Made by a program: the position numbers and the translations under genes
In this document: positions 1-64,000 of the stretch, one piece after another
Numbering within the stretch: the first letter of the stretch is position 1
Layout: each line of letters opens with the position of its first letter
Assembly: GCA_044892525.1 (NCBI GenBank)
Contig: CM097886.1
Coordinates: 99,448,001-99,512,000, forward strand
DNA: 64,000 nt
Direction of reading: 5' to 3'
Source of the DNA: Schmidtea polychroa
Taxonomy: Eukaryota
Notes under the pieces: generated by a model
What the model saw: only the letters and a program-made list of their open reading frames with translations
Database searches by the model: none
Told to the model about the DNA's origin: nothing

Positions 1-338
1 GATATAGATGATATTTTATTGTCAGATTAAACTGTGATAAATGTTAATATATCTTTTTATTTTGAAAACGTTTCTTCTACATTGTTGTATTATCTAAAAT
101 TTTTATTGAAAACTCGTTATAGTTTTCACATTTCTTACAAATGTTAAACACTTGTATAAATATATTTATTAATATTGATAAAGTTTTTATAAATCATGTT
201 TAACTATTGAAAGAATTTGGTAGAAATCTTTATTTGAAATGTATGTTGTAGTGAGCACATCACTACATATATGAGTTGAGTGTATATTTAAAGAATAATA
301 TTTAGAATTTCTTTGTTAAAGTTTTGTCTTGATTATTT

Positions 339-1160
339 TTAGTAGTAACTTCTTGAGTGTGAGTAGTACTCTAATGAGCAGTACTTTTGTGAGCAATACC
401 CATAGGGGGACAGAATATTTTGTCGGATAAACTCAGAGTATATATAATAATAATCATAATAATAATAATAGTAATAATAATAATTTTTAAAAATAATATG
501 ACCTTGAAAAAAAATAAATGACTTTGAAAAATAAATGACCTTGAAAAATAAATTGACCTTGAAAAATAAAATGACCTTGAAAAATAAAATGACCTTGAAA
601 AATATTATTTTTAGTAGTAACTTTGTGAACAGTACCCATGTGACTTGTTGAGTGTGAGTAGTACTCTGGTGAGCAGTACCTTTGTGAGCAATACCCATAA
701 GGGACAGAATATTTTGTCGGATAAACTCAGAGTATATATAATAATAATCATAATAATAATAATAATAATAGTAATAATAATAATAATTTTAAAAAATAAT
801 ATGACCTTGAAAAAAATGACCTTGAAAAAATAAATGACCTTGAAAAATAAATGACCTTGAAAAATAAAATGACCTTGAAAAATAAAATGACCTTGAAAAA
901 TAAAATGACCTTGAAAAATAAAATGACCTTGAAATAAATGACCTTGGAAAAAATTAAATGACCTTGAAAAAATAAATGACCTTGAAAAAAAGACCTTGAC
1001 CTTGAAAAAAATAAATGACCTTGAAAAATTAAATGACCTTGAAAAAATAAATGACCTTGAAAAATTTAATGAACTTGATGAGTCATCACGGCGAGTCATA
1101 TGACCTTGGGAATGACCTTGACCTTGACCTTGAAAAAAAATGACCTTGAAAATGATTTTT
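339..1160. repeat. Tandem array of ~17-21 bp units containing ATGACCTTGA(AAAA), in two blocks, each preceded by a shared MITE-like core and an (AAT)n tract
   Basis: More than 20 copies of TGACCTTGA are visible. The core GAGCAATACCCATA..GACAGAATATTTTGTCGGATAAACTCAGAG occurs at ~391 and ~686 and, inverted, inside the MITE at 37646-37941. Confidence 0.9.
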
Positions 1161-1850
1161 GGTAAAACGTTAATAACTTTGTCAATATTAATGATAATAA
1201 TAATATTTATATATCAATAAATAGATCTTGCACAGGGCTTTAAAATAAGTTATCGATTAATAAATTCGGATTATGGGAACGAAAACCTTTGGGCAAACGA
1301 AAACCATGTGCCCGCTGGATCACTAATAATATTTTGAAAAATAATAATAATAATAATATGACCTTGAAAATGATTTTTGGTAAAATGTTAATAACTTTGT
1401 CAATATTAATGATGATGATATCTTCTATGGCTCAATCGAAAATAAGCTATCGATTAATAAATTCGGATAATGGGAACGATAACTTTTGGGATGAAAAAAA
1501 GTGTGAGCCCGCTGGATCACTAATAATATTTTGGAAAAAATTATGAGACATTGGGTTAGTCTTTGTCTTTGTTCTAAAAATGAGATGAGTCATCGTATGA
1601 TAGGGATCTATATCTCATCTTAAAGGTCTTGCATTGGGCTTTAAGATGAGGTATCGTCCAATAAAATCCGTTGGTGGGAACATTAATTTTTGGGATGAAA
1701 AAAAGTGTGAGCCCGCTGGATCACTTAATTAAAACAAAAAATTAAATTAAAAAAATAAATGACCTTGACCTTGACCTTTTATTTAAAAAAAAATTTTTTT
1801 CCCGGGGGGGGTATATGTGATCTGGCGGGCTCACATCCTACTACTCTATT
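1160..1850. mobile_element. Probable non-autonomous element with internal direct repeats and a subterminal inverted repeat (Helentron/DINE-like?)
   Basis: Three related blocks end in (GTG)TG(A/T)GCCCGCTGGATCAC (~1305, ~1503, ~1705). An inverted copy, GTGATCTGGCGGGCTCAC, lies at ~1817-1834. The family assignment is inference. Confidence 0.4.
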
Positions 1851-3650
1851 GTACTTTAACCATTTGTGTGCCCATGGCGACGACCATGTTGGTACTGTAC
1901 ACAAAGGCGAAAAAACAATGAGCAGGTGAGCTCTATTGCTAAAACTACTCCCCATTGTATTTTCTCTTCGGGTTCTAGACGGCCGATAGAAGGTCTTACG
2001 TCATTAGTTATTTTCTATTTCTACTTTCTACTTTTCTATTTTATTCAACTATGGTCCTCATTTCGGGATGTTTTCTATTGTACCTTTTCAAAATTTTGTG
2101 CAGGGATGTGCCCTTATCTTTCTGTCGTAAATCATTATATGTTTTCTATAATATTTGTCGATAAATGTCGTTCCATATTTTCGCGGTTCTTGTGAAAATG
2201 TAACTTAATTTTTTCAAAAATTTGAGTAGGGGTCTGCCCTTATTCCCAGGTTGATAAACATGTTTCCACACTCCCCATAAAAATTTCAGCAGGGATCTAT
2301 CTGTATTTCTAATCCTGAACTATCGGGTATCTTAACTATTCGTGGTTTCTATAAGATTGCCTAAACCTACTTCATCTACCGACAACTAGTCATAACTATC
2401 CTATTATTTCACCTAACTCAGTGATATCTCTGAGATTAAGCATGACTGAGCCATCCTATACTATCTAAACCTAAACAAGGTCATAAACTATCCGATGGAC
2501 CAAACTGACGAAACATCTGCTGACCAACGACATGAATGTCATCAGTTCACAACTAATCCGCTGAATCTAGTGCATCGACACATAAATCTATTATAAATCA
2601 ATTCAACTACAATTATTAATAAAATTATAACCAAGTCTAAAATATTTATTATTAGAATATTAACTAAAATTAACTTCTATTTAAAATTTCATAAAATTAT
2701 ATAACATTACACTTAACGAACAACAGAAAAATAAATGAATAATCAATATAAATGAAAAACAACTTCCATTCAAAAAATTTTATTACTTAAAAAAATATTA
2801 GCTAACATCAAACTTAACAAAATTACATCTAACATACAAAAAAATCAAATTTACCTTACCGCGATGGCATACACCGAAAATTGAGAGCTCCTGATAACGT
2901 CTGGTAAATTTCTGATTGAACAAGTTGAACCAGTTGAATAAGTTTAACAACAAGTTGAACAGCTGAAATTTCAATCCGTATTTATACTGATTGAATTGTA
3001 CGCCCACGCATTCTCTGCTACTATATCCAATTAGAATGCGAGGCAATTCTGCTTAATTTTTGCATGCATGCGTGAATGTGTGCAATTATTTATTTTTAAA
3101 TTTAATTGATTTAATTAATCAAAATTCTAATTTTTATTAATTTTTAAGATTTATTTTTATAAATTCTATAATTTAAATAGTTTTTGCTTATTTTAATTTA
3201 GTTTTATAAGTTTTATAATTTAAATAAGTTTAGTTAATTTTATTTTAGTTTCATTGATTTAAACAATTTGATTTTATAAATTTTATAATTTATCTAATTT
3301 TACTACTTTTATTCTACTTTTTATCATTTTACCAGTTTACTAGATAATTTATTTTAAATTTTAAATTTATTTATTTAGAAATTTTTCATATTATTAATTA
3401 ATTTATTACCCATTATTTTATTTATTTTTATTTTTTTTTGTTAGCTATTCCGAATACGATGTTTCTCCTAATTGTGTTGGTGATCGTGATATTTTTGGCA
3501 TTACTTTATTTTATTACCCGGGTCTTATTTATCCTCAATGTGTTATGTACTTTAATTTGTATTGATTGGTGTTTTAATCTAACTTAGTGCGATTTTTATA
3601 TATTTTTGATTCATTAAAACAAGCTCTCAATTCTCGGTTCTAGCCCAACA
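1850..3650 (-). mobile_element. Truncated LTR remnant related to the giant-element LTR family
   Basis: The plus strand reads GGTTCTAGCCCAACA ending at 3650. On the minus strand this is TGTTGGGCTAGAAC, identical to the first 14 nt of the LTRs at 20518 and 43087. The conserved LTR 3' structured motif is at 1885-2002. Confidence 0.5.
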
Positions 3651-5056
3651 CTTGGTTGACAATAATAACGAATTTCTTGACAATATAAACGTTTATTGAT
3701 CAGCACAATTGATTGCAAGCTTACAAAGACATAGAATAATTCAATATTACAACATTTTGTAATTTGTACTTATTAAGTAGTAATGAATTTATTTATTTCA
3801 TTGTTTGATTTCATTGATAATTTGCATTTTCTTGTTTTTCAATTTTTGTTACTTCTACTTCTGAGAATTTTGTATTTATCCTTTATTTTTATCCATTTTC
3901 CTCCAATAGTTTTACGCATTTAAATTATTAATTTATTTTATTACTTAGATATTCTCAACATTTGAACATTTAAAAATAAAAAAGCTCTTTATACTTTGTT
4001 TCTTAACATTCTAAATATTTATTGATTAAATTCTTCTGTAAGCTATTTCATTCGTTCAAAATATTCTGTTGCCAAATCTGTCTCAAATGAATTTTATTTG
4101 TGAGCCAACAATTTGTAGTTACATCCCTGTCATCAGTACTATGTAAAAACTTCAATCCCACCACTAGGCCGTATCGAATTATACTGTTGTATAGAAGTTT
4201 CCTGATCTTTGAGTTAAACGTTTTATCTGAATTTTATATGAATCTTTGATATCAAAGAGATTTATTTCCTCATTTACTTCTTATTACCTCTCTTTGATCT
4301 AAGAATCAAGGTATAGTATCGTATTGATCTTTGATTGTGATCTTTTTGTAGATTTCAGCCGGTCAGATCCCCGGTCAACTCCCCGCGAAAATATATTTAC
4401 GAAAAATCAATTTTGAAAGTAATTCATCGAGGTCTTTTTTTTCAGTGAAAAAATAGGTAGGTCACATAAGAACTTATGGAGGTCATTTATTTTTAAAACT
4501 ATATATTTTATATAAATTAAGTAGGTCAAGTTAAATTGAGACGGGAATTAACTGCTCAGATGTTCACATAACTATTTGAACTGATCCTTTTTATACTGAT
4601 AGTGACAGACATGTTGGTACTCTTATACGTTGGCTGGATGTGATGGACAGGTGAGCTCCTCTGCCGGATTCACTTACATTCTTTCTAACCTGTTTATTTT
4701 GGCCTTTAATTTGTTCATTTTCCTCTTTAGCTGAGCACTCTTAGTCACTTTGGTTGCGCACTCCGGGCATTTTGGTGTGGGTTTGGAAATGATTGCTTGA
4801 CATTACAAAGCGTCATTGGCACTATAACCGAATTAATTAGTGTTGTTATAACAAACTAACATATATCTTTGCAGAGACCTCCAGCTAGCTCGATTACAGC
4901 CATTATATCCCTTTATTGAAATATTTATTTACATGCAGGTCATCGTGGTTGGCGGCTGTAATCTATTTAGTCGGCTTTTGCAATTATATATTTTAGCTTT
5001 TTCGTGTCCATGCATTCACAATGTGATAATCATATGAAAGATTATATTGTAAATGT

Positions 5057-8000
5057 TGTTGGGTACCTGGTCATGCCTTTCCTAACTGACGTAACTAGAG
5101 GTTGTCCATACCGTTGATTTGACTTTTCCCAGGCACCCAAAGTGATTTATTGACATAATCTCTCCTGTGTACCCATGACAGCGAGTCATGTTGGTGATGT
5201 ACACCGAGGTTGGAACCTGTGAGCAGGTGAGCCCCTGTGTTAGGACTACTCCTCACAGTGTTCGTGGTTCGGGTTCTAGAATGCCATAGAAGGACATACA
5301 TCGATCGACGATCGCCTCTGGTCCAAGTGAGGTCGTTAGATTTTCCTACATGTTCACGATACGGCATTAGACCAATCAACTAACTATTCAATTATCATCG
5401 AGACAACGATTCGCATTTTAACATTTATTAAATTTAATCCAGTTCCAGATACATCGGAAAATAAAGAGATGATCATACAACAAATTCACACTAAGACATA
5501 TTATTACAATTTGTCCATAAAAGGATTTACAATAGTCATTTATCATGCTAGATGGAGTTTAGGTTGAACACTTTGGATAGGGTATTTGCATTTACATATC
5601 TCCTTCTGTCAACATCGCGGCGATGTCGTTTTCCAATACCGGGTCGGGAGTTGGTAACGAGGCTGTCGCTAGCACGACTTTTATTGACGAAACTGTACCT
5701 GTGGGAGGCACTACTTTTGCCTGAGATACAGCGAACAGGGTCGCTTCTAAAGTAGCAATTTCCTCGTGCCGTTTTTTAGTTTTTTCCGCGCGGGTCAGTC
5801 GTTTCTTCCTTTTCTGTTTGGGCGGTTCCATCTGGATTACCCACTGAGAAGTTGAGGGGTCCACTGGATTTACGATTGAAGGTGTGGGTATCTGTATTCT
5901 TGTCATTATGACGTCCCCTGTGACTGGCGACACGACAGTTGGGCCATGGGAATCGCAGCGCGTTGAGTGTGATAATCATATGAAAGATTATATTGTAAAT
6001 GTTGTTGGGCCGGCTCTGGATGATTTAACCAATGATTTTGCGGAAATATATTCCTTTTGTTTAAGATGGGATATTCGGTGATGCGAGCCTTCAATTCGGC
6101 GTCAGAATAGATGCGGTGGAGAGCCGCAGATTGTGCCTTGATTGTGAGCCGTTGGCTCAGACTTTCCTTGAGTAAACTTTCACGGCAGTGCTCGAGTCTG
6201 AGGATCTTCATTTGAGCATCTTTCATTTGTAGTGGAGTAAACCAGGTACCCTCCAAGTTGTCAATCTTTCGCTTTAGGGTGCCGATGTACTCAGCCGACT
6301 TCTTCAACAGCACATTTTTGTCGGCACACGAGAAACATGGTCTCGGGCCGGTTGGAGGGAGATTCGGTTCTGACATTTTTCTCGAAAACTGGAAAAAATC
6401 AGAATGTGTAACTTACTCCGACAGAATGGAAAAATTCCCGCAGGGTCCCAAAAATACCTAAGATAAAAATCCTCTCTCCCCGGGCCTGTTTCCATAGTAA
6501 ATTTTATAAGATTAAATTTTTAAAAGTTATCCCGATTCAGGTGGGTAGGGACAGAATTTCGATCGAGAAACAATTGATTCATTATATTTTTGTCCTTGCG
6601 TTATTTCAGAAATATAAATTCGTTATTTTAGAATTAATTATTTAAATTCATTTTCATCGACTGCGAAATTTACAAAAATCGTTACGAATTCCTTATTGAT
6701 TTTATTTATGAAAAATCTACGGTTCCAACTAACTTGTTGACATTTATTATCTAGATTCATTTTGTAAATATTTTTGTTCAAATGTGCCGCCTGAGTTCCT
6801 TTATGAATCAAAACTTTTTCCCCAATTATCGCAAATCGAAAAGATTGGTAGCTGATATATTTGTGTTAGGGAATTCTCTCTGAGTAAGAATTATCGACAA
6901 ATAATCTATCATCTGGTATGTGCGGAATGTGATACTGCGGTGTGCATGTATCCCAACTTCGCGATTATGTCATCAGTAATCTAATGTCAGATTTCCCTCT
7001 GGATATCCATCACTCACTCCTTAGTGCATACGATTTAAGTAACTGTGGCGCTATCTAATTGCGTGCATTTGTTAGACGAAGTGCTGGGAATTGTGGTGAT
7101 CAACGCCACTTGTGAGACGGTTATGTAGATATGTCCATGTTTTTGTTCATTTTAGATTTTTTGGATTTCACTGAAGTATCTTCACCATCTAAATTAATTG
7201 GTGGTAAATATTTATGTACATTCTGGGAAAAAAATCGCCTATTCATCATGTGTTGACAGTAAGCCGAGATTTATTGATTTCAATTCCCTGTATTATCCGA
7301 TGAAAAGCCTTGTCAGATATTGATAAGTCAATCGAATTGGTACGGCTTTTGTTTATAATGTTATCGTGATTTTACACCAATATCTACGATGGAAAATATA
7401 GATAATCCGGCTGTGGTATCTACCTACTAGTTGGCGGTTAAACCCGCTAAAAGTACAATTCAGAGGAAATCAGACAAGTAGAAGCTCAAAATAAATGGTT
7501 TAATCGATTCTGTGAGAGGTATCTTTCTCTATCGGATGAATGAATGGCACGAAAATCAATCTCCTCGCGAGGTCTCCCCTATTACAAGATGGCAACTTTT
7601 TTTAATCTACAGAAGAAACAGATGTGTTTCATCGCCGTCACCGAGCCAGAGAATTGATCGTTTTCCACAAATCATGTAAATTTTATTCGCATCTAACTAC
7701 AAATCTCTTTCTATCACCATAATCAATCATCCAGCAAGACAATCTGAGCCCTATCGATGCAAGCATCAACAGTTCCAGACGTACTCCCAGCTAATCGTAT
7801 CATTAATCATCATTAACAAATAAATCGAAGTAATAATAAAATTTATGTTTATAATATTAATAAAACCTAGACCGTTCAATCGTCGTTTCCCTCTGGTTTG
7901 GGCCATCTCAATTCTATACTATCCTACCGCTACCTCATAACAGATATCCAACTACTCCACTGAAATCGCTGAAAACTCAATTACAACTATTGGCCATAAA

Positions 8001-9376
8001 TTTCAACTATCCTGACTAATTCTACCTTGTACTATTCGATCCTCCAAGGCTACACATCTATGCTCCGGAGTTCTCGCTGGGTCATCATTCTTCTGATCGA
8101 CGCTTCCCATTCCTACTGGATACTCATAATTCACGTCCTCAACATCCTCGACACTGAAATAGGTCCTACCTCCATATTATTGGTACTCCTCCTCAATCTC
8201 CAATTTACTTCCGATTGATCCCAGCAACTCTAAATCTCGACTGAATATTTTCTCATGTTCTCTTTCTCCGGGTCACAGTCAGGTTGTTCGAACCAAGCTC
8301 GTGAATTTTCCGCAGGTATCATTCTTCCTCATGCTACCACGCATACAGATTACCTCATCGTCTCACCAGCACTTCATGAATCTCCGGATACTCCTATCTG
8401 TATTTCTTCAAATCGGTCTGTGCAACAATCAGTCCATTGATATCATTAAAGAACTTTATCGATCATGTTTTATATAAAGTTAGACAAGACGTTTTATAAT
8501 AAATAATATATTCGATTAAAAGTTATCATACTACCATATTTAAATCATTTTGAATATTATATTCAAATAAAATTTCCATAACTAAATCATTCTAAATAAT
8601 ATAACCGAATAAGAATTACCATATTAACACACCTAAATCATTCTAAATCGAATAAAAATTTCCATGTTAATATAACTAAATCATTCTAAATAATATCATC
8701 GAAAGAATAAAGAATAAGCTTAAATTTCATATTATAATTACAAATACTAAGACAATAAAATTAAATAAAGAAATGCTTATAACATCGCTAGCTTATCATA
8801 TAATCCAACCAAATAAACCTTACATTATTTCTTATTGAGAAATAAACTGATCGTCTAAAGTAGATTTAATATTGGCTGATTGTTCCGTGGGTAATAGTTC
8901 TGTCTAAACTGGTTATTTCTTGAAAATCTGAATTAGAATTTTAAAAACTGAAATATTTTATTCGCTATCCTACCTGAATTAGAATTTTAAAAACTGAGGG
9001 AATTAGCCGCTCGGTTTTCTTATATACTGGATTCTGTCCAATCAGAATCCAGTGCGGTTGTATTATTTTATTTTTATTCATTTTTTCTCTTTTTTATTCT
9101 TTTCTTATGTTTTTCTTTATTATTTTTAGCGATTTTATTAGTAATTAATTTTTCTATTTCTTTGGTTGATTTTTGGGGTATTTTCTCGCGTTTTCCTAAC
9201 TTGTTTGTATTTCCTTAATTATTATTACTATTTTTGGGTTTGATATCATTATTTTAATTTTTCTCGCTATCTCTTTCCGGTGTATCTTTTAGACACAGGT
9301 ATTTGATCACTGCGCATTTTTACTGACGATATTAAATACATTCACTTTACCTTCTCTGGTGCTTGATTTTTATTAT
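5057..9376 (-). mobile_element. Diverged large LTR remnant (minus orientation); the 5' boundary is lost in the N-gap
   Basis: The minus-strand end GGTACCCAACA is at 5057. The order on the minus strand matches LTRs A and B: coiled-coil TWFTP ORF, structured motif (5187-5301), LTR end. The extent beyond ~6500 is uncertain. Confidence 0.45.
5592..6376 (-). pseudogene. LTR-borne coiled-coil/basic protein of the TWF[ST]P family, split by one frameshift near 5930
   Basis: ORF 5906-6376 contains KIDNLEGTWFTPLQMK (compare CREFEGTWFSPEAMK at 26.4 kb). The overlapping ORF 5592-5933 contains PKQKRKKRLTRAEK (compare KPKRKRLGRTIREK). Confidence 0.6.
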
Positions 9377-9547
9377 NNNNNNNNNNNNNNNNNNNNNNNN
9401 NNNNNNNNNNNNNNNNNNNNNNNNNNNNNNNNNNNNNNNNNNNNNNNNNNNNNNNNNNNNNNNNNNNNNNNNNNNNNNNNNNNNNNNNNNNNNNNNNNNN
9501 NNNNNNNNNNNNNNNNNNNNNNNNNNNNNNNNNNNNNNNNNNNNNNN
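9377..9547. other. Assembly gap (N run)
   Basis: Run of N bases. Confidence 1.
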
Positions 9548-9708
9548 ATCCTTTTCAATTTCAATATGAGAGTAAACGTTTGAAAAATAAAGTTTTACTT
9601 GTATTATTCTCGAAATAAGTCCCAAACGGCTTTGCAAGATGCATCAGAATAAATCTCATTCGAACGTACTTTTGATTGCGTATCTGTTGCTGAACGGGGG
9701 TTTAGTAA

Positions 9709-10440
9709 TCAAGGTCGTACATATGTTTTTGATTGATTATTAAGCATTAAATATAATACATTTGAAATAAGCAACGGTCCTCGTAAATCAGTTATAATAT
9801 TATTCATCAAACTGAAACCGCGTTTCCACTCAGCTGTTGAATATAGTAAAGAGAAAACTGCAGTTAATAGCAGTATTAATTTCTCGGGCACAATTTTATT
9901 AGAATTTTAATCCTAGTTCATGGCATATACATTCTAAAGCATGGAAATGTTTAGGAGACTCGCTATATAACGTATATGGTTTGTCTAGAGAAGATTTAAA
10001 GTGGTTTACGGGACAATTCATGAAATTATTGCCTTCTCATCTCATTTGCAATATGATTAATGATATTTATTGCGCTATTTAGAGAATTGGGAATCGAACC
10101 TAAATTTATGCTATTTATCGGCTGTAATGGAACAAGTTCTTCATGATCGTTAGAAAGTCTGTTATTTTTAGCTAAATAATATGTAGTACTGAATGCTTCG
10201 TTGGTTGATTCTTTTTCTACATTGTGTTGGGTATTTTGTGCAAGTCGGTATCACTGTCTGACTTCCTTTGTGTTCTTTTCGAAATTAAGTAAACAACCCA
10301 ACACAAAATCTTTATTCGAGACTACTACAGTTACACTTTGGTTATTCTTTTTATTAATTCAACCACACTTGATACAACCCGTTTTTGGTCTGCACTTTTC
10401 AATACAACTACAAATCTTACGTAGCCATAAATCTTCCAGC
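9709..10440 (-). pseudogene. Internally deleted hAT transposase remnant (KIAA1586/ZNF862-like)
   Basis: Hand translation gives YYLAKNNRLSNDHEELVPLQ..INHIANEMR and a C-terminal dimerisation-type motif STAEWKRGFSLMNNIITDLR, with stops between them. Confidence 0.55.
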
Positions 10441-11992
10441 GGGAGACGTCTCTTTCTGGTACGTTCGATTTAAATTATACAAATTGACACTAACTTCAAA
10501 GTTTTCTTTGTTACTCTCGTTAAATTTCTCGTTTCCTTTTCTTCGACCAACTGGCAATTCTGTTTACTTGCCAGTCGCTTTTATACCCATCCTATAATTG
10601 ATTTTACTTTGATAAATCAGTCTGAATCCACTTCCCCAGGCTTCCTCTTGTAGCTCCAATTCGCTTTGAGGAAGTTGTTCGTCTCCTTTGACGGCTTGGC
10701 CCAATTTAATTTTAGTCGGCTGATTTAATTGCCTTTCCTAATTTGATTAATAATTCGGTTCTCCATTTGCATTGGTTTCCCATTAGCTCGGGTTCTCCAT
10801 TAGTTAATTAATTTTTGTTTTTTGTAATTTATTCCTTCTAAGGACCCTCCCCCATTGATTTTATTATAGTTGAACTCGTCTCCTTATTCAGCATCCGCCC
10901 ATACCATTTCCCCAGGAAAATATTAATTTTTTTAATTAATATTTTGTACTTAAAATTTTTATTGTTAATTTGGTGTTTTTATTGATTTTAACCTCATTTT
11001 TGTATCCTCCCTTGTTGAAGCCCAACAAATGAAAACTGTGAGCATTTAATATTTGGACGGAAAGGTCCCTTTGGTGATACCCTTAGGAAATGACGATTTA
11101 TGAGTTTAATTTGGGCCTTACTGTGAATAAGTAGAATTAAATATCTGGCTGGAATCTGGCGGTAGAATTGATGTGAAACTGTCATTTCCGTTGATACCTT
11201 TATGTAGTCTGTATATTATAGTCAAATAAAATTGCTAATTATATTTCAATGGCAAGTGGATTGACCAGTACTTTTGATTACCTATTTTGTAGCAATCTTG
11301 TACATTTGGGTTGCCGACTGTTAGTAGAGATTATAATTATATAATTTATTGTATAAAATAATATTTGATAAAGGCAGTATTGAAAATTTGTGAAATAAAT
11401 TTTAGATCCAGTCCAAATTGAAATAAATTATACTAAAATCTTTTGTTTACTTTTTTCGTTGTGCCGGCCTGCACTGCCATTAGCATTATTAAATTTTTAT
11501 AAATTATTAATATTTTCAATCGATTTTTTCCTTTCTCCCTCAAACTATGAAATAATTACATTTTGGATAAATTTGCTGCTGATATTGCTGATAGGCGCCC
11601 CCTAAACCGTCGAATATTAACAGATGGAGTTGGAATCATTGGAATTCTTCAATTGTTTGCTTTGTAACAGTATTAGGTTGTATTGGATTTCACAATTCTT
11701 TCTGACATTCATGGTAACGAGATTATACAAAGTTTCTCCCACCTTGACATCATTTATAATAAATGGAACTTGAATCTATGACCCCAAAGGCCATCTTATA
11801 AATATTTTTTGAATTTCAAAATAGAGTAGCTATGATTAATTTTGTTAACTGTCAATTTGATACAAGAAAATAAATTAAATAAATATATATATATTTGACC
11901 TAGTTAAATAAATTAATAAAAAATAATCTAGGTCAATAAAATCTAAATTAGGCCAAATTAAGTTTAAGAAACAATTTTATTAAACAAACAAA

Positions 11993-12695
11993 TTAATCCT
12001 TTCTCAATTCATATTTTATTTCCTTTACACCTTCTTTTGTAATGACGTTGATAATTAGATTATCACCACAATGGATATCCCGTTCAGCAGCACTAATAAA
12101 CACATCACGAACAAACTTAACTGCATCTTCTGCTGAAATACTTTTCTTTTCTGTTCCCAGTTGATTGTTTTTGCTGATCTGGTTATCAAGAAACGGTTGT
12201 AAGATAGGGCCAGCGCTTCCAGAAGCTCTATAAGCTTCTCTTTCAAATGATCCAACAGGATCATAACTATATAATGCACCTCGACCATTTTCATCCAAAC
12301 CTCCTAAGATATTTGAAACGTATAGTGGAAAAAATCTTCTGCTATATAACGTATTTGATAACGTTTGAGATAGCGCATTAGTAGTCATTTCTTTGTTATG
12401 TTCTAATTTATACATTTGGGATTTGGCCTTAAGAGTTTTCATTAAAGTTAACGTATCCCCTTGAAACCCTGTCGCAGCTATAATCGAATTCTTATTAATT
12501 TTGTAAAGGTGAGAATAATCATGAGATAAAATATTATAAGAAGCTTCTTCGCACAATCTCGTATCACTGGCTAACAAACAATAATCATCACCAGCAATAC
12601 CAAGAACGGTGCTAAAATATTAATAGTAAAATAGTAAAAAATGAAAACATTTATAAAACTTACCCTCCGTTCATAACATATGGATCAAAAGACAT
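11993..12695 (-). CDS. PSMB1: Proteasome subunit beta type-1 (beta6); exons 12695-12664 and 12611-11993, 216 aa
   Basis: The spliced N-terminus [30 protein letters not shown] matches the PSMB1 mature start (FSPYVFNGGT.LAIAG.D..IVASDTRL). SRRFFPLYV, YSYDPVGS and AAERDIHCGD..LRKD are present. A 52-nt GT-AG intron (12663-12612) keeps the frame. Confidence 0.95.
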
Positions 12696-13001
12696 TATTA
12701 ATGAAAATTTAAAAAATACAATTTTGTAAGACAATTTTAAACAAGGAATGTTAATGAAGAAAATGAAAAATTCTTATTGTACAAATTTATATTTACTTAT
12801 TATAAATACAAAATATTAAATTTTTTTATAGATGTTTTATTAATATTATTTTAGTAAAATATATCTTTATGTTCGTCTTTGAACTAGTAAATTTATTTTA
12901 TTTATCTTAATGTTTGAATGTATATCGATGTTTTTCTAGTTCAATAATTTACAATCATTTTTATTTAAATGTAACAAGATAATAAAAGCAGTAATTATAT
13001 T

Positions 13002-13147
13002 GAGTGATGGGATTCAGCCGGTACACACAGGTACGCCTCTACAGGTTCTTAATAAGTTCTAGTAAGTGCGTACGTATTTTTCATTTTACAAATCAATAAA
13101 GATTTGGAAAGCGTGCCGATTCCAAAGAAAATTGAATCCCATCACTG
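13002..13147. mobile_element. Short hAT-type MITE upstream of PSMB1
   Basis: Inverted ends (G)AGTGATGGGATTCA / TGAATCCCATCACTG. The TSD is not convincing (ATTATATT vs ATTGTAAC). Confidence 0.5.
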
Positions 13148-13499
13148 ATTGTAACTAATAATTTTGAAAAATTGCAAATGATGGATTTCACCATTTTTAC
13201 GGAATATTCTAGTTTTATTTTCTATTTATTCCTGTTGTCATTTTTATTTCTAATTCATTTTTTATGTTATTTTGTGGAAATTTTTCTAATTTCCATTCTT
13301 ATATCTCGTTATCGCTATTAATTCAAATTTGCTTACTTCTGTTATATATTTATGTGTTTGAGTTTGTTACATGTATTACTTCTTGCTTTCGTTTGATTTT
13401 TCTTTACTTTGGTGCTATTTGGATTCTATTAGTTATGTTCATTTGGTGCCTTAAGGTGTTTCTAATTTAACTCGACTTACTGCTATGTTTGAGTGTTAT

Positions 13500-14223
13500 G
13501 TTCCGACACATTTCGTTACGTTACTTATGCGGGGGTCTAGAGTCAGTTTTTCCCCAACACCAATATTTTTATTTCGTTTTTGCTTAAACCGATCTTTTCA
13601 TAATGGGGTCATTCATTCTGTTCCATGTACCCAAGGTACCAACAGCCAGAGCAGATATAGATGTCTTACATCTGTGAATCTTTCTTAATTGATTTCCAAT
13701 ATCTTTATCTTTTTGGCAGCTCTTATCTCTGGCCTTCCTAAAATTAAGTTTTTTATCATAAGGTACCTTCAGATAAAGGATGTGATATAGGTTGTTTCTT
13801 TCTGGTAGTATTATTAGATCTGAGCTTAGAGTTATATAAATCCCTTTAGGCAGCATTTCAACATCAACTTCTAGGACTTCGGATATTAAGTATTCTGAGA
13901 CTGCTTTTAATACATTTGAAAGCTTATTTCGTCTTACATTTATTTTCAATTAGCAATGATTGAAGTGTCTGCACGATATCTAATCTTTTTTTAACCTGAA
14001 GGAATGATATTTTAAGCACAGTAAGTTGTTTCGAGTTGTTATTAGAAAATAATATTGCTCATCAGTTAAGCCTTGCTCTGAATTATATAGAATACATGAT
14101 CACTTTCAGAAAAAGCCTCAGCAATATGTCCTTGGCACTTCATTTCTTACCATTTTTCAGTTTAAATAAACTAATAATGTCATCTATTTCAGAGCATGTT
14201 TCATGCATATTTGTATATCACAT
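13500..14223 (-). pseudogene. 3' fragment of a non-LTR retrotransposon with a restriction-like endonuclease (NeSL/R2-like)
   Basis: Degenerate RLE motifs: SDLII..YLKVPYD..FRKARDK..ALAVGTLGTW.RMND, with FRARLN upstream. It has several stops and is cut by the solo LTR at 14224. Confidence 0.6.
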
Positions 14224-15611
14224 TGTTGGGTTATTGAGTTGGTGATAAAATTAGAATTTTTACTCTGACTCCAAGCGTGTCTTTGGCTGACCCACAAAAA
14301 ACAATTAACACTGGAAACTTAATTGAATACCACAAATATTTTCACAACGATACAATAGACTCAACAAGCTTACTATTATACCGCGCTTATTACAACACTG
14401 TGGTGAGGAATAGCACACTCGTATAACTTTGATCTGACAATTCTCTCACAACTGATGTGTAATTATTGGTAATTTTAATTGGTTGTTCTCTGATTTTGAC
14501 TTGGTTTTACTCGTCTAACTTTGTTCTATTATCAACTGAATAAACTCTTCCTGATTCTCTTTATTTCTGTTTCCTTTTTAGTTTCTCTGCTTCAATTTTA
14601 TTCAAATATTTCTTCTATATTGTTCTCTCAATGGCTTCTCCAAACTGTTCGCTAATACAATTCTCCCACGTCTTCTTAATTTTATAAACCGTCCTCTCTA
14701 TAGTTTCTCTGCTTGCTTCTGCTGTGCCACCTCCTTTTATACCTTGTCAATTTGTGGCACTTCAGTTTATCTTCAATTCCACATTTTTTTCTCCAATATG
14801 ATTTCCCAGTTTTCCTTGTGACCGAGTTATTTTTGACAGCTGTCGCAACATTTTCTAATTTTTTTTTGCGGCTTCAGCCTGTTTTTGTTTTGTTTCCCTT
14901 ATCTCTGACAAGCTGTCGAGATAAAAATATTGTTGTTTTTCTATTTTTCCGATTTCGAAATTCCTTTTCCTTTTTGTACTAATTAATTAGTACTGACCTT
15001 GGTTTTTATTTTATGTTTGATTTCTTTTGTTTCCTTCCTCTTCTTCATTTCTCATTTCTTTTTGCCAGGGCCGTAACAAAGCATTATTGCGCCCTGTGTG
15101 GTTCATATATCTGGCGCCCCTAAAACCCAAATTCAAATCAGCCTACTATAATAATTATAATATTCATGTTGAGATTGTTGACTATGTATTCATCTCCAGC
15201 TATTATAATAGGTAGTAATGCTCTTAAAATTCTGTTGCTAATTGAAAAAAGTGACAGGAGCCCATTTTGGACTAACATTTTTCAAAATACACACCTACGA
15301 AGGCACGCTAATGGACCAGTCAAATCAGCAATGTTAAAGATAGGCGTGTCGTTTTTTTCGTGCAGGCCATTTGATAATTTCTTTTATTTATATTTTGTTA
15401 TTTTTTGGTAACATTAAAAATATGTTACATTCCAATTTCGTGCCCCTTTCAGATGTGCGCCCTGTGCGACTGCACCGCTTGCACCACCCTTGTTACGGCC
15501 CTGCTTTTTGCTTCCGTTTTCTTTTATGAGTTTCCATAGATCCTCCTGTTTGTCATGACGATTTTCCCCAAGTAATTTTATTTATAATTTGTCATTTAGG
15601 TATCCTCAACA
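14224..15611. mobile_element. Solo LTR (~0.94 kb without the MITE), same family as 33014-33946
   Basis: Starts TGTTGGGTTATTGAGTTGGTGATAAA and ends TCCTCAACA. It is colinear with 33014-33946. The flanks ACAT/CCAT are a near-TSD. Confidence 0.75.
15066..15503. mobile_element. hAT MITE inserted in the solo LTR
   Basis: Perfect 14-bp TIR CAGGGCCGTAACAA / TTGTTACGGCCCTG and 8-bp TSD CTTTTTGC on both sides. Confidence 0.9.
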
Positions 15612-16486
15612 CCATATATCTCACTTTTTTATATTCTATCTCTAAACCCATATTTCCATCAATAATTTGAATTCTTTTGAATTTAAACTCGTTTTCTTGT
15701 CACGCGTGGACATTTCTCCGGGAAACGAAGCTTCGAATTTTGCCTACCGCCCTCACTCATGCAGCTTTATTCGACCATTAGAGGTAGATCAGGCTATCGG
15801 GTATATTTTCCGTATGTTGTGTATATATATTTAACTTTTAAACATATAATAAAAATTTAATTATAATCGCATATAAACTGATTTAGATAAGGAAAAGAAA
15901 AGAATATAAATGAATAAATAACCAAAAAATATGCCGATGCGCATAACACAGAAATTCGAATTGTCATCATTCCTTATCATCGTTAATTCCTGATTGATTC
16001 CTGTTACAATATCATCCTAAAACCTGCATCAAAACCTACTATTTTTATGATCTTTATGGCATTCCCTCGTCATTGATTCGAGCTTAGCTTTTCCCTTAAA
16101 ATGCTTATAACTTCTTGAAATATATAATTTAAAAATATGAAAACTTTCAAAACTTTTTAAATGAATATTTATTTATTAATAGGTATAATGAATAATAATA
16201 TGGATTATTAGATGGGCTCTTAGTTTTAATTTTTTCGCTTGACTCTATTGTTGTTGGCTCTACCGATTGATTTGGATTCCTGGTTTCTTTTCTTCCTGAT
16301 TCTGTTTTCCTCGATTTTGTTGTGTTTATAGTAGCTTGTTGTAGTGTGAATGGGTTTCCTTTTTTTGTCTCCTTTAGTTTTATTCCAAATAAGCGAGAGA
16401 ATTGTACATTTTCTTCGATTTTCCGTAGTTTTAAATAGTGAAATATATTTTAGTGAAGAGAATTTTGGTAAATGAGTGAGTGTAAG

Positions 16487-17140
16487 TAGAGCCTGTTAGA
16501 GACACTTGGAGGCCCAGGTCTGACATCGTATATGGCCCCTAAATTTTTTGTTTTGTCTTTTGCTAGCACCACTTCCATAGGTCCTTTTCATGTTTTAATT
16601 ACCGCCTAGTTTATTTATTTTTATTTTTTATTAATAATCAAAGCTAGACAAAAAAAATTACCTGTTTCCCCAATTTTATGTATATAGTTTAAAAAAATCC
16701 AATTATTGAGTTCAATTATTAAAAATATTAAAACACTAACAAACTTTAAACTTTTAATATTATAATTTAATTATAATTAAACTTTTAGCTACTAATAAAC
16801 TTTTATATAATAATTTGAACTCATGTAATAGCTCAAAGCCTAATATTCTGTAATAATGTTTTCTCTAAGATTTTGAAATCATATCGGCAGTTATTTGTGC
16901 ACATGCAGTAAAAAATGAAAATCTGAGGAAAAGTGAAAATTACACCAAAAATAAGGCCTTCTATAGTTAAATTAGATTTTATCTTAAGAAAACATTTTTT
17001 GCCATATGTAAAAGTGCAAAATAAACTCGTTGATTGTTTGGTGTAGTATTAAAATAGTGCTGTTTGGGGGCCCGCTAAATTAAGAGGCCCATGTCAAAAG
17101 ACCCCCCTAACCCCCCCCCCCCCCCCTATTACGAGGCCTG
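16487..17140. mobile_element. hAT-type MITE with degenerate TIRs
   Basis: 8-bp TSD AGTGTAAG (16479-16486 and 17141-17148). The right end is TATTACGAGGCCTG; the left end is only partly complementary to it. Confidence 0.6.
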
Positions 17141-20100
17141 AGTGTAAGAGTAAGTTTAAATACTCAAGATTAGGCTAAGTTCGTACAATCTCGTATTCCA
17201 CATATTTAAATCGCCTTTCATCAATTACGATTTTGACACCGAAATCTTAGATAAAATCGACAACAAAGAGTTAAGATAAATAAAAATTATAGTGAATTGA
17301 CAAGATAAAATAGAATGCTATACCATTAAGGGTAAACCGTGAACAGAGAGACGCACCAGGGCTTTTACAGTCCTTGTGATGGGTCTCACATTTTGCTGAT
17401 GGTCACCCACTAAATTGCAACACCAATGTCATTTGTGACAGACATTTAGTAGTCTAGTAAATAGTGATGTGAAATTATGAAGGGAATTGGGTAGAATCGA
17501 AAGTATTGACAAGCTAACTCGAATACAGACACGAAGTGTTTTCTTATCCGCAATCCTCAAATAAAACAATATATTTTTACGATATTATCAAGAAAACACA
17601 TTATATTTGAGTTTTTTCAGTGTTAAATATTGATATTTTCAGAAGGACAGATTTCATTCTTCACATATCTCATTCACATTACGACGATGAAGTAATCGAT
17701 CAGAATATATTGAGGAGCCAGCTGATAAAACTGTATGGTTATATGAATCTTTGCGAAAATTCACATCGCATTTCATCAAGCTGCCAAATTGCCTGAATTT
17801 TTTGGCGAATAAACTAAATTTTTCCTGGGTATTTAAACAATTTTATTGCTATAAATTTTTAATAAAAAAATAATTTATTTCCGGCCTAAACACACGGAAT
17901 ATGTAGAATACTAATTATATTTATTTTATATTACGTGTTATATATTTTAATATAGTAAAAACACGTTTTAATTAATAATAATATTTTAATATAGTGTTAG
18001 TAATATGTTTTTAAAAAGATTAATTGTACTTTTAATAAAAATTATTTTCTTTAAATTATTACTTTATTTTACTTTACGTTAATATTTAATTTTTAAATCT
18101 ACGGCTGTGATCGGGTACCCAGGCGCCCGCCGGTTATAAAGAACCCGGATCTTGAAATTACAGGCCGGGTACTCGTTACTACCCGTTCAAAAATATTAAT
18201 CACAATAAATAAATATAATGATATAGACTGCTACCACTACCTTCACCACTACTACTACCTTCACCACTACTACTGACCAATATATATTTATATTTATATA
18301 TGTACCCCTCCCAAAGCATTACCTTATTTATAACATATTATCTATAATACATCCCAATAATGAAGATTTTCAGTAAAGAAACAATCCAACAGACGTTTAA
18401 CGCTTGAGCCATGGCACAGCGTTCAAAGATTATCAAACCAGCAGTTTCAGAAACCTCAAGGGTCGAGAATCTCTCCTCTTATGCCCGAGTGGCCTGATAT
18501 GTACTTATAATAAAACTTGATTTTTTTTCTCTGGAGCTGCTGCATGCTGGTGGACGCTGCTCTGGATTTCTGTACACGTGTTGTTAAGAGTGAACGCGCG
18601 AGTGACTAGCAGTAAGCGATTAATACAACCAATTGAGTTTAAGTTCCTGGCTGCGAGCCTGCTGCAGCTTCAGAATTCAAACAAATAATAAAGATACTAT
18701 GTCTATAAGATCATATATGTATGCTGTCAGAATCAGCGAGTGAGCGGCGGTGTGCCTGTGCATGCTTGTCTGAATTCAAACTACAGGCTGGCTGCATTGT
18801 CTGATAATGATAAATTAGATACCATTGATAGTAATATCATAACTTGTCATAACTTATGATTCATAAGGCACAGTTTACACGCTGATTCATGTACCACAGC
18901 TTCTTCTAATTTAAACCATCAAATGGATGTCAATTCACTCTGTCATTCAGACAAAGAAAATATCTTGTGAAGTTGTCACTGGTCCAGAGTGTTTCTTATA
19001 GCAGTCGAACAAAAAACATTTTTCAGCTATTAAAATTATTTTCTATTTAATAAAATAATTATTTTATTACAAATAATGGGCAAGTCTCTACAATGCTGGT
19101 GCATGCAACACAAATAGACAAAAATAGTGCTCGTTAGAATTTGTGCAAAATGGTGGTGACCGCAAAAGGTGGAAACATGAGTACTTTGCGCCACCATCTA
19201 GTTGGAGCACACCGCATCGACGTCGATAATAACGGCGGCACAAGTAGTACTCTAAGCAATGCTTCGTTTATGGTCGCAAACCAAAATTATCGAAAGCCAA
19301 GGGCCTAGAAATTGAAAAGAAAATTGACGATTTCGAAGGTAGCGGATTTCGGAGCCTAATTCAATTTCTAGAGTCAGACTTTTAACTGAAGACAAGAAAA
19401 ACAACAACTACGTTGATAAAGAAACGGTTTGATGAATGCGTGCAAAAGATTTCGGTGGAGTTGGAAAAAGCTTATTATGTTTTATTTACAACAGATATGT
19501 GGACATCTTTGCAAAACATTGCGTACATGTCCGTCACGGCTCATTGGATAAATCCTAAGTGGAAAGTAGAGTCGACAATTTTGCAGACAAAGAAGATGGC
19601 GGAACGACACACAGGACAAAACATCAGTGTTCGTCAGAGTGAATGTGCCAATGAATGGAACATTCCGGTTAATAAAATTGCTACGACAGTCCATGACAAT
19701 GGCTCAAATATTAATACAGTCATGAACTTGTTGGATGACTAGCCAGATCAACGGTGTTTTCATCATACACTGCAATTAGCGCTGGCTTGAAAGTTACAGC
19801 CATAGGCAGCATGATTAATGCCGTCTTTTAAAATCATTTTAAACTCAACACTGTCGCAGCTCAGGCTTTGCGTGAAAAACAGAAACCTCTACAAAACGAT
19901 GATACAGCTGCAGTTTCAGAGGTTATCATTGACTGCTCATTGACTCTAATTGTTGGAACGCCTCGTGAAATTACGATGGGAAATTGGTGCAGCTCTATCT
20001 GATTCACAAGTAACCGATGAACTTCAAAGCCGCTATTATCACAATGGATACGCTGTGCTCAATGCAGCTAAGGCAGCAGTATTCGATCCACGATATAAAC

Positions 20101-22708
20101 TACTGAAATTATTTTAGGAAGTGTCTCGACAGGTGACTTATGCTGCGGTCAGACTGGAATTGATGGCACCAATCGCAACTGTGCCAACAACGGCCACTGT
20201 TGCTATAATCGTTAACGAAACCGACGAACATGAACCGAAAAGACCAAGATTAGAAAATGCTGAGTAAAGTAACATTTTCGATGATTTGGCTTCTCTATGT
20301 GCCGCCGACGACAATGCAGCATCGTGCGGCGAAATGGCGACTTACCTCCCAAAAACGCCACTTTATGTCAACGCAGATATTTTTAAGTTTTGGCTGGATA
20401 ATGTAAAACAACATCCCTGAATGGCCTTTGCGCGGAAATATATCTGCATTCCTGCAACATCGGTTCCATCTGAAAGTGCTTTTTCCACCGTGGGGCACCT
20501 TTTGAACAGTAAACATGTGTTGGGCTAGAACTGATTTCTAGACCCAAACTTCTAATTATGACCGAAATGTGTAGGTACACAACATGCAAAAGCAAGAAGT
20601 ATAGCTAAATATTAAAACTACACCAAATAAACAATAGTAGTTAAAGGAAAAAACAACAAAAACCTAAACACAGAAATTAAATAAAATTATACCAAAAGCA
20701 AGAGGTTATGCAAAATAGAACTCGAAAATAACCAAATAAACACAGATAAACAAAAACAGACTCGAATAATTTAAAAGACAGTAAAAACAGTAAAAAATTC
20801 CAGAAAAACCCAGAACATTCCATAAAAATGGCGATGACCATCACAAAGCCATTTAGAACAATAAAAGTTAGAGAAAATAAATAAATTAGTATTAAAAATA
20901 AAAAAAATCTTAAAAAGAAATTCATAAAACATCAGTTAAAATGAAAATTGTATTAAAAATAAAATAGAATGTTCTGGAACCGTTCCAAATCCATCATGGA
21001 CGGCAAATTAACGAAAAATAAATAAAAAATAAAAATATAAAAATAAAAACAAAAATTATGGCACAAAAATTGCCACTAAAAATAGCAAAATCGCTAAATA
21101 GAAAATTCTGGAATAAAAAGAATTCGAGTTTGTTTTACTGTATCAATACATACACGTGTACAAAATAGGTATATATACCGACACGTTTCGGGCATAATTT
21201 AGTCATTTATGCCAAAATTTTTTGTTGACCAAATTTTGAAGGAAACTGATAGTAGGTATTTTTCTTTGATTGCATTGTTTTTATGTTAACCATGTATGTA
21301 ACTATTTTAATGAATACCATTCTATAATTAAATTATTCTTACTAAATTCGTTGTTATTTAGAAAAATATGACTGATCAGCGGCGTCACCGTGCGTCGCTA
21401 TTCCGTCCTGCATTTGAGGATATCGAATAAAATTTTTATGCAACCTACCAACATGCATTATTCGTACTATATTGATCGATACTATATGATTTCTTTTGTT
21501 CGGGTCCTTCGGAGGTCGAACTACTTCGTGGTTCTGCCACGGAGTTAGGTCGAGGAAACCCTCCGTCTGACTCTTCGTATCTGTGTAAGGTCAGTCGTAA
21601 ATGGTTGACTTAGCACACAACACTAAGGTTTGTGGAAGTGGTCACAGTGGGGCCATGGAAGCAATATTCTTCCCGACTTTTAGTTAATACATATGTAAAA
21701 TCCACATTCAAAATCACGAACAATGACTCTACACTAAGGTTCTAAATTGAGTAGAACTCGTACCTAAAATGACACAAATCTGCACTCACATTAATGTAGC
21801 TAGTTGATCCAATTGGTAATTTCAAGGGTACCTAGACATATGCCGAACTAAATTTCGTATTTGTAATAGAATTGTGGATAAAGTAATGGAAGTAAAAGAG
21901 TTATTCGGCACATGTACAGGTATAAAGTAATCTAGATATCTTGATTCAAAGTAAATGTAAGGATTTTAAATCCAATTCCCACTTTAAATTATTTGTAAAT
22001 ACTTAGTTCCCATTTTATATTGTAAGATCTTAGAGATAATTATATCGATATAAATCATTAATGGAAAATCCCGATTGAGAATGATAGGTTTTGGGTATAG
22101 GAAATTTTCTTTGAACTAATTTTACATAAATGAGGAACTCCAGGAATATAGTTAATGAATAGCTACCAACAAACCTGAAAACATTCTGGAAAACTATGAT
22201 GATCCCACAAAAGAGACTTATAAAAAATCGCGTAAAGTTGAATAGAAATTCATAAATCATAAAGTATAAAATTATAAATTATAAAATATAAAATCCGAAA
22301 GTATAAAACCTAAAATCGTGAATTATTAAATATAAAATTATAAACTACGAAAACATAACTATAAATTATAAATTCTAAATCCCTAAATTATAAAACATAA
22401 ACTTACATATTATAAAATATAAAATACAAAATATCAAGTCGTAAATTATTAAAATATGAACTATAATATATATAATTAGAAATTACAAAGTATAAATTTG
22501 TAAATGGGAAAGTATGAAAGTTAAAGACGGAAATTTATAAATTAAAAAGTAACTTTCCAAACCATAAAACAGGACTCTCTAAAATGGGAAATACAAACTT
22601 CGAATGATAAATGTAAAATTATACTACTAGTATTATTATTAGTAACACTATTATTCTTCTTACTATTACCACTGTTATCAGCATTATTACTATTATTCTT
22701 ACTATCAC

Positions 22709-22873
22709 NNNNNNNNNNNNNNNNNNNNNNNNNNNNNNNNNNNNNNNNNNNNNNNNNNNNNNNNNNNNNNNNNNNNNNNNNNNNNNNNNNNNNNNNNNNN
22801 NNNNNNNNNNNNNNNNNNNNNNNNNNNNNNNNNNNNNNNNNNNNNNNNNNNNNNNNNNNNNNNNNNNNNNNNN
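22709..22873. other. Assembly gap (N run)
   Basis: Run of N bases. Confidence 1.
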
Positions 22874-22921
22874 ACATGGCAATGATTTAATTATAAGATA
22901 ACGCCAATCAAACATTTTTTT

Positions 22922-22960
22922 CACGATTAATTTCGACAGTTTTCCTGTCATCATCAGGTG
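22922..22960 (-). ncRNA. Inverted copy of the minimal hammerhead motif
   Basis: Exact reverse complement of 23926-23964. Confidence 0.6.
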
Positions 22961-23211
22961 GGATATAATACTCATTAAATAAAGGATTTTAAACAAATTT
23001 AATTATATATAAAAATTTTTTATTTTATAAAAATATTATTTTTTAAAAACTTTAACATTTAAAATTTAATTTAATAATTTAAAAATTTTAAATTTTTTTA
23101 TCAATTATTTAATTTAACACAACAATCAATACATACAATACACAAAAGCTTATTTAAAAACACTCAACACACAAGTATTTACAGCATTCTGCACATTAAT
23201 TTTCGGATTCA

Positions 23212-23736
23212 ATGATTTTATCAACAACGCCTCACAAATCACACGTTCCCAATAATAGTGTGAGCAAGGATGATGAGCCTAAATTTGTGTTAGTATTGCC
23301 GTACTCAGAAGGTTTTAAGGATTATAAAGTGAAGATAAGAAAGCAATTAGGGAATTTAAACTATAGGATAGTGTCAACTTCATGGAAAGTACGCAATATG
23401 TTTATTAATAAGTCAAAGACTCCGGTTGAATTGTGTTCCGATCTCGTTTATCAGTTTACATGTAATGGGTGTAATGCCACATACATTGGAGAGACTTCCC
23501 GTCATCTCTGTATATGAGCTCGAGAACATTGTAGACCGAAGTCTTTCACCCATATTGGTGAGCACAATAAGGGCTGTAAGATTAAAATAGGTATGTCTGA
23601 TTTTAAAATTTTATTAAAAAACTTCGATAATTATTGGGAACGTGTGATTTGTGAGGCGTTGTTGATAAAATCATTGAATCCGAAAATTAATGTGCAGAAT
23701 GCTGTAAATACTTGTGTGTTGAGTGTTTTTAAATAA
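23212..23736 (+). pseudogene. Penelope GIY-YIG endonuclease fragment with one internal stop (23515-17)
   Basis: LVYQFTCNGCNATYIGETSRHLCI*AREH..EALLIKSLNPKINVQ. Confidence 0.85.
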
Positions 23737-23925
23737 GCTTTTGTGTATTGTATGTATTGATTGTTGTGTTAAATTAAATAATTGATAAAAAAATTTAAAA
23801 TTTTTAAATTATTAAATTAAATTTTAAATGTTAAAGTTTTTAAAAAATAATATTTTTATAAAATAAAAAATTTTTATATATAATTAAATTTGTTTAAAAT
23901 TCTTTATTTAATGAGTATTATATCC

Positions 23926-23964
23926 CACCTGATGATGACAGGAAAACTGTCGAAATTAATCGTG
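23926..23964 (+). ncRNA. Minimal type I hammerhead ribozyme motif (Penelope pseudo-LTR)
   Basis: CAC-CTGATGA-T-GACAG(GAAAA)CTGTC-GAAA-TTAA-TC-GTG: catalytic core, 5-bp stem II, palindromic stem III (ATTAAT), AUC cleavage triplet and 3-bp stem I. Confidence 0.65.
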
Positions 23965-23970
23965 AAAAAA

Positions 23971-24098
23971 NNNNNNNNNNNNNNNNNNNNNNNNNNNNNN
24001 NNNNNNNNNNNNNNNNNNNNNNNNNNNNNNNNNNNNNNNNNNNNNNNNNNNNNNNNNNNNNNNNNNNNNNNNNNNNNNNNNNNNNNNNNNNNNNNNNN
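23971..24098. other. Assembly gap (N run)
   Basis: Run of N bases. Confidence 1.
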
Positions 24099-25644
24099 TA
24101 GTATTGTTAGTGTGAGTATTATTAGTCTTATTGCCATATGTAACACTAGTATGATTATTATTATTATTATTAATGCTATTAATATTATTATTATCATTTC
24201 CATCGTCTTATCTACTAGTGTCATCATTGCTAAACCTATTACTATCATGATTATTGTTGATCTCATTGGTAAACTTATATCATTAAAATAATTTCCCTCA
24301 TTTCTTCCGAAAATAAAATTTAAAGCCAAATTATTGACTTTGGAATTCCCCTATTACTAAATTTAACTACCCAACCTTATCTACCAATAAAATCCCGGAA
24401 AATCACTAAAATCTATTTTTAGCAACACCCCCCCCCAGGTAGACGGCGTCAGAGTATTAGTTTAAATTATATATAGGTACGCGAATGTATATATGCAGAT
24501 ATTGCGTGGGTGTGTAGGCAGTCATCTATACAAACGTGTATGTGTGTGGGCATAGAGATTCAAAGAATAATAAATATAAATCACCCTTGGGGTATCTTGG
24601 TCACAGCCGTTAGAATAACAAAATAGATAGGATCAATTGAAGCACCCCGCTAACATAATTTATTAATTCATCAGAAGGATTAAATTCATATACACATCAA
24701 AGCAAAATACAAAATTCCCAATTAAAAATAATTCGATTTACTTACCCGGAGGATTAAACTCGTATTCGAGTCAAAGTAAAATACCAAATTCCAAATTAAA
24801 CGTAAAATAACTTATTAAGGATTCAATTCATATTCAAATTAAGGCAAGTGCGAAAATCCACATTGAATTTAACATAGTTCACCAACTTACCCGGAAAATA
24901 AAATTCATATGCACATCAAAAACAAAATACAAAATTCCAAACATATGATTGTGGATCAATAAAATTACATAAGTCCACTCTGCATCGCAATTATACAAAA
25001 GTTTTAGAGCTCGACTTCAGAATCATCCTGAGGAGATGCATTTCCTATATCGCTCAGTGAGTGAGCCTTGTCCAATAAGGAGAAATTGGTTGGTAGAACT
25101 GCCCTCAGAATAAGCAAAACTTAGTACCGTATTAAATTATAGAAGTCTCACTTACCATGGGAATTTCTGGATTCCCTCACTAGAATCGCCAAGCTATCCT
25201 TGTTCATCTGGGGGCCATAATAGTTTATTGACCGATAGTAATTAATTCGAAAATTCGACCAGAAACTAATATTACTTAAATTAGTACTAAAAGCTTATAA
25301 GATAAAAATTACGTACTTGAATTTATTTACCTTATTATATCAATATTGACAAAAACCATAATTTAAAAATTATTGTTTAACCCTGATGATGATTGCTGTG
25401 ATAAAACAAGGAAGATTAAGATTGAAGAATGTTTGTTAATTTTAATAAATCATGAGTTGTAAAGTAAAAGGGTGTATTGATAAATTTAAATCCAAGTTTT
25501 AAGTTACTTGTTTCCCCTACTTGTAATAATCTAATAAATGAATTGCTATGTAAATTAAGTCTAAATAACCTGGTACATGGTACCTTAGCTCCGTTCGATA
25601 AGTTATTTTGGCCGTATAAAAATTGTAACATTTACATTACAGGC

Positions 25645-26010
25645 ATGTCTCAATCCAGCGTTAGCAACGACGAGGGTACTGACCAGCAGACGGTCACCCG
25701 GCTCCGGACCCGGTACATCTGGTACCATATACATCGGTGGGGTCAGGGGCGGGACCTGGATTGTGCAGAACGAGTAATCCGGACGGGCCCCGAAGTAGAT
25801 GCCCCGGCATGGGTGAAGGTGGAACCGGAGAATAACCGGTTGCAGGAGGCCCGAGATCAAGCGGCCTGGAATGTGGAAGCCGCTCAGATGCGACTCAGGA
25901 AGATCGAGTTGCAAATCCGGGCAGAAAGAGAAGGAGTGCCCGTGGAAGAGCTAAAAGAGGCCGAGGCTTCCCCACGGAAAAGAGGGAGACCCCGCAAATG
26001 CCAGTCGTGA
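25645..26010 (+). CDS. LTR-encoded 121-aa AT-hook protein (copy A)
   Basis: C-terminal PRKRGRPRK and a VKxE motif. It has the same length as 45983-46348 and 81/121 identical residues by hand count. Confidence 0.75.
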   Translation: MSQSSVSNDEGTDQQTVTRLRTRYIWYHIHRWGQGRDLDCAERVIRTGPEVDAPAWVKVEPENNRLQEARDQAAWNVEAAQMRLRKIELQIRAEREGVPVEELKEAEASPRKRGRPRKCQS

Positions 26011-26367
26011 TTGCAAGCTGACATATGACTTACTCTAACAATTTTCATTTATTGTGGGTAGCGTACTTGATAATCGAACTTGACTAATGTTTATTGTTAA
26101 ATAATAAGCTTTTATTCATTGGATATGTCTTAATTAATGATTAGCGTTTGTTGTTGAATAATAAACTTCTATTCCTTGAGTGGGTCTTAATTAACAATTG
26201 AAATAGGCTAAGGTATTATCGTATGTAGCGTTTCCCTTTTAATCGCGGTAGAGATAGCAAGTACAACAGCATCTCAGTGGCAAAATACCAGCACCGATTA
26301 ATCAATCTACCATTTGTTACTCCAATTTTTTTGTTGTATAAAATAAATAAAATTCTTTACATTTTAG

Positions 26368-26837
26368 TGTATAAGTTAATGGAGAATCTTCGGAAGGATC
26401 GGCAGCAGGCCCAACAACGTGCTGACGAACTCTGGGTCCGGGTGGACAAATTGAAAGTAAAATGTCGGGAGTTCGAGGGGACCTGGTTTAGTCCCGAAGC
26501 CATGAAGAAGAAAATGGCTCAGATCCTCCAGATGCAAACACAGGCCGCCCAAGACCAAATGGAGATCCGCGCCCTGAAGCTACAGGTGCGGGCGCTCGAA
26601 ACTGAGAAAAATGAGCAGTTGGTACAAGGGGCCATAGCAAGACAAATACGGCCACTGGCTGCGGACCTCGCAACTATATATCCCCCATCCGCTGAAAATA
26701 AGCCCAAAAGGAAACGGCTTGGCCGAACTATTCGGGAAAAATTGAAGAAAGCTAGGCTGGCCGAATACGAGCGGCAAGCAAATTCGTCACCAGCAACCAC
26801 GACGGAATTGGCCAGTCTTACCAATAAGTCTGTTTGA
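26368..26837 (+). CDS. LTR-encoded coiled-coil/basic protein (copy A); probably a terminal exon, first ATG at 26379
   Basis: Homologous to 46559-47028 (TWFSPE.MKKK, QMEIRALKLQ, KPKRKRLGR.IREKLKK). A TAG|TG acceptor is conserved at the same place in both copies. Confidence 0.7.
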
Positions 26838-28124
26838 ACTTATATTCGGTTTTAGGTGTCTTGTAGTATATTTATGTATTGTTGTAGTCTTCAAATAATA
26901 TGTTCCTTGGTAAAATAATGCATGTTTTGTAGTGATAAAATAATGACTAGTATAGTTTATGATTGCCTGGAAAATGAGAGTTTGTGCATAAGGTTGGGAA
27001 AACAATTTGGATGAGGGACCTGAGAAATCGGACACATACCTTCTATCGGTAGTCCGTGAACCCATGGAGTACTCGACAATTATAGTGCTTTGATGCGCTC
27101 ACTTTTTGCGAGTACTCAACCCTTGGTACAGTACCAACGTTGATTACTCAACGGGTACCAAGCGGAAAACCAATGTTGCATGTTGGGTTACGCTGGTAAC
27201 AGCACTTAATCATTCGACCACCAGTAACCCACCACATGCTTCGCCGTCGCCAGAAACGGTGGATATGTTAGCCTATTTGAGCAGAAACTGGAAATTTTGC
27301 GGTGGAAAATAATTGTTTATTTTTAATATTATTAGTACAGGCTGACGCAGGTTATGTAATATAACAGCATTTAGCATTCTTATTTTATTCATAAAAGCAT
27401 CGCAATGTTATTTGATTACAGTTTTAACTTTTAAAGTTTTAATATTTCTATTTTCTGTTCTTTTTGAGGCACTATAATCTTCCTCGGTTTACAATATTTA
27501 GTTCATAAAGCAATAACATCATTTTATGATATTATAGTTTTAACTTTTAATTTTCTGTTTTCTGCCTGAGTTTTTTTACTTGTTCAAAAATGATATAATT
27601 TTGAAAGTCAAACACTACGGAGAGAGATAAAGAGGAAGGAGAGGAAAGATAGAGAGATGATTTTTAAAAGTTTACCAAAGAGTTCATGCAAATAAATGTT
27701 TCTCCATGAATTGTGCTCGAAATATTTTAGTTAAGTTGGAGCACCTCTCCTCCACTCAATAAAGTCTGCATAAGTTTCACAACAAACTGCTCAGGGATAA
27801 GTAACTAATAGTTTTGTACGTCTTCACTGCATTTATTCATTCTTTCAATGAATCATCGTCTTCAGTAATAATTAAGCCTATGATCGGGTACCCGGGTGGG
27901 CCTTTTTGTGGTTTTTCACAGCACCACGCACGAATGCTCCCTAAATGTCTAGTTCAGCCCCATTGTAGCCTTTCCCTCCGTATGTGGTGTCTGAAGGATG
28001 GAACCTTAATGAAATGATATCACTAGAATTATTATAAAAAAAGAGGTCAGCAATTTTTATATTGAATCCAATTATAATTATCAACAATAATCACAGATAT
28101 TTCCCACCACCTTTTATAGGAGGC

Positions 28125-31100
28125 TCAACTTTCCAGGACGTTGTCATCAATCTCATATATAGTCAATGAAGCAATGTGATCGTTTTCAGGCATTATCTGA
28201 GCAAGGAATATTATTGAATGTTGAACGCACGAGAAATCACATTACCTCAAATATTAAATCGTCCACCCCGTAAGCCATCGTTTCGGAACACACACCAGAC
28301 TTGTGACATTGATCAATGAATCTACTGATTTCAACAGGAACCGGGTCGGCCCGGACCAAGATATGTGGTTGTATTTGAGACCACTGAAACAGCATAAGTA
28401 ATGACATTATGAAAAGAGAATCGAATAACTTTTGTAAGAGTTGCTACTTGGAATTTTGAAGCGATATTGTCCAGGTCGGGAATGATAATGTTGTCGACAC
28501 TGTTAACATCCCTATCGAGACTCAAAGAAAAAAAGCAACGGTAATATCTGATGCGAGGAAAGATTTATTAGATAGACAATTAAAGAAAACACCAACGTGT
28601 TAAAAAGATATTCGTCGGGGAAATTCGTATGTAAAATCAGCTTGGAGACGCAATTATCCTCAAATCGAAACATTATGTCAACACCAAGAGTCAGATAGTT
28701 GTAAAAATAGTCCGAATTTCTAAATTTAGGAATAATTGAATATTGAATGATCATTTTCAACCTGTTTTGCATTTTGCTTTCTAATTTTTCTTTTTGTGAC
28801 TTTGATGAATGAATTTTCATTTTATCTTCAGTTTTGAAATAAATTCGATTTGGCGCTCCCAAAGCTGTGATCACATACTGAACCGAATCACCGAATTTTA
28901 TACTTCGCTTGATTTTGACAAGTTTGTCATCTCGATTGCTGTTAATCGCTTGTAAATTCGAGCTGTTGACAACATTAGCAGAGTTCTCTGTCAATACCAG
29001 AAAGAAATCAAAACTTGAAGTTCTGTAGTCTTCTCGATTAATAACAAGTTCTTCTAAAAGAATATTTCCTAAAAAACATTCTAACGGTATTTCCTTTGGA
29101 ATATCGGCATCATTCATAGAATGGCCGTCATAAATGAATGCCGCTGTGGCGACGAGCGGGTTGATATTTCCGGATGGATAAATGCATTGCTGATTGGGAT
29201 TGATGTTGTGATTTATAGACGATAATGAAAACGACAACCCAGTCCGATAGGATAATAGATAGCACTTTTTATTGTTGTCGTAATCTGATATATAATGAAT
29301 ATATAGTAATGTATAGTTATATATATTTTTTCTTTTAAAACAAGGATACGTGACGCCTTGCCATTTCGTTTGGCGTATGTCGCGCTTGAAAATGGAATAA
29401 AGAAACTATATAGCGATAATTTACTATGGTAAATTATCGCTATACAAATATTGAAAAAGATAAAAAAATCAATAGAAGTAAAATTAAAAAATTCTAAATC
29501 GGAAAACTTGAGTAGTTTATATTTTCGAGTGGAATACTACTGAATAAACAGAACAAAAAGAGCTCGTCTATAATAAGGATCCCAAATCGCTCTAAAAGTC
29601 AGAAATAGCCTACAAACTGTTACCAAATCAGCTACAAAATTATCTACAAAATCATCTACAAGATCATCTACAAGATCATCTACAAGATCATCTACAAGAT
29701 CATCTACAAGATCATCTACAAGATCATCTACAAGATCATCTATCAAAATCATTATTAGACCTATTTGTCAAAATTCTCAATTTGTCAGGTTCGGGACCAA
29801 AACTTCGGGTGAAGTATAAAATAGTGTTTTGAATTAATTCTAACCGAAGTTAAACAACTAAGGTTTTACATTTTTTTGATAATAAAAGTTGTTGTTAATT
29901 AAGTTATTTATTATTAATATTTTTAATTATTGTAATTATCGTAACTTGTAGACCCAGCAAACATTCGCTAGTAACATACACGCACCCCGATTGTCCCGTC
30001 ACACTTTTTATCGGTGACTCTTTCGGGCTCTTCAAATCTCCTCTCACACATTACTTAAATACTTAAATACTTAAATACATATATATATATATAATTGCAA
30101 TAAATACAAAGAAATTTAAAGTAAACTATCATCCACCACGAGCCAGAAAATGTTAGTTGTAATGAAAATATCCACACTCAAATCAATCACCATCCAACCG
30201 TACAATTTCATGAAACAAACGAGAAAAGAAACTAAATTATGTAAAACATTATTTAACCAATCGTGTTAGGATACTTGAGTGTGAAAGAATTACATTGAAT
30301 TAGTGGTTTTTACCCCTAAATTATAGTCACATTCTATATGAGGATTTTTATACATTATTTATTCCAAACTTAATCTATTGAGTGATGATTTTGATGTCAT
30401 AATGACGGAAGTTAACACAAAATAGGAATGAGGGACATATTAACATTATTAAGATTCAATGTGTTTATCATAACTGCTTTTTTGCTTTGCGCACCCTTTA
30501 CCAGATCTTTTCACCAAATTGTAACCCCCATGTCTGAGAAATGTTTTCAATTTATTTATTTGCTTATATTTCAAATTAGTACGTTGTTACTGTAACTAAG
30601 CAATCGAATAATAATTAAAAACAATCAAATAACTAGTGAACATATTTATATTTAAACCTCAAAAATTAAACAATCTTAAGTTATTCAAACAATTTAAAGA
30701 AATAGATAGTTAAACGACATTAACTTTTAAAAATAATTATTGCTACCAATCAAATGTACAGATGAATTTCAGTTTCGTACATTACACATATTAGATGCTT
30801 GATTTCTTGAATTAATCACATCCATATTTCAAAAACAAAACAAAACTATATTTTTAAAAACAACACAAAATCTCTCTTATTTAAACAATCTCTATTTTTA
30901 GCCTAGAGGATATTTTCGCAAGCATGAGTTAATAATTGAATAGGGAATATTTAATAAATATTTTATATTTTAATTTTCAATCATTCTTGAATATATTTAA
31001 TTTATTATTTTAATTTATAATTTCATTATCTACTTTTATTATATTATTTAAATCTATTTAAATCTGGAAATTAAAAACTAATTCTATTTAATTACTTTCA

Positions 31101-34100
31101 CATCCCCCTTTTTTTAAAAGCTTTAGCCATTCTGTTTCTTATAATCCTTTTTCCATTCTCAAATTTTACTTCATAACTTCTCTCGTGTATTTGTTATATC
31201 ACTTCGGCAGGTTCAATATATCGATCCTCGTCTTTGTTGTTATCATTTCTTTTTACCAGCACTATGTCTCCTACTTTGAATTTTCTTTCTGTTATTTCGC
31301 TAAACCCATATTCTCAACCGACATATTTGTTGACCATTCTTTATATACTCCTTTTCCAAAAAACTCTTTCACTTTGGGTTTGTCTAATTGTTTTCTGAAA
31401 TGTAGAATTTAACATAAACTCAACTTCTGGTAATAACTTTACCCAATTCTTGTGATCTTTATCTTTTAGAGTGATATGAATGGCGTCTCTAATTGTTCTG
31501 AATTGTCTTTCGATTAGGCAATTTGCTGAATGATGGTACGGGCTTGAAAATATAACTTTAATGTTGTGCTCCTTCATTTAATTATCCATAGCTTTGCTCT
31601 CAAATGCTTTACCTGTGTCACAATGTAGAAATCTCGGCGCACCAAATTTTAAAATTCAATTATTTCTTAAAATTGTTGTAACGGTTTTTCGACTTGTGAT
31701 TTCACTGCGTGTAGTGCCACATATTTACTAAAATTATCGATAATTCCTACAATATATCTCATTCCATACTGACTTTGTTTTAGCGGTTCACAAAAATCTA
31801 TATAGTTTCAAATAAACCTGGATCTGGCATTTTGCAAATTTTCTCTCTATTTCGTGTTGTTGTAGTTTTCCTCTTTTGACAATTTTCATAACTTTGAACT
31901 AAGTCTTGGATCGTTCGTTTCATGTGACTCATTGAAAAATTATTTGACACGTTTCTCAGAAAATTAAAAAGGCCGCGAGGCAAATATTATCAAGGAGATG
32001 ACTTAGTTAAAACGCCATTAATCAATGCGATTATTTTAACTATATAAAGGAACTCAATTTTAGAAACAATCGGCATTTTTCCTCAGATACGAACGAACAA
32101 ATCGAGAGTAGGTAAAAAGGAAAGTTGTTAAAACTAGTAGATAGAATTAACGGAAGAAAAAAGAAAGGATCAAGTTAAGACAAATTATTAAAGAAAAGTG
32201 GTGATTATTTTTAAGAACGTGCAGAACTAACGCGGTCACAGCGAGATTTATCGAATAGTCAGAACATACGTTTTATTGCGATATTCGGAGTTTTGTAAAT
32301 TGTAAATTGTACGCATTCAAATGCAAATATACATTGAATATTGTTTGTTTAATTGCTTTTATAGAACACGTGGAGTCAGAAACACACTTTAATATTTATT
32401 TAAATGAAAACTCAACACAAGTGTATTTTCAATGATAGGCAATGATTGGACAATAATAGATTAATATTAAAATAATAATAATAATAAAATAAAAGTAAAT
32501 AAATTATAAAAATTAATAAAAGTAAGTGAATAATTATAAAAAATAGTAATTCTAATAAAATCATTTATAATCTAAATACATAATTTTCTATATAACAATT
32601 TATGGATGTAATGTTATTGAATTAATTATTAATTATTGATTAATTTTTATACTTGATTAATTTTTTTCAAGTTTTTAATTAATACACTGCTAGAACATGA
32701 AATTTAGAGTTTGACCGATTAATCGGTTACATTCATAATCGGGTCAAATCTTTGGACAATTGCCTTCCCATACGGCGCCGATTGTTCAATATTAGGAATT
32801 CAGAATACTCACTAAATTCGGTATTACTCTGACTTGACAACAAAATATAAAATCCAAAAACACCCTGTTGTATCGTTGTCTAGTTTTAGTGATATATATC
32901 ATTGAGCGATAACAACAGACCGTGTTATATAATTAAATTATATAATATCCAATGCGACATATGGAGGACTCGTAAGAAGAACCAAAATCAAACTTCAACT
33001 TCCAGGTTAGTTATGTTGGGTTATTGAGTTGGTGATAAATTGAATGTTACTCTGACTCCAAACGTGTCTTTATACGATTCACAAATAACACTTGACAACA
33101 GAAATCTTTATTGATAATCACAAATCAACTTTCTCTTTACACTGACAATCAATTCAACACTCTGCTTGGTGTCTATACAACACTTATTACAACACTCGGC
33201 GAGGAATAGCACTTGCGTATAACACCGGATTAAAAGATCACAAATTACTGATTGGTTTATCAACTGGGACTTTGAGCTGGTTGTTTTCTTTGACCTTCTT
33301 CACAAGTTTATTCAAATAATCAAGTAACTTCTCTTTGTTTAATTTTTCAACTAATTCTTTTATTCAAATCTTCTCCAACAATTATTCTTCACAATTATTT
33401 TCTTTACAATTCTTTTCACACTTATTTCTCCAACAGCATTTCGTCCGACGTTGTCTAATTTTCTCTAATAATTTTATCTCACAAATTGTCTCTCACTTTT
33501 CCAAATTTTGTTCTGCTTTCGTGTTCACCAGTTTTCCTTTATATAGTTATTTTGTTTATGGCACTGGTGACAGATTTTGTTTTCCCATTTCCATTTTCTT
33601 ATGCGTTCCCCGCTATGTCAGCCTTTTCTCTGACAGATGTCGAGATATTTTTCCTTTCTCTTTTTTGTTTAACCGCCTTCTCCCAGTAATTCTGTTATCA
33701 CTGGCAAGCTGTCGAGATAAGGATATTGTTGTTTTCCTTTTTTCCTGATTTCAAAATTCCTTTTCCTTTTTGTACTAATTAATAGTACTGACCTTGATTT
33801 TTATTTTCATGTTTGATTCCTTGTATTTCCTTTATCTTTCTCATTTTTAATTTCTTTTTACTTCCGTTTTCTTTTCCGTTTCCGTTATCTTCCCCCAGGT
33901 AATTTTATTTATTTAATTATAACTTGTTATTTAGGTGTCCTCGACAGTTATGTTTAAATATGATTATATAGGCGCAACTCAAAACCTACCTCTTCCGACA
34001 AGCCTACTCCCTACATGATATAATCACCTATACACGTCTCTAGTGACTTACTGATTGGCATGGAGACAGTATAAGTCCTTAACATATAAAAAAAACAAGG

Positions 34101-37100
34101 CAATGATTAAAACATTTCAAATTCTTAGACAATCGGATGTACCGATAAAAGATAATCGGTAGCATCGGGAATCGGTCAAGCTCTAATAAAAATAACAAAT
34201 TATCTAAAGCTAAAATTTAAACATCAAAAAACCCGTCATTGTGATGAATTATAGCTAGTGAAAATAATAATAATAATAACCAGGAGTTTTAGTGTATCCA
34301 AAAATGTTAATAATTTTCTCTTTTGTCGGTAAATCTGGAATTTCATTGAATTTTTTGTTGCTAAATCAAAAACATTCCTCAATACCGATAGAATTGAAAA
34401 TGATAAAAATTTCACAGTACAATTACATGTTAAAATCGAAGCAAATAAAAATATTCCTAGGCCAAACTATTCCAGTTGATGTCATCACAAACCAATAGGA
34501 AATATTTGAGCAAAAAAAATCCAGAAGGATTTAGAAACTGGGAAAACAGAATTCGAAAAGTTTAAGTTTTCCACTATTTCTCAGTTATATATGCGCATGT
34601 CTAATTACAATTATATTCTTCACTCCAACTCTACAGTCCCTCATTTGTTCCTATATTGTTGATACTGATACTGAAAATTGAATATATAAAAGTAGTTCTC
34701 CAACTAAATTTTGGGAAAATAAATTATTATTAGATATTATCACGTAATTGTAGGATTCATTCATTCCCGTCCCTTATGACTTACAGTGCACAGACATGAG
34801 ACACCTTGCAATCAGGGCGTAACTATGGCGGGGGGTGCATTCTCTCACCCCCCAATAAATTATTGATTACCAAATATAAATTAGGGATGAAATATTTTAA
34901 AAAAAACCTTTATTTTGGTTTTGTTATGAGAATTGAATGAGAATAAAAAAACAATGTATATTTTTAGTTTTTTTTTCAATTCAAACCCAAGACTACAACT
35001 ATGCTTGCGCTAGCTATTCTCGTAGTTTTTCAGTCTTTTCGGCACAGCAAAGTACATAGATGAGTGCTGGGTACATGTATCACTGTACTCGGTTACACGC
35101 GTACCCCCCACCCCACTTCTCCGTATTTCTATTTTTCCGTGTCAACTTTTAACATTGCTAGATGAATTTTATATAATTAATAATTTTGCCCCCCCCCCCA
35201 CCTGAAATCTTGGGCTACGTCCCTCTTGCAATTATATTTTCCTTATAATTAAAATTTCATTATAAATCCAATCAATCCAGCTCCATTTATGCTCCTCATT
35301 TCATATGGGAAAACTCGGAAAGTTAGTCAGCGATAACCATAAAATAGAAATTCCAAACCATTTGAAACCTTAATCGAATGTAAAACTGCCATTTAATGTA
35401 GGGGAAAGCAGAAACTGACCCCAATAACAACGCATCTCATTACAATAGGATTGCTAATGCCTACCAATCACACAAACTATGAACCCCGGATTATAAAGCT
35501 TCATTTCTTGACCCTTTTGATAGCCAACTTTCTCTTGCCTAAATCCTTCACTGTAATCATTGAAATAAAAATAATATTGAATAAAATATATTTAAAAATT
35601 GATTGCCAATAATTAGAAATATTTGGGCGATGGTCTAGAATAAGGATATGAAAAAAATAATAATAATCAATTAAAAATTAAATAATTAATAAAATATTTA
35701 AAATAATAAATTTTGATTCCTTAAAATGAAAAAACTTCCAAATCTCTTCGAAATAATCGAAATTACAAAAGAAAGAATGAAAACAATCGAGTATTTACAA
35801 TCTAAAAATGTTTTAAAAAGTGGATTTAATTGTACCTGTGGCAAGCAGATGTCATTAGTAAAAAAAAATACCTTAAAAGATGGTTATATTTTTAAATGCC
35901 CGAAAGCTTGTTCATCATTTTCGGTTAGAAAAAAGAGCTTTTTTGAGAAATCCAAAATTTCTCTCGAAAAGTTAATCTATTTAACGTATTTTTGGGTCAT
36001 GGCCATACCAACAAAAAAGGTTCAGATAATGTTAAAGTTATCAAATCAAACAATGGCAGATTGGAACAATTTCTTGTCCGAAATTTGCTCGACTTCTTTG
36101 TTGAATTTAAGTGAAGATGAGTTCAAAATTGGAGGTCCGAATTGTATCGTCGAAATAGACGAAACACTCATTTCAAAAAAAGCAAAGTACAACAAAGGAA
36201 AACGATATCCGGAAGTTTGGATGTTCGGTGGCATTGAACGAATAACAAATAAATGGTTTGCAGTTATTTTAGAAGATAAAACAAGAGAAACTTTAATTGG
36301 ACATATTAAAAAGTATATAAAACCAGGAACAACAATTTACTCTGATATGTGGCCCGGGTATTACACTCCACACGAATACAATGGAGGGACACTGGGGCAA
36401 TCTAAAAATGGATCTGCGGGGAAGAAGAGGCTGTTCCTTTGAATCTAAAATGTCATTTATTGACTTCAAGATGTGGGTTAATCGGCAGAAAAACAATGAA
36501 GAGCATTTATTAAACATGTATTGGATGGCCGTTTCTGCTATTTATGAATAAATTTATGATTCGATATTATTTTAAATATTTTATTAATTATTTAATTTTT
36601 AATTGATTATTATTATTTTTTTCATATCCTTATTCTAGACCATCGCCAATATTTGGATATAATAAAAATGGACAAATATTTGAACAAGAAAAAACAATAA
36701 TTCAATCAAGTTCATCCAGGCAGTTGGTGTTTGATTGCCATAATCTCTTAATGGGATCATACATTCATAATTATAAGGACGAATTTATAAGATTTAGGCA
36801 TATGATAATCAAGCTTGCCTCAATGCCATCACTATATAGATAACTCAAAGTAAACAATTGAAGCAACCCATTGCTAAATTAAGGTGTTAAAAGTATATTT
36901 TATCCTTATCGTTACAAAGTATCATATTTAGTCAATAATATATTCTACAATTGTTAAACTACCAAAAAGCATTAATGATTTGCCTTACCAGTAATATAAA
37001 GAAACCAAGGATAAATCGTAGATTTCAATCATCTGTTGATTAACCACGATAAAGATTAATTAAAACATTATTATTTTTACTTTTAATCTTTGGACTTTAG

Positions 37101-37335
37101 AATCAAAAATTAATTTAATTCCTTCATTAAAAAGAGTAATAATTATATCCATATGCATTGGAACTTTATAAGAATACAAAAAGTCAACTTTCTTGAAATA
37201 ATCATCCGTGTGATTGGAAATGATATCAATAGCTTGATTTATTGGCATTCCGATTATAAATTTCCAATTTGGAATTTCAAAATTTTGATACAAGCTGTAT
37301 TCCACTTCAATTGTCAATTTAAGATCTTTCTTCAT
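28125..37335 (-). CDS. PHAF1: PHAF1/C16orf70 (UPF0183) homolog; exons 37335-37081, 37032-36989, 34360-34281, 29284-28597 (possibly split by a 42-nt intron at 28761-28720), 28547-28430, 28383-28246, 28196-28125; 464 aa (450 aa if the extra intron is spliced)
   Basis: The GT-AG joined exons total 1395 nt in frame. They match C16orf70 motifs: WKFIIGMPINQAI..QRLK, LPT..I..FG, FGDSVQYVITALGAPNRIYFKTEDKMKIHS, DYFYNYLTLGVDI..LHTNFP, YYRCFF, LIFE and HIASLTIY. Confidence 0.9.
29641..29745. repeat. 12-bp tandem repeat (TCTACAAGATCA, about 8 copies) in PHAF1 intron 3
   Basis: Read directly from the sequence. Confidence 0.9.
31103..31990 (-). pseudogene. Degraded Ty3/gypsy integrase with a polypurine tract
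   Basis: Zn-finger remnant (MKRTIQDLVQSYENCQKRK) and core SSPYHHSANCLIERQFRTI. On the minus strand AAAAAAAAGGGGGA is followed by TG at ~31102. Confidence 0.7.
33014..33946. mobile_element. Solo LTR (933 bp)
   Basis: TGTTGGG...TCGACA ends, 4-bp TSD GTTA, homologous to 14224-15611. Confidence 0.85.
33960..34085 (+). mobile_element. Possible 3' tail of an L2/CR1-type LINE
   Basis: CTCAAAACCTACCTCTTCCGACAAGCCTAC (LKTYLFRQAY) is followed by a short 3'-UTR-like stretch. Confidence 0.45.
34813..35224. mobile_element. hAT-type MITE in PHAF1 intron 2
   Basis: 8-bp TSD CTTGCAAT; imperfect TIR CAGGGCGTAAC / GCTACGTCCCT. Confidence 0.75.
35626..36647 (+). mobile_element. Merlin (IS1595/ISXO2-like) DNA transposon in PHAF1 intron 2
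   Basis: ~85-bp TIR beginning GGCGATGGTCTAGAATAAGG and 8-bp TSD AATATTTG. Confidence 0.9.
35726..36551 (+). pseudogene. Merlin transposase with an internal deletion and frameshifts near the C-terminus
   Basis: VEIDETLISKKAKYNKGK..WMFGGIER..TIYSDMW are in frame. HTNTMEGHWGNLK lies in another frame, and the NHS..FVDP segment is missing. Confidence 0.85.
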
Positions 37336-37645
37336 TGACTAAAAAATAGATAAAAGTTAATTATTTAAAAAACGAAATATTTATCAAAATGACCTTAGAG
37401 AGATTAAAACATTTGAACCACAGATAAAATTCCAATTTGTCCATTTCGAAATTTTTCATAATATTAAATTCATTACAACATCAATGTATATATTTCTTTT
37501 CATTTTATGATATAGGTATACTTGTATCTTGTTCGATATGTTGATATCCAAATCAAATTCCTTGGCATTTTTATATACCAAGGGTCTTAAGCTGCATCGA
37601 AATGGCACTGATTTTTATTATATAATGAATAATGCTAGTGTAAAT

Positions 37646-37941
37646 GGTTCTAGGAAAAAATGTCTCCGGACAAAATGTTATGTGGACAAAATGTAATTGG
37701 ACATAATGTCATGGACAAAATGTGGACAAAATGTACATACTCAGAGTTTATCCGACAAAATATTTTGTCCCCCTATGGGTATTGGTCGCAAAGGTACTGA
37801 TCACACTCAACATGTCGCAATGGTATATTATCAACAACATTTATACCATGACATTTTGTCCACGGCATTTTGTCCGCGACATTTTGTCCAATGACATTTT
37901 GTCCACATAACATTTTGTCCACGACATTTTGTCCGGCCACC
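37646..37941. mobile_element. MITE with GGACAAAATGTC subterminal repeats, ~310 bp upstream of the PHAF1 ATG
   Basis: 8-bp TSD GTGTAAAT and mirror arrays of GGACAAAATG / CATTTTGTCC. The core is shared with 391-445. Confidence 0.8.
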
Positions 37942-38663
37942 GTGTAAATTAATTGTTGACTAATAAATTAATCTTTAAAATATATGTTCTATTTTTATAT
38001 TAGAATTTATTTATTTTAATTAAAGTGTCAATAACCTCACGAATCTTTATAATCGTTAAGTATTTTTAACTTTTGCAAAATTCATAATTTTTAGGTAATT
38101 ATAAAAAAATTTATCTAGTATCACTCCTGTATTTAACAGCTTTCTTATTTAGGGGTATGTTGTTCACGAAACGAAAACAAAGATGAAACAAAATTTATTC
38201 ACATGGGCATTTATATTCTGACCAGTTAAATTTCCTAACAACCATCGTCGACTCTCATTCGACCACTCATATCCATCGATTTTGGTGTAACAGTTTTTTG
38301 TTAACTTTCATTATCTAATAAATCATCTAATACATTCAAAAAATATTTAAAATCGCAACCACTTCAATAAAAAGAATAATAAAAATGGCGATAATTAAAA
38401 CAAAATATCAATATTATGTAACTGTGAATCTGATTGCGTAAATATATGTACTGTATAAACACCGATGATTATGTAATAGTGTTGGTGTTTATTGGAAAAA
38501 GCGAGGTGGGGAATCAATTAACTCTTTACAAACGCCAAGTATTTACAGATTTCCGACCAATGTACCCAAGACGATCTTCATGTTGGTGCTGTACACTGTT
38601 ATCCAGAGTCAGGAGATAGGTGAGCTCCTATCTTACAACTACTCCCTCCCATACTCTCTAACT

Positions 38664-41121
38664 CAGTGGTGCCCAACCTTTTTATCAAGTGGGCAACTAT
38701 TTAAATGAAAAAGTCTTTGCGGGCACATTTTTGAAAAATTAGTTAATAGAAAAATGATCTTATAACAATCTTTTTATTAGGAAACATGCATTTGTATTAA
38801 AAATTTAAAATAATAAAAATAATAATGTGAAACAAAACAAACAAATTTATTTATAACATCATTTTAATGCGGCTTTTGAATTTGAGTCTGGCTAACAAGT
38901 TGATCAATATCAGGATTGATTTTTGAATTTGATAATAGAATGAGGTTTTCCAAGTGAGCATCAGTGAGTGAACATCTGAATTTGCTTTTTATGTAGTTCA
39001 TTGAAGAAAATGTCTTCTCACAAATGTAAGTTGATCCAAATTTGACCACAAACCGGAGTGCCATGTTGTTAAGTTCAGGATAGTCATTTTTTGGAACAAG
39101 CTTCCAGAATGCTTTTAAGTCGGGTGAAATAGGTGATTCGCAAAGCTCTTGAAACTTTCTCTTTAATCCTGTGTGGTTTTGAATGTCAGTAATTTCCATC
39201 TGTATTTTTGGAGAATACTTGCTGATTTCACTTTCTGATATAGAGAATGGATTAATGAACAATAAAATGTTATCCTTCTCTGCCTCAAAGTCAGAAAATC
39301 GAGAAGAAAATGAATGAGACAAATTCATAATGGCAAGTTTGTATTTTTCATAGTCCAAGTTGACAGTGATTGAACTTTCAAGTTGAAATTTCTGAAGCGT
39401 GGGGAAAAGATCCAGATTTCCTTGAGAAAGACTGTTATAAAACAGTTTTAATTTTGCCTTAAATGCATTGATTCGATTGAATAGTGTTGGGAACAAACTA
39501 TTTTCACCTTGCAATCCTGTGTTCAAGATGTTCAGGTAATTTGTGACATCAACAAGAAAAGCCAATTCACTCAACCAGGAATTGTTTTTCAAAAGATCAC
39601 ACTCGGTAGGCAACTCTTTTTTTTCTTCCAAAAATTGCAGTACTTGGGTCCTTAACTGGAAAAATCTTGACAGCATTTTTCCCTTTGACAACCAGCGAAC
39701 AGAGCAATGGAGCAAAAGTTCACCACAATCATCGGTTTCCTCTTCAAACAGGGATCGGAACTCTCTTCTATTTAGAGATCGTGCTCTAATCTTGTTAATA
39801 CAGTGCACAGCTGTGTCAATAACATGCTTGAATTCCATATCCTTTGAGCAAAGAACTTCTTGATGAATAATGCAATGGTACTTAAAAAGTTTTCTTTTTA
39901 GATATTTTTCTAGAAGGGAAACACAACCGTTGTTTTTTCCAACCATTGCAGGAGCTCCATCTGTGCAGATACTTTCCAGTTGATTCCAGTTGAGCTTATA
40001 CTCGTTGATGCTTGAATTTTCCACACAATCTTTCAGTGCTTCAAAGATATCGGCTCCAGTTGTTGTGGTTTTCAGTTGACAAAGGCCAAGAAGTTCCTGA
40101 ACAACATCGAAGTTTTCATTGACACATCTTATATAAACCAGTAATTGAGCACTGTCAGTTGCATCACAGCTTTCATCAATTGCAATTGAAAAGTATTTTG
40201 AAAGTGAAGCAGCAACAATAATTTGTTTTGAGACATCATTGGCCATTTCTTCAATTCTCCGAGTAACTGTATTTCTTGAAAGTGCTATGTTTTTGGACAG
40301 CAATTTGTTTTTTGGGTCACCTGAGTTTTCAGCAAAAATAGAAATTGCCTCTTTTACCATTTCACCATCTGAATAACTTTTTTTTAATCTGGCAAGCAGC
40401 AGGGAAATTTGAAATGAAGCTTTTGTCATACCGTGCATTTCTTCTTGTCTTTTGGTAAAAAATGTTTGCTGAACTGCAAGTTTCGATTTTCTCTTTGAAA
40501 TAAAGTCAGTTCTGTCTGCAGATCCAATTGGGTATTTGATTTTGAATTCTGAATGCATCTGATTAAAATGACGTTCCAAATTGTATTTTTTATAGACTGC
40601 AACTGTGTCATTACAAATCAGACAAATTGGCCTTGATGATTGTGAATGTGTGAACAAAAATTGTTCTTCCCAGTTATTTCTTAACACTTGTTGCGCAGAT
40701 TTTTCATCTTCACGTTTTCTTTTTTGAGACATCCCTTTGCTGAGAGACATTTTTGTAAAAACAAAAATTATTTTTTTTATTTGGATAAATTGTTGTCCAC
40801 ACTGAGAGATTGTTTTTGGTTGACTGATTTAAATAGAGTTTTTTAACTAACGATGTAACGATATTTGAATTAATTAATTTTAATTTAAAGTAGGAAAAAA
40901 TTTAATTTTCTTGGAATTCCCATTTAATAATTAATTGTTGGGATTGATTAATTTTAATTTCGAAAATTAAAAATGCGCTTGTAATTCTCATTGAAACATT
41001 ATACATCTTAATGTTAAAAATTGATATTTTCTTTAACCGTATTTAGAAAAACACCCACGGGCATTTGAAAAAGTCTCCACGGGCACTTTTTTGCCCGCGG
41101 GCACTAGGTTGGGCACCACTG
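38664..41121 (-). mobile_element. Full-length hAT transposon (Charlie/Buster/SPIN-like)
   Basis: Perfect 16-bp TIR CAGTGGTGCCCAACCT and 8-bp TSD CTCTAACT with central TA. Confidence 0.95.
38864..40750 (-). CDS. Intact hAT transposase (GTF2IRD2/EPM2AIP1-like), 628 aa
   Basis: BED-like CLIC..RH..H, catalytic-type D (IAIDESCD), D (CTDGAP) and E (YICEKTFS), CIIHQE and RWLS motifs; no stops. Confidence 0.92.
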   Translation of the reverse strand: MSLSKGMSQKRKREDEKSAQQVLRNNWEEQFLFTHSQSSRPICLICNDTVAVYKKYNLERHFNQMHSEFKIKYPIGSADRTDFISKRKSKLAVQQTFFTKRQEEMHGMTKASFQISLLLARLKKSYSDGEMVKEAISIFAENSGDPKNKLLSKNIALSRNTVTRRIEEMANDVSKQIIVAASLSKYFSIAIDESCDATDSAQLLVYIRCVNENFDVVQELLGLCQLKTTTTGADIFEALKDCVENSSINEYKLNWNQLESICTDGAPAMVGKNNGCVSLLEKYLKRKLFKYHCIIHQEVLCSKDMEFKHVIDTAVHCINKIRARSLNRREFRSLFEEETDDCGELLLHCSVRWLSKGKMLSRFFQLRTQVLQFLEEKKELPTECDLLKNNSWLSELAFLVDVTNYLNILNTGLQGENSLFPTLFNRINAFKAKLKLFYNSLSQGNLDLFPTLQKFQLESSITVNLDYEKYKLAIMNLSHSFSSRFSDFEAEKDNILLFINPFSISESEISKYSPKIQMEITDIQNHTGLKRKFQELCESPISPDLKAFWKLVPKNDYPELNNMALRFVVKFGSTYICEKTFSSMNYIKSKFRCSLTDAHLENLILLSNSKINPDIDQLVSQTQIQKPH

Positions 41122-41268
41122 CTCTAACTGGTTCGCAATTGCCGATAGGTCTTTCGTCAAAGGTTGTCATACGAAACGGGGCTGCTGTGATTTCCTTGGT
41201 TATTTTATCTTTACCATAGATCCTTTTTCAATTTTTTATCTTCAATTCTTTTTTAAACTATCAATATA

Positions 41269-41476
41269 CCGTAGAGTGCCGATTTTAATACCATGGTACA
41301 CTATATGGAAAACGCCAAAATTTTGATTTACTTTGAAATCCAAATATTATACCAGATACACTATTTGGTTTATTATACCATGGTTTATTGTACCATGATA
41401 TAATATTTAGCACTTTTTAAAAATAGTATACCACTGGTACACTATTTGGGGAGGTATACTATTCGGCACTCTACGG
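41269..41476. mobile_element. Tc1/mariner(pogo)-type MITE
   Basis: TIR CCGTAGAGTGCCGA / TCGGCACTCTACGG flanked by TA. Confidence 0.7.
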
Positions 41477-41499
41477 TAATATTTTTTATATCGCTGGCG

Positions 41500-42520
41500 T
41501 TTGGATGAAGAACTAAGCAAATGTGTGGCCTCAGTGCTGAAACATCAATGATTTGGAAAAACGACGATGGTCATGTTGGTCCTGCACACTATCGGTGAAA
41601 AATAAAGGACAGGTAAGCTACTGCCTTATAACTAGTCTCCTTTATATTTCGTGAGGGTTCTGGACGGCCGTAATAAGGACTTACATCTGCTGGCAACAGA
41701 TTTCAATAGCGATATTGCTCTACGTTGAGAATGTCCATTTCAACTCTGATACTGATTAGTTTCCACTTCTTTTCTCGAACCTCTCAACAAACAAAAAAGG
41801 GAAAACGGTAATTTCCGAAATAAAACAAAACACAGAAGACAAAATAAATACTATATTCACAACGAAAAATCCGGGCCAAGATTAATAGTACCTGATTTTC
41901 ATGATCGAATTCATTTTCCATGCCCAGAGTTTGGACCTCCTTGAGCATTTCGATAGTGAGATTGGGCGGATTTAGGACTTTTTGGAGCTGAGCCGATCCT
42001 GCCACTTTTCTCGCTCGTTTTTTTCGCGTTTCTCTCCGCTTTAGATAAGTTTCTCCGTTTCGGTTTAGGATTCCATGGCACCGGTATAGGTACGTTCAGG
42101 TCAATGACGGGTGCGGCCACCGGTGGAACATTGGTGTTTACAAAAAGTAGAATGCGCTCTGAAGTTGTTAAGAACGAATATCCTGCGCACGACGACGGAA
42201 CAAGAAATTCTGGCATTAACTGTTGGCTGGAACGATGGTGTGGCTGGCCATGGCTTTGTAGTTAGACACTCTGAAGGCCAGCTCCTTGACTGTATAACCG
42301 GTACAGAGCCTGCGATTTCTCCTTTACCAGGGTTCAGTGTGCCGCATTTTCCGTAATGAGGTGTTCCTGCAGTGCTCAAGACGGTGTAATTGTTTGGTCT
42401 TCTCCTGAATCTAGAGGGGCGATAACCATGTGCCATCCTGTGGGTCGATCTTAGCCCAAAATAAGCGATTCTCCTTCTTGACGAGCGCCAGCTGGGCATT
42501 CTTGTCAGAGCAAGAAAAAC
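41500..42520 (-). mobile_element. Remnant of another related LTR (minus orientation)
   Basis: A basic ORF remnant (PKPKRRNLSKAERNAKK) is followed on the minus strand by the structured motif at 41572-41687, the same arrangement as in the other LTRs. Boundaries are unclear. Confidence 0.4.
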
Positions 42521-45500
42521 AAGGTTTAAGACTGCTGGAGGTGGTTGTCATAATACCAATAAATTGTCTGGATTTGGTGAAAATCTAAGTTAATAATTTA
42601 TTGATTATTTAGAAGATTCTTAACTTGGCACTCCTCACTGATGATAACCTTAACTGGACTGGATCTGAGATATCAATAACCCCAATTTTAATGACTTAAA
42701 TGATAATAATGTCCCGATTAATACGCAACAGAATTTTAGGAAATGCAAAAAGTGGTTGGCCCGAGAATCTTTCCGTTTTCTCTCCGCGATTGACCAGTAT
42801 CATTGGGGACCTTAAATGGGCCCTTAGAATTGTCCGTGTCAATCTTAACTATGGATAATGACCCTAATAACGACGACACTACTAGTGATAATCACGCTCC
42901 TAATAATCTCAATGCTAATAATAACACTAGGAGTACTAATGGCAACAATGATTATCATACTGAAATCAAGGGCAATAATTATAATAATTATGCGAAGGAT
43001 AAAAATTTAAGAAAAATTCTAATATTAATCCTTCTGATGATAATACAAATGATAGAACTTGTGATCGTTATAATGGCGGAACTTATTGTTGGGCTAGAAC
43101 TGATTTCTAGACCCAAAATACTAATTGTGACTGAAGCGCGTAGGTACACAGCAAGAAAAAAAGCACCAAGTATAGTTAAATATTAAAACCTACACCAAAT
43201 AAACAATATTAACTAAAGGAGAAAGCAACAAAAACATAAACAAAGAAATTAAACAAAATTATACAAAAGCAAGAAGTGATGCAAAAATCTAACTCAAAAA
43301 TAACCAAATAAACACAGGGTTACAAAAAACAGACTCGAATAACTTAAAAGACGATAAAAACAGTAAAACATTCCAGAAAAACCCAGAACATTCTATAAAA
43401 ATGGCGATGACCATCACAAAAGTTATCTAGAACAACAAAAGTTAAGGAAAATAAATAAATTAGTATTAAAAGTAAAAAATCTCAAAAAGAATTCATAAAA
43501 ACATCAGTTAAAATAAAAATTAAATTAAAAGTAAAATAGAATGTTCTGGAACCGTTCCAAATCCATCATGGACGTAAAATTAATGAAAAATAATTAAAAA
43601 ATAAAAATATAAAAATAAAAACAAAAATTATGGCACAAAAATTGCCATTAAAAATAGCAAAATCGTAAAATAGAAAATTCTGGAATAAAAAGAATTCGAG
43701 TTTGTTTTAATGCATCAATACATACACGTGTACTAAATAGGTATATATACCGACACGTTTCAGTCACAATAATCACTTTTATGCCAAATTTTTGTGACGA
43801 AATTTCCAAAATCGATAGTAAGCATTGATCTTTATTTGTATATTAATTGTTTAATTATATAGATGGTATTTTAAATTTATTTTTTTTTTTTTTGCTTAAA
43901 ATTTTTTGCGATGTATGAGTGATCAACGGCGTACTGGTATTCCTGCGTCGTTGTTCAGTCCTGCATCCAATTTATTAAAATCGTTATTAACAGGACATGC
44001 AGACACGCATTATCATTATTATAGTGATATTTATTATATGATTCCTTTTTGTTCGGGTCAGCCGGAGGTCGAACTACTTCATGGTCCTGCCATGGAGTTA
44101 GGTCGAGGAAACCCTCCGCCTGACTCTTCGTATTTATTTAAGGTCAGCCGTAAATGGTTGACTTAGCACACAACACTAAGGTTTGTGGACGTGGTCACAG
44201 TGGGGCCATGGAAGCAATATTCTTCCCGACTCATTGCGTAATATACAATTAAACTCAACACTTAAAATCCTGAACAATAACTCTACACTAAGGTTCTAAT
44301 TTGAGTAGAGCTCGTACCTAAAATTACACAATTCTACACTCACATTAATGTAGCTAGTTGATTCATAATGGTAATTTCAATTATACTTAGACATATGCCG
44401 AACTAGATTTTGTAGTAAGGATCTTTGATAAAGTAATAGAAATAAGAGAGATATTCGGCATACGTACAGGTATAACTTGATCTAGATATGCTGATTCCGA
44501 GTAAAGATAGACATTTTAAATCTAGTTCCCACTTTAAAATGTTTGTAAATGTGTAGGCTCTTAGTTATAATATTCTTGTTGTTAACTATAAAACTATAAG
44601 TTATAAATAATTACGATAGCTAGGTACAAATCACGTCGATCCTGAAAATGTAAATTGTTAATGGAGAAAGTCTGATCAGAGATAGTAGTAAACAATTTTT
44701 CGTATAAAATCAACTTAGGATTGGTTACAGATAGGCGATAGACGCGCTAGAACCCTGAAGTTTAATCCACAAATAGGACCAGGAAATCTGTAAGTACTGC
44801 GGAAAACAATGTTGATCATAGAAAGGAAGTTGTAAGAAGTATATTCCGTCGACTAAAAATTTCAAATTATAAAGTACGAAAATACGAATTACAAAAGTAT
44901 AAATTTTAGATTATAAACTTATAAATTATAAGTTAAGCAATTATAACTTATAAAATATGAATGTATAAATTTCAAAATATGAAATTATAATTATAAATTA
45001 CAAGATGGTAAATCCCTAAATTGAAAAATTTTAAATTATAAATCGAAAATTATCAAAGTATAAATTATAAAACATAAATTTATAATTCTAAAACATGGGA
45101 TTATAAAATTGTAGTTATCATAATCCTGATCATTTCTCTTGTTATTACTATTAGCAGTATCAACATTATCATTACTATTAGTATTATTATACTTATTCTT
45201 ATTATTATTATATTATTATTATCATTATTATGAATATCATAATTAGTATTATTATTATTATCATCATTATCAGTACCATTATAAAAATTTATTATTATTC
45301 TTGTTATTATTATTATTAGTATTATTATTATTACCATTATTAAAATTTATTATTATTCTAATTAGTATTACTATCATTGCTATTATTAATATTATTATTA
45401 TCATTATTATTATTATTATTAGTATCGTTATTTCATTGTTATTATTATTGGTATTATTACAGTTAACTACAAAAAAATCGATATCCCAATCCGATAACGA

Positions 45501-45982
45501 TCACCTGGAAATTTAGAAATTAGCAAATTAAATAAATTACTTGTATGCAGAGCAAACCACTCATAACGAGCACAACCGAAGGAAAGGCAAGCAGACGAGA
45601 AGCTAAGCTCGTTGTTAATACCTGTCGCCTCAGCGTACCCGAATTTAGTGGCAAAAGATTTAAACCCTGAAATTTTAAATTCGTGATAATATTTACATTA
45701 AAATACAAAAAATATAATTTAAATGTTCACTTAGTGATAAATACAAATTTAGAGAAAAATAGTTAATTAAAACAAGAGGATGGTTGATAAATTTTTTTTT
45801 GGGTTATTAGTAGACAAAATATGAAATTTCATTCTATGGTTCCTAGGATTATAAATGTTGGTCTTAAAATAAAATATTTCTTTTCATTTTCAAATTCTTA
45901 AAGGGAAAAAGGGTCAACAAAATCCTGTGTTTAACGTCGTATTACAATCAGTATAAAGTGGCTTGATTGTTCTTTTGTAGAA

Positions 45983-46348
45983 ATGTCCTATTCTGACAGT
46001 GATAGTAACGAAGCAGCCGACCGGCAGATGCTTACACGACTCCGGACACGGTACATATGGTACCGTATCCATGATTGGAACCGGGGCTTGGACCTCGACA
46101 ACTGGGGCCCAGTAATCAGGAGTGGGCCGGAACCGGACGCCCCAGCGTGGGTAAAAACAGAGCCCACAAACGATTTTTTGCAAGAGGCCCGCGACCGAGC
46201 GGCCATCGAGGTAGAAGCAGCTCAGATGCGACTCAAGAAGATCGAGCTACAAATCCAAGCAGAAAAAGAGGGAAAAACCGTGGAGGACCTAGAAGAGGCC
46301 GAGGCAACCCCGCGGAAGAGGGGAAGGCCTCGCAAGCGATTGAACTGA
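45983..46348 (+). CDS. LTR-encoded 121-aa AT-hook protein (copy B)
   Basis: PRKRGRPRK and VKTE motifs; ortholog of 25645-26010 with many synonymous differences. Confidence 0.75.
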   Translation: MSYSDSDSNEAADRQMLTRLRTRYIWYRIHDWNRGLDLDNWGPVIRSGPEPDAPAWVKTEPTNDFLQEARDRAAIEVEAAQMRLKKIELQIQAEKEGKTVEDLEEAEATPRKRGRPRKRLN

Positions 46349-46558
46349 CTCATCGTCAAAATTTTGTTTTTGCAAATTATCATTCAGTTGTGACTTTATT
46401 AAACTTTGATTTTAGTGATAATTATTTCAGTCCTTTTAATAAATCATCTTGTGTATTGCGTACTTGACATCCGAAACTATGTTTATTTATAATATTGATT
46501 TTATTTTATAATTGAATGAATAGCATGCTGCAAGAATATAATCGTTGAATTTATCTAG

Positions 46559-47028
46559 TGTTCAAACTATTGGAAAATCTGCGAAGAGATAGGGCAGAAG
46601 CTCAAAAACAGTCCGAGGAGCTCCGCATACGCGTAGACAAGCTCAAGGGACGGTGCCGGGAACTAGAAAGCACCTGGTTTAGTCCCGAGGATATGAAAAA
46701 GAAGGTGGCGCAGGTCCTTCAACTGCAGACGCAAGCCGCGCAGGATCAGATGGAGATCCGGGCACTGAAGCTCCAGCTCCGCGTGCTAGAAACCGAGCGA
46801 AATGAACAAGTAGTTCACGGAGCCGCCATAAGCCAAATCCGGCCGTTGACCGTGGAACTAGCAGCAATATACCCCCCGGCCGCGAAAGAGAAACCCAAAA
46901 GAAAGCGGTTAGGCCGAAATATTCGGGAAAAATTGAAGAAAGCTAGACTGGCCGAACACGAGCGACAAGCAAATTTGTCACTGGCAGCTGCGACGGAATT
47001 GACCAGTCCTACCAATAAGCCTGTTTGA
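46559..47028 (+). CDS. LTR-encoded coiled-coil/basic protein (copy B); no in-frame ATG near its start, likely spliced
   Basis: Homolog of 26368-26837 with a TAG|TG acceptor at 46557-58. Confidence 0.7.
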
Positions 47029-47433
47029 ACTTATATTCGGTTTTAGGTGTTTTGTAGTATTTTTATGTATTGTGGTAGTCTTCAAATAATATGTTCCTTG
47101 TTAAAATACTGCACGTTTTGTAGTGATAAAATAAGGACTAGTACAGTTTATGATTGCCTGGGAAATGAGAGTTGTGCATAAGGTTGGGAAAACAATTTTG
47201 ATAAAGGGACCTGAGAAATCGGACACACACCTTCTATCGGTAGTCCGTGAACCCACGGAGTACTCGACAACTATAGTGCTTTGATGCGCTCACTTTTTGC
47301 GAGTACTCAACCCTTGGTACAGTACCAACGTTGATCACTCAACGGGTACCAAGCGGAAAAACAATGTTGTATTTTGGGTTACGCTGGTAACAGCACTCAA
47401 TCATTCAACCACCAGTAACCCACCATACAAATT

Positions 47434-47451
47434 TGGGGGCTCAGCCGGGAT
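47434..47451 (+). promoter_or_regulatory. Primer-binding site, tRNA-Pro type
   Basis: TGGGGGCTCAGCCGGGAT is 16/18 identical to the canonical Pro PBS TGGGGGCTCGTCCGGGAT and lies 8 nt after the LTR end. Confidence 0.85.
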
Positions 47452-48151
47452 TATTGAAAATTTAATTGGTGAAAGAACCCGAGAATAGATATAATAGAGA
47501 GAGTAAAAGCGGATATAAAGTGATATGCATTCAAGACCGAGCAGGTTGTTTTCCCAAGCGCTTAAACTTAGTATATGGATATGCGAATATGATAAAATGT
47601 ATGTAGAATGTCTAAATGAGTGATGGAAGTTTTAAAGTATGACGACATATGAATGTATTGAAAGTGGGTATGAGAATGCTGTACGAATAACTTAGTAATA
47701 GAATGAATGAGGATAAACGAAAATTAAAACGAAAACAAATTATAATAAAATTGTAAATAACAACGATTAATAAAATGTAAATATAAGGAAATAATAAAAA
47801 TTTAAAAATAGGGAAAAGGGGGGATAGCACGCTAATAAAGATAGAACAAATGAACAATGAAATTAAACTTAATCAGAAAACGTGTAAAATATGGCGATAA
47901 GGAATGGGATATGAGTTATATATAATTAAAACGATTGTAATAAAATCACAAGATCATGAAAGAAATGTGCGCGGAATAGAGCATTAAACAGAGGGAGACG
48001 GGGTTGTTAAGGGTAATAAGTAGAATGTAAAGGTTTATCGAAGCACTAATAAAATAAAGTATTCTGGATATTAGGGGGAAAAACGATAAAGGGGGAAAAA
48101 TGACGCGGAATATTAATAAAAAGAGAACTTTAATTAATAAATCTTAATTAG

Positions 48152-48634
48152 ATGGAATCAACCGGCTACATTACAAAGAGACTCGAAAAATTCGTAGATT
48201 TAACACACAATTCGTTACAACGGCTAAATCGCAAAGCGGACCAGTTGATAAAAATCCAAGATGAGATGAGCTTGAATCCAAGGCCGCAAGCTGAGGAAAT
48301 ATGCGTAATGATGAAAATAGCGACACCTAATGCAGAATTGACCACTAAAAGAGTTTATCAACTTCAAAATTTACGATTAGACAATGCCAAATTTAACATC
48401 AAATGGCAGGAGATAATGATAAAAATGGAAACGATCGAGGAAGAAATTAAAGAAGCAATCGAACATCAAGTTAAAGATTTTAGAAAATGCTTCATATGCA
48501 GAACCAATGAAATACGAGTAATGACGATTCCATGTGGTCATTTATGCTACTGCGAGAATTGCGCAGAGAAAATTAAACGATGCAACGTATGCGATACGAA
48601 TGTTAGAGAGAAAATTGTAATATACCTCCCATAA
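48152..48634 (+). CDS. 160-aa coiled-coil protein with a C-terminal C3HC4 RING of IAP type (no BIR domain visible)
   Basis: CFICRTNEIRVMTIPCGHLCYCENCAEKIKRCNVC..VREKIVIYLP-stop has RING-HC spacing and an IAP-like hydrophobic tail. Confidence 0.85.
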   Translation: MESTGYITKRLEKFVDLTHNSLQRLNRKADQLIKIQDEMSLNPRPQAEEICVMMKIATPNAELTTKRVYQLQNLRLDNAKFNIKWQEIMIKMETIEEEIKEAIEHQVKDFRKCFICRTNEIRVMTIPCGHLCYCENCAEKIKRCNVCDTNVREKIVIYLP

Positions 48635-50041
48635 GGAGATGTTGTCAAATAAATTTCTTGTGAATGAATATGAAGTGATAAAATTAGTAAATTATATTAA
48701 AAATCCATTATAGCAACCGAAAGGTGTAAAACATACGATGAACATAGACATATAAAGGACACAAAATACGTTAAATAAATAGACAAGCAACACAGCAATT
48801 AGAACTAAAATCAAAGTTGAATGCAGGACTGATCATAGTCGTATGAATGAGCTGATCGCTAAGATCAGTACGATTTTTATTTCCAATTTTCTTTTCTTCC
48901 TGTTTGTTATTTTGGCATAAAGAGATACGATAATGAGGGGATGACAAGTGAATAGTCCTTACGACACTTGCCCGGATGGGGAAATCCTGATCACCCTGAT
49001 GAGAGAATGTAGTAGGATCCATCGCAAATGTTGGGGAGTTTCTGTCCAGTGACTGATCACCACTTGTGGGAAACGAACCAACGCGATTATTATATTTTTT
49101 GTCTGGGAGACTGGGACTAACTAAAAGGGCGAATAAAAATAGAAAAATAAAATAAAAATTGAAAAACGCGCGCTAAACGTTAAAAATTTAATCCGAGAGC
49201 AGCTGCGGATTTGAAGAAACCGTTTTTGGACTTCAAATCAGATGAGAATAATGATTTTTCCCTAGCGAGTGATGAGGCACCCGAGTACAGCGGCTAACCA
49301 CCGGACTGTAGTGTCCAGGAGATTATCGGCCAAGGGACTGATGATGCTGGATCACCCAATACAAAAACCCGGATGCCACACCGAGTATTGGGCGCACTTT
49401 TTTGAGTTGCTAGCGGGACTTGATACAAAAACCCGGAAGGGTAGCGAGCGAGAGAGACCCAGTTACCTACACCGAGTATCAAGGAGCCCAGTGAAACGGT
49501 TGTGAGATGCGAGTCAACCGGTAAAGGACTCGTACTCAACAGGCAACCAAGATTGGACCAGTTGTGAGGCGGGAGACCGAGAGTCAACTGCATACCCAAT
49601 TTCCTTTTAGCTTCACTAGTCGGGAGATCTGGTTCATCACTTTTGAGAATCACGATCAAGGCGATTAGGCATTTCCGTGTTTTTTAAATCCTGATAGATA
49701 GGATGTTTTTTCTTCGTGATTATTGCTAGCAGGGGTCGGTACAAAACCCGGATGCCCACACCGAGTACCGATAGGCCCAGTGAAACGGCGATGAGATTAG
49801 AGTTACCGGTATTAGACTCTTTTCAATAAGCGGCCAAGAATTGAGCCAGTTGTGAGGCCTCAGCAGATTAAGAGTTGGAGTAGGAGGAGCCTCGAATTTT
49901 TGATTAGCCCGAAAGTCAACTGTCAACTCAATTTAATCGCGGTAGGGACGATAGTAGGTGTTAAAACCGAAGGCGTCTGGGGGTTGAAGAAACCTCATTT
50001 AGGGCATTTGAAACCGGTCAGGGACCGAAGACCGCGAATAC

Positions 50042-50483
50042 GGCGTAATGGTGTAAAAGCCCAGGCGTCTAGGAGTCGTAAAAGACTTCAATTTTGATTA
50101 AACCGGCCGGAAGCCGATGCCGACGCGGAGGTCTAACAAACCAAAGCGTTGATGGATAATAGTAGAGTATATGGCGTAATGGTGTAAAAGCCCAGGCGTC
50201 TAGGAGTCGTAAAAGACTTCAATTTTGATTAAACCGGCCGGAAGCCGATGCCGACGCGGAGGTCTAACAAACCAAAGCGTTGATGGGTAATAGTAGAGTA
50301 TATGGCGTAATGGTGTAAAAGCCCAGGCGTCTAGGAGTCGTAAAAGACTTCAATTTTGATTAAACCGGCCGGAAGCCGATGCCGACGCGGAGGTCTAACA
50401 AACCAAAGCGTTGATGGGTAATAGTAGATTATATGGCGTAATGGTGTAAAAGCCCAGGCGTCTAGGAGTCGTAAAAGACTTCA
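50042..50483 (+). repeat. 131-bp tandem repeat, ~3.4 near-identical copies, in the element's leader
   Basis: Units start at 50042, 50173, 50304 and 50435. Confidence 0.95.
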
Positions 50484-51554
50484 TGAGATTAAAATGAGTT
50501 GATTAAACCGGCCAAGGAGCCGATGGTAATTGAGTGAAATGATTTAAATGAAAATAAAGGAGTTGAACAAACCGGCCAGAGAGCCGATGGTAAATAAAGG
50601 TGGATGTAGAGGTCGCGCGAACCAAAGCATCAATGATTAACTATGAAATTGATTAAACTGAAATAGATTAAGTGCGATAAATATGTAATGAGTAGAGGAG
50701 AATTATGATAAAGCGCCGGCGCAAGCGAAAATTAAACCAGTTTTTGGATGGGGAAAAGCGAACGAATAGATAGTAGTTGAATTATTGAATTTTATTTTGA
50801 TATTTATGTGATTAATATTATATTTCTATGATAATTATAAAAGGGATAGATAATTGATACGACTATATAGATAATTGATACGAGTTATAGATAATTTAAA
50901 ATCAACTTAAAATCAAAATGGGGCGAATAGCGAGAAGTGTAGAAAAGCTAGAAAATTTGAAGCGAAGGGACAGTAAAATAAAGGGAAAAGGAAAGTAAAT
51001 GAAGGGTTTAATAAAGAGAATTTATGATATGTACTAGAGGTGTTAATTATTTTAGAATAAAGCAAACAATTCAGAAAGAAATCAAAGAAATCAAGAAAGC
51101 AATAGAAATCAAGAGATATAGAGAAATCAATTAGAAGCGAAGAATCAAGGAAATTAATAAAACCAAATCCAAGAAGAGTTAGAGAATCGTAAAGATTAAA
51201 GCGAGAAAAATACTTAGAAAACATCGAGCTCGATTGACAAAGTAGAAAATTTATCAAAGGATATTAAAAGGAGGAAAAATTGATAGCATAGCTAACCGAA
51301 CGAGACGAAAAAGTAAAGGAAACCTCAGTTTATTGGAAAAGGAAGAGATACAAAAGGCCAAGACCAACAGAAAACTACACAGGAAGCCAGCATCAGTAGA
51401 AACAGTATTTGAATCAGACAGTTTAACAAACGAATTTGAGAACAGCGACGATCTTAAACGAACCGAACTAGATCCGATAAGTGACATTGAATCATCAGAC
51501 GAGGAAGGAAATAGTTCAGAGTCAACCAATATAACAATTTTGTGTCAAGAAATA

Positions 51555-52538
51555 ATGACAGACGGAATTCCAAATGTAACAGGGCTAACGGACCCACCGG
51601 AAACAAGTAATGTGCACGTCAACATTGGAGAATTCAGAGAGAAATTTCGAGGAGAGCCATTCGATGGAAATATAAACCAGCTGGAAACGTTTATAAAGGA
51701 ATTCGAAGTATACATTACGATATGTCACTGGCCAGACATAGTCGTACGAGAACGAATACCCCTATATCTAAAGGGAAGCGCCCAAGATGTATACTTGGAG
51801 GCGAAATGTGATGCAACTAAGTTGAGAACGTGGAAAGAGATCAAGGAATTTTTAATAAAAACATTCGGTACCGAAAAAGAGGGAAATCGGAAAATGTTAG
51901 ACTTTCTGCATCGAAAGCAGAAATATAACGAATCCAACGCACTGTACGCATGCGAATTGAGACGACTAGCACGAGAAGCCTTCGATTCAAATCAACCAGT
52001 TCCGGAAGACAAAATAATAGCCGTATTCGTAGATGGCATGAAACGGGAGGATATACGAGCAACTTTGGGATGCCGAGCACCAGAGACGCTGGAAGAAGCA
52101 CTAAAAATAGCTAACAAATGTGAAACTTACCTAACACCAATACAAGTAGCAGCAATGACAGCAGCCCCAGCAGCTCCAGCAACAACAGCAACAACCACAA
52201 ACAACCAAGTCAATAATGCAAATCCAGTAATGAATCAATTCATCCCAGGATCGCAACAGTTGTTCAAAACTCCACAAACAAGAAACCAAAACAATGGAGG
52301 TAATATTCAAAATTTTACTAATAATTTCAGGAACAACGACATCAACAATCGAACGTGCAACATATGCCAACGACCAGGGCATTGGAGCAATGAATGTTAT
52401 AAAGCAAGGATGTGTCAAAAGTGTGGGAGAAGAGGCCACACGGAAAATGTCTGCAGAGGACCCATGATGTCTATGAGCAGAGGAGGAACCAGAACCTGCT
52501 ACAATTGTAATCAGCCTGGACACATGGCAAGAGAATGC
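51555..52538 (+). other. Polyprotein domain: Gag capsid-like region with three CCHC zinc knuckles (52356-52538)
   Basis: FRGEPFDG..WPD..LYLKGSAQDVY..WKEIKEFL; CNICQRPGHWSNEC, CQKCGRRGHTENVC and CYNCNQPGHMAREC. Confidence 0.9.
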
Positions 52539-55500
52539 ACGATGAGAACCAAACCAAATCAACCAGGATCAAACAATCCAGTTCAGAACACACAAATCAA
52601 CCTCATGCAGGAAATCGAACAATTAAAAGATATGATCCTGCGAATACCGACTAATAACCAACAACAACGAATCAACATGATGCAGAGCACCGAGGAAATC
52701 CGGAACCAACCAAGTAAGCAACAACAAGATCAGCAACGAGTCGAATGGCAAAGATTACAAAACGAGGAAGCCAGAGAAATTCAAGAAAGATGGAAACAAC
52801 GGGAAGCGAATCCCGGAAGAATAAATATGATGAGATTAACAAATAAAGAGGAATCGCACACTGCGGAGCAGTGTGTTAACAACGACGGGAGTGAACCGAT
52901 AATAAACAAGGAGATAAAAACGACAAAAGAAGATGAGATTGATCCACGAACAGAATTGAGCAGTGAAGAGAAAATACAATTGATTAAAGAATTTACCAAA
53001 GAGGAGAAAGAAAGGAGACAAAAGAGAGATGAGAGTAAAGACGAACCAAAAAACAATGAGATAATTACAAAAAATCGAATTCAGAGGGTACTACTACAAA
53101 AAATCGAAGACAGAATCAAAAACGAAAATCCTACATTAACTGAGGAACAAATAAAAGAAAAAGTGAAAGAGCATTGGTTCAGGAAAAATGAGTGGTTTGA
53201 AAAGAAGGAACCACATACCAAAGCTAAAATAAACATGCTGAGACAAATGCGGAGCGATCAGACGGATCAGGAAGATGAGAAAAGTGAGGTGAGTAGCCTG
53301 GGAGGCGAATTATTTCAGTCAAGTGAGGAAAATAACGAACCGAAAACACCTCCAAACAGTGAAACACCTCAAAGTAGTGAGGAGAGTGAAAATGATGACA
53401 TGAAATCAATGATAGAAAAAGATGAAGAAGAGATATTCGAGGAAATTCTCGACACAGTAACAGAAATAGAGCGAAATGAGAGCTACATCAACGAGTTAAC
53501 ATACAGAAAATGCTTAAAACTTATAACTCAAGTATACCAGTGTGAAGGAGGTATAATAACGGCAGCATGGAAAGATTTAGCAACAAAATATAAAGAGAAA
53601 CTAAAGGAAGCAGGCCCAGATCAATATCAAGTAAGTATTCAACACCCCGAGATTCAGATACAGACTATTGAATTAAAAGGAACAAATACCGATGAACTGT
53701 ACAACTGGGTACAGGAAAAAATGGGAACGAGCCATAAAAATAAACAATTATATGTCGATGGTTACAAAGTTAAAATGGGCATACATTTGGTAGATGCGAT
53801 GATATGGCCAAACGAAACTAACATCTTAACCTTAGAGAAAACCAGAGATGACGACTCGGTAGCAGAAATGTTCAAGAAAATCCAACAAGTGTTTAACAAT
53901 GAAGTGGAACCAGAATTGGAAAAGATCGAACGAAAAATAATGAAAGAAAATCAAATAATCTTAGTCAAACAAGCTATCGATCAGACAAGGAAATACATTA
54001 ATAGACTGAGAGAAAGATGGCCACAACTAATGAAACAATTCGTTAAAGACGTACGAGACACGGAAATTATGAGATTCGAAGACAAACGAGCGACAGAATT
54101 GATATCTAAATACGGAGAATACGAGAGAACCAAATGCGAGCATGAAACGATGAAAATAAAGGTGAAGTTGCCAAATGAAGAGAAACAAATAATAGAAGTT
54201 AATCCCGATTGCCAAGTTGACGAGTTAGTGCAAATCATAGATCAAGAGATCATCCAAAAAGCTCGAGAAAATAGTGAGGATGGAATGATCGAAGATGTGA
54301 TAATAATGTACAACCGGCACATGCTAGAAAGAGGAGACCGAACTGTAATTTACGAACTAGGAATCTGGGAAGATGGAGCCGTCATCAATATAATCGCGAT
54401 GGATGAACCATCTGGTGGGCACAAAAACGCCACGAAAACCGAGCAACAAATTAAAAGATTCCAATGGGGAATGAGGGCAAAGATGGATCGAATAATAGAT
54501 ATTTATAACCATTGGCTAAAGGATGATAAACTAAAACTAGCAGCCTTCAATGACGAAGATTGCAAACTGATACCATGGAAAAAAGTGTGGATCGAAAGTG
54601 AAGCTCGATGGGATTGGGAGCAGCAAAAGTTGGAACCAAATTGGATAGATAATATACCCGAAGAGATCGCAGCAGTATGGGTAAGAGAGAAACCGATCGA
54701 TACTTACCAGGATATATTACCACAAGAATTCCAAAATGAATTACCATCAGGAGAAGATGAGGAGATACGAGAACCGGTAAAGTTAGCACCATTCACGTGG
54801 AAAATTGAGAATTGGATGGAAAAGATAAAATCAGCAAAGGAAGAGAAAATCACACGATTAGTAAGTCCACCGTTCTACTCAGGATTAGGTGAGTACAAGA
54901 TGAAATTGCGAATATACCCGAACGGAGACGGGATAGGTAAAGGAAGTTATGTGTCGGCATTCTTCGCCATCTGCAAAGGAAATTATGACGACAAGGTACC
55001 ATGGCCGTTTAGCAGAAAAGTGACGATAGCAATCGAACCATTGAAAGATAGCCTTAACATGCATAAAGAAACATTGAAACCAGATCCAAGGAGCGCCTGC
55101 TATCAACGACCAACAACATCAGAAAATATCGCTTCTGGGACACCTAAATTAATACGTCTAAGTTACATTGAGAATGAGCAGTCAAAATTTGTGAAAAACA
55201 ATGCTATCCAGATCAGAGTAGAAGTTGAAACAGAACAAGAAATGAACCAACGACTGAACATACCAGAAAATCAACCGAGAATCTGTATGATGAGGAGAAG
55301 AGTGTCTGATTCAGGACATCTACCAATAGACGCAGATGCAGATGAGGAGGAAGCAGCAACATTGTTGGAAGCACAAAAATGTAAGGAGTTGATGGAGATA
55401 TTACAAAACGGGGCGAAAAATCGTCGACGAGCGGTGGTAGAACTAGCAAAATGGATAGCCGAATCATGCAAAAGGATTCAAAATCTACGAAAGATCGTTA

Positions 55501-58500
55501 AAGCGATTGAAGAATATAGACGGGTATACGTATGGTACCCTGAACAATTTGGTGAAATCATCCGGAAATGGAAACAACAAGAGTGGGCCGAAAACTCACC
55601 TGAGAAATATCAATTAAAAATATTCATGCCAGATTTTGAACCAATGGAAAAGGAATTCTATACGACAGCTAAAGTCAGAGAAGTTAAAAAGAGAATACCT
55701 TATGAACTCCCATTCCACTTACAACACGAGGGACGATCATTAGACGACGATATTGAGATCGGTGTGACACCACTCCAAGGAGAAATTGTGAACAGATTAA
55801 CGGTGAGTAAAATTGCAGGTAGAGAGCTAAGGAGAAGAGAGATAAAGCAAAAATCATCCACCCAACAACCAGGAAGTTTGGACACACCAGAAGTTCCAAA
55901 TGCGGTTAGTGAAGTGACGATCGAAACAACGGGAGAAGACGAAATACTGAATGAATTACAAGAGATAGTAGAAGCAGGCGAGATTATGAGAGCATCGCAA
56001 TCAGGAGATCTATTTATCGACGAAGGTGAACCGACAACTGATGATTTAGATGGATTTGTATGCGCGCAGAGACAACCAGTGGAAACGACGGAAGCCGAGA
56101 CGGATTTAGATAACGTGGAAAGAGGTGCCAATAAAGATGTAACCACAACCGATGAATGGAGCAACTGGAGAGTAGATCCAGGAGCGACCACGTCAAAAGA
56201 TACAACTTACAATCCGCCAAAACGGAAAGAAACCGGAACAGCTATGGATCGACGAACAAGAGGAAGACCAAAAACAGATAAAGCAGAGATCGAACCAAAA
56301 TCCAAAGTTCAGGCGCAAATGGAGCAGGTAAAAACTAAAATGGATAAACTAAGTGCATTAGTAAAACAAGTGAAAGTGAAGACAAGCGTCCGAGAACAAG
56401 GGACACGATGGATAAATGACCTATTAGCCAACGTGTTAGCATTAGCAAATCCAGAAGTGAAAAGAGTCATGAGGAAGGATAATATTCCGACCGAAGCCAA
56501 ACAATTATGGGCAGTATTGAAACCGATAATAATGAAAATCATGGATAATAAAATTCGATTAACGTTAAAAGATCCCGTGGAACTCAGATTAATTGTGGAA
56601 CATCTATTAAGCAGATCAGAGGACCAAAATCGATTTTTAGTGGGATTAGCATATTTAGTATATAACGTTATCGGTCAATATAAAAAACGAATGCCAAAAT
56701 ATAACGCAACGGGTTACGAATTCACAGTAACAGAAATAATTAAACGATCAATAGAACCATATATACTTGAACAAGGGGGATGGAGAAGCTTCATCGAATC
56801 AACTGGGAAGAAAGATCAAACGGAAATGATGCAAGCAAAGTTACGCGATTTGCTAACTGAATTCGAAGGAACAATCAATATAAACGACCCAAGAGCAAGT
56901 CGAAAGGGAATGAATGCCATAATAACCACGATATTGATATGGATGATGTGTATCAAAGGAACGGAGTCATTTGCAGTATACGACTGCGACAACATAAAAA
57001 TCCATGAGAAATATTCATTAAAGGATACGGAAGACTGTAAAGCGGCAAACCCAAGAAAATTACAAACAGTCATGGCATCAGTCTCGTACAACGTATATCA
57101 AGAAGCAGATTTCATCAAAACTATGGTCCAAGAGTGTACGGTAACCAGAAAGATATTCGCACATCACTGCGGTTCATCCTCACACTCAACAATCATAGAA
57201 CCAGGATTGGAATCGACAGTAATATTACTATCAAGAGAGGAATGCGAGGAAGGGTTCCGATCAGGGAGAATCCACTTAAGGCAAGGGATTGAAATCGCCG
57301 CAGAACCAGGAAAAATAAAAACGACTCGCGTATATACGGCGGGCAGAATCACTAAAGGAGACGGAACATGTGAGACAGGAACATACACCTTGAACGGACA
57401 ACTGGTTAGTGGAGTGGTCGTAATAGAAAGTTACGAAGCTAAATTGGAAAAGTATCAAGGCTACTTTGACCCTGACACGCAAGCAATGAAGAAATACCCA
57501 AGCTGTCTCGCATCAGATCGATCATGTTCAACCGGAATGTCAACTCTGGTATACCACGCAGATCAGAAAGTATGTCGACTAATGTTACTCAAGACAGCAG
57601 TATTCGAAGAAATCCAAGGGAAAGTGTACAGTGAACCAAAAGGAGAAGCAGAGAGACGAGCGATGGAAGAATTGAGAGCAAGGAAAGGATTCAGGGAAGA
57701 CGTAATAACATCGAAATTGGAATCGGAAGTAACACCCACAGCGATAATCTCCAAAGACGATGGAATAGGAATGAGGTTCATAAAGAACAAAATGGTGAGT
57801 AAATGCGATGAGATGGTGATCAGCACCAATTATAAAGGGATCTACTTGTCGCGGAGAACCCTAGCAAATGCAGTCGGAAGACTAAGCGAAAAGGATGTCA
57901 AATTATATTTATACGCTAATAATAAGATGGATTTCTTATATCACAGAGGATTAACATCTACGGAAAAAGTCTACCATGATCTGTTAAGAAACGATTGCCT
58001 GCTCAACAAAGAAATATTGAGAACAAAATTAGCAATGGCGATTACAAATCCAGATAACGCAATTCCACTACTACCATTACAGGAAGGATATTTCGGACGA
58101 ATCGTGGGCAAAGTGATGTACACCTACCAATGCAAAAAGATAATGGCAAGATTGCCGGAAAACCCTACAATACCAAGGGATAAGTGTGCAAACGAACTCG
58201 AAATTATTCACGAAGGTAAACCCAGGTTTGTGCAAGCAGTCACTAGGATAATGAACCCGGTAGGGTTTCAGCCAAATCTGTTCAATTGCAGTAATGCATA
58301 TGGACCAATGTATGAAAAAGAAGATGGACAATGGGTTCAATTTCCAAGTAAAACAATCGTAGTGACACCCAAGAAATTTGGATTGACGGAACTAACAACA
58401 GAATTAGAGTTCAAGCCGATAGACGTATCACAGAGTGGATTATATACACCAAAAGATCTTGAATCAGCAAGGGCCCACATGTTATTCCCAGCACACAGAC

Positions 58501-61500
58501 AAGCGATCCTATCAAATATAGTGACTATTTCTGGAGGAAATAATTATGGGGAGAGCCCAAATTACGAGCTATTATTATCACCAAGTCACTATCAACAAGC
58601 AACAGCAAACATGATGAAGGCTATGTGGGGTCGATTTTTGGTATTTGGCCAAATGATGGCAGGAATACTCGGAATTATTCTGATAATACAAATAGTCAGA
58701 GTAATACTAACCCAGATGCTAGCATGTTTTGACATCTATAAGCGCGAGAGAAAAGTAAATTGGAAACTTGCAATTGGATTCTTACCGTTCTTAGCGAAAA
58801 CAATGGTGTTGCATGGACACTCAAAGGATATTCATCGAATAAAAAGATTGTTGAAAATACTAACGCAAATGAAAGGGACAGACGAAGAAGTCGGACGTAA
58901 GTTCAAAGTGATAATGAGATTAGAAGCAGAAAGAACTCAAGAGAAAGCAAAAAGAACCGGGAAGTGGAAAAAGTGGATGAACCTCAGACGAGACGATGAT
59001 AGTGACAACGACAATGATGATTTCAACGACGATGATAATAACCAAGGAGGAGCAATGTTGATAAATAAAAATACAGCCACTTGGGAAAACGAAAAAATGA
59101 AACCATGGGGATCACCGTATTCACAGACCCCATATTTACAAGCACCAACTAATGGACCAATGCGACGACCAGGAACAATGAGAGAACGGATAAGAATGGG
59201 AACCGGAAGATTACCCATACCGAACATTTATCCAACAGCTTATGAACCAAATTGGGCAGCAATGGATCCAACGATGATCAAACAGGCTAAAAGTGTAGAA
59301 CAAGAAGTGGAGACACGAACGATTGCGGTATTGCAGACACCAGCCGGACCATCATTAACCATCACGGTCGAAGTAAACGGAATAGAAATGGATGCAATGA
59401 TCGATACCGGAGCAAATATTTCGGCAATAAATATGAATATGCTACCAGGCAGACTATGGCCATGCATTGAAGAGACAACCATGGATGTAATAACATGCAG
59501 CAAACAATCCATAGCGGTGGTAGGAAGAGTATGGTCAACGATTGAATATAAAGGGGTTAAAGTTACAACGTACCTCGCAGTCATTAGACAGCTAAGCGTA
59601 TCATGTATAATTGGAACAGATGTAATGCCGGAATTATTGAAAGAAATTGTGATTGATTTGAGTTCCATGAAATTAAAAGATAAAACTGGACAGATATGCA
59701 CAATGAGAACAGAAGTGAGATGCTCCGAAAAAATGATAATACCAGCACGTACCCAGACAATATGTTATGTCAAGGTCGATAACGAAGCCAAAGGAGATAT
59801 GATATTTGAACCAAGTCAAAAATTCGAGAAGAGAAGGGAGCTGCCATTGGCAAGAGAAATTGTCAGTATAAATGAGGATAACGAGATACCCATCAATATC
59901 ACCAATTTTGATGAGGAAGATAAAGTAATCTACGAAAACGAGAGACTTGGAAAACTCACACCAATGATGAACATTGAGCTACCGGAGATAAAAAGCGAGG
60001 GAGCAGACGAAAAAGAATTATGGACCATCGATAGCGAACTCCTAAATAAAGACGAAAAGGAACAACTCAGACAACTACTGATTGAGTTTAAAGATATTTT
60101 TGCGGCTTCAGATTTGGAATTGGGTACTAGCGATGTAACTCAACACATTATACCATTAACAGATGAGACACCCATAACGTTAAGACCATATCGATTGGCT
60201 GAAGCACAAAAAACGGTAGCAGAGGAAGAAGTACAAAAGATGTTAGATGCTGGGGTAATAGAACCTAGTTGCTCACCATGGCAATTCCCAGTGGTAATGG
60301 TCAAAAAGAAAGATGGCACACAGAGATTTTGTATTGACTATCGGAGGTTGAACGCAGTAACAAAAAGAGATACATATCCACTGCCAGACATAAACGAAAT
60401 GTTACAGATGTTGCATGGAGCAGCATACTTTACATCTTTAGATCTAAAGAGTGGATACTGGCAAATTAAAGTTAAAGAGGAAGATAGAGAAAAGACAGCC
60501 TTTACCATCGGAAAAGATTTATATCAGTTTAAAAAGATGCCATTTGGATTAACAAACGCACCTGCTTCGTTTCAGAGATGTATGAACTTTGTGACACACG
60601 GGATCAAACAATGTATGGTGTATATCGATGATCTGTTAATTTATTCAGGTACTTTCGAGCAACACTTAATCGACATCAGAAACGTATTCATAAGACTGAA
60701 ACAATGGAAGCTGAAATTGAAACCGTCAAAATGCGACTGGGCAAAGGAGAGAGTCACATTTTTAGGACACATTGTGTCGGCAAAAGGAAAAGAACCAGAT
60801 CCGAGAAACATTGAGAAAATAAAGAATTGTCCGATACCAAAAACCGTGACTCAGGTACAAGAATTTCTGGGATTATGCGGATACTACCGCAAGTTTATCA
60901 AAAATTATGCAACTATCGCAAAACCAATTCAAGAACTAACAAAAAAAGATACTCCATTTCTGTGGGAAAGGGAACAGCAAATAGCTTTCGAATCGCTAAG
61001 AGATAAACTAATAGCCTCGCCTATCTTAATCCACCCAGATTTCAAAAAGCCTTTTTTATTAGCAACTGATGCAAGTGGATACGCATCAGGAGCTGTGCTA
61101 GGACAATGGGATGAGGAGAAAAGAGAAAGAGTCATCGGATATTATAGCAAGACGTTCAAAAAACACGAGAAGAATTACTCGGTCACAGAAAGAGAGGCCT
61201 TAGCAATAATTCAGGCGATAAAACATTTCAAATATTTATTGTGGGGACACGAGATAATTATTACTACGGACCATCAACCTCTAGTTTGGTTGGGCCAACA
61301 TAAAGAGGCATCTAGTCGATTGATGAGATGGGCAATGCAGTTACAAGAATATTCTCCATACATCAAATTCAAGTCAGGAAAAGCAAACGCAAATGCAGAC
61401 TGCATGTCGAGATTTGTATTTGAAGAACTCATGGATCATGACGTCAGACGAATATGCCTGATAATCGCGGAAGATATCGATTTTACCAATCTAAAGAACG

Positions 61501-64000
61501 AACAAAAGGAAGACAATGAATTAAAACTAATAATTGAGTTCCTGGAAAAAAACGATATGAAAATATTCAACAACGATGATCGACTAAAAGAACACATGGA
61601 GAAAAATCGTCACAGATATACGATCGAGAAAGGATGGCTATTGGTAATGGATGGCGACAAACGATTGATGTGTCTACCAGAAAGTAGACGGAAAGAAATT
61701 ATGATTCAATACCACGATGGTAAATTGGGCGGACATATGTCAGCCAAGAAAACAGAAGCAAGGCTCAAACAGAAATATTACTGGCCAAATATGAGCGATG
61801 ACGTGAAAGAATGGATAAAGAACTGCCTGATATGCGCAACCAGAAAAACAACGGGCAGTAAACTAAAGCCACCATTGAAACCAATGCCGATACCGCCAGA
61901 ACCGATGACAATGATTGCAATGGATGTAGTTGGACCACTACCAGAGACTAACAGTGGAAATGTGTATATATTGGTAATAACTGATTATCTGACTAAGTTC
62001 CCTGAAGCATTTGCGATGCCAGACCAGAAAGCACGAACGGTTGCAAGGATATTAGTGGAAGAGATCTGCTGCAGATATGGAACACCAAAACAAATCTTAA
62101 CTGACCAAGGAACTAATTTCATGAGCGAGATAATAAATGAAGTGACAAATTATTTTAGAATTGCCAAATTGAGAACCTCACCATACCACCCGCAAACGAA
62201 TGGTCAGACAGAAAGATTTAACGGCATACTAATAGACATGATGTCCAATTACGTGAGTAAACATCAAAAGGACTGGGATGAATATATTAAGTTGTGTCTA
62301 ATGGCTTATCGAATGTCAATACACTCAGCAACGAAAATGAGTCCGTTTAAACTCATGTATGGAAGGGAATGCAACATGCCGATGGATCTCGAATACCAAC
62401 CGCCAATCTCACAATATATGGAGATAGATGATTATGTGACAAAGTTCAAGGAGAGAATGCAAGAAATATGGAAAACCGCAGGGATGAACATCCGATTCAA
62501 CCAAGAGAGTTATAAGGAATTACATGATAAAAAGAAGAACGTGCAAAACCATCAATTTAAAATCGGAGATTGGGTTATTATAGAAACACCCGAATTAATC
62601 CCAGGAACAGCAAAGAAATTACAACGTAATGGCAGAGGGCCATATGAAATCATCTATGTAAACGAGAACAACGCTAGAGTGAAGTTGGTTAACAATCCAC
62701 TAATTAGACCTATTTATGTGAATACATGTCGATGCAAAGCAGTAGCGAAAACTGCCACTAAAGACCCAGAAACAAGAAGGATAATCACGAGATCACAAAC
62801 AAATGCCACAACGGAACCAGAAGTAAGCGGTAGATTAACTAGATCACAGACAAGACGGATATTCATGTTGAGAGGAGAAACAAGCAGCAGCGCCCATAAA
62901 GGAACTGAAGCAGAAAGCGAAGCGGACGCAATGGCAAGGAGCCAAGCAACATGGAATATGACAGTAAAAATAGCACGAGAAATTGTACCAGAATGGGCCG
63001 ATATAACCAATAAATACCAAGTGTTGGGCAAACTAATGTTAGTAGCAGAAAGATATGCGAAAGGACGAAGATATGCCGAAGGATTACAAATACCGACTCA
63101 AATATATGAACTAATCCGGAGATTACCAATCATGTTCCTAACAAGTGATTTGAGTAATAACTGGCCAATCCATCATGCAGTGAAAGCAGGACAAGAAAAA
63201 CGAGCTTTAGAGATTATACGAATAATGGAAAACTGCAAACAATCAACAAACGTCAAAAACAGTAAAGGAAAAACTCCACTGATGAAAGCCATAGCAATAG
63301 GCGCGTCAAGAGATGTACTCAGAGAATTATTAAGAACGGGATCCACGCTGAAAGAAAAAGACAACAAACAACGAACCGTATTACGTTATGCCGTCAGGTC
63401 AAAAAGACCTAGTATAGTGAACTTTATCACAGGAAATGCAACAACCGAAGAAGCCGAGGTATTGGGACAGAGCATTGAACCAATTCTGGAAGCCATCAGA
63501 GGAAACTTAGACAGAACCGCAGCAATATTAATCAAATGGAAACAAAACGAATTAAGAGCGGAAGTAATTGATATAAATCAATTCCAAAACAACGAAAATA
63601 TCGTACTAAGAAGCGCCATATACTCAAGACCACCAATGCCAAAAACCATTAAAGCAATATTACAGAGAAATAGAACAGAATTGACAGGTAATTGGTGGAA
63701 ATGCACAAAAACACATGCGATGAAAAAGCAACTAGAAATACTAGTGTGGGAATGGCACCGGAAACAACGGAAATATCAAGGAACCAAAGAAGAACGAGAA
63801 AGTATCCACAACGACAAAAAAGAGATAATTAAAAAATACGAGGAGATGATCAAAGCAGCAAATGTCGAGGACGACATTTTCAGGAAAACCCCGGGTGAGA
63901 GGAATGACGACGACGACGACGACGAAAGGATGGGGGATAACGATAACAACCCAGAGGAAAACGACAGAGAACAGAATCCGGAAGGCGGAGAAACAACGAG
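51555..64000 (+). CDS. Gag-cargo-Env-Pol polyprotein, at least 4148 aa, 3'-incomplete (frame open from 51246; first ATG 51555)
   Basis: Line-by-line hand translation found no stop from 51246 to 64000. Confidence 0.93.
   Translation, partial: [4148 protein letters not shown]
53625..53840 (+). other. Polyprotein domain: ubiquitin-like domain 1
   Basis: [46 protein letters not shown]..ILTL follows the ubiquitin beta-grasp pattern. Confidence 0.55.
54150..54419 (+). other. Polyprotein domain: ubiquitin-like domain 2, ending in Gly-Gly
   Basis: [61 protein letters not shown]..SGG aligns with ubiquitin MQIFVK..EVEPSDTIENVK..LIFAGKQLEDGRTL..LRGG. Confidence 0.7.
54792..55229 (+). other. Polyprotein domain: TRAF-type MATH domain
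   Basis: [69 protein letters not shown]..IRVEV closely follows the TRAF2/3/5 TRAF-C sequence. Confidence 0.92.
55608..55805 (+). other. Polyprotein domain: ubiquitin-like domain 3
   Basis: [46 protein letters not shown]..LTV. Confidence 0.6.
56400..56798 (+). other. Polyprotein domain: Bcl-2-like helical domain
   Basis: BH2-like [16 protein letters not shown] (compare Bcl-xL LEPWIQENGGWDTFVE) and a degenerate BH1-like [11 protein letters not shown]. Confidence 0.6.
56910..58730 (+). other. Polyprotein domain: chuvirus-like envelope glycoprotein (signal 56910-56969, ectodomain, TM ~58623-58730)
   Basis: The Cys/motif pattern YDC..[65 protein letters not shown].LGI matches my recollection of the chuviral G family. 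Confidence 0.8.
59330..59660 (+). other. Polyprotein domain: retroviral-type aspartic protease
   Basis: [10 protein letters not shown] (DTG at 59403-59411) and CIIGTD. Confidence 0.92.
60140..61412 (+). other. Polyprotein domains: reverse transcriptase and RNase H
   Basis: RPYR, [32 protein letters not shown], YIDD (60621-60632), FLGH; RNase H TDAS, E(REALA), TDH and ADCMSR. Confidence 0.97.
61713..62720 (+). other. Polyprotein domain: integrase (HHCC, D-D35-E, GPY)
   Basis: H..GH..CLIC; D at 61923, D at 62103 and E at 62211 (35-residue spacing); GPY at 62637-62645. Confidence 0.97.
63162..63660 (+). other. Polyprotein domain: ankyrin repeats (3-5) C-terminal to integrase
   Basis: [26 protein letters not shown] and [14 protein letters not shown], plus further degenerate repeats. 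Confidence 0.8.

Follow-up and report, generated by a model that had tools for sequence, protein, structure and literature searches.

Retroviral accessory genes that overlap the LTR, such as MMTV sag, HIV nef and foamy bel, lie in U3, upstream of the transcription start site. The additional ORFs of plant retroelements are described as sitting in the internal region (PMC7264820). In Drosophila gypsy, the start codon of env is reported to be made at a splice joint (AT/G, the slash marking the joint), and other insect ERVs splice a short leader peptide to the env ORF (PMC2585583; bioRxiv 2023.08.03.551782). Cer1 of C. elegans is reported to solve the export of its unspliced RNA with CERV, an accessory protein produced from a spliced message (PMC10309623). 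In planarians, the gypsy-like giants Burro and GYPSM1 are described as longer than 30 kb, with LTRs of 4-6 kb, accessory ORFs, and a polyprotein of ~4,800 aa comprising CCHC, MATH, env-like fusion, PR, RT, RH, IN and ankyrin domains (PMC6431247). Full-text literature searches returned no description of genes inside Burro LTRs, although figures or supplements of the primary papers may show such frames.

Here we analyse a stretch of 64,000 nucleotides from Schmidtea polychroa (the window, to which all coordinates refer), where an element of this type carries two conserved frames in its LTR, named ORF A and ORF B. Both are very probably real genes.

Results

The window contains two related LTRs. 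One is the 5′ LTR (43087..47425, + strand, 4339 bp) of a full-length element of 34.4 kb (43087-77535, numbered as in the window), with the target-site duplication TTAT. Its 3′ LTR, 30,110 bp downstream and outside the window, differs from it by 1 mismatch, and the element is young. The 5′ LTR is followed by a primer-binding site (47434..47451, +), which we take to be tRNA-Pro-like, by a RING-finger ORF (48152..48634, +) with an AG directly 5′ of it, and by a polyprotein frame of 4791 codons (51246..64000, +, continuing beyond the window). Domain matches in this single giant frame are Gag CCHC knuckles, MATH, a fusion glycoprotein (env-like), protease, RT, RNase H, integrase and ankyrin. Size class (above 30 kb), multi-kb LTRs, polyprotein domain set and accessory ORFs all match the published description of Burro/GYPSM1, and the element is classed as Burro-like Ty3/gypsy on that description.

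The other LTR (20518..27234, +, TG...CA) is a solo LTR of what we call family I, with its own 4-bp target-site duplication. The two could have been taken for the pair of one element. This was ruled out, as they belong to different subfamilies and the true partner of the 5′ LTR lies downstream of the window. The middle of these LTRs had been described in an earlier note on this DNA as unalignable. This is partly due to a later insertion and two N runs in the solo LTR (22505..24098, unaligned to a sister LTR), the insertion having 341-nt inverted arms at 22916-23256 and 23630-23970; the rest of the middle is indeed diverged and AT-rich, with ~40-67% identity per 100 bases between copies. As neither the start site nor the poly(A) site could be located, the U3/R/U5 borders are only putative.

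ORF A, the subject of the earlier note, was re-derived in both LTRs as a gap-free frame of 121 aa, with 81/121 residues identical. It occupies 25645-26010 in the solo LTR, within a predicted exon A (25643..26010, +) where two bases separate the acceptor from the frame, and 45983-46348 in the 5′ LTR (predicted exon A 45981..46348, +). The AG said to lie just before the ATG is present, but at -4/-3, two bases upstream, rather than abutting it. The synonymous pairs that had been pointed out (ACC/ACA, CGG/CGA, ATC/ATA) are located at codons 18, 19, 22 and 25. Overall the copies differ by 118 bases, distributed as 28, 29 and 61 over codon positions 1, 2 and 3; at 38 positions the residue is the same but the codon is not. 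This corresponds to a dN of 0.255 for a dS of 1.72, and to a pN/pS of 0.32 (bootstrap 0.23-0.44). When 118 substitutions were placed at random, the frame stayed open in 36 of 2000 trials, with at most 61 identical residues. The other five frames of the region all contain stops, and four of them have a pN/pS above 1; the antisense frame sharing its wobble position with ORF A gives 0.36.

The one-gene view of the LTR turned out to be incomplete, as a second conserved frame, ORF B, lies 3′ of ORF A in both LTRs. Its predicted exons are at 26368..26837 (+), where the frame opens with TG after the acceptor, and at 46559..47028 (+). ORF B encodes a basic, coiled-coil-like protein of ~156 aa with a Lys/Arg-rich segment in the latter copy, which has no ATG of its own within its first 46 codons; in the family alignments, no conserved Met is found near the start. 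The window copies are identical at 115/158 positions (dN 0.16, dS 1.40); ORF B is more conserved than ORF A.

Further copies were collected by genome searches. For ORF A, the best 150 of 2699 and the best 150 of 2530 candidates were scored, and for ORF B the best 150 of 5607; these figures do not give copy numbers, and intact copies are over-represented among the top matches of ORF A. By way of a diverged ORF B, a second group of LTRs was found (family II), which resembles family I over no more than its first 800 and its last 220 bases. Its ORF B is 36-40% identical to that of family I, and it carries a relative of ORF A of 154-166 aa (33-37% identity). In either family the two frames are retained, along with KxEP and the GRPR core of the hook. 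The ORF A residues invariant across the two are L20, R21, W26, I29, H30 and W32 of an aromatic core, then K58, E60 and P61, and finally G114, R115, P116 and R117.

Selection was measured on both frames in both families. In family I, omega was 0.284 for ORF A (43 sequences; twice the log-likelihood gain over omega=1, 164) and 0.170 for ORF B (19 sequences; 359). In family II, it was 0.305 for ORF A (10 sequences; 121) and 0.233 for ORF B (13 sequences; 132). The fits exclude 3 of the 46 distinct family I ORF A sequences, family II ORF A frames below 140 codons, and broken or duplicate ORF B frames; the copies share ancestry, and the sequence and context counts given here are not independent. 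The dN/dS check proposed in the earlier note is thus answered: across genomic copies, the omega of ORF A is 0.28-0.31, purifying and not near 1. That an LTR-encoded ORF A is under purifying selection holds, the hook core and KxE being kept at ~34% identity.

To see at which level this constraint acts, private and shared changes were compared. In family I ORF A, private changes were 21 synonymous for 49 non-synonymous, against 108 for 61 among shared changes (Fisher p 2e-6), and the private changes look neutral. ORF B gave 39:66 for private and 132:41 for shared changes. The contrast was weaker in family II ORF A (62:69 and 66:42, p 0.04), a family where only 10 of the 25 loci fetched via ORF B had a full-length ORF A. 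Because private changes are rich in non-synonymous ones and so few family II loci retain a full-length frame, we conclude that the constraint acts on replicating lineages, and that inserted copies decay. Both LTR ends were found in 25 of 37 long loci: 16 were solo, 6 were followed by a primer site, and 3 were neither. The 16 solo LTRs do carry the frame, as the earlier note had anticipated, but they keep it passively, as the private changes indicate.

The sequence surrounding the two frames suggests how they could be expressed. About 650 bases into the LTR lies a CACGTG-TATA block, with a strong donor 78-91 bases further on. In the solo LTR, the TATA-like block and the predicted exon 1 span 21168..21251 (+; ATG at 21209, donor after 21251), and in the 5′ LTR 43740..43817 (+; ATG at 43781, strong donor after 43817). 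The predicted exon ends with A in both, as in 27 of the 27 LTRs that have the TATA block, by means of four different triplets; of the 37 LTRs examined, 10 gave no match to the block. On the acceptor side, all 33 distinct contexts of family I ORF A read YAG/NN/ATG, as do 15 of 17 family II hits. ORF B starts with AG/TG in 46 of 47 distinct segments, located by an anchor 36 codons downstream (8 loci where the anchor had no match were set aside). The G of this TG is fixed, and none of the 3 other invariant four-fold residues keeps its third base. Branch-point-like and pyrimidine-rich sequences were seen by eye 5′ of both acceptors.

Transcription would start after the TATA block, ~650 bases into the LTR, and a short exon 1 would end in A. 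If spliced to exon B, this exon would create the start codon of ORF B (A/TG); if spliced to exon A, either directly or via an optional middle exon, it would put an A at position -3 of ORF A. A single leader ending in A would explain both spacings, with an ATG made for B and a purine at -3 for A. Judging from these sequence features, alternative splicing that draws on a single short leader is the likely source of both A and B. As to the ATG of exon 1, its distance to the donor in family I is 34, 37, 40 or 43 (all phase 1, 18/18), and a stop follows in 2 of 18; an in-phase ATG would add 11-14 residues. Of 9 family II LTRs, 2 have this ATG in phase; in 7 it is either in another phase or followed by a stop. 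Two other arrangements were rejected: an A-to-B splice, as ORF A contains no conserved phase-1 GT, and a coding exon within the 700 bases 5′ of A, a stretch that is unconserved.

Two more candidate donors (44432..44470, +; after 44432 and after 44469) could end the optional middle exon. In a 613-nt contig of run X1, which we guess to be RNA, 44250-44412 is joined to 46221, with at least 1.4 kb absent and no room for an intron. This contig starts in the middle block, the first donor being outside its cover, and is known from its two joined parts; it suggests a middle exon whose end would lie near 44432 or 44469. Such indirect indication was obtained for A, and no contig gave one for B. Another three contigs look unspliced, reading across the acceptor of A or from A into B. 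No read shows an exon 1-to-A or exon 1-to-B junction, and no run recorded as RNA and containing the LTR stretch was found. Neither interruptions of the contig cover nor the A-rich loose ends around 43440-43479 were taken as signs of transcripts, since they fit divergence and internal priming.

A conserved block of 185 nt, between the donor and the acceptors, may be part of this optional exon. Located at 21494..21678 (+) in the solo LTR and 44045..44231 (+) in the 5′ LTR, it keeps an identity of 90% or more in 21 of the 22 LTRs of family I; family II LTRs have their own block in the same place. It is predicted to be structured, folding at a z of about -3 on the sense strand; covariation is weak (1 of 53 pairs changed on both sides), and no Rfam match was obtained at family threshold.

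The predicted intron also contains AT-rich repeats and an (ATT)n-like tract (44850..45460), partly masked in the solo LTR. Of 22 family I LTRs, 19 have a strong tract (score of at least 80), but only 4 of 15 do so in family II. One LTR, L077, has a weak tract and an intact hook. The AT tract does not travel with the hook.

We then looked for indications of function in the proteins. ORF A copies contain PRKRGRPRK (residues 110-118) and VKVE or VKTE (57-60); in the 5′ LTR copy, a core RLRTRYIWY.IH.W and a KxEP at 58-61 accompany the AT-hook-like motif. The wording of a "perfect HMGA-type" hook was too strong: Pfam AT_hook gives 13.5 bits (cut-off 17.4) for the solo LTR copy, and has no match at E≤0.1 for the other. 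Across ORF A members, 7 of 16 match PF02178 at E≤1 (best 0.0054), below the curated cut-off. Nevertheless, 44 of the 46 distinct ORF A sequences of family I have RGRP, GRPR is invariant in 16 of 16 aligned, and the motif has the GRP core and flanking basic residues that define an AT-hook as used here (PMC4615771). ORF A shares this core with HMGA and AT-hook proteins, but HMGA has three hooks whereas ORF A has one, with no likeness outside the motif (PMC11354804).

The candidate SUMO site reads VKxE in 45 of 46 family I sequences, and family II has a P before the K (PK[VI]EP). The consensus for a SUMO acceptor is a hydrophobic residue followed by K-x-E. Since there is one hook and it overlaps a basic patch, its role may be no more than that of a nuclear localisation signal.

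Outside this genome, no homologue of ORF A was found in 34 candidates, 7277 candidates and 1.84 billion representatives, nor in metagenome contigs, PDB sequences or the Atlas. Its predicted fold, two helices with disordered ends, is of low confidence (pTM 0.30-0.31) and gave no structural match; none of these searches yielded a homologue or fold indicating a function. For ORF B, one family II-like protein was found (P0001), with nothing in viral contigs and only generic coiled coils in the Atlas and PDB.

Discussion

We conclude that the LTRs of this Burro-like element carry a real two-gene cassette that is under selection, and is a variant of retroelement accessory genes. Its parts have precedents, in LTR-overlapping genes, splice-made ATGs and CERV, and no precedent was found for their combination. 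In contrast with sag, nef and bel, there are two frames here, and the promoter is predicted 5′ of them. Like gypsy env, ORF B would be opened by a splice joint, but with A/TG rather than AT/G, and with donor, intron and both ORFs within the LTR, whereas gypsy env is internal to the element (PMC2585583; bioRxiv 2023.08.03.551782). As for Burro/GYPSM1, the text description mentions no LTR-internal gene (PMC6431247), where the element here has two LTR frames.

On balance, we favour the view that A and B are expressed by alternative splicing and that they act in the nucleus to regulate the element itself. With a strong donor at the beginning of its RNA, the element would need a route to export the unspliced form, which favours such a pair of self-regulators. 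CERV and HIV Rev are accessory proteins made from spliced messages of elements whose genomic RNA has splice sites, and they combine a zipper-like helix with a basic signal, as ORF B has a coiled coil and a basic segment; CERV is encoded outside the LTR, and has no sequence or fold link to the frames described here (PMC10309623). By analogy, and this is the most speculative part, ORF A, with its hook, KxEP and two helices, might act on chromatin or transcription in the manner of Tat or Tas, and ORF B on unspliced RNA in the manner of Rev or CERV, with the conserved 185-nt block as a candidate response element. We propose this exact division of roles only tentatively. More doubtful still is that each LTR forms a self-contained unit, with promoter, leader exon, introns, and a Tat-like and a Rev-like gene, all downstream of the start site.

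The earlier note saw in ORF A a self-targeting anti-silencing factor that binds the AT tract of the LTR. Burro elements are reported to be piRNA targets (PMC8532177), and the hook core and KxEP are invariant in two families, with a strong tract in most family I LTRs. We nevertheless find this unlikely: binding to the element's own tract is unsupported, since few family II LTRs have a strong one while keeping the hook, L077 has a weak one despite an intact hook, the genome is AT-rich throughout, and AT-hooks bind RNA as well as DNA (PMC11354804; PMC4615771). A role in integration, where A and/or B would anchor the pre-integration complex on chromatin, like LEDGF with its AT-hooks (PMC11354804), would agree with selection on replicating lineages. 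Separate spliced expression from the strongest donor would suit early regulators better, which makes this role improbable in our eyes.

Scarcely more probable is that A or B targets the host, in its control of chromatin, stem cells or stress, in the way of the element's apoptosis-related cargo. The RING, MATH and ankyrin domains agree with it, as does the report that Burro1 IAP aids regeneration (via PMC13465017), but the searches above gave no host homologue, and the neutral look of private changes in family I ORF A argues that those copies are not kept by host-level selection. Finally, the frames might be unexpressed relics, or be conserved for a reason at the DNA or RNA level, and the lack of an RNA-recorded run and of protein evidence would fit. 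Yet synonymous change is saturated while residues are kept, in two frames and two families, and a constraint on nucleotides would not spare third positions. This explanation is very hard to sustain, and self-regulation by A and B is the reading we retain.

Burro elements are abundant and expressed, and are reported to affect planarian stem cells. A and B provide two small, junction-specific and RNAi-accessible candidates for the control of transcription and the export of unspliced RNA in a 34-kb element with many splice sites. If a gene pair wholly within an LTR, with a splice-made start codon, is confirmed, solo LTRs that are now repeat-masked become potential sources of protein. Should the regulatory reading also be true, an invertebrate retroelement would have independently evolved the regulatory circuit of complex retroviruses, with regulators that could come in trans from thousands of solo LTRs.

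A distant relative of ORF B in a third repeat family

A distant relative of ORF B, the basic, coiled-coil-like frame within the LTRs of families I and II, is encoded by a third repeat family (about 240 aa; window 5592-6376, minus strand, and genomic loci L083-L094). The two proteins matched with an hhalign probability of 90%, and have in common an EGTWF segment and a basic patch. The search of the genome for this family gave 5682 candidates, and no relative of ORF A, the AT-hook-like frame, was found within 1.5 kb of the third-family ORF B relative. The copy in the window is broken into two frames. Separately, two short frames adjoin the Burro-like element (41911-42547, minus strand), one with a basic patch similar to that of the third family.

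Other features of the window

The solo LTR carries an insertion (22505-24098) whose 341-nt inverted arms match each other perfectly. The insertion also holds a frame of 101 aa, which contains a YIGET motif and is putatively Penelope/GIY-YIG-like, a label that Pfam did not confirm. At 35621-36652 lies an element that is bounded by terminal inverted repeats and encodes an IS1595/ISXO2-like transposase; at 38864-40750 there is a hAT-like transposase whose reading frame is open over 628 aa. The host frame at 11993-12619 (minus strand) is presumably similar to a proteasome beta subunit.

Predicted expression and LTR ends of the elements

Within the Burro-like element, the polyprotein contains an AT-hook-like RTRGRPK at codon 1672 (56259). 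Several internal accessory ORFs start 0-3 bases from an AG (48152; loci L061 and L062), which suggests many spliced subgenomic messages. In five family II LTRs (L120, L121, L123, L125 and L126), the exon-1 frame stops 2 bases 5′ of the donor; the stop would directly precede the predicted junction ATG, making a stop-restart arrangement possible there.

Compared with the family II LTRs (L120-L134), the family I LTR ends are about 85% (43087-43890) and 80% (47206-47425) identical, whereas the ORFs of the two families are only 34-40% identical at the protein level. Such a difference suggests either recombination or strong constraint on the LTR ends.

What the first reader, a model, noticed from the sequence alone, without database searches (positions are those of the whole stretch)
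43087..64000. Giant enveloped Ty3/gypsy element with a single >4100-aa Gag-cargo-Env-Pol-ankyrin polyprotein
The frame is open for at least 12.7 kb with no stop or frameshift, so Gag, envelope and Pol would be made 1:1:1 from one ORF. The element is >20.9 kb in the window and should exceed 25 kb with its 3' LTR. Typical Ty3/gypsy elements are far smaller, and errantiviruses and retroviruses put env after pol. An intact ORF this long implies a young, possibly infectious element. Planarian Burro elements (Grohme et al. 2018) are, as I recall, giant gypsy elements with very long ORFs and apoptosis-related accessory domains. This element may be a Burro relative, so the novelty may lie in the specific domain set and order rather than in size.
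Basis: partly seen in the sequence, partly recalled or inferred. Interest (0 to 1): 0.95.

Follow-up and report, generated by a model that had tools for sequence, protein, structure and literature searches.

The report
Known giant planarian Burro retroelement
The region is a real and seemingly intact copy of a giant virus-like jumping gene of flatworms that makes its coat, envelope and replication proteins as one huge protein, but this unusual layout was already described for the planarian 'Burro' elements in 2007-2019, so it is a correct reading rather than a discovery.

Summary
On the + strand one frame is open from 51246 to the window end: 4251 codons with 0 stops, against 110-404 stops in each of the other five frames. 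The first ATG is at 51555. In order it encodes Gag (capsid plus three CCHC knuckles), a MATH/TRAF domain, a mononegavirus-type fusion glycoprotein with a signal-like segment and a transmembrane segment, then protease, RT, RNase H, integrase and ankyrin repeats. I could also define the 5' LTR (43087-47425, 4339 bp, TG..CA), a tRNA-complementary primer-binding site (47434-47452) and a solo LTR of the same family (20518-27234) flanked by a 4-bp target duplication. The host is a flatworm. [quoted passage not shown] A 2026 survey reports the gag-env-pol order in flatworms, nematodes and bryozoans. BCL2-like, dUTPase-like and BIR motifs could not be confirmed with my tools. Minor extras are two constrained ORFs inside the LTR and a RING-finger ORF in the leader.

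The parts
43087..47425 (+). 5' LTR of the full-length element (4339 bp, begins TG, ends CA; left flank TTAT at 43083-43086)
   Evidence: It is collinear with the solo LTR at 20518-27234 from first base to last. Both copies share the same termini, TGTTGGG...CCCACCA. GC content and A-skew jump at about 46.0 kb inside it.
45983..46348 (+). LTR-internal ORF A (121 aa, basic AT-hook-like C-terminus)
   Evidence: It is open in both LTR copies with a homologous stop position (solo-LTR 25477-26010). Amino-acid identity is 0.69 at nucleotide identity 0.69, and a rough dN/dS is 0.14. It has no Pfam hit.
46558..47028 (+). LTR-internal ORF B (156 aa, coiled-coil-like, basic C-terminus)
   Evidence: It is open in both LTR copies with a homologous stop position (solo-LTR 26277-26837). 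Amino-acid identity is 0.72 at nucleotide identity 0.74, and a rough dN/dS is 0.11. The other two frames carry 4-10 stops each. It has no Pfam hit.
47434..47452 (+). Primer-binding-site candidate (19 nt, starts TGG, 8 nt after the LTR end)
   Evidence: Its reverse complement ends in CCA and divides exactly as the end of a T-loop, a 5-nt T-stem, a 7-nt acceptor strand, a discriminator base and CCA. It is unique in the window; 0.01 matches are expected by chance at up to 3 mismatches. The cognate tRNA was not identified, and there is no tRNA gene in the window.
48152..48634 (+). Leader accessory ORF with C-terminal RING finger (160 aa)
   Evidence: Pfam zf-C3HC4_3, E 3.4e-12, residues 111-152. 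It lies between the PBS and Gag. The exact protein is not in the protein collection.
50038..50483 (+). Tandem repeat in the leader (131 bp x 3.4 copies, 99% matches)
   Evidence: Tandem Repeats Finder and self-BLAST. Tandem repeats are drawn in the published Burro maps (Fig. 2A legend).
51246..64000 (+). ORF1 polyprotein, open frame with no stop (first ATG 51555); the C-terminal part lies beyond the window
51657..52541 (+). Gag: capsid-like domain (residues 138-296) and three CCHC zinc knuckles (368-432)
   Evidence: Pfam Retrotrans_gag E 2e-6, Ty3_capsid E 5e-6, zf-CCHC E 3e-13. Three C-x2-C-x4-H-x4-C motifs are visible in the translation.
54150..54395 (+). Ubiquitin-like candidate (residues 969-1050)
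   Evidence: The support is weak: OTU1_UBXL E 2e-4, with UBX and UCH_UBL1 at E about 0.1-0.2. Relatives carry ubiquitin/Rad60-SLD matches in the Gag-Env spacer (P0086 E 4e-5 and 1.5e-3; P0009 E 5e-3).
54792..55226 (+). MATH/TRAF-C domain (residues 1183-1327)
   Evidence: Pfam MATH_2 E 1e-28, TRAF-mep_MATH E 4e-26.
56313..56909 (+). All-helical region just upstream of Env (residues 1690-1888), where the literature places a BCL2-like motif
   Evidence: The model has eight predicted helices but low confidence (pLDDT 40). There is no Pfam or PDB sequence hit. One distant relative aligns here (P0009, 27% identity). The BCL2 likeness is not confirmed here.
56910..58925 (+). Env: signal-like hydrophobic start (residues 1889-1907), ectodomain, transmembrane segment (2470-2488; 58653-58709), short basic tail
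   Evidence: Pfam PF24664 Monjiviricetes_fusion E 7e-67, covering profile positions 1-579 of 653. The only 19-residue window with Kyte-Doolittle score above 1.6 in the whole ORF is 2470-2488; the region has 16 Cys. Fourteen cysteines are invariant across three env sequences at 35-39% identity. A TM-like hydrophobic peak near the env end is in all seven relatives, and a signal-like peak at the env start in five of them.
59361..59636 (+). Aspartic protease (residues 2706-2797, DTG at 2720)
   Evidence: Pfam gag-asp_proteas/RVP, E 1e-4 to 6e-4, below the gathering score here but strong in relatives. The DTG motif is present.
60300..61352 (+). Reverse transcriptase (3019-3177, YIDD at 3126) and RNase H (3240-3369)
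   Evidence: Pfam RVT_1 E 6e-35, RT_RNaseH E 2e-38. The best solved structures are Ty3 Gag-Pol 7q5b (E 1e-113) and Ty3 RT 4ol8 (E 6e-89).
61677..62192 (+). Integrase (H2C2 zinc domain 3478-3535, catalytic core 3551-3649)
   Evidence: Pfam Integrase_H2C2 E 4e-21, rve E 3e-12. The HHCC pattern is present. The alignment to Ty3 Gag-Pol extends through IN.
63168..63431 (+). Ankyrin repeats downstream of integrase (residues 3975-4062)
   Evidence: Pfam Ank_2 E 1e-7 for the whole ORF and 7e-9 for the segment. Relatives also carry Ank, after Pol as a separate ORF in L001 or between Env and PR in P0086.
20518..27234 (+). Solo LTR of the same family (6717 bp as assembled, including two N runs), flanked by the 4-bp direct repeat CATG (20514-20517 and 27235-27238)
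   Evidence: It is 80-89% identical and collinear with 43087-47425 only. The ORF1 protein has no match anywhere in 1-51245. The termini are identical and the same 4 bp flank both sides.

Best explanation
Window 43087-64000 is the 5' three-quarters of a full-length, apparently undamaged copy of a Burro-type giant Ty3/gypsy (Metaviridae) LTR retroelement, an endogenous retrovirus-like element in a flatworm genome, most likely a dugesiid planarian such as Schmidtea. Shown here: a 4.3-kb LTR, a tRNA-type primer-binding site, a 4.1-kb leader with a RING-finger ORF and a tandem repeat, and one uninterrupted ORF. That ORF encodes Gag, host-like accessory domains (ubiquitin-like candidate, MATH/TRAF), a mononegavirus-type fusion glycoprotein, PR-RT-RNase H-IN and ankyrin repeats. 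A solo LTR with a 4-bp target duplication 16 kb upstream shows that the family integrates by the usual integrase route and is later lost by LTR-LTR recombination. Inferred mechanism: the LTR drives a genomic RNA that is translated into the giant polyprotein. The hydrophobic segment at the start of Env acts as an internal signal sequence and the single strong hydrophobic segment at its end as a stop-transfer anchor. Gag and the accessory domains would then stay cytosolic, the Env ectodomain would enter the ER lumen, and Pol would return to the cytosolic side. Signal peptidase and the element's own protease would then release the parts. The accessory domains (MATH/TRAF, ubiquitin-like, RING, ankyrin, and BCL2/BIR according to the literature) plausibly interfere with host ubiquitination and cell-death pathways. 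All of this matches the published description of Burro1/GYPSM1, so the element is an instance of a known family.
For: Open frame and chance. Domain order. The Ty3/gypsy assignment rests on the PR-RT-RH-IN order, and on Ty3 Gag-Pol (7q5b, E 1e-113) being far better than any retroviral RT (E about 1e-31). LTR termini, solo LTR with CATG duplication, and PBS. Env: PF24664 E 7e-67, signal-like and TM segments, and 14 invariant cysteines across relatives at 35-39% identity. The fused arrangement is a lineage trait and not an accident of this copy. About 16 long metagenome proteins combine the same env family with PR-RT-RH-IN at 49-53% identity in RT-IN. P0004 and P0086 add CCHC Gag upstream, and P0086 adds ubiquitin/Rad60-SLD and Ank. 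Flatworm host: a proteasome beta-1 exon at 11993-12577(-) has its best named hits only in Platyhelminthes (51-59%), and the background is about 30% GC against the published >70% A/T for S. mediterranea. Published match: the 4,873-aa ORF1, three CCHC in S. mediterranea (two in Dugesia tigrina), MATH inside ORF1 (absent from the D. tigrina ORF1), env in frame between gag and pol, ankyrin, accessory ORFs and tandem repeats (PMC6431247). BURRO1 is described as abundant, active and expressed (PMC8532177).
Against: I could not align the window to the Burro1-4/GYPSM1 reference sequences (Repbase is not available to the tools, and Grohme 2018 is not held). Family identity therefore rests on architecture and not on nucleotide identity, and the host species is not proven. 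Three published Burro motifs were not recovered. There is no Bcl-2 or dUTPase Pfam or PDB hit. The single-sequence AlphaFold models were too poor to search with (pLDDT 40 and 44). No BIR domain is present in the in-window ORF; it may lie in the roughly 600-700 residues beyond the window. The membrane-threading and processing model is an inference from hydropathy alone. The Gag ATG lies about 4.1 kb downstream of the PBS, behind the RING ORF, and behind the two LTR ORFs as well if transcription starts upstream of them, so simple cap-dependent translation of the unspliced RNA is not obviously efficient.
Confidence: 0.88

Rival explanations
1. It is the same element, but the proteins are not made 1:1:1 from one polyprotein. 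The genomic RNA is spliced, removing the long leader and possibly env or the accessory block, so that Gag, Env and Pol levels are set by subgenomic mRNAs as in retroviruses. The continuous frame would then simply reflect the lack of need for a frameshift site.
For: There are 4.1 kb of leader between the PBS and the first ATG of ORF1. It holds one conserved-looking ORF (RING), and two more ORFs lie in the LTR. In relatives gag can be a separate ORF, and Ank can sit in different places (L001, P0086), so the expression architecture is plastic.
Against: There is no transcript evidence either way, and I ran no splice-site prediction. An uninterrupted 12.7-kb frame, kept in several relatives as Gag-Env-Pol or Env-Pol fusions, is most simply explained by translation as a fusion.
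Confidence: 0.3
2. It is a Burro-like element of a different planarian species, or an undescribed Burro subfamily. That would make it a new member of a known kind and not one of Burro1-4.
For: Species identity is not proven (one search shows only 'flatworm'). The solo LTR in the same window is only 80-89% identical, so at least two diverged subfamilies are present. BIR, BCL2 and dUTPase motifs were not recovered.
Against: The features that separate the published S. mediterranea and D. tigrina elements both match S. mediterranea: three CCHC rather than two, and MATH inside ORF1 rather than upstream. At least 4148 in-window residues are compatible with a 4,873-aa ORF1.
Confidence: 0.15
3. It is an artefact: a chimeric assembly, or a chance nested insertion of a mononegavirus-derived glycoprotein gene (a non-retroviral EVE) into an ordinary gypsy element.
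For: The genome is repeat-rich and hard to assemble. N gaps and an inverted duplication occur in the neighbouring solo LTR.
Against: There are no N runs in 43087-64000. Env is in frame on both sides with zero stops over 4251 codons. The same env-between-gag-and-pol order occurs in independent relatives from other samples and in the literature.
Confidence: 0.02

Closest known systems
[quoted passage not shown] 2018; Arkhipova & Yushenova 2019, PMC6431247)
   Same: Giant size. One enormous ORF1 that starts with Gag carrying three CCHC knuckles. MATH_TRAF_C inside ORF1. Env related to mononegavirus fusion glycoproteins, in frame between gag and pol. PR-RT-RH-IN, then ankyrin repeats. Accessory ORFs and tandem repeats outside ORF1. 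An AT-rich flatworm host.
   Different: Nothing demonstrably different. The following were not confirmed here: BCL2-like, Ubi2/SUMO-like between MATH and Env, dUTPase-like, BIR, and nucleotide identity to the reference sequences. The LTR-internal conserved ORFs and the RING ORF are not mentioned in the texts I could read, and may or may not be among the 'accessory ORFs' drawn in the published figure.
Burro-like element of Dugesia (Girardia) tigrina (PMC6431247)
   Same: A giant single ORF1 (5,140 aa) with Gag, Env and Pol in frame.
   Different: The D. tigrina element has two CCHC knuckles, lacks MATH in ORF1 (it is in an upstream ORF) and has a midasin-like region. The window element has three CCHC knuckles and MATH inside ORF1.
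GAG-ENV-POL 'errantiviruses' of Platyhelminthes, Nematoda and Bryozoa (PMC13524379; Sacco et al. 2022 as cited there)
   Same: A Ty3/gypsy backbone with an env captured from an RNA-virus-type glycoprotein, placed between gag and pol.
   Different: Those elements were screened with LTRs at most 14 kb apart and with separate ORFs. The window element is much larger, fuses all three into one frame and carries many accessory domains. That paper classes the flatworm env as HSV/gB-type (class III); I could not test the fold class here.
Uncharacterised metagenome-derived polyproteins P0001-P0007, P0085, P0086, P0091, P0096-P0098, P0101, P0103
   Same: The same env Pfam family fused to PR-RT-RH-IN in one protein. 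Identity is 49-53% in RT-IN and 36-41% in env. Some have CCHC Gag, a ubiquitin-like domain and Ank.
   Different: They are shorter (2.6-4.1 k aa). MATH was not seen in those I scanned. Ank sits in a different position (P0086), and gag is a separate ORF in L001. Their host organisms are unknown.
Drosophila gypsy-type errantiviruses and vertebrate retroviruses
   Same: LTRs, PBS, Gag, PR-RT-RH-IN and an envelope gene.
   Different: There env follows pol, is expressed from a spliced mRNA, and is an F-type or class I protein. Those elements are 7-10 kb.
Mosquito BEL/Pao and arthropod gypsy elements with Chuviridae-like glycoproteins (Dezordi et al. 2020, PMC7642597; PMC13524379)
   Same: An LTR retroelement that captured a glycoprotein from a negative-strand RNA virus lineage.
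   Different: A different backbone (BEL/Pao) or host phylum, and env as a separate ORF.

Membership tests
Ty3/gypsy (Metaviridae) LTR retroelements | Pol domain order PR-RT-RNase H-IN, with RT/IN closest to Ty3-type enzymes | tested here: met
   The Pfam order is PR 2706-2797, RT 3019-3177, RH 3240-3369, IN 3478-3649. The best solved structure is Ty3 Gag-Pol 7q5b at E 1e-113, against about 1e-31 for retroviral RTs.
Ty3/gypsy (Metaviridae) LTR retroelements | LTRs with TG..CA termini, a PBS next to the 5' LTR, and a short target-site duplication | tested here: met
   The 5' LTR is 43087-47425 with TG..CA termini. The PBS candidate is 47434-47452. A solo LTR of the family is flanked by CATG/CATG. 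The 3' LTR, the PPT and the TSD of this copy are outside the window.
Ty3/gypsy (Metaviridae) LTR retroelements | Gag with a capsid domain and CCHC nucleocapsid knuckles | tested here: met
   Retrotrans_gag, Ty3_capsid and three zf-CCHC.
Burro (GYPSM1) giant elements of dugesiid planarians | Host is a dugesiid planarian | tested here: inconclusive
   The host proteasome beta-1 exon has its best named hits in Platyhelminthes only, at 51-59%, so the host is a flatworm lineage without a proteome in the database. The AT-rich background fits. Species and family are not proven.
Burro (GYPSM1) giant elements of dugesiid planarians | Giant size (internal region up to 25 kb, more than 30 kb with LTRs) | tested here: met
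   At least 20.9 kb lie in the window with only one 4.3-kb LTR and an ORF that is still open. This is a lower bound only.
Burro (GYPSM1) giant elements of dugesiid planarians | A single ORF1 of about 4.9 k aa starting with Gag and three CCHC knuckles | tested here: met
   At least 4148 aa from the first ATG with no stop, and three CCHC. The full length is not visible.
Burro (GYPSM1) giant elements of dugesiid planarians | MATH_TRAF_C domain within ORF1 | tested here: met
   MATH_2 E 1e-28 at residues 1183-1327.
Burro (GYPSM1) giant elements of dugesiid planarians | Env with similarity to mononegavirus fusion glycoproteins, in frame between gag and pol | tested here: met
   PF24664 E 7e-67 at about 1889-2499, between MATH and PR and in the same frame.
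Burro (GYPSM1) giant elements of dugesiid planarians | Ankyrin repeats | tested here: met
   Ank_2 at 3975-4062.
Burro (GYPSM1) giant elements of dugesiid planarians | Ubi2/SUMO-like domain between MATH and BCL2 | tested here: inconclusive
   There is no Pfam hit in 1330-1889. A weak UBXL-like match lies upstream of MATH (E 2e-4). The relative P0086 has ubiquitin/Rad60-SLD in the Gag-Env spacer.
Burro (GYPSM1) giant elements of dugesiid planarians | BCL2-like motif upstream of Env | tested here: inconclusive
   The region 1690-1888 is predicted to be all-helical, but the model is poor (pLDDT 40). There is no Pfam or PDB sequence hit. The published call came from more sensitive HHpred or annotation pipelines.
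Burro (GYPSM1) giant elements of dugesiid planarians | dUTPase-like domain between PR and RT | tested here: inconclusive
   The 220-aa spacer has no Pfam hit. Its PDB hits only reach the N-terminal part of RT. The model is beta-rich but has low confidence (pLDDT 44).
Burro (GYPSM1) giant elements of dugesiid planarians | BIR domain | tested here: not met
   No BIR match is present in the 4251 in-window codons at E<=0.01. Roughly 600-700 residues of ORF1 are expected beyond the window, so absence from the element is not shown. This is one accessory motif among many, and it varies between members.
Burro (GYPSM1) giant elements of dugesiid planarians | Nucleotide identity to the Burro1-4/GYPSM1 reference sequences | not testable with these tools
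Grohme 2018 and the primer tables are not held.
GAG-ENV-POL errantivirus-like elements (PMC13524379) | ORF order gag-env-pol on a Ty3/gypsy backbone | tested here: met
GAG-ENV-POL errantivirus-like elements (PMC13524379) | HSV/gB-type (class III) envelope fold | not tested
Sequence and profile searches of env against PDB gave no significant hit. Only Pfam family membership (PF24664) is established.

The most novel reading that the evidence does not exclude
The copy may carry features not yet described for Burro. The first would be two protein-coding genes embedded in the 4.3-kb LTR and kept under purifying selection across diverged subfamilies, plus an IAP-type RING ORF in the leader. The second would be production of the giant Gag-Env-Pol protein by flavivirus-like co-translational membrane threading, with an internal signal sequence and a stop-transfer anchor. 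That would be a way of making an enveloped retroelement with no described parallel among retroviruses.
Probability: 0.15. Interest if true: 0.45.

Novelty: already known. Interest (0 to 1): 0.2.

Why it matters
Burro elements are of real biological interest. They are the largest known LTR retroelements, they make up a sizeable part of planarian genomes, and they hamper assembly. They are expressed in differentiated tissues when PIWI control is lost. They are also the textbook exception to the rule that env follows pol. That interest already belongs to the published work. This window adds a clean worked example: exact 5' LTR bounds, a PBS, a solo LTR with its 4-bp duplication, an intact 12.7-kb frame, and evidence that the Gag-Env-Pol fusion is shared by about 16 uncharacterised environmental relatives. 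It also gives two small leads, the constrained ORFs inside the LTR and the conserved signal/anchor topology of Env.

Tried and rejected
(1) The bacterial-style ORF lister misses the ORF because it runs off the window, so I used a script instead.

(2) Exact look-ups of four window proteins (RING ORF, hAT ORF, LTR ORFs A and B) found nothing in the protein collection.

(3) Grohme et al. 2018 could not be read by PMC id or DOI. No supplements are held for the BURRO1 primer table or the PBS table, so a direct sequence tie to BURRO1 and naming of the primer tRNA were not possible.

(4) A deep search with the MATH-Env spacer found only 3 relatives, so no alignment could support structure prediction. 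The two single-sequence AlphaFold models (BCL2-like candidate; PR-RT spacer) were low confidence, and I did not run fold searches on them because the matches would be meaningless. In hindsight one of those jobs would have been better spent on the env ectodomain with the three-sequence alignment.

(5) Env against solved structures gave no significant hit, either as a single sequence or as a 3-sequence profile.

(6) The top bit scores in the RT-IN search belong to concatenated gene models of the pseudoscorpion Cordylochernes. These are ordinary gypsy Pols without env, not relatives of the architecture.

(7) The PBS motif is not found in the two relatives' loci.

(8) I rejected three readings: a nested EVE insertion, an assembly chimera and a domesticated host gene (see rivals).

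Slip declared: in my private reasoning I recalled from memory a short BH2-type motif of BCL-2 proteins, a generic tRNA T-loop string and example PBS strings. The PBS argument rests only on the standard lengths of tRNA stems and the CCA end.
Full report
OBSERVATION. The ORF lister does not report frames that run off the window, so I scanned the frames directly. On the + strand a single frame is open from 51246 to 64000 (4251 codons), and it is the only open stretch of at least 300 codons on that strand. The other five frames of the same 12.75 kb contain 110-404 stops each. With the local base composition (A 0.41, T 0.20) the chance of 4251 stop-free codons is about 10^-131. The first ATG is at 51555, so at least 4148 residues of the protein lie in the window. 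The region 43087-64000 contains no N runs.

WHAT THE ORF ENCODES. Pfam gives the following, in order and all in one frame:
- Retrotrans_gag/Ty3_capsid at 138-296.
- Three CCHC knuckles at 368-432.
- A weak ubiquitin-like (UBXL) match at 969-1001.
- MATH/TRAF at 1183-1327 (E 1e-28).
- The viral fusion glycoprotein family PF24664 'Monjiviricetes_fusion' at about 1889-2499 (E 7e-67).
- Aspartic protease at 2706-2797, with DTG.
- RVT_1 at 3019-3177, with YIDD.
- RT_RNaseH at 3240-3369.
- Integrase H2C2 plus core at 3478-3649.
- Ank_2 at 3975-4062.

The RT-RH-IN stretch is closest to yeast Ty3 Gag-Pol among solved structures (7q5b, E 1e-113; Ty3 RT 4ol8, E 6e-89). Retroviral RTs score about 1e-31. 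The backbone is therefore Ty3/gypsy.

The Env segment begins with a hydrophobic, signal-like stretch (1889-1907). It ends with the only strongly hydrophobic 19-residue window of the whole ORF (2470-2488, Kyte-Doolittle 2.53), and it holds 16 cysteines.

ELEMENT BOUNDARIES. Self-comparison shows a second copy of the 5' end at 20518-27234. It lies in the same orientation and is collinear with 43087-47425 only, at 80-89% identity. No part of window 1-51245 matches the polyprotein. Both copies start TGTTGGG... and end ...CCCACCA, and the upstream copy is flanked on both sides by CATG. That copy is therefore a solo LTR with a 4-bp target-site duplication. As assembled, it includes two N runs and an inverted duplication.

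Eight bases after the LTR lies a 19-nt sequence starting with TGG. Its reverse complement ends in CCA and divides exactly into the end of a T-loop, a 5-nt T-stem, a 7-nt acceptor strand, a discriminator base and CCA. It is unique in the window, and I take it as the primer-binding site. The tRNA could not be named: there is no tRNA gene in the window and no PBS table is held.

Between the PBS and Gag lie 4.1 kb of leader. It contains a 160-aa ORF with a C3HC4 RING finger (48152-48634, E 3e-12) and a 131-bp x 3.4 tandem repeat (50038-50483).

HOST AND NEIGHBOURHOOD. The window also holds:
- A proteasome beta-1 exon at 11993-12577(-).
- A PHAF1 exon at 28512-29237(-).
- An intact hAT-like transposase ORF at 38864-40828(-).
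- An ISXO2/IS1595-like DDE fragment at 35726-36442.

The proteasome exon has its best named matches only in flatworms (Paragonimus, Calicophoron, Fasciola, Opisthorchis; 54-59%), and Macrostomum scores 51%. The host is therefore a flatworm from a lineage with no annotated proteome in the database. The roughly 30% GC background agrees with the >70% A/T reported for Schmidtea mediterranea. The species itself is not proven.

RELATIVES. With the env region as query and a length filter for giant proteins, seven metagenome-derived proteins of 2855-4029 aa carry PF24664 plus PR, RT, RH and IN in one chain, at 36-41% identity in env. With RT-IN as query, about 16 such proteins appear at 49-53% identity. 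The higher bit scores in that list are concatenated gene models of a pseudoscorpion and lack env.

P0004 has CCHC Gag, Env and Pol in one 3700-aa protein. P0086 (4057 aa) reads CCHC, ubiquitin/Rad60-SLD, Env, Ank, PR, RT, RH, IN. In L001, gag is a separate ORF and an Ank protein follows Pol. So the env-before-pol fusion is a trait of a whole lineage, and the accessory domains move about within it.

A TM-like hydrophobic peak near the Env end recurs in all seven relatives, and a signal-like peak at the Env start in five of them. Fourteen cysteines are invariant in a three-way env alignment at 35-39% identity. This suggests a conserved, folded, disulfide-bonded ectodomain.

COMPARISON WITH WHAT IS KNOWN. 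Arkhipova & Yushenova 2019 (PMC6431247) summarise Jurka 2007 and Grohme 2018 and add their own annotation. Burro elements of S. mediterranea have internal regions up to 25 kb and exceed 30 kb in total. Burro1 (= GYPSM1) has a 4,873-aa ORF1 with a typical Gag followed by three CCHC knuckles. [quoted passage not shown] These are followed by PR, a dUTPase-like motif, RT, RH, IN and ankyrin repeats, plus BIR and accessory ORFs. [quoted passage not shown]

The D. tigrina relative has two CCHC knuckles and lacks MATH in ORF1. The window element has three CCHC knuckles and MATH in ORF1, so it matches the S. mediterranea form on both points.

A 2026 survey (PMC13524379) reports GAG-ENV-POL Ty3/gypsy elements in Platyhelminthes, Nematoda and Bryozoa. 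BURRO1 is treated in the literature as an abundant, active, tissue-specifically expressed element under PIWI control (PMC8532177).

WHAT I COULD NOT CONFIRM. Pfam and PDB sequence searches did not detect the BCL2-like, SUMO-like (at the published position) or dUTPase-like motifs. The spacer has too few relatives for an alignment, and the single-sequence AlphaFold models were unusable (pLDDT 40 and 44). No BIR is present in the in-window ORF; some 600-700 residues are expected beyond the window if ORF1 is Burro1-sized. The env fold class was not tested. Nucleotide identity to the Burro references could not be measured with the tools at hand.

MECHANISM (shown versus inferred). Shown: the LTR, PBS, Gag, Env, PR, RT, RH and IN are all present and undamaged in the window, and the family integrates with a 4-bp duplication and leaves solo LTRs. 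Inferred: the genomic RNA is translated into one polyprotein. The internal signal-like segment and the stop-transfer anchor place the Env ectodomain in the ER lumen, while Gag with the accessory domains and Pol stay cytosolic. Signal peptidase and the element's protease release the parts. The accessory MATH/TRAF, ubiquitin-like, RING and ankyrin modules act on host ubiquitination and cell-death pathways, as the published authors also propose. The main rival on mechanism is regulated splicing.

SIDE FINDINGS. Two ORFs inside the LTR (45983-46348 and 46558-47028) are open, with homologous stop positions, in both the full-length element's LTR and the diverged solo LTR. They show about 70% amino-acid identity at 69-74% nucleotide identity, and a rough dN/dS of 0.11-0.14; dS is saturated and the alignment was protein-guided. 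The alternative frames are full of stops. They sit just downstream of the point where GC content and A-skew jump (about 46.0 kb). They look like LTR-borne accessory genes. I do not know whether they are among the accessory ORFs drawn in the published maps.

VERDICT. Interest is low (0.2). The residual novelty lies in the small leads above.

SLIP DECLARED.

Noticed in passing
window 45983-46348 and 46558-47028 (and 25477-26010, 26277-26837 in the solo LTR): Two ORFs inside the 4.3-kb LTR are kept open, with homologous stop positions, in both diverged LTR copies. They show about 70% amino-acid identity at 69-74% nucleotide identity and a rough dN/dS of 0.11-0.14. They have no Pfam match, and ORF A ends in an AT-hook-like basic run. 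They may be LTR-borne accessory genes.
   Followed up: partly
window 48152-48634: A 160-aa ORF in the leader between the PBS and Gag carries a C-terminal C3HC4 RING finger (zf-C3HC4_3, E 3e-12). It has no BIR domain, and its relation to the BIR/IAP motifs reported for Burro is unknown.
   Followed up: partly
window 20518-27234: A solo LTR of the same family is flanked by a CATG target duplication. As assembled it is 2.4 kb longer than the 5' LTR and contains two N runs (22709-22873, 23971-24098) bracketing an inverted duplication (22916-23256 / 23630-23970, 99.7%). This is probably an assembly problem or an internal rearrangement.
   Followed up: partly
window 38864-40828 (-): An intact 654-codon open frame has weak hAT-transposase signatures (Spin-doc zinc finger, DUF4371, hAT dimerisation domain). 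It is probably a hAT-family DNA transposon or a domesticated copy, and it lies 2.3 kb upstream of the Burro LTR.
   Followed up: no
window 11993-12577 (-) and 28512-29237 (-): Two host-gene exons are present: proteasome subunit beta type-1 (Pfam E 4e-30; best named homologues are trematodes at 54-59%) and PHAF1 (E 5e-37). The solo LTR lies between them.
   Followed up: partly
window 35726-36442 (+): A 238-aa ORF has a weak ISXO2/IS1595-like DDE transposase match (E 1e-5, just below the Pfam cut-off). It is probably another transposon fragment.
   Followed up: no
window 345-1078, 45142-45459 and 44894-45085: There are AT-rich satellite or microsatellite arrays. A short-period tandem array lies at the window start. 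Inside the LTR's U3-like part there are an (ATT)n run of about 98 copies and a 7/15-bp array.
   Followed up: no
L001 (ENA ERZ25039515 contig_45040), 17034-24564: The metagenome contig carrying the relative P0006 (Gag / Env-Pol / Ank ORFs) continues into bacterial-type genes (luciferase-like monooxygenase, NAD-binding dehydrogenase, MnhB). This is most likely a chimeric metagenome assembly.
   Followed up: no
P0003 and P0085 (metagenome relatives): Some relatives show two or three separate aspartic-protease matches, for example a second one after integrase in P0003 and one directly after Env in P0085. This suggests duplicated protease modules in this lineage.
   Followed up: no

Follow-up and report, generated by a model that had tools for sequence, protein, structure and literature searches.

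A giant Burro/GYPSM1-type retroelement in a planarian genome with cell-death-related modules kept under purifying selection

Introduction

The window analysed here, that is, the whole stretch of 64,000 nucleotides of Schmidtea polychroa (G000:C2:99448001-99512000, in a genome of 781 Mb), carries a Ty3/Gypsy retroelement of the planarian Burro/GYPSM1 type that is young, present in many copies and equipped with env. Its IAP, TRAF, Bcl-2-fold, ubiquitin-like (Ubl) and ankyrin modules are kept by selection and likely keep the cells that express them from dying. It is a clear case of a retroelement gathering host death regulators as complex viruses do. The element type, the domain list, the hypothesis and, as reported in the accessible part of one source, a functional test of the IAP are already in print, and meddling with apoptosis and ubiquitination has been proposed for Burro1/GYPSM1 (PMC6431247). 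What is added here is support for the Bcl-2 fold, signs that each module is under purifying selection and a probable origin from host TRAFs, together with a Ubl-Bcl-2-Env core common to smaller sister families. This core hints at the order in which the cargo was assembled and at a membrane-anchor idea that can be tested. The proposed NF-kB link loses support.

The Element, Its Reading Frame and Its Copies

The whole LTR element extends from 43087 to 77535 (L002:3535), over 34.45 kb, and is thus longer than the 30 kb that Burro/GYPSM1 elements exceed. Positions beyond the window are given in the stretches next to it, L001 and L002, where L001:1618 is 65618 and L002:3535 is 77535 in continued numbering. 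The backbone of the element comprises the following features:

43083-43086: target-site duplication, 4 bp, just before the 5' LTR
43087..47425 (+): 5' LTR, 4,339 bp, TG...CA ends, found by self-BLAST
47434..47451 (+): likely primer-binding site, from the sequence after the LTR end
51246..64000, on to L001:1618 (65618) (+): polyprotein frame, 4,791 codons stop-to-stop, first Met at 51555
51618..52550 (+): Gag, capsid-like region with three CCHC knuckles (zf-CCHC in Pfam), similar to the Gags of the sister families
56958..58925 (+): Env, Monjiviricetes-type fusion glycoprotein (PF24664, E 7e-67), transmembrane segment at aa 2472
59361..62405 (+): Pol, with protease (DTGA), RT (YIDD), RNase H and integrase (D-D-E)
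L001:9197 to L002:3535: 3' LTR, beyond the window end

The two LTRs differ by 1 mismatch in 4,339 bases, and the likely primer-binding site probably resembles a tRNA-Pro site. The polyprotein runs in the order Gag, three CCHC, Ubl1, Ubl2, MATH, Ubl3, Bcl-2-like domain, hydrophobic leader, Env, protease, RT, RNase H, integrase, ankyrin repeats and, at the C-terminus, a membrane-bound extension. Env lies in frame between the Gag and Pol parts (PF24664 falling between Bcl-2 and protease), and the catalytic motifs of Pol are intact. Past the window end there follow an ORF of 153 aa, the ORFs of a complete TRAF and of a BIR-RING IAP, two further ORFs that are probably coiled coils, and one with likely signal and membrane segments.

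Searches with the Bcl-2 segment yielded 743 candidate copies, of which 150 were scored (96-100% identity), and a frame of at least 4,770 aa is present in 77 of these 150. Selection was estimated from 33 copies, 30 of them spread over the ranking of the scored list and 3 taken from a second search, that are 91-99.9% identical to the window copy; omega is a simple, uncorrected count based on variants shared by at least two copies. By this measure, the segment between protease and RT, which is dUTPase-like in Burro/GYPSM1, is conserved (omega 0.00) and has no Pfam match.

Upstream of the first Met of the polyprotein, 103 codons (51246-51554) are open with an omega of 0.22, and the open frame and purifying selection together suggest a non-AUG start or a spliced leader. 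The leader region also contains a 131-bp tandem repeat (50038-50483), whose copy number differs between element copies. Two ORFs lie within the LTR (45935-46348 and 46549-47028), one of which ends in an AT-hook-like basic motif, and both are found again in the 3' LTR as well as in remnants of older LTRs. Beyond the window, the C-terminal extension of the polyprotein (L001:2-1618) has two hydrophobic segments, and L001:5137-8838 holds the two probable coiled-coil ORFs and the ORF with likely signal and membrane segments; the extension and these ORFs are under purifying selection (omega 0.14-0.25) and have no convincing Pfam family. The neighbourhood of the element within the window includes:

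20518-27234: older LTR-derived remnant, 85-89% identical to the element LTR, interrupted by a 341-bp inverted-repeat insertion (22916-23970)
28512-29405 (-): host PHAF1 exon
35717-36442 (+): ISXO2-like transposase, inside an 88-bp inverted repeat (35621-36652)
38864-40828 (-): hAT-type transposase

RING, IAP and TRAF Modules

A first-pass annotation had placed five domain types (IAP-type RING, TRAF MATH, Ubl, Bcl-2-like and ankyrin) within 48152-63660, and all five lie there, on the plus strand. RING, MATH and ankyrin pass their Pfam cut-offs, the Bcl-2 call stands by profile and predicted fold and Ubl3 holds fairly well, whereas Ubl1 and Ubl2 are weak. The RING, IAP and TRAF modules are:

48152..48634 (+): free-standing RING ORF, 160 aa, helical N-part and IAP-type RING (aa 113-147)
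54792..55226 (+): TRAF-type MATH of the polyprotein, Pfam 100.6 bits against a cut-off of 32
L001:2275-3738: complete TRAF ORF, beyond the window, with RING, zinc fingers, coiled coil and MATH
L001:3879-5057: BIR-RING IAP ORF, beyond the window, BIR at 59.1 bits

The free-standing RING reaches 46.4 bits for Pfam zf-C3HC4_3 (cut-off 27), its best PDB matches are the RINGs of cIAP2, cIAP1 and XIAP (E 6e-10), and its Cys/His residues are kept in 29/29 covering copies; Pfam detects no BIR in this ORF, which has the IAP-type RING only. The BIR of the IAP ORF shows the C-x2-C-x16-H-x6-C pattern. This ORF and the full TRAF lie 2-5 kb past the window end and thus outside 48152-63660, and the polyprotein carries MATH alone, without other TRAF parts. 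The polyprotein MATH is TRAF3/5/2-like, with TRAF3 as its best PDB match (E 8e-32).

The RING of the element TRAF shows a C-x-C variant that is common to all five RING-bearing single-exon TRAFs of the host genome. The element TRAF scores 150-213 bits against host-genome single-exon TRAFs, with 26-29% identity to host-genome TRAFs; among 12 database TRAFs, the three that group with host TRAFs, and also carry C-x-C, score 195-226 bits, and the remaining nine 76-132 bits. One host-genome TRAF (L193) is 71% identical over 356 aa to Dugesia japonica TRAF2-like A, which, for this single gene family, points to a dugesiid planarian host, as for Burro/GYPSM1. In MATH trees, host-genome TRAFs and D. japonica TRAF2-like A are on the same side as both MATH domains of the element, with support of 97/92 in the larger tree and 87/84 in the second, both trees being unrooted and most database rows unlabelled. 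The larger tree separates the two element domains, but a single clade is not rejected (p-AU 0.23), so that the data fit one capture as well as two. The element TRAF is, thus, likely to be an old, fast-evolving capture from a flatworm host, and the phylogeny against host paralogs that had been proposed as a check places TRAF/MATH on the host-TRAF side, without singling out a TRAF donor. A host IAP donor was not found: BIR matches in the genome are almost all in element-sized frames, and one other locus has only a short BIR piece with 30% identity.

Bcl-2-Like and Ubiquitin-Like Segments and Ankyrin Repeats

The remaining cargo of the polyprotein consists of the following segments:

53619..53840 (+): ubiquitin-like segment 1 (Ubl1), tentative, E 0.016 against the sister-family Ubl profile
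54144..54407 (+): ubiquitin-like segment 2 (Ubl2), tentative, UBX/OTU1-like, E 0.024 against the same profile
55602..55811 (+): ubiquitin-like segment 3 (Ubl3), E 1.8e-4 against the same profile
56373..56825 (+): Bcl-2-fold domain, from the element-sequence profile and predicted fold
56910..56954 (+): hydrophobic stretch (hydropathy 2.0 over 15 aa), predicted to be the signal peptide of Env
63168..63431 (+): about three recognisable ankyrin repeats, downstream of the integrase; Ank_2 39.1 bits against 27.3

As a single sequence, the Bcl-2 segment has no Pfam match and, in the PDB, only a BH2-sized match with E 0.5; a fold predicted from it alone (pLDDT 42) was unusable and was discarded. A profile built solely from five element sequences leads to Bcl-xL/Bcl-2 (E 2e-4), and the element profile matches a host Bcl-2 profile with 95.6% probability, against 65% for the window sequence alone. 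Among five models built on the element alignment, one has a pLDDT of 66.7 and a pTM of 0.67, and the other four stay at about 43 (none above 44). When the better model was submitted to a structure search independent of Foldseek, the top 34 rows were Bcl-2-fold proteins, with the first unrelated row at Z 6.0, and the best match of this moderate-confidence model was Bfl-1 (Z 12.2, rmsd 3.7 over 137 residues). Foldseek again returned the Bcl-2 family, but with no E at or below 0.001. A structure-atlas search with the segment gave only low-recognition unrelated matches, and homologue searches gave nothing for polyprotein aa 1400-1950, nor for the Bcl-2 profile among longer proteins. Profile and model together support a Bcl-2 helical fold in 56373-56825.

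The BH2 motif I-x-x-x-GGW is invariant in 33/33 copies, and the BH1 motif NWGR is replaced in the window element and in all three sister lineages. Nevertheless, only 2 of the 6 aligned host Bcl-2 proteins have exact NWGR themselves, so that little about function can be read from its loss. The hydrophobic stretch lies 45 aa after BH2 here and 23-51 aa after it in the sisters, at the same position in 3/3 sister families.

Other Bcl-2 loci are present in this genome. A cluster of seven with near-identical score (L034-L040, G000:C4:89.9-90.8 Mb), taken as host genes, has NWGR intact in the two loci examined. Moreover, multicopy inverted-repeat elements with short Bcl-2-like ORFs occur at G000:C1:15386001-15426000 and C1:34756001-34796000 (L062-L069), the first locus with a protein-primed polymerase B and the second with an integrase; their Bcl-2-like ORFs resemble a host locus (L045), and these elements make up a second lineage of mobile DNA that carries Bcl-2.

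Of all domain calls, those of the Ubls are the weakest, Ubl3 being fairly well supported and Ubl1 and Ubl2 tentative. A profile made from the sister families only leads to ISG15/ubiquitin, as does the joint Ubl profile, and Ubl2 matches Pfam OTU1_UBXL with E 2.3e-4, just under the cut-off. There is no C-terminal Gly-Gly after Ubl1 or Ubl3, and a GG shortly after Ubl2 is not kept in the closest database protein (P0003). Ubl3 is preceded by a helical segment (55347-55595) with no shared amino-acid change among the 33 copies (omega 0.00), and similar helical segments precede the Ubls of the sister families. These segments have no credible Pfam or PDB match, and an atlas search of the helical-Ubl3 part gave none that was usable; a BAG or TFIIS-N fold was considered, and no credible Pfam or PDB match supports either.

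The ankyrin repeats bear on the first-pass proposal of a coherent toolkit, in which each module would sit at a canonical node of the TNFR-TRAF-cIAP-NF-kB pathway or of the mitochondrial BAX/BAK pathway, with IkB- or vankyrin-like ankyrins. The proximity of the RING to cIAP/XIAP and of the MATH to TRAF3/5/2 speaks for such a scheme, as does the modelled Bcl-2 fold, which matches cellular and viral Bcl-2 proteins. However, the repeats, present as described, have generic PDB matches (designed repeats, ankyrin-1/2, KIDINS220 and NompC), with no IkB in the best 60 of 92, and the accessible part of PMC13563047 describes no clear NF-kB homologue in Schmidtea mediterranea, only seven divergent RHD genes. 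In addition, NWGR is absent, and the modules are spread unevenly among sister families in a way that suggests stepwise assembly. A single pathway thus seems quite unlikely. An RHD search of the host genome returned no match and is uninformative here because none of its controls gave a match either.

Retention and Selection across Copies

Each segment is covered in 28-33 of the 33 copies, most losses being large deletions or insertions in single copies, although decayed copies are under-sampled since copies were taken from the best matches, and the Bcl-2 region is retained by construction because copies were found through it. Among the cargo, omega is 0.13 for the RING, 0.14, 0.12 and 0.03 for Ubl1, Ubl2 and Ubl3, 0.25 for MATH, 0.07 for Bcl-2, 0.09 for the ankyrin region (aa 3971-4140), 0.07-0.22 for TRAF parts and 0.04-0.29 for IAP parts. 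The reference domains RT and Env show 0.00 and 0.03, and the controls 0.53-1.1 (four non-coding stretches read as codons) and 0.7-2.6 (shifted frames). The free ORFs are intact in 25/29 (RING), 28/30 (TRAF) and 24/30 (IAP) covering copies, and the zinc ligands do not vary among the copies that cover them. Every cargo domain is, therefore, mostly retained and under purifying selection in the 33 sampled copies, and neither the failure of the calls nor the variable loss that would have spoken against the first-pass reading was observed. The inter-domain linkers are also constrained (omega 0.13-0.20), so that low omega indicates a maintained protein and is not proof of an anti-death role.

These data weigh against the idea that the domains are neutral passengers from abundant host transcripts, kept only for their in-frame place upstream of Pol. 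Capture would be easy, as planarian TRAF/MATH genes are very numerous, with many loci in the host genome analysed here and, according to the accessible part of PMC7586133, more than 121 transcripts, and an in-frame position guards against stops. Nevertheless, amino-acid changes are depleted (omega 0.03-0.29 versus 0.53-1.1), also in free ORFs unprotected by Pol and in the ankyrin repeats downstream of the integrase. The passenger reading is largely refuted by the selection data and appears highly improbable.

Sister Families and Possible Order of Assembly of the Cargo

Genome searches for Bcl-2 (weak matches in other long frames) and for Env uncovered three shorter Gypsy lineages that also have env, namely A with 13.4 kb, F with 17.7 kb and G, represented by a broken copy of about 14.5 kb:

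L055-L056 (G000:C1:210860420-210873809): family A, Gag-Ubl(s)-Bcl-2-Env-Pol
L074-L076 and L077-L079: families F and G, Gag-Ubl(s)-Bcl-2-Env-Pol

These families may be the published Burro-2/3/4. The RT of the window element shares 48% identity with that of A and 52% with that of F, and a Bcl-2 Pfam match lies directly before Env in A, F and G (E 2e-6, 4e-3 and 1e-5, all under the cut-off), family A being colinear with the window Bcl-2 segment. No MATH, ANK, RING or BIR could be detected in families A and F. After Pol, family A also has a second ORF, of 722 aa.

In a tree with long branches, a split supported at 89/92 sets the four element Bcl-2 domains apart from the rest, which is compatible with one old capture. 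The presence of Ubl and Bcl-2 in sisters without MATH, ANK, RING and BIR suggests stepwise assembly, and the simplest reading would be that an old core, Gag-Ubl-Bcl-2-Env-Pol, was extended later in the giant lineage; the trees, being unrooted, would also fit a less simple course in which MATH, ANK, RING and BIR were lost in the small families. A wider proposal, which we regard as tentative and somewhat less probable than its opposite, is that the whole lineage, from 13-kb to 34-kb elements, has a Ubl/Bcl-2 leader anchored by the Env signal peptide, so that synthesis of the fusion protein would plant a death-blocking Bcl-2 on the membrane, and that two TRAF modules, two IAP-type RINGs, a BIR and ankyrins were acquired afterwards, in the giant family. 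Outside Grohme 2018 and Lee 2026, no literature joining flatworm retrotransposon, Bcl-2 and envelope glycoprotein was found, and bioRxiv yielded no preprint on a Burro BIR or caspase.

The same core could mean that the modules mainly serve the cycle of the element itself, in polyprotein folding or processing, Env insertion, particle assembly or the ubiquitin-driven removal of silencing and restriction factors, with cell survival as a side effect or a matter of the IAP only. In four lineages Ubl and Bcl-2 hold one fixed place, in frame and immediately ahead of Env, as would suit a structural role; none of the four has kept NWGR, and Burro is reported (PMC8532177, accessible part) to be piRNA-repressed. 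However, the needs of assembly hardly explain why the element preserves the zinc ligands of the BIR, the two IAP-type RINGs and a complete TRAF in ORFs of their own, and the phenotype reported for the Burro1 IAP (PMC13465017, in the portion available) concerns stem-cell survival. A mainly self-serving role is, on balance, rather unlikely.

Proposed Mechanism

In the preferred reading, that of modules that likely protect expressing cells from death, the polyprotein would be divided by the protease of the element. A motif resembling R-I-(N/C/F)-M, which was defined after seeing the sequence, recurs at aa 450, 475, 525, 661, 1345, 2692, 2816, 3402, 3871 and 4558, flanks the protease as well as the RNase H/integrase and integrase/ankyrin borders, and is a putative cleavage site. 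Cutting there could free a Ubl1-Ubl2-MATH piece, a Ubl3-Bcl-2-leader piece and an ankyrin piece. Cellular Bcl-2 proteins carry a tail anchor, and the Env signal peptide might hold the cleaved Bcl-2 module on the membrane in a similar manner, where the module may work non-canonically, since it is without NWGR. The free BIR-RING IAP would be the main brake on caspases and is the most direct anti-caspase candidate, and the TRAF, the lone MATH and the BIR-less RING could act as adaptors or decoys in the expanded TRAF survival signalling of the host. The cargo would thus be an accreted survival kit, and not a copy of the vertebrate TNFR-NF-kB pathway. The earlier suggestion that the element manipulates host cell survival keeps its direction, as the element has a true IAP and a TRAF and an IAP role is reported for Burro1 (PMC13465017, accessible part), whereas the coherence of the pathway was overstated.

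Comparison with Known Systems

Viral Bcl-2 proteins (ASFV A179L, KSHV Bcl-2, BHRF1, M11L and vaccinia N1/A52/A46/A49) seem to be of the same fold class as the modelled domain, which matches A179L with Z 12.1 and the vaccinia proteins with Z 6.5-8.8. Viral Bcl-2 and baculovirus IAPs follow the same logic of captured death regulators; in contrast, the domain considered here is part of a retroelement polyprotein fused to an Env leader, and there is no sign of descent from them. Planarian single-exon TRAF2-like genes, such as D. japonica TRAF2-like A (ADF47429.1), agree with the element TRAF in their domain order and in the C-x-C variant of the RING. In S. mediterranea, TRAF RNAi raises cell death and a TRAF network is needed for cell survival, as stated in the accessible part of PMC7586133.

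The closest system is Burro1/GYPSM1, with a 4,873-aa ORF1, three CCHC, MATH, Ubi2/SUMO-like, BCL2, in-frame env, ankyrin and BIR (PMC6431247 section 7, Arkhipova and Yushenova 2019). Both elements exceed 30 kb, encode a polyprotein of about 4,800 aa and have a Ubl between MATH and BCL2, Env before the protease, ankyrin after Pol and a BIR; three Ubls, a BIR-less RING ORF and a complete TRAF ORF are not mentioned in section 7 of PMC6431247. None of the 3 BURRO1 oligos published in the accessible part of PMC8532177 matches the element at up to 4 mismatches, a search of the whole genome with one of them, allowing up to 1 mismatch, found nothing, and the closest database protein, P0003, is a fragment with 48-51% identity and the same Ubl-Ubl-MATH order. 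By its architecture this is a Burro1-type element, and, given the absence of an oligo match and the distance of the nearest protein, it is probably the counterpart in a related planarian. BURRO1 RNAi failed to rescue smedwi-2(RNAi) animals, which addresses a different question (PMC8532177, accessible part). According to the available portion of PMC13465017, Lee et al. (Dev Cell 2026, doi 10.1016/j.devcel.2026.03.001) reported that the BIR-RING protein of Burro1 (B-IAP) guards stem cells against apoptosis mediated by caspases, and the element described here carries a corresponding BIR-RING ORF, which lies outside 48152-63660.

Follow-up and report, generated by a model that had tools for sequence, protein, structure and literature searches.

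The stretch of DNA analysed here (64,000 nucleotides, referred to as the window, whose numbering is used throughout) very probably holds the 5' two-thirds of a giant Ty3/Gypsy-like LTR element of the Burro/GYPSM1 type from a dugesiid planarian, which retains, between Gag and env, a TRAF-C domain resembling that of triclad TRAF2. Membership in Burro/GYPSM1 is based on the architecture of the element as compared with the published description, and not on sequence identity to reference elements. Burro elements are unusual: retrovirus-like and more than 30 kb long, they have a single frame for gag, env and pol, and they also encode regulators of cell death and ubiquitination that derive from the host. 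Among these regulators, few are as clearly of host origin as TRAF-C. If functional, it would be a rare example of TRAF signalling being manipulated by a retroelement, and this in an invertebrate whose somatic stem cells are abundant.

The presence of a TRAF-C domain in Burro elements is already known: it was described in 2007 and taken up again in 2018-2019. MATH_TRAF_C was noted in Burro/GYPSM1 by Jurka (2007) and by Grohme et al. (2018), as related in the review of Arkhipova & Yushenova 2019 (PMC6431247), and the statement of the preliminary description that no typical LTR element with this domain was known has to be withdrawn. The idea of TRAF manipulation is also in the literature. What we add is the likely triclad TRAF2-like source of the domain, with a rare residue signature, the state of the hot spots at which it would bind peptides, the absence from the model of a coiled coil adjoining it, and an accessory ORF with an IAP-type RING in the copy present in the window.

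The element and its polyprotein

The domain is part of a giant polyprotein frame (51246-63998, + strand, as are all the features given below; first ATG at 51555), which is free of stops over 4,251 codons (~12.7 kb), is unbroken inside the window and runs off its end, so that the complete frame has at least 4,251 codons. From 5' to 3', this frame encodes a Gag capsid region (51657-52133; domain match, Retrotrans_gag/Ty3 capsid-like), the three CCHC zinc knuckles of a nucleocapsid (52356-52538; domain matches), a weak ubiquitin-like (UBX-like) match located 5' of the MATH domain (54150-54248; Pfam OTU1_UBXL, E 8e-4, which does not reach the gathering score), the TRAF-C type MATH domain itself (54792-55226; polyprotein residues 1183-1327), an envelope-like fusion glycoprotein lying in frame in the gag-pol interval (56910-58742; Pfam Monjiviricetes_fusion, E 6.9e-67, in two stretches), a retroviral-type aspartyl protease (59361-59636; weak Pfam match, E 1e-4 to 6e-4), reverse transcriptase and RNase H (60300-61352; RVT_1 6e-35, RT_RNaseH 2e-38), an integrase with an H2C2 zinc finger and rve core (61677-62192; Pfam) and, 3' of the integrase and still in the same frame, ankyrin repeats (63168-63431; domain match). 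The occurrence of a MATH domain within such a multi-domain, stop-free polyprotein frame is far beyond chance, and the earlier proposal that it sits inside a retroelement polyprotein is borne out by the frame that it shares with Gag, protease, reverse transcriptase, RNase H and integrase.

Upstream of this frame lies a repeat of ~4.3 kb with TG...CA ends (43087-47425), a second copy of which is found at 20518-27234; the two are 80-89% identical across the aligned pieces and have the same start and stop ends. Since the copy at 20518-27234 is flanked by CATG on both sides, we interpret it as a solo LTR. By contrast, a few bases past 47425 there is a putative primer-binding site that starts with TGG (47434-47451; read off the sequence, with no tRNA matched), so the repeat at 43087-47425 is the 5' LTR of the polyprotein element. 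The LTR evidence thus consists of the 5' LTR and the solo copy, as any 3' LTR would fall beyond the window. With tblastn, no second internal copy of the polyprotein was found in positions 1-43086 of the window. A shift in base composition occurs at ~46 kb, and the A/T richness of the window is consistent with the >70% A/T genome quoted in PMC11410931.

Two further features sit between the LTR and gag: a 160-aa accessory ORF encoding an IAP-type RING finger at its C-terminus (48152-48634; Pfam zf-C3HC4_3, E 3.4e-12), whose RING matches those of cIAP2, cIAP1 and XIAP in the PDB (E 6e-10 to 5e-8), and a tandem repeat with a 131-bp unit in the leader (50038-50483; copies 98-99% identical). The polyprotein, in turn, has no Pfam match to RING or zf-TRAF anywhere in its 4,251 residues. 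The preliminary description, which spoke of a TRAF domain without RING and zinc fingers, is correct for the polyprotein but not for the element as a whole, which encodes an IAP-type RING in this separate upstream ORF.

Identity, origin and retention of the TRAF-C domain

The MATH domain encoded at positions 54792-55226 is intact and is a TRAF-C of TRAF1/2/3/5 type, as established by Pfam, by sequence searches of the PDB and by the predicted fold. Translation of 54792-55229 (+ strand) reproduces exactly the motifs quoted in the preliminary description. In Pfam, the domain matches MATH_2 (E 1.1e-28 with the whole frame as query, 4.3e-30 with a 267-aa piece) and TRAF-mep_MATH (E 4.4e-26 and 1.7e-27, respectively), with bit scores far above the gathering cut-offs (100.6 against 32 and 92.1 against 27.4). 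In phmmer searches of the PDB, TRAF3 (8e-32), TRAF5 (3e-28), TRAF2 (5e-27) and TRAF1 (1e-26) lead, TRAF4 (3e-17) and TRAF6 (5e-16) match more weakly, and all 28 of the 28 best matches are TRAFs. Meprin is the sole non-TRAF match in this search (E 2e-3), and neither SPOP nor USP7 is listed in it. With TRAFs at the top of the PDB list and meprin at 2e-3 only, a non-TRAF MATH identity (meprin, SPOP or USP7) was rejected, and the possibility that the best matches would be non-TRAF MATH proteins, raised at the outset, did not materialise.

The structure prediction is in agreement with these searches. An AlphaFold2 model, for which an alignment of 50 relatives served as input, reaches a pLDDT >95 across the domain (predicted, not solved), and Foldseek superposes it on the TRAF-C domains of TRAF2 and TRAF3 with an rmsd of 0.9-1.1 Å (146-149 aligned columns); for TRAF4 and TRAF6, the rmsd is larger, at 1.7-2.5 Å. 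In the predicted structure, the domain is the eight-stranded beta-sandwich of solved TRAF-C domains. The TRAF2/3/5-like character claimed earlier is thereby confirmed both by the PDB ranking and by the superposition.

When 1.84 billion representatives were scanned exhaustively with HMMER, 3,885 matches were obtained, and the best single-domain match was P0014, an unnamed UniParc entry of 882 aa. This protein is 49% identical to the window polyprotein over 867 aa and is colinear with it across both MATH junctions; by segment, identity is 49.3% for the MATH domain, 50.0% for the upstream flank and 52.2% for the downstream flank. The MATH domain is therefore kept in place, as judged from this alignment, in a relative that has diverged by half, and a one-off insertion, which the preliminary description had named as a possible objection, is at odds with the same domain at the same place in a protein only 49% identical. 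Apart from P0014, no copies were recovered when word-indexed proteins were queried with the whole frame (for region 1150-1350) or with pieces of 700 and 260 aa, when P0014 and the RING ORF were looked up for exact matches, or when metagenome and viral contigs were scanned with single-protein and two-sequence-alignment queries.

After P0014, the sequences closest to the window domain include TRAF-2-like A of Dugesia japonica (45.5% identity) and TRAF-4 of Dendrocoelum lacteum (43.7%), with molluscan, cnidarian and echinoderm TRAF2/3-like proteins at 42-43%. We built a neighbour-joining tree of 119 MATH domains (~146 columns, 300 bootstrap replicates), which is distance-based and in which taxon naming is sparse. 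In this tree, the window domain and P0014 pair in 291 of the 300 replicates, and their sister is the pair formed by D. lacteum TRAF-2 and the sequence P0090 (259/300); the next layers contain D. lacteum TRAF-4, D. japonica TRAF-2-like A and unnamed sequences. Those of the planarian TRAFs nearest to the window domain that were scanned have a RING, TRAF zinc fingers or both. A residue signature points in the same direction: the window domain has Cys and Tyr at the sites of TRAF2 S455 and F456, and a Cys at the S455 site is found in only 7 of 122 other domains, which are exactly the seven cellular members of the planarian clade. The placement in the tree and the shared, rare Cys-Tyr pair together support capture from a triclad TRAF2-like gene, which is the most likely origin of the domain on these sequence comparisons; we regard this result as good, not as final. 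A host source, previously considered plausible, is hence backed by the planarian TRAFs in the tree and by the rare residues shared with them.

To what extent the domain keeps the binding properties of its cellular relatives can be approached through its hot spots, which we mapped by using the TRAF3 alignment (PDB phmmer) onto the TRAF2 residues listed by Park 2018 (PMC6125299). The polar pocket is kept (equivalents of TRAF2 R393, Y395 and D399), as is the equivalent of F410; in the hydrophobic pocket, I, L, Y and T replace L, F, F and C, which are conservative changes; and the serine triad reads S-A-C in the window domain and S-M-I in P0014. A peptide-binding crevice is plausible on this mapping and probably has a specificity of its own, and the canonical Px(Q/E)E binding mode may not hold, since the serine triad and several residues of the hydrophobic pocket differ.

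The region that would correspond to the TRAF stalk is different. In the AlphaFold2 model, no coiled coil or long helix is predicted to run into the MATH domain, which is preceded instead by short helices and a linker of ~50 residues modelled with low confidence; further 5', the model of residues 861-1095, including the ubiquitin-like segment, has a pLDDT of 46, too low for a fold to be read. Trimer avidity is a requirement of the classical RING-less TRAF constructs, and for the window domain it is unsupported, because the model has no long coiled coil abutting the domain and the region upstream lacks a usable model.

A candidate decoy or adaptor and its alternatives

A putative role of Burro TRAF-C as a decoy or adaptor in host TRAF signalling is plausible. 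In its more explicit form, a RING-less TRAF-C would bind host receptor or adaptor motifs, as a competitor or as a tether, and would blunt TRAF-dependent signalling; we put this mechanism forward tentatively, at somewhat less than even confidence. As to processing, binding partners and the effect on signalling, we infer the following course of events. TRAF-C was most likely taken from a triclad TRAF2-like gene, with the RING and the TRAF zinc fingers left behind, and has been kept while the polyprotein diverged to ~50% identity. After translation of the polyprotein, from which the protease of the element might release it, the RING-less domain would use its conserved polar pocket to bind the short TRAF-binding motifs present in host receptors or adaptors and, once bound, would either compete with the host TRAFs or tether proteins of the element to receptor or adaptor complexes. 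Avidity might be gained from Gag multimerisation, and not from a TRAF-N stalk. The domain would be joined in this task by other death- or ubiquitin-related modules, namely the IAP-type RING ORF, the ubiquitin-like segment and the ankyrin repeats, and the outcome would be that TRAF-dependent immune or cell-death signalling is blunted in the cells that express the element. To read the domain as a dominant-negative TRAF, as had been suggested, is an analogy only, in view of the altered serine triad and of the coiled coil, which is not predicted at the domain.

A bolder proposal, which we place on the unlikely side, is that the TRAF-C of Burro functions as a decoy or adaptor, that it stems from a TRAF2-like clade specific to triclads and marked by a Ser-x-Cys-Tyr serine finger, that with the IAP-type RING protein it forms a TRAF-IAP-like unit reprogramming immune or cell-death signalling in the expressing tissues, and that thousands of copies of the element inflate the reported 'TRAF expansion' of planarians.

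Other explanations assign the domain a different role, or none. It could be a passenger, captured once, devoid of a binding function of its own and carried in frame only because a stop or a frameshift would kill the downstream pol. The segment identities to P0014 would fit this idea, as the MATH domain (49.3%) is no better conserved than the unannotated flanks (50-52%), and so would the alterations in the serine triad and in some residues of the hydrophobic pocket, which also differ between the window and P0014, as well as the flexible position of the domain, which in the Dugesia tigrina relative has moved to a separate upstream ORF (PMC6431247). That same ORF, however, argues in the opposite direction, because it retains the domain in another genus where the constraint of the frame is absent (PMC6431247). 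In addition, the requirement for an open frame does not explain why every position that defines the fold, and likewise the R/Y/D polar pocket, has been preserved through ~50% divergence, nor does it account for a fold prediction of such high confidence, and we consider a mere passenger quite unlikely. A trivial explanation would be that mis-assembly or a recent insertion joined the exon of a host TRAF to the retroelement. Planarians do possess many TRAF genes (PMC6109357) and there are assembly gaps elsewhere in the window, but the frame runs uninterrupted for 12.7 kb and has no N in the vicinity, P0014, as an independent database entry, remains colinear across the two junctions at ~50% identity, and the same arrangement has been described in the literature (PMC6431247). 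On the strength of the unbroken frame and of the colinearity with P0014, this explanation was rejected, and its probability is virtually negligible.

The domain could also serve in recruitment, and not as a decoy, either by bringing the Gag/Env assembly to receptor complexes or membranes, or as the substrate-binding half of an E3 of the element's own, of which the IAP-type RING ORF would be the other half (a split TRAF-IAP-like unit). MATH domains in general act as substrate adaptors of ubiquitin ligases, the element has an IAP-type RING in an ORF of its own and a ubiquitin-like segment near the MATH domain, and the latter is embedded between Gag and Env instead of being terminal, all of which would be in line with recruitment. 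Against it, a contact between the RING ORF and the MATH domain finds no support in the sequences analysed here, and in mammals the part of TRAF to which cIAPs bind is the coiled coil of TRAF-N and not TRAF-C, and no such coil is predicted at the window domain. We judge recruitment unlikely, and prefer the decoy or adaptor role outlined above as a working model.

Comparison with known systems

The domain and the element that carries it can be compared with three kinds of system, which are alike in some respects and divergent in others: (i) Cellular TRAFs. Over the whole domain, the triclad proteins named TRAF-2 or TRAF-4 and other cellular members of the TRAF1/2/3/5 group are 37-46% identical to the window domain, and cellular TRAF1/2/3/5 have in common with it the predicted fold (~1 Å) and the R/Y/D polar pocket; with the triclad TRAFs it further shares the replacement of Ser-Phe by Cys-Tyr at the serine-finger site. 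What sets the window domain apart from the cellular proteins is that it is part of a retroelement polyprotein, that both the RING and the TRAF zinc fingers are missing, that no coiled coil is predicted to abut it, that Ala takes the place of the middle serine of the triad, and that Thr is the last pocket residue. Planarian TRAFs have been linked to innate immunity (PMC7958881). (ii) Viral TRAFs. The best structural matches in a viral library are the TRAF proteins of megalocytiviruses, although these are only ~22% identical to the window domain, an identity so low that we take the megalocytivirus TRAF and the Burro TRAF-C to be independent captures. One of the former, ORF111L of ISKNV, is likewise a virus-borne TRAF-domain protein, which reportedly binds host TRADD and alters caspase-8 apoptosis (PMC3352826). 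Unlike the window domain, ORF111L is a free-standing protein, is encoded by a DNA virus and has a vertebrate host source. (iii) Burro/GYPSM1 elements. These giant Gypsy-like elements were first described as GYPSM1 by Jurka 2007 and are known as Burro from Schmidtea mediterranea (Grohme et al. 2018; PMC6431247); BURRO1 is reported to be highly abundant, active, gut-enriched and under the control of SMEDWI-2 (PMC8532177).

It is with the last of these that the resemblance extends to the whole element. The published Burro/GYPSM1 has a 4,873-aa ORF1 that comprises Gag with three CCHC knuckles, MATH_TRAF_C, and BCL2-like, ubiquitin/SUMO-like, BIR and ankyrin motifs, and its env, related to the fusion glycoproteins of mononegaviruses, lies in frame between gag and pol; the accessory domains have been proposed to meddle with host apoptosis and ubiquitination (PMC6431247). 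The window element has in common with it one giant ORF with gag, pol and, in frame between them, a mononegavirus-like env, the protease, reverse transcriptase, RNase H and integrase order of Ty3/Gypsy, three CCHC knuckles, MATH_TRAF_C after Gag, ankyrin repeats after the integrase, long LTRs, a leader that contains tandem repeats, and accessory ORFs. BCL2-like, SUMO-like, dUTPase-like and BIR motifs were not detected in the window frame (Pfam up to E 1, PDB phmmer), a result to be read in the light of the published motif calls being derived in part from HHpred, which is more sensitive than either method, and of the 3' third of the element lying outside the window. Burro/GYPSM1 is described with two long LTRs around an internal region of ~25 kb, of which the window displays the 5' LTR.

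A Burro-like element of Dugesia (Girardia) tigrina also carries MATH_TRAF_C, which in that element is encoded by a separate upstream accessory ORF (PMC6431247), whereas in the window it is found inside ORF1. The upstream accessory ORF is occupied by MATH_TRAF_C in the D. tigrina element (PMC6431247) and by an IAP-type RING in the element described here.

A separate RING ORF and putative ubiquitin-like segments upstream of the TRAF-C domain

A RING is present in the Burro-type element, unfused to the TRAF-C (MATH) domain of its giant frame, since a separate 160-aa ORF, lying between the 5' LTR and gag (48152-48634, +), ends in an IAP-type RING finger, whose closest solved structures are the RINGs of cIAP2, cIAP1 and XIAP. 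On the 5' side of the MATH domain, two segments (54150-54450 and about 53850-54050, both +) have a putative ubiquitin-like look, as judged from a weak OTU1_UBXL match and from a beta-beta-alpha-beta pattern in a low-confidence model. One of these segments carries a Gly-Gly end in the window's copy; P0014, a database relative of the polyprotein, has no Gly-Gly there.

Element-derived MATH domains as a possible part of planarian TRAF tallies

P0014 (UniParc UPI00060E6093, 882 aa) is filed as a 'protein' and has MATH as its sole annotation, and is in fact a piece of a Burro-like polyprotein. Because a fragment of this kind carries a MATH annotation, planarian TRAF tallies in transcriptome surveys, one of which counted 121 MATH domains (PMC6109357), may include element-derived MATH domains.

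Other mobile-element matches and probable host exons in the window

The reverse strand is open for 654 codons at 38867-40828 (-), where a Spin-doc zinc finger, DUF4371 and a hAT dimerisation domain, all features of hAT transposases, mark a mobile element other than the Burro-like one. A 241-codon open stretch (35717-36439, +) gives a weak match (E 1e-5, under the curated cut-off) to ISXO2/IS1595-like DDE transposases. Matches to PHAF1 (phagosome assembly factor 1; 28515-29405, -; E 9e-41) and to a proteasome subunit (11996-12619, -; E 9e-35) are likely exons of host genes. An array of tandem repeats of about 18 bp, whose unit includes TGACCTTGAAAAA, occupies two blocks at 455-1102 (+).

LTRs, leader repeats and envelope

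We also identified a solo LTR (20518-27234, +) of the same family as the element's 5' LTR (80-89% identity to 43087-47425), with CATG on either side and broken up by additional sequence and two N runs. The giant frame includes, in the gag-pol interval, an envelope-like fusion glycoprotein of mononegavirus (Monjiviricetes) type (56910-58742, +), and immediately 5' of this frame the leader contains at least three copies, 98-99% identical, of a 131-bp tandem repeat (50038-50483, +). An in-frame mononegavirus-type env between gag and pol is known for Burro elements (PMC6431247), and the published Burro figure also shows tandem repeats.

Follow-up and report, generated by a model that had tools for sequence, protein, structure and literature searches.

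A Burro-type LTR retrotransposon of Schmidtea polychroa encodes a polyprotein in which a predicted Bcl-2-fold domain stands shortly ahead of the internal signal peptide of the Env glycoprotein. On balance, it seems probable that this signal leaves the Bcl-2 piece tethered on the cytosolic face of the endoplasmic reticulum (ER). The window, i.e., the whole stretch of DNA analysed, covers 64,000 nucleotides (GenBank assembly GCA_044892525.1, contig CM097886.1, positions 99,448,001 to 99,512,000 of the forward strand); window positions are used below, and all features of the element lie on the + strand.

The succession of a BCL2-like and an env domain is already published (PMC6431247). The anchor idea is new; it is deduced from topology and is unproven. 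Our literature search returned no published statement of it; Lee et al. (2026) and Grohme et al. (2018) may treat the junction. The proposal gives a testable topology to a domain which was previously just a listed motif. If true, it would constitute a route to a tail-anchored Bcl-2 that bypasses the usual post-translational path; if the tether is removed, the finding reduces to a confirmation of the published annotation.

The retrotransposon and its polyprotein

The element is a Ty3/Gypsy retrotransposon of 34.4 kb in total. Its 5' LTR (43087..47425, about 4.34 kb, TG...CA ends, delimited by self-match and reading of the flanks) is 99.98% identical to the 3' LTR over a 4,340-bp self-match. The 3' twin is located 9-13.5 kb beyond the window end, and a 4-bp target duplication, TTAT, flanks the element. 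The element is young. A PBS-like sequence read directly inside the 5' LTR (47434..47450) resembles, as we presume, a tRNA-Pro primer. It is followed by an accessory ORF with a RING finger (48152..48634; Pfam zf-C3HC4_3, E 3.4e-12). According to Pfam, the accessory ORFs of the element encode a TRAF zinc finger with MATH, a BIR with RING, and a RING. Five of them are situated between the polyprotein and the 3' LTR (L013:2275-3738, 3879-5057, 5137-6738, 6969-7778 and 7816-8841, +), including the TRAF zinc finger plus MATH and the BIR plus RING ORFs; the other three have no firm family. The leader of the element contains tandem 131-bp repeats, three to four units, at 50038-50525.

At least 150 near-identical copies are present in the source genome: 150 of 1,686 candidates were scored, all of them 97-100% identical, and the region compared is stop-free with a continuous frame in 150/150. 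When diverged copies of the same family were sought via Env, only 99-100% matches were retrieved among the 150 scored of 1,916 candidates.

The sequence-only reading of this DNA omitted the setting of the domain and the glycoprotein, a Burro-type retrotransposon for which both BCL2-like and env domains had already been described (PMC6431247). In the Burro/GYPSM1 planarian Gypsy-like elements a BCL2-like motif is listed and env lies in frame between BCL2 and the protease; these elements likewise exceed 30 kb, carry a BIR domain and exist in very many copies (PMC6431247). Their ORF has 4,873 aa versus 4,791 codons here, and both include Gag, zinc knuckles, MATH, ubiquitin-like, BCL2-like, env, PR, RT, RNase H, IN and ankyrin parts (PMC6431247). 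The long LTR pair, the length above 30 kb and the single ORF with Gag, MATH, BCL2-like, env, PR, RT, RNase H, IN and ankyrin (compare PMC6431247) make the element Burro-type by anatomy, an assignment that follows the described layout. Unlike the present analysis, the available part of PMC6431247 does not discuss the signal peptide or membrane topology.

Three further features of the window lie outside the element: an older interrupted LTR relative (20518-27234, 72-84% identical to the element's LTR), a perfect 341-bp inverted repeat (22916-23256 and 23630-23970, 373 bp apart) beside N stretches, and a hAT-like transposase ORF of 654 codons (38864-40828, - strand).

The Gag-Env-Pol polyprotein frame (51246..63998, first Met at 51555) has 4,251 codons in the window and, as the adjoining genome sequence shows, runs past the window end to give 4,791 codons from stop to stop. 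Pfam recognises zinc knuckles, ubiquitin-like, MATH, Monjiviricetes fusion glycoprotein, protease, RT, RNase H, integrase and ankyrin domains in it. The MATH domain (54792..55226; MATH_2, E 1.1e-28) is followed by RICMM (55278..55292), a candidate site for the element's own protease and the last such motif before the Bcl-2 domain, picked post hoc from the sequence. A ubiquitin-like stretch in the interval between MATH and Bcl-2 (55611..55811) was recognised by eye, without a Pfam match, and agrees in position with PMC6431247. A second by-eye ubiquitin-like stretch is found at 53622-53831, and the Pfam ubiquitin-like match covers residues 969-1001. Motif search located an AT-hook-like motif, RGRPK, upstream of the Bcl-2 domain at 56259..56273.

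The Bcl-2-fold domain delimited by profile and predicted structure (56382..56825, model residues 13-160) is followed by the charged linker (56826..56909), which is partly predicted to be helical and has basic residues at its end. Then come the hydrophobic segment and the chuvirus/gB-type (class III) Env ectodomain (56970..58655; Monjiviricetes_fusion, E 2.4e-70, 237.7 bits against a cut-off of 27) with a C-terminal transmembrane helix (58656..58709, by hydropathy), which we infer to bring the chain back to the cytosol ahead of the protease. Pfam places the protease at 59361-59636, reverse transcriptase at 60300-60776, RNase H at 61038-61352 and integrase at 61677-62192, which is the Ty3/Gypsy order over 59361..62192; ankyrin repeats (63168..63431; Ank_2, E 1.1e-7) follow.

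The motif [RKQ]I[NCAF][MLIVT][MLI] (RINMM/RICMM type), defined after the fact from the sequence as a putative protease site, occurs 10 times in the polyprotein (window 52593-63000), several times at domain borders. A scan found none from residue 1349 to the signal peptide, the window linker included. In the related family B of the source genome the linker holds an INVE-like stretch, a possible protease site, and the strict motif is absent from all of family B.

The polyprotein ends with a second type I membrane protein (L013:200-1621, +) consisting of another internal signal-like segment, an ectodomain, a TM helix and a basic tail. It follows integrase, plus ankyrin in the window's family, and family B ends likewise (L046/L047 frame, residues about 2775-3053). 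Searches of Pfam and the protein atlas gave no useful match for it.

The Bcl-2-fold domain

The sequence-only reading proposed a Bcl-2-like helical domain closed by a BH2-like motif, IEPYILEQGGWRSFIE; this motif is present in frame at 56751-56798 and has the BH2 pattern W/Y-I-x-x-x-G-G-W. Taken alone, the domain is recognised poorly. It falls below the cut-off of Pfam Bcl-2 (PF00452), its comparison with Bcl-xL by sequence gives E 0.44 over BH2 only, a PDB-sequence search was not significant and a protein-atlas search retrieved only unrelated low-recognition matches. Word-index homologue searches confirmed 0 of 1,660 and 1 of 1,930 candidates, by a method that cannot show absence.

Relatives of the domain provide the missing connection. 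A profile of 10 sister domains, from which the window was excluded, gives the window domain 35.9 bits versus at most 9.0 in 500 shuffles, and 14.4 bits versus at most 8.1 with BH2 cut away. Pfam Bcl-2 matches 10 of the 13 members of our retroelement alignment A2 at E<=0.05; relatives from outside the source genome score 16.5-23.6 bits against PF00452, for which the cut-off is 31.4. A profile of the retroelement domains matches Bcl-xL at E 1.5e-5 (10-row alignment A1, one row of which, L054, was wrongly taken from Env).

The AlphaFold2 model of the domain, built from the 13 rows of A2 (retroelement sequences only, without host Bcl-2), has pLDDT 61.4 and pTM 0.60. In a wide structural search with this model, rows 1-31 of the best 50 are all of the Bcl-2 fold and the first unrelated row has Z 6.4. 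The best match is A179L (Z 11.7, rmsd 2.9, 139 aligned), at a Z below the search tool's caution line for helical bundles. In the AlphaFold/Foldseek check suggested with the original reading, all 41 PDB matches listed by Foldseek belong to the Bcl-2 family and 6 of the top 10 viral ones are named Bcl-2, BALF1, BHRF1 or Bak, with no match at E<=0.001.

A domain unrelated to Bcl-2, in which a GGW motif arose by chance within a helical bundle, would account for the failure of the direct Pfam search, the unrelated protein-atlas matches and the modest confidence of the model. The sister-profile scores, the match of the retroelement profile to Bcl-xL, the Pfam matches of relatives, the domain tree described below and the structural matches speak against it, as does the BCL2-like call already published for Burro elements (PMC6431247). 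We consider chance resemblance largely refuted by transitive homology and fold match, its probability being almost negligible. The proposed Bcl-2-like fold is upheld by the sister profile, the relatives and the model, and we regard it as highly probable, as a prediction. As the BH1 and Pfam tests for strict family membership failed, the domain is best named Bcl-2-fold.

BH1 was aligned with relatives at 56601-56657. The reading had pointed out that the NWGR signature is lacking, and indeed the window has SEDQNRF there, with DQNR in place of NWGR: in the alignment with Bcl-xL, W and G are lost and R is kept. The same W and G are absent from 11/11 retroelement rows, nine of which keep R/K; the BH1 W is kept in 6/7 host-like rows. 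The NWGR glycine is required for BH3 binding in Bcl-2 and Bcl-xL. Since W and G are gone, a canonical groove and canonical BH3 binding by this domain appear doubtful. With such a degenerate BH1 the domain would act via a non-canonical surface, most likely as an ER-side modulator of cell death or stress.

Viral Bcl-2 homologues (ASFV A179L, EBV BHRF1, KSHV Bcl-2) have the same fold at 8-15% identity and are likewise carried by selfish elements. They are free-standing DNA-virus genes with their own tail or none, whereas the domain described here sits inside a retroelement polyprotein and is devoid of the BH1 W and G.

The Env signal peptide as a possible tether

The segment MNAIITTILIWMMCIKGTES (56910..56969) begins 37 residues past the end of BH2, close to the 35 or so of the original reading, in the same + frame, and is directly followed by FAVYDC (56970-56987). 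The reading called it the only hydrophobic segment. A 17-residue hydropathy scan bears this out from the frame start to residue 2,470; three more such stretches exist in the window part of the polyprotein. The segment has the features of a signal peptide: a net charge of +2 precedes a core of 13 residues, none of them charged, and small residues occupy -3 (T) and -1 (S), the register being set by 71 of 85 relatives.

Among the 119 outside relatives collected, 93 have the start motif [AGV][YF][DN]C (VYDC in the window), 85 of them with at least 17 residues before it. An A, G or S lies three residues before the motif, where the window has the S of GTES, in 71 of these 85; at six neighbouring offsets a small residue is found in 2, 0, 19, 33, 19 and 16 of 85. 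The peak at -1 is also seen where the segment is internal (21/28). In 57/85 relatives the segment is N-terminal (Met at most 45 residues before the motif). An inner Met may have been taken as the start in some of them, which would then be fragments, but a dozen are full-length glycoproteins standing alone, of 650-720 residues. The internal peptide is homologous to these N-terminal signal peptides. The Bcl-2 domain has no cysteines and the Env ectodomain has 14, as expected at a border between cytosol and lumen. It is very likely that the segment is a cleavable Env signal peptide, and the GTES/F cleavage site proposed by the reading agrees with the small residue which the relatives have at the same position. 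Fusions to immunoglobulin domains and to an L47 domain of mitochondrial ribosomal protein type occur among the outside Env relatives (P0103 and P0024).

The mechanism which we infer for cleavage, retention, processing and function would be as follows. Synthesis of the Gag-Env-Pol polyprotein would start in the cytosol; once the internal signal peptide emerges, it would target the ribosome to the ER and bring Env into the ER lumen. Cleavage at GTES/F by signal peptidase would leave the upstream chain, which ends in Bcl-2 domain, linker and signal peptide, on the cytosolic ER face, where the signal peptide would hold it at least until trimmed. The element's protease would probably free Gag and MATH upstream; if the RICMM-type motifs are its sites, the mature piece would comprise about 560 residues and end in the signal. 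The peptide would be Env's own and predate the Bcl-2 capture, the Bcl-2 domain having been inserted before it without a tail and so borrowing this one.

The segment is first of all Env's signal, and the tethering of Bcl-2 follows from topology: sequence preceding an internal signal remains cytosolic and attached until a further cut. We regard at least temporary tethering of the Bcl-2 piece to the ER as likely; for the signal peptide as a stable working anchor of that piece the balance is nearly even and tips slightly to the negative. The order is fixed: in 12/12 Bcl-2-bearing sequences measured, 42-76 residues separate the BH2 Trp from the cut, and a further hydrophobic tail is absent. In family C the hydrophobic core begins 21 residues past the BH2 Trp, and the spacing is similar in the Bcl-2 gene L031. 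Such a spacing is close to that of the true tail anchor of Bcl-xL. The retained C-terminal anchor claimed by the sequence-only reading is deduced from topology and agrees with the fixed order, but the comparison with Bcl-2-free relatives does not favour it: the internal signal peptide occurs without Bcl-2 in 14 of 21 informative outside polyproteins, including P0002, the window's nearest Env relative, and no anchor-like change accompanies Bcl-2. The core is neither longer nor more hydrophobic in its presence (median uncharged length 13 with Bcl-2, n=12; 14.5 internal without Bcl-2, n=14; 12 N-terminal, n=57). The insertion score of the signal core is weak, 4.2 versus -0.1 for the Env helix. 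Known internal signals of this kind are, moreover, often removed afterwards (PMC7601889).

Such removal is the basis of a different reading, in which the peptide is cut and then eliminated by signal peptide peptidase or the element's protease, the Bcl-2 piece is soluble and its position reflects just a tolerated insertion site. The short, weakly hydrophobic core with Thr and Cys, resembling plain signal peptides, would fit it, as would the variable linker (21-57 residues among Bcl-2-bearing sequences), the absence of Bcl-2 from 5 of the 14 rows in the window's Env clade, and the HCV and flavivirus precedents (PMC7601889). We nevertheless hold it to be rather unlikely: the domain stays within 76 residues of the cut in 12/12 sequences, while ubiquitin-like, MATH and ankyrin cargo is placed elsewhere, and the window linker has no protease-like motif.

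The opposite outcome is an uncleaved signal-anchor: Env would stay joined to the Bcl-2 piece, which would coat the membrane or particle from inside. This would resemble the Env leader of foamy virus, which is a stable part of the particle with type II topology (PMC7828637), and gB-type ectodomains are reported to have either a signal peptide or two transmembrane domains at their flanks (PMC13524379). Given the sharp small-residue peak at -1 in relatives, both overall and in internal cases, and the T at -3 and S at -1 of the window, this outcome is highly unlikely. Env could also be translated chiefly from a separate message, spliced or started internally, that begins at the signal's Met, which would make the peptide an ordinary N-terminal signal and leave Bcl-2 in a different product; the peptide does start with Met in the window and several relatives. 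L054, P0003 and P0017 have no Met there, however, and the frame is intact in every scored copy, which makes a separate message hardly probable at all. The preferred reading remains a cleaved Env signal left on the Bcl-2 piece as its tether.

Signals with two functions are known in other systems. The flavivirus capsid anchor doubles as the prM signal, and the viral protease releases the capsid; HCV core is freed from the core-E1 signal by signal peptide peptidase (PMC7601889). In both, as proposed here, a glycoprotein's internal signal is the C-terminal tether of the preceding cytosolic protein; the difference is that their upstream protein is a capsid and its tether is removed (PMC7601889), whereas here it is a captured host death regulator. 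The foamy virus Env leader represents the retained case among signal-anchors (PMC7828637). By analogy, the arrangement would combine the action of a viral Bcl-2 with that of a signal-anchor of the flavivirus kind. GAG-ENV-POL errantiviruses of flatworms, nematodes and bryozoans also carry a gB-type Env between gag and pol, with the ectodomain flanked by a signal peptide or first transmembrane domain (PMC13524379); the words "Bcl" and "Burro" have 0 occurrences in the text and 7 supplements of that paper.

A captured IAP of Burro elements reportedly protects the stem cells of planarians, the anti-apoptotic cargo tested being Burro1 B-IAP (Lee et al., 2026, Dev Cell; as described in PMC13465017), and the element studied here has a BIR-RING accessory ORF too. 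The Bcl-2-like domain would add another conserved fold of a death regulator, this one within the main polyprotein, and Env biogenesis would place it on the ER one-to-one with Env. That throughout the lineage signal peptidase makes a tail anchor for the Bcl-2 fold from the Env signal, one regulator per Env, with the regulator acting independently of BH3 in a survival kit with IAP, TRAF and RING cargo, is a tentative suggestion which we would sooner expect to fail than to hold.

Distribution and origin of the arrangement

Four Env-bearing families of the source genome and 7 outside proteins share the order Bcl-2, linker, signal peptide, Env. Family B, with a polyprotein of about 3,050 codons, was recognised in a Pfam scan of the source genome (Pfam Bcl-2, 28-32 bits), and families C and D were found via an Env scan; each of the three has a Bcl-2-like domain before Env. 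Upstream regions were examined in 25 of the 119 outside relatives, chosen for at least 63 residues before Env. Against a profile of 7 host-like Bcl-2 exons, 6 of them match at E<=2.5e-7, P0017 matches weakly, 14 do not match and 4 are too short.

In the domain tree, built from a short alignment and with long branches, a 95/96 branch separates all 11 retroelement Bcl-2 domains from the host-like rows; this is compatible with a single Bcl-2 capture by the retroelement lineage. A quick Env tree of 35 rows places the 9 Bcl-2-bearing rows within a clade of 14, whose support of 85 falls short of the level that the tool treats as firm. In this clade 5 rows lack Bcl-2, among them P0002, the window's sister (support 97). 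Internal signals without Bcl-2 are also present outside this clade. With midpoint rooting of the Env tree, our reading is that Bcl-2 may have been gained once and lost about three times. GRP[KR] precedes the Env motif in 4/19 outside proteins and in family B, i.e., in elements with and without Bcl-2, so that the AT-hook-like motif before the signal marks the Bcl-2 insertion point.

On the Bcl-2 core, two family B pairs gave dN/dS values of 0.10 and 0.20, and the comparison of families C and D, in which dS is near saturation, gave 0.19. Two family C pairs gave 0.47 and 0.67, which corresponds to weaker constraint.

A further Bcl-2 gene, which has introns, occurs in multiple copies in the source genome and encodes a hydrophobic tail of its own (L031, L034, L044 and L045; context in L068-L071). 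The neighbouring ORFs have A32-like ATPase, integrase, TBP and weak PolB matches, suggesting a Polinton/Maverick-like element, so two unrelated mobile elements of this genome carry Bcl-2 folds. As a donor of the retroelement domain this gene was rejected, since the domain tree, with its short alignment and long branches, groups it with host-like genes and not with the retroelement rows. A 3.2-kb inverted duplication, 98% identical (L068:4024-7244 and L069:249-3433), holds the Bcl-2 gene together with a PolB-like ORF.
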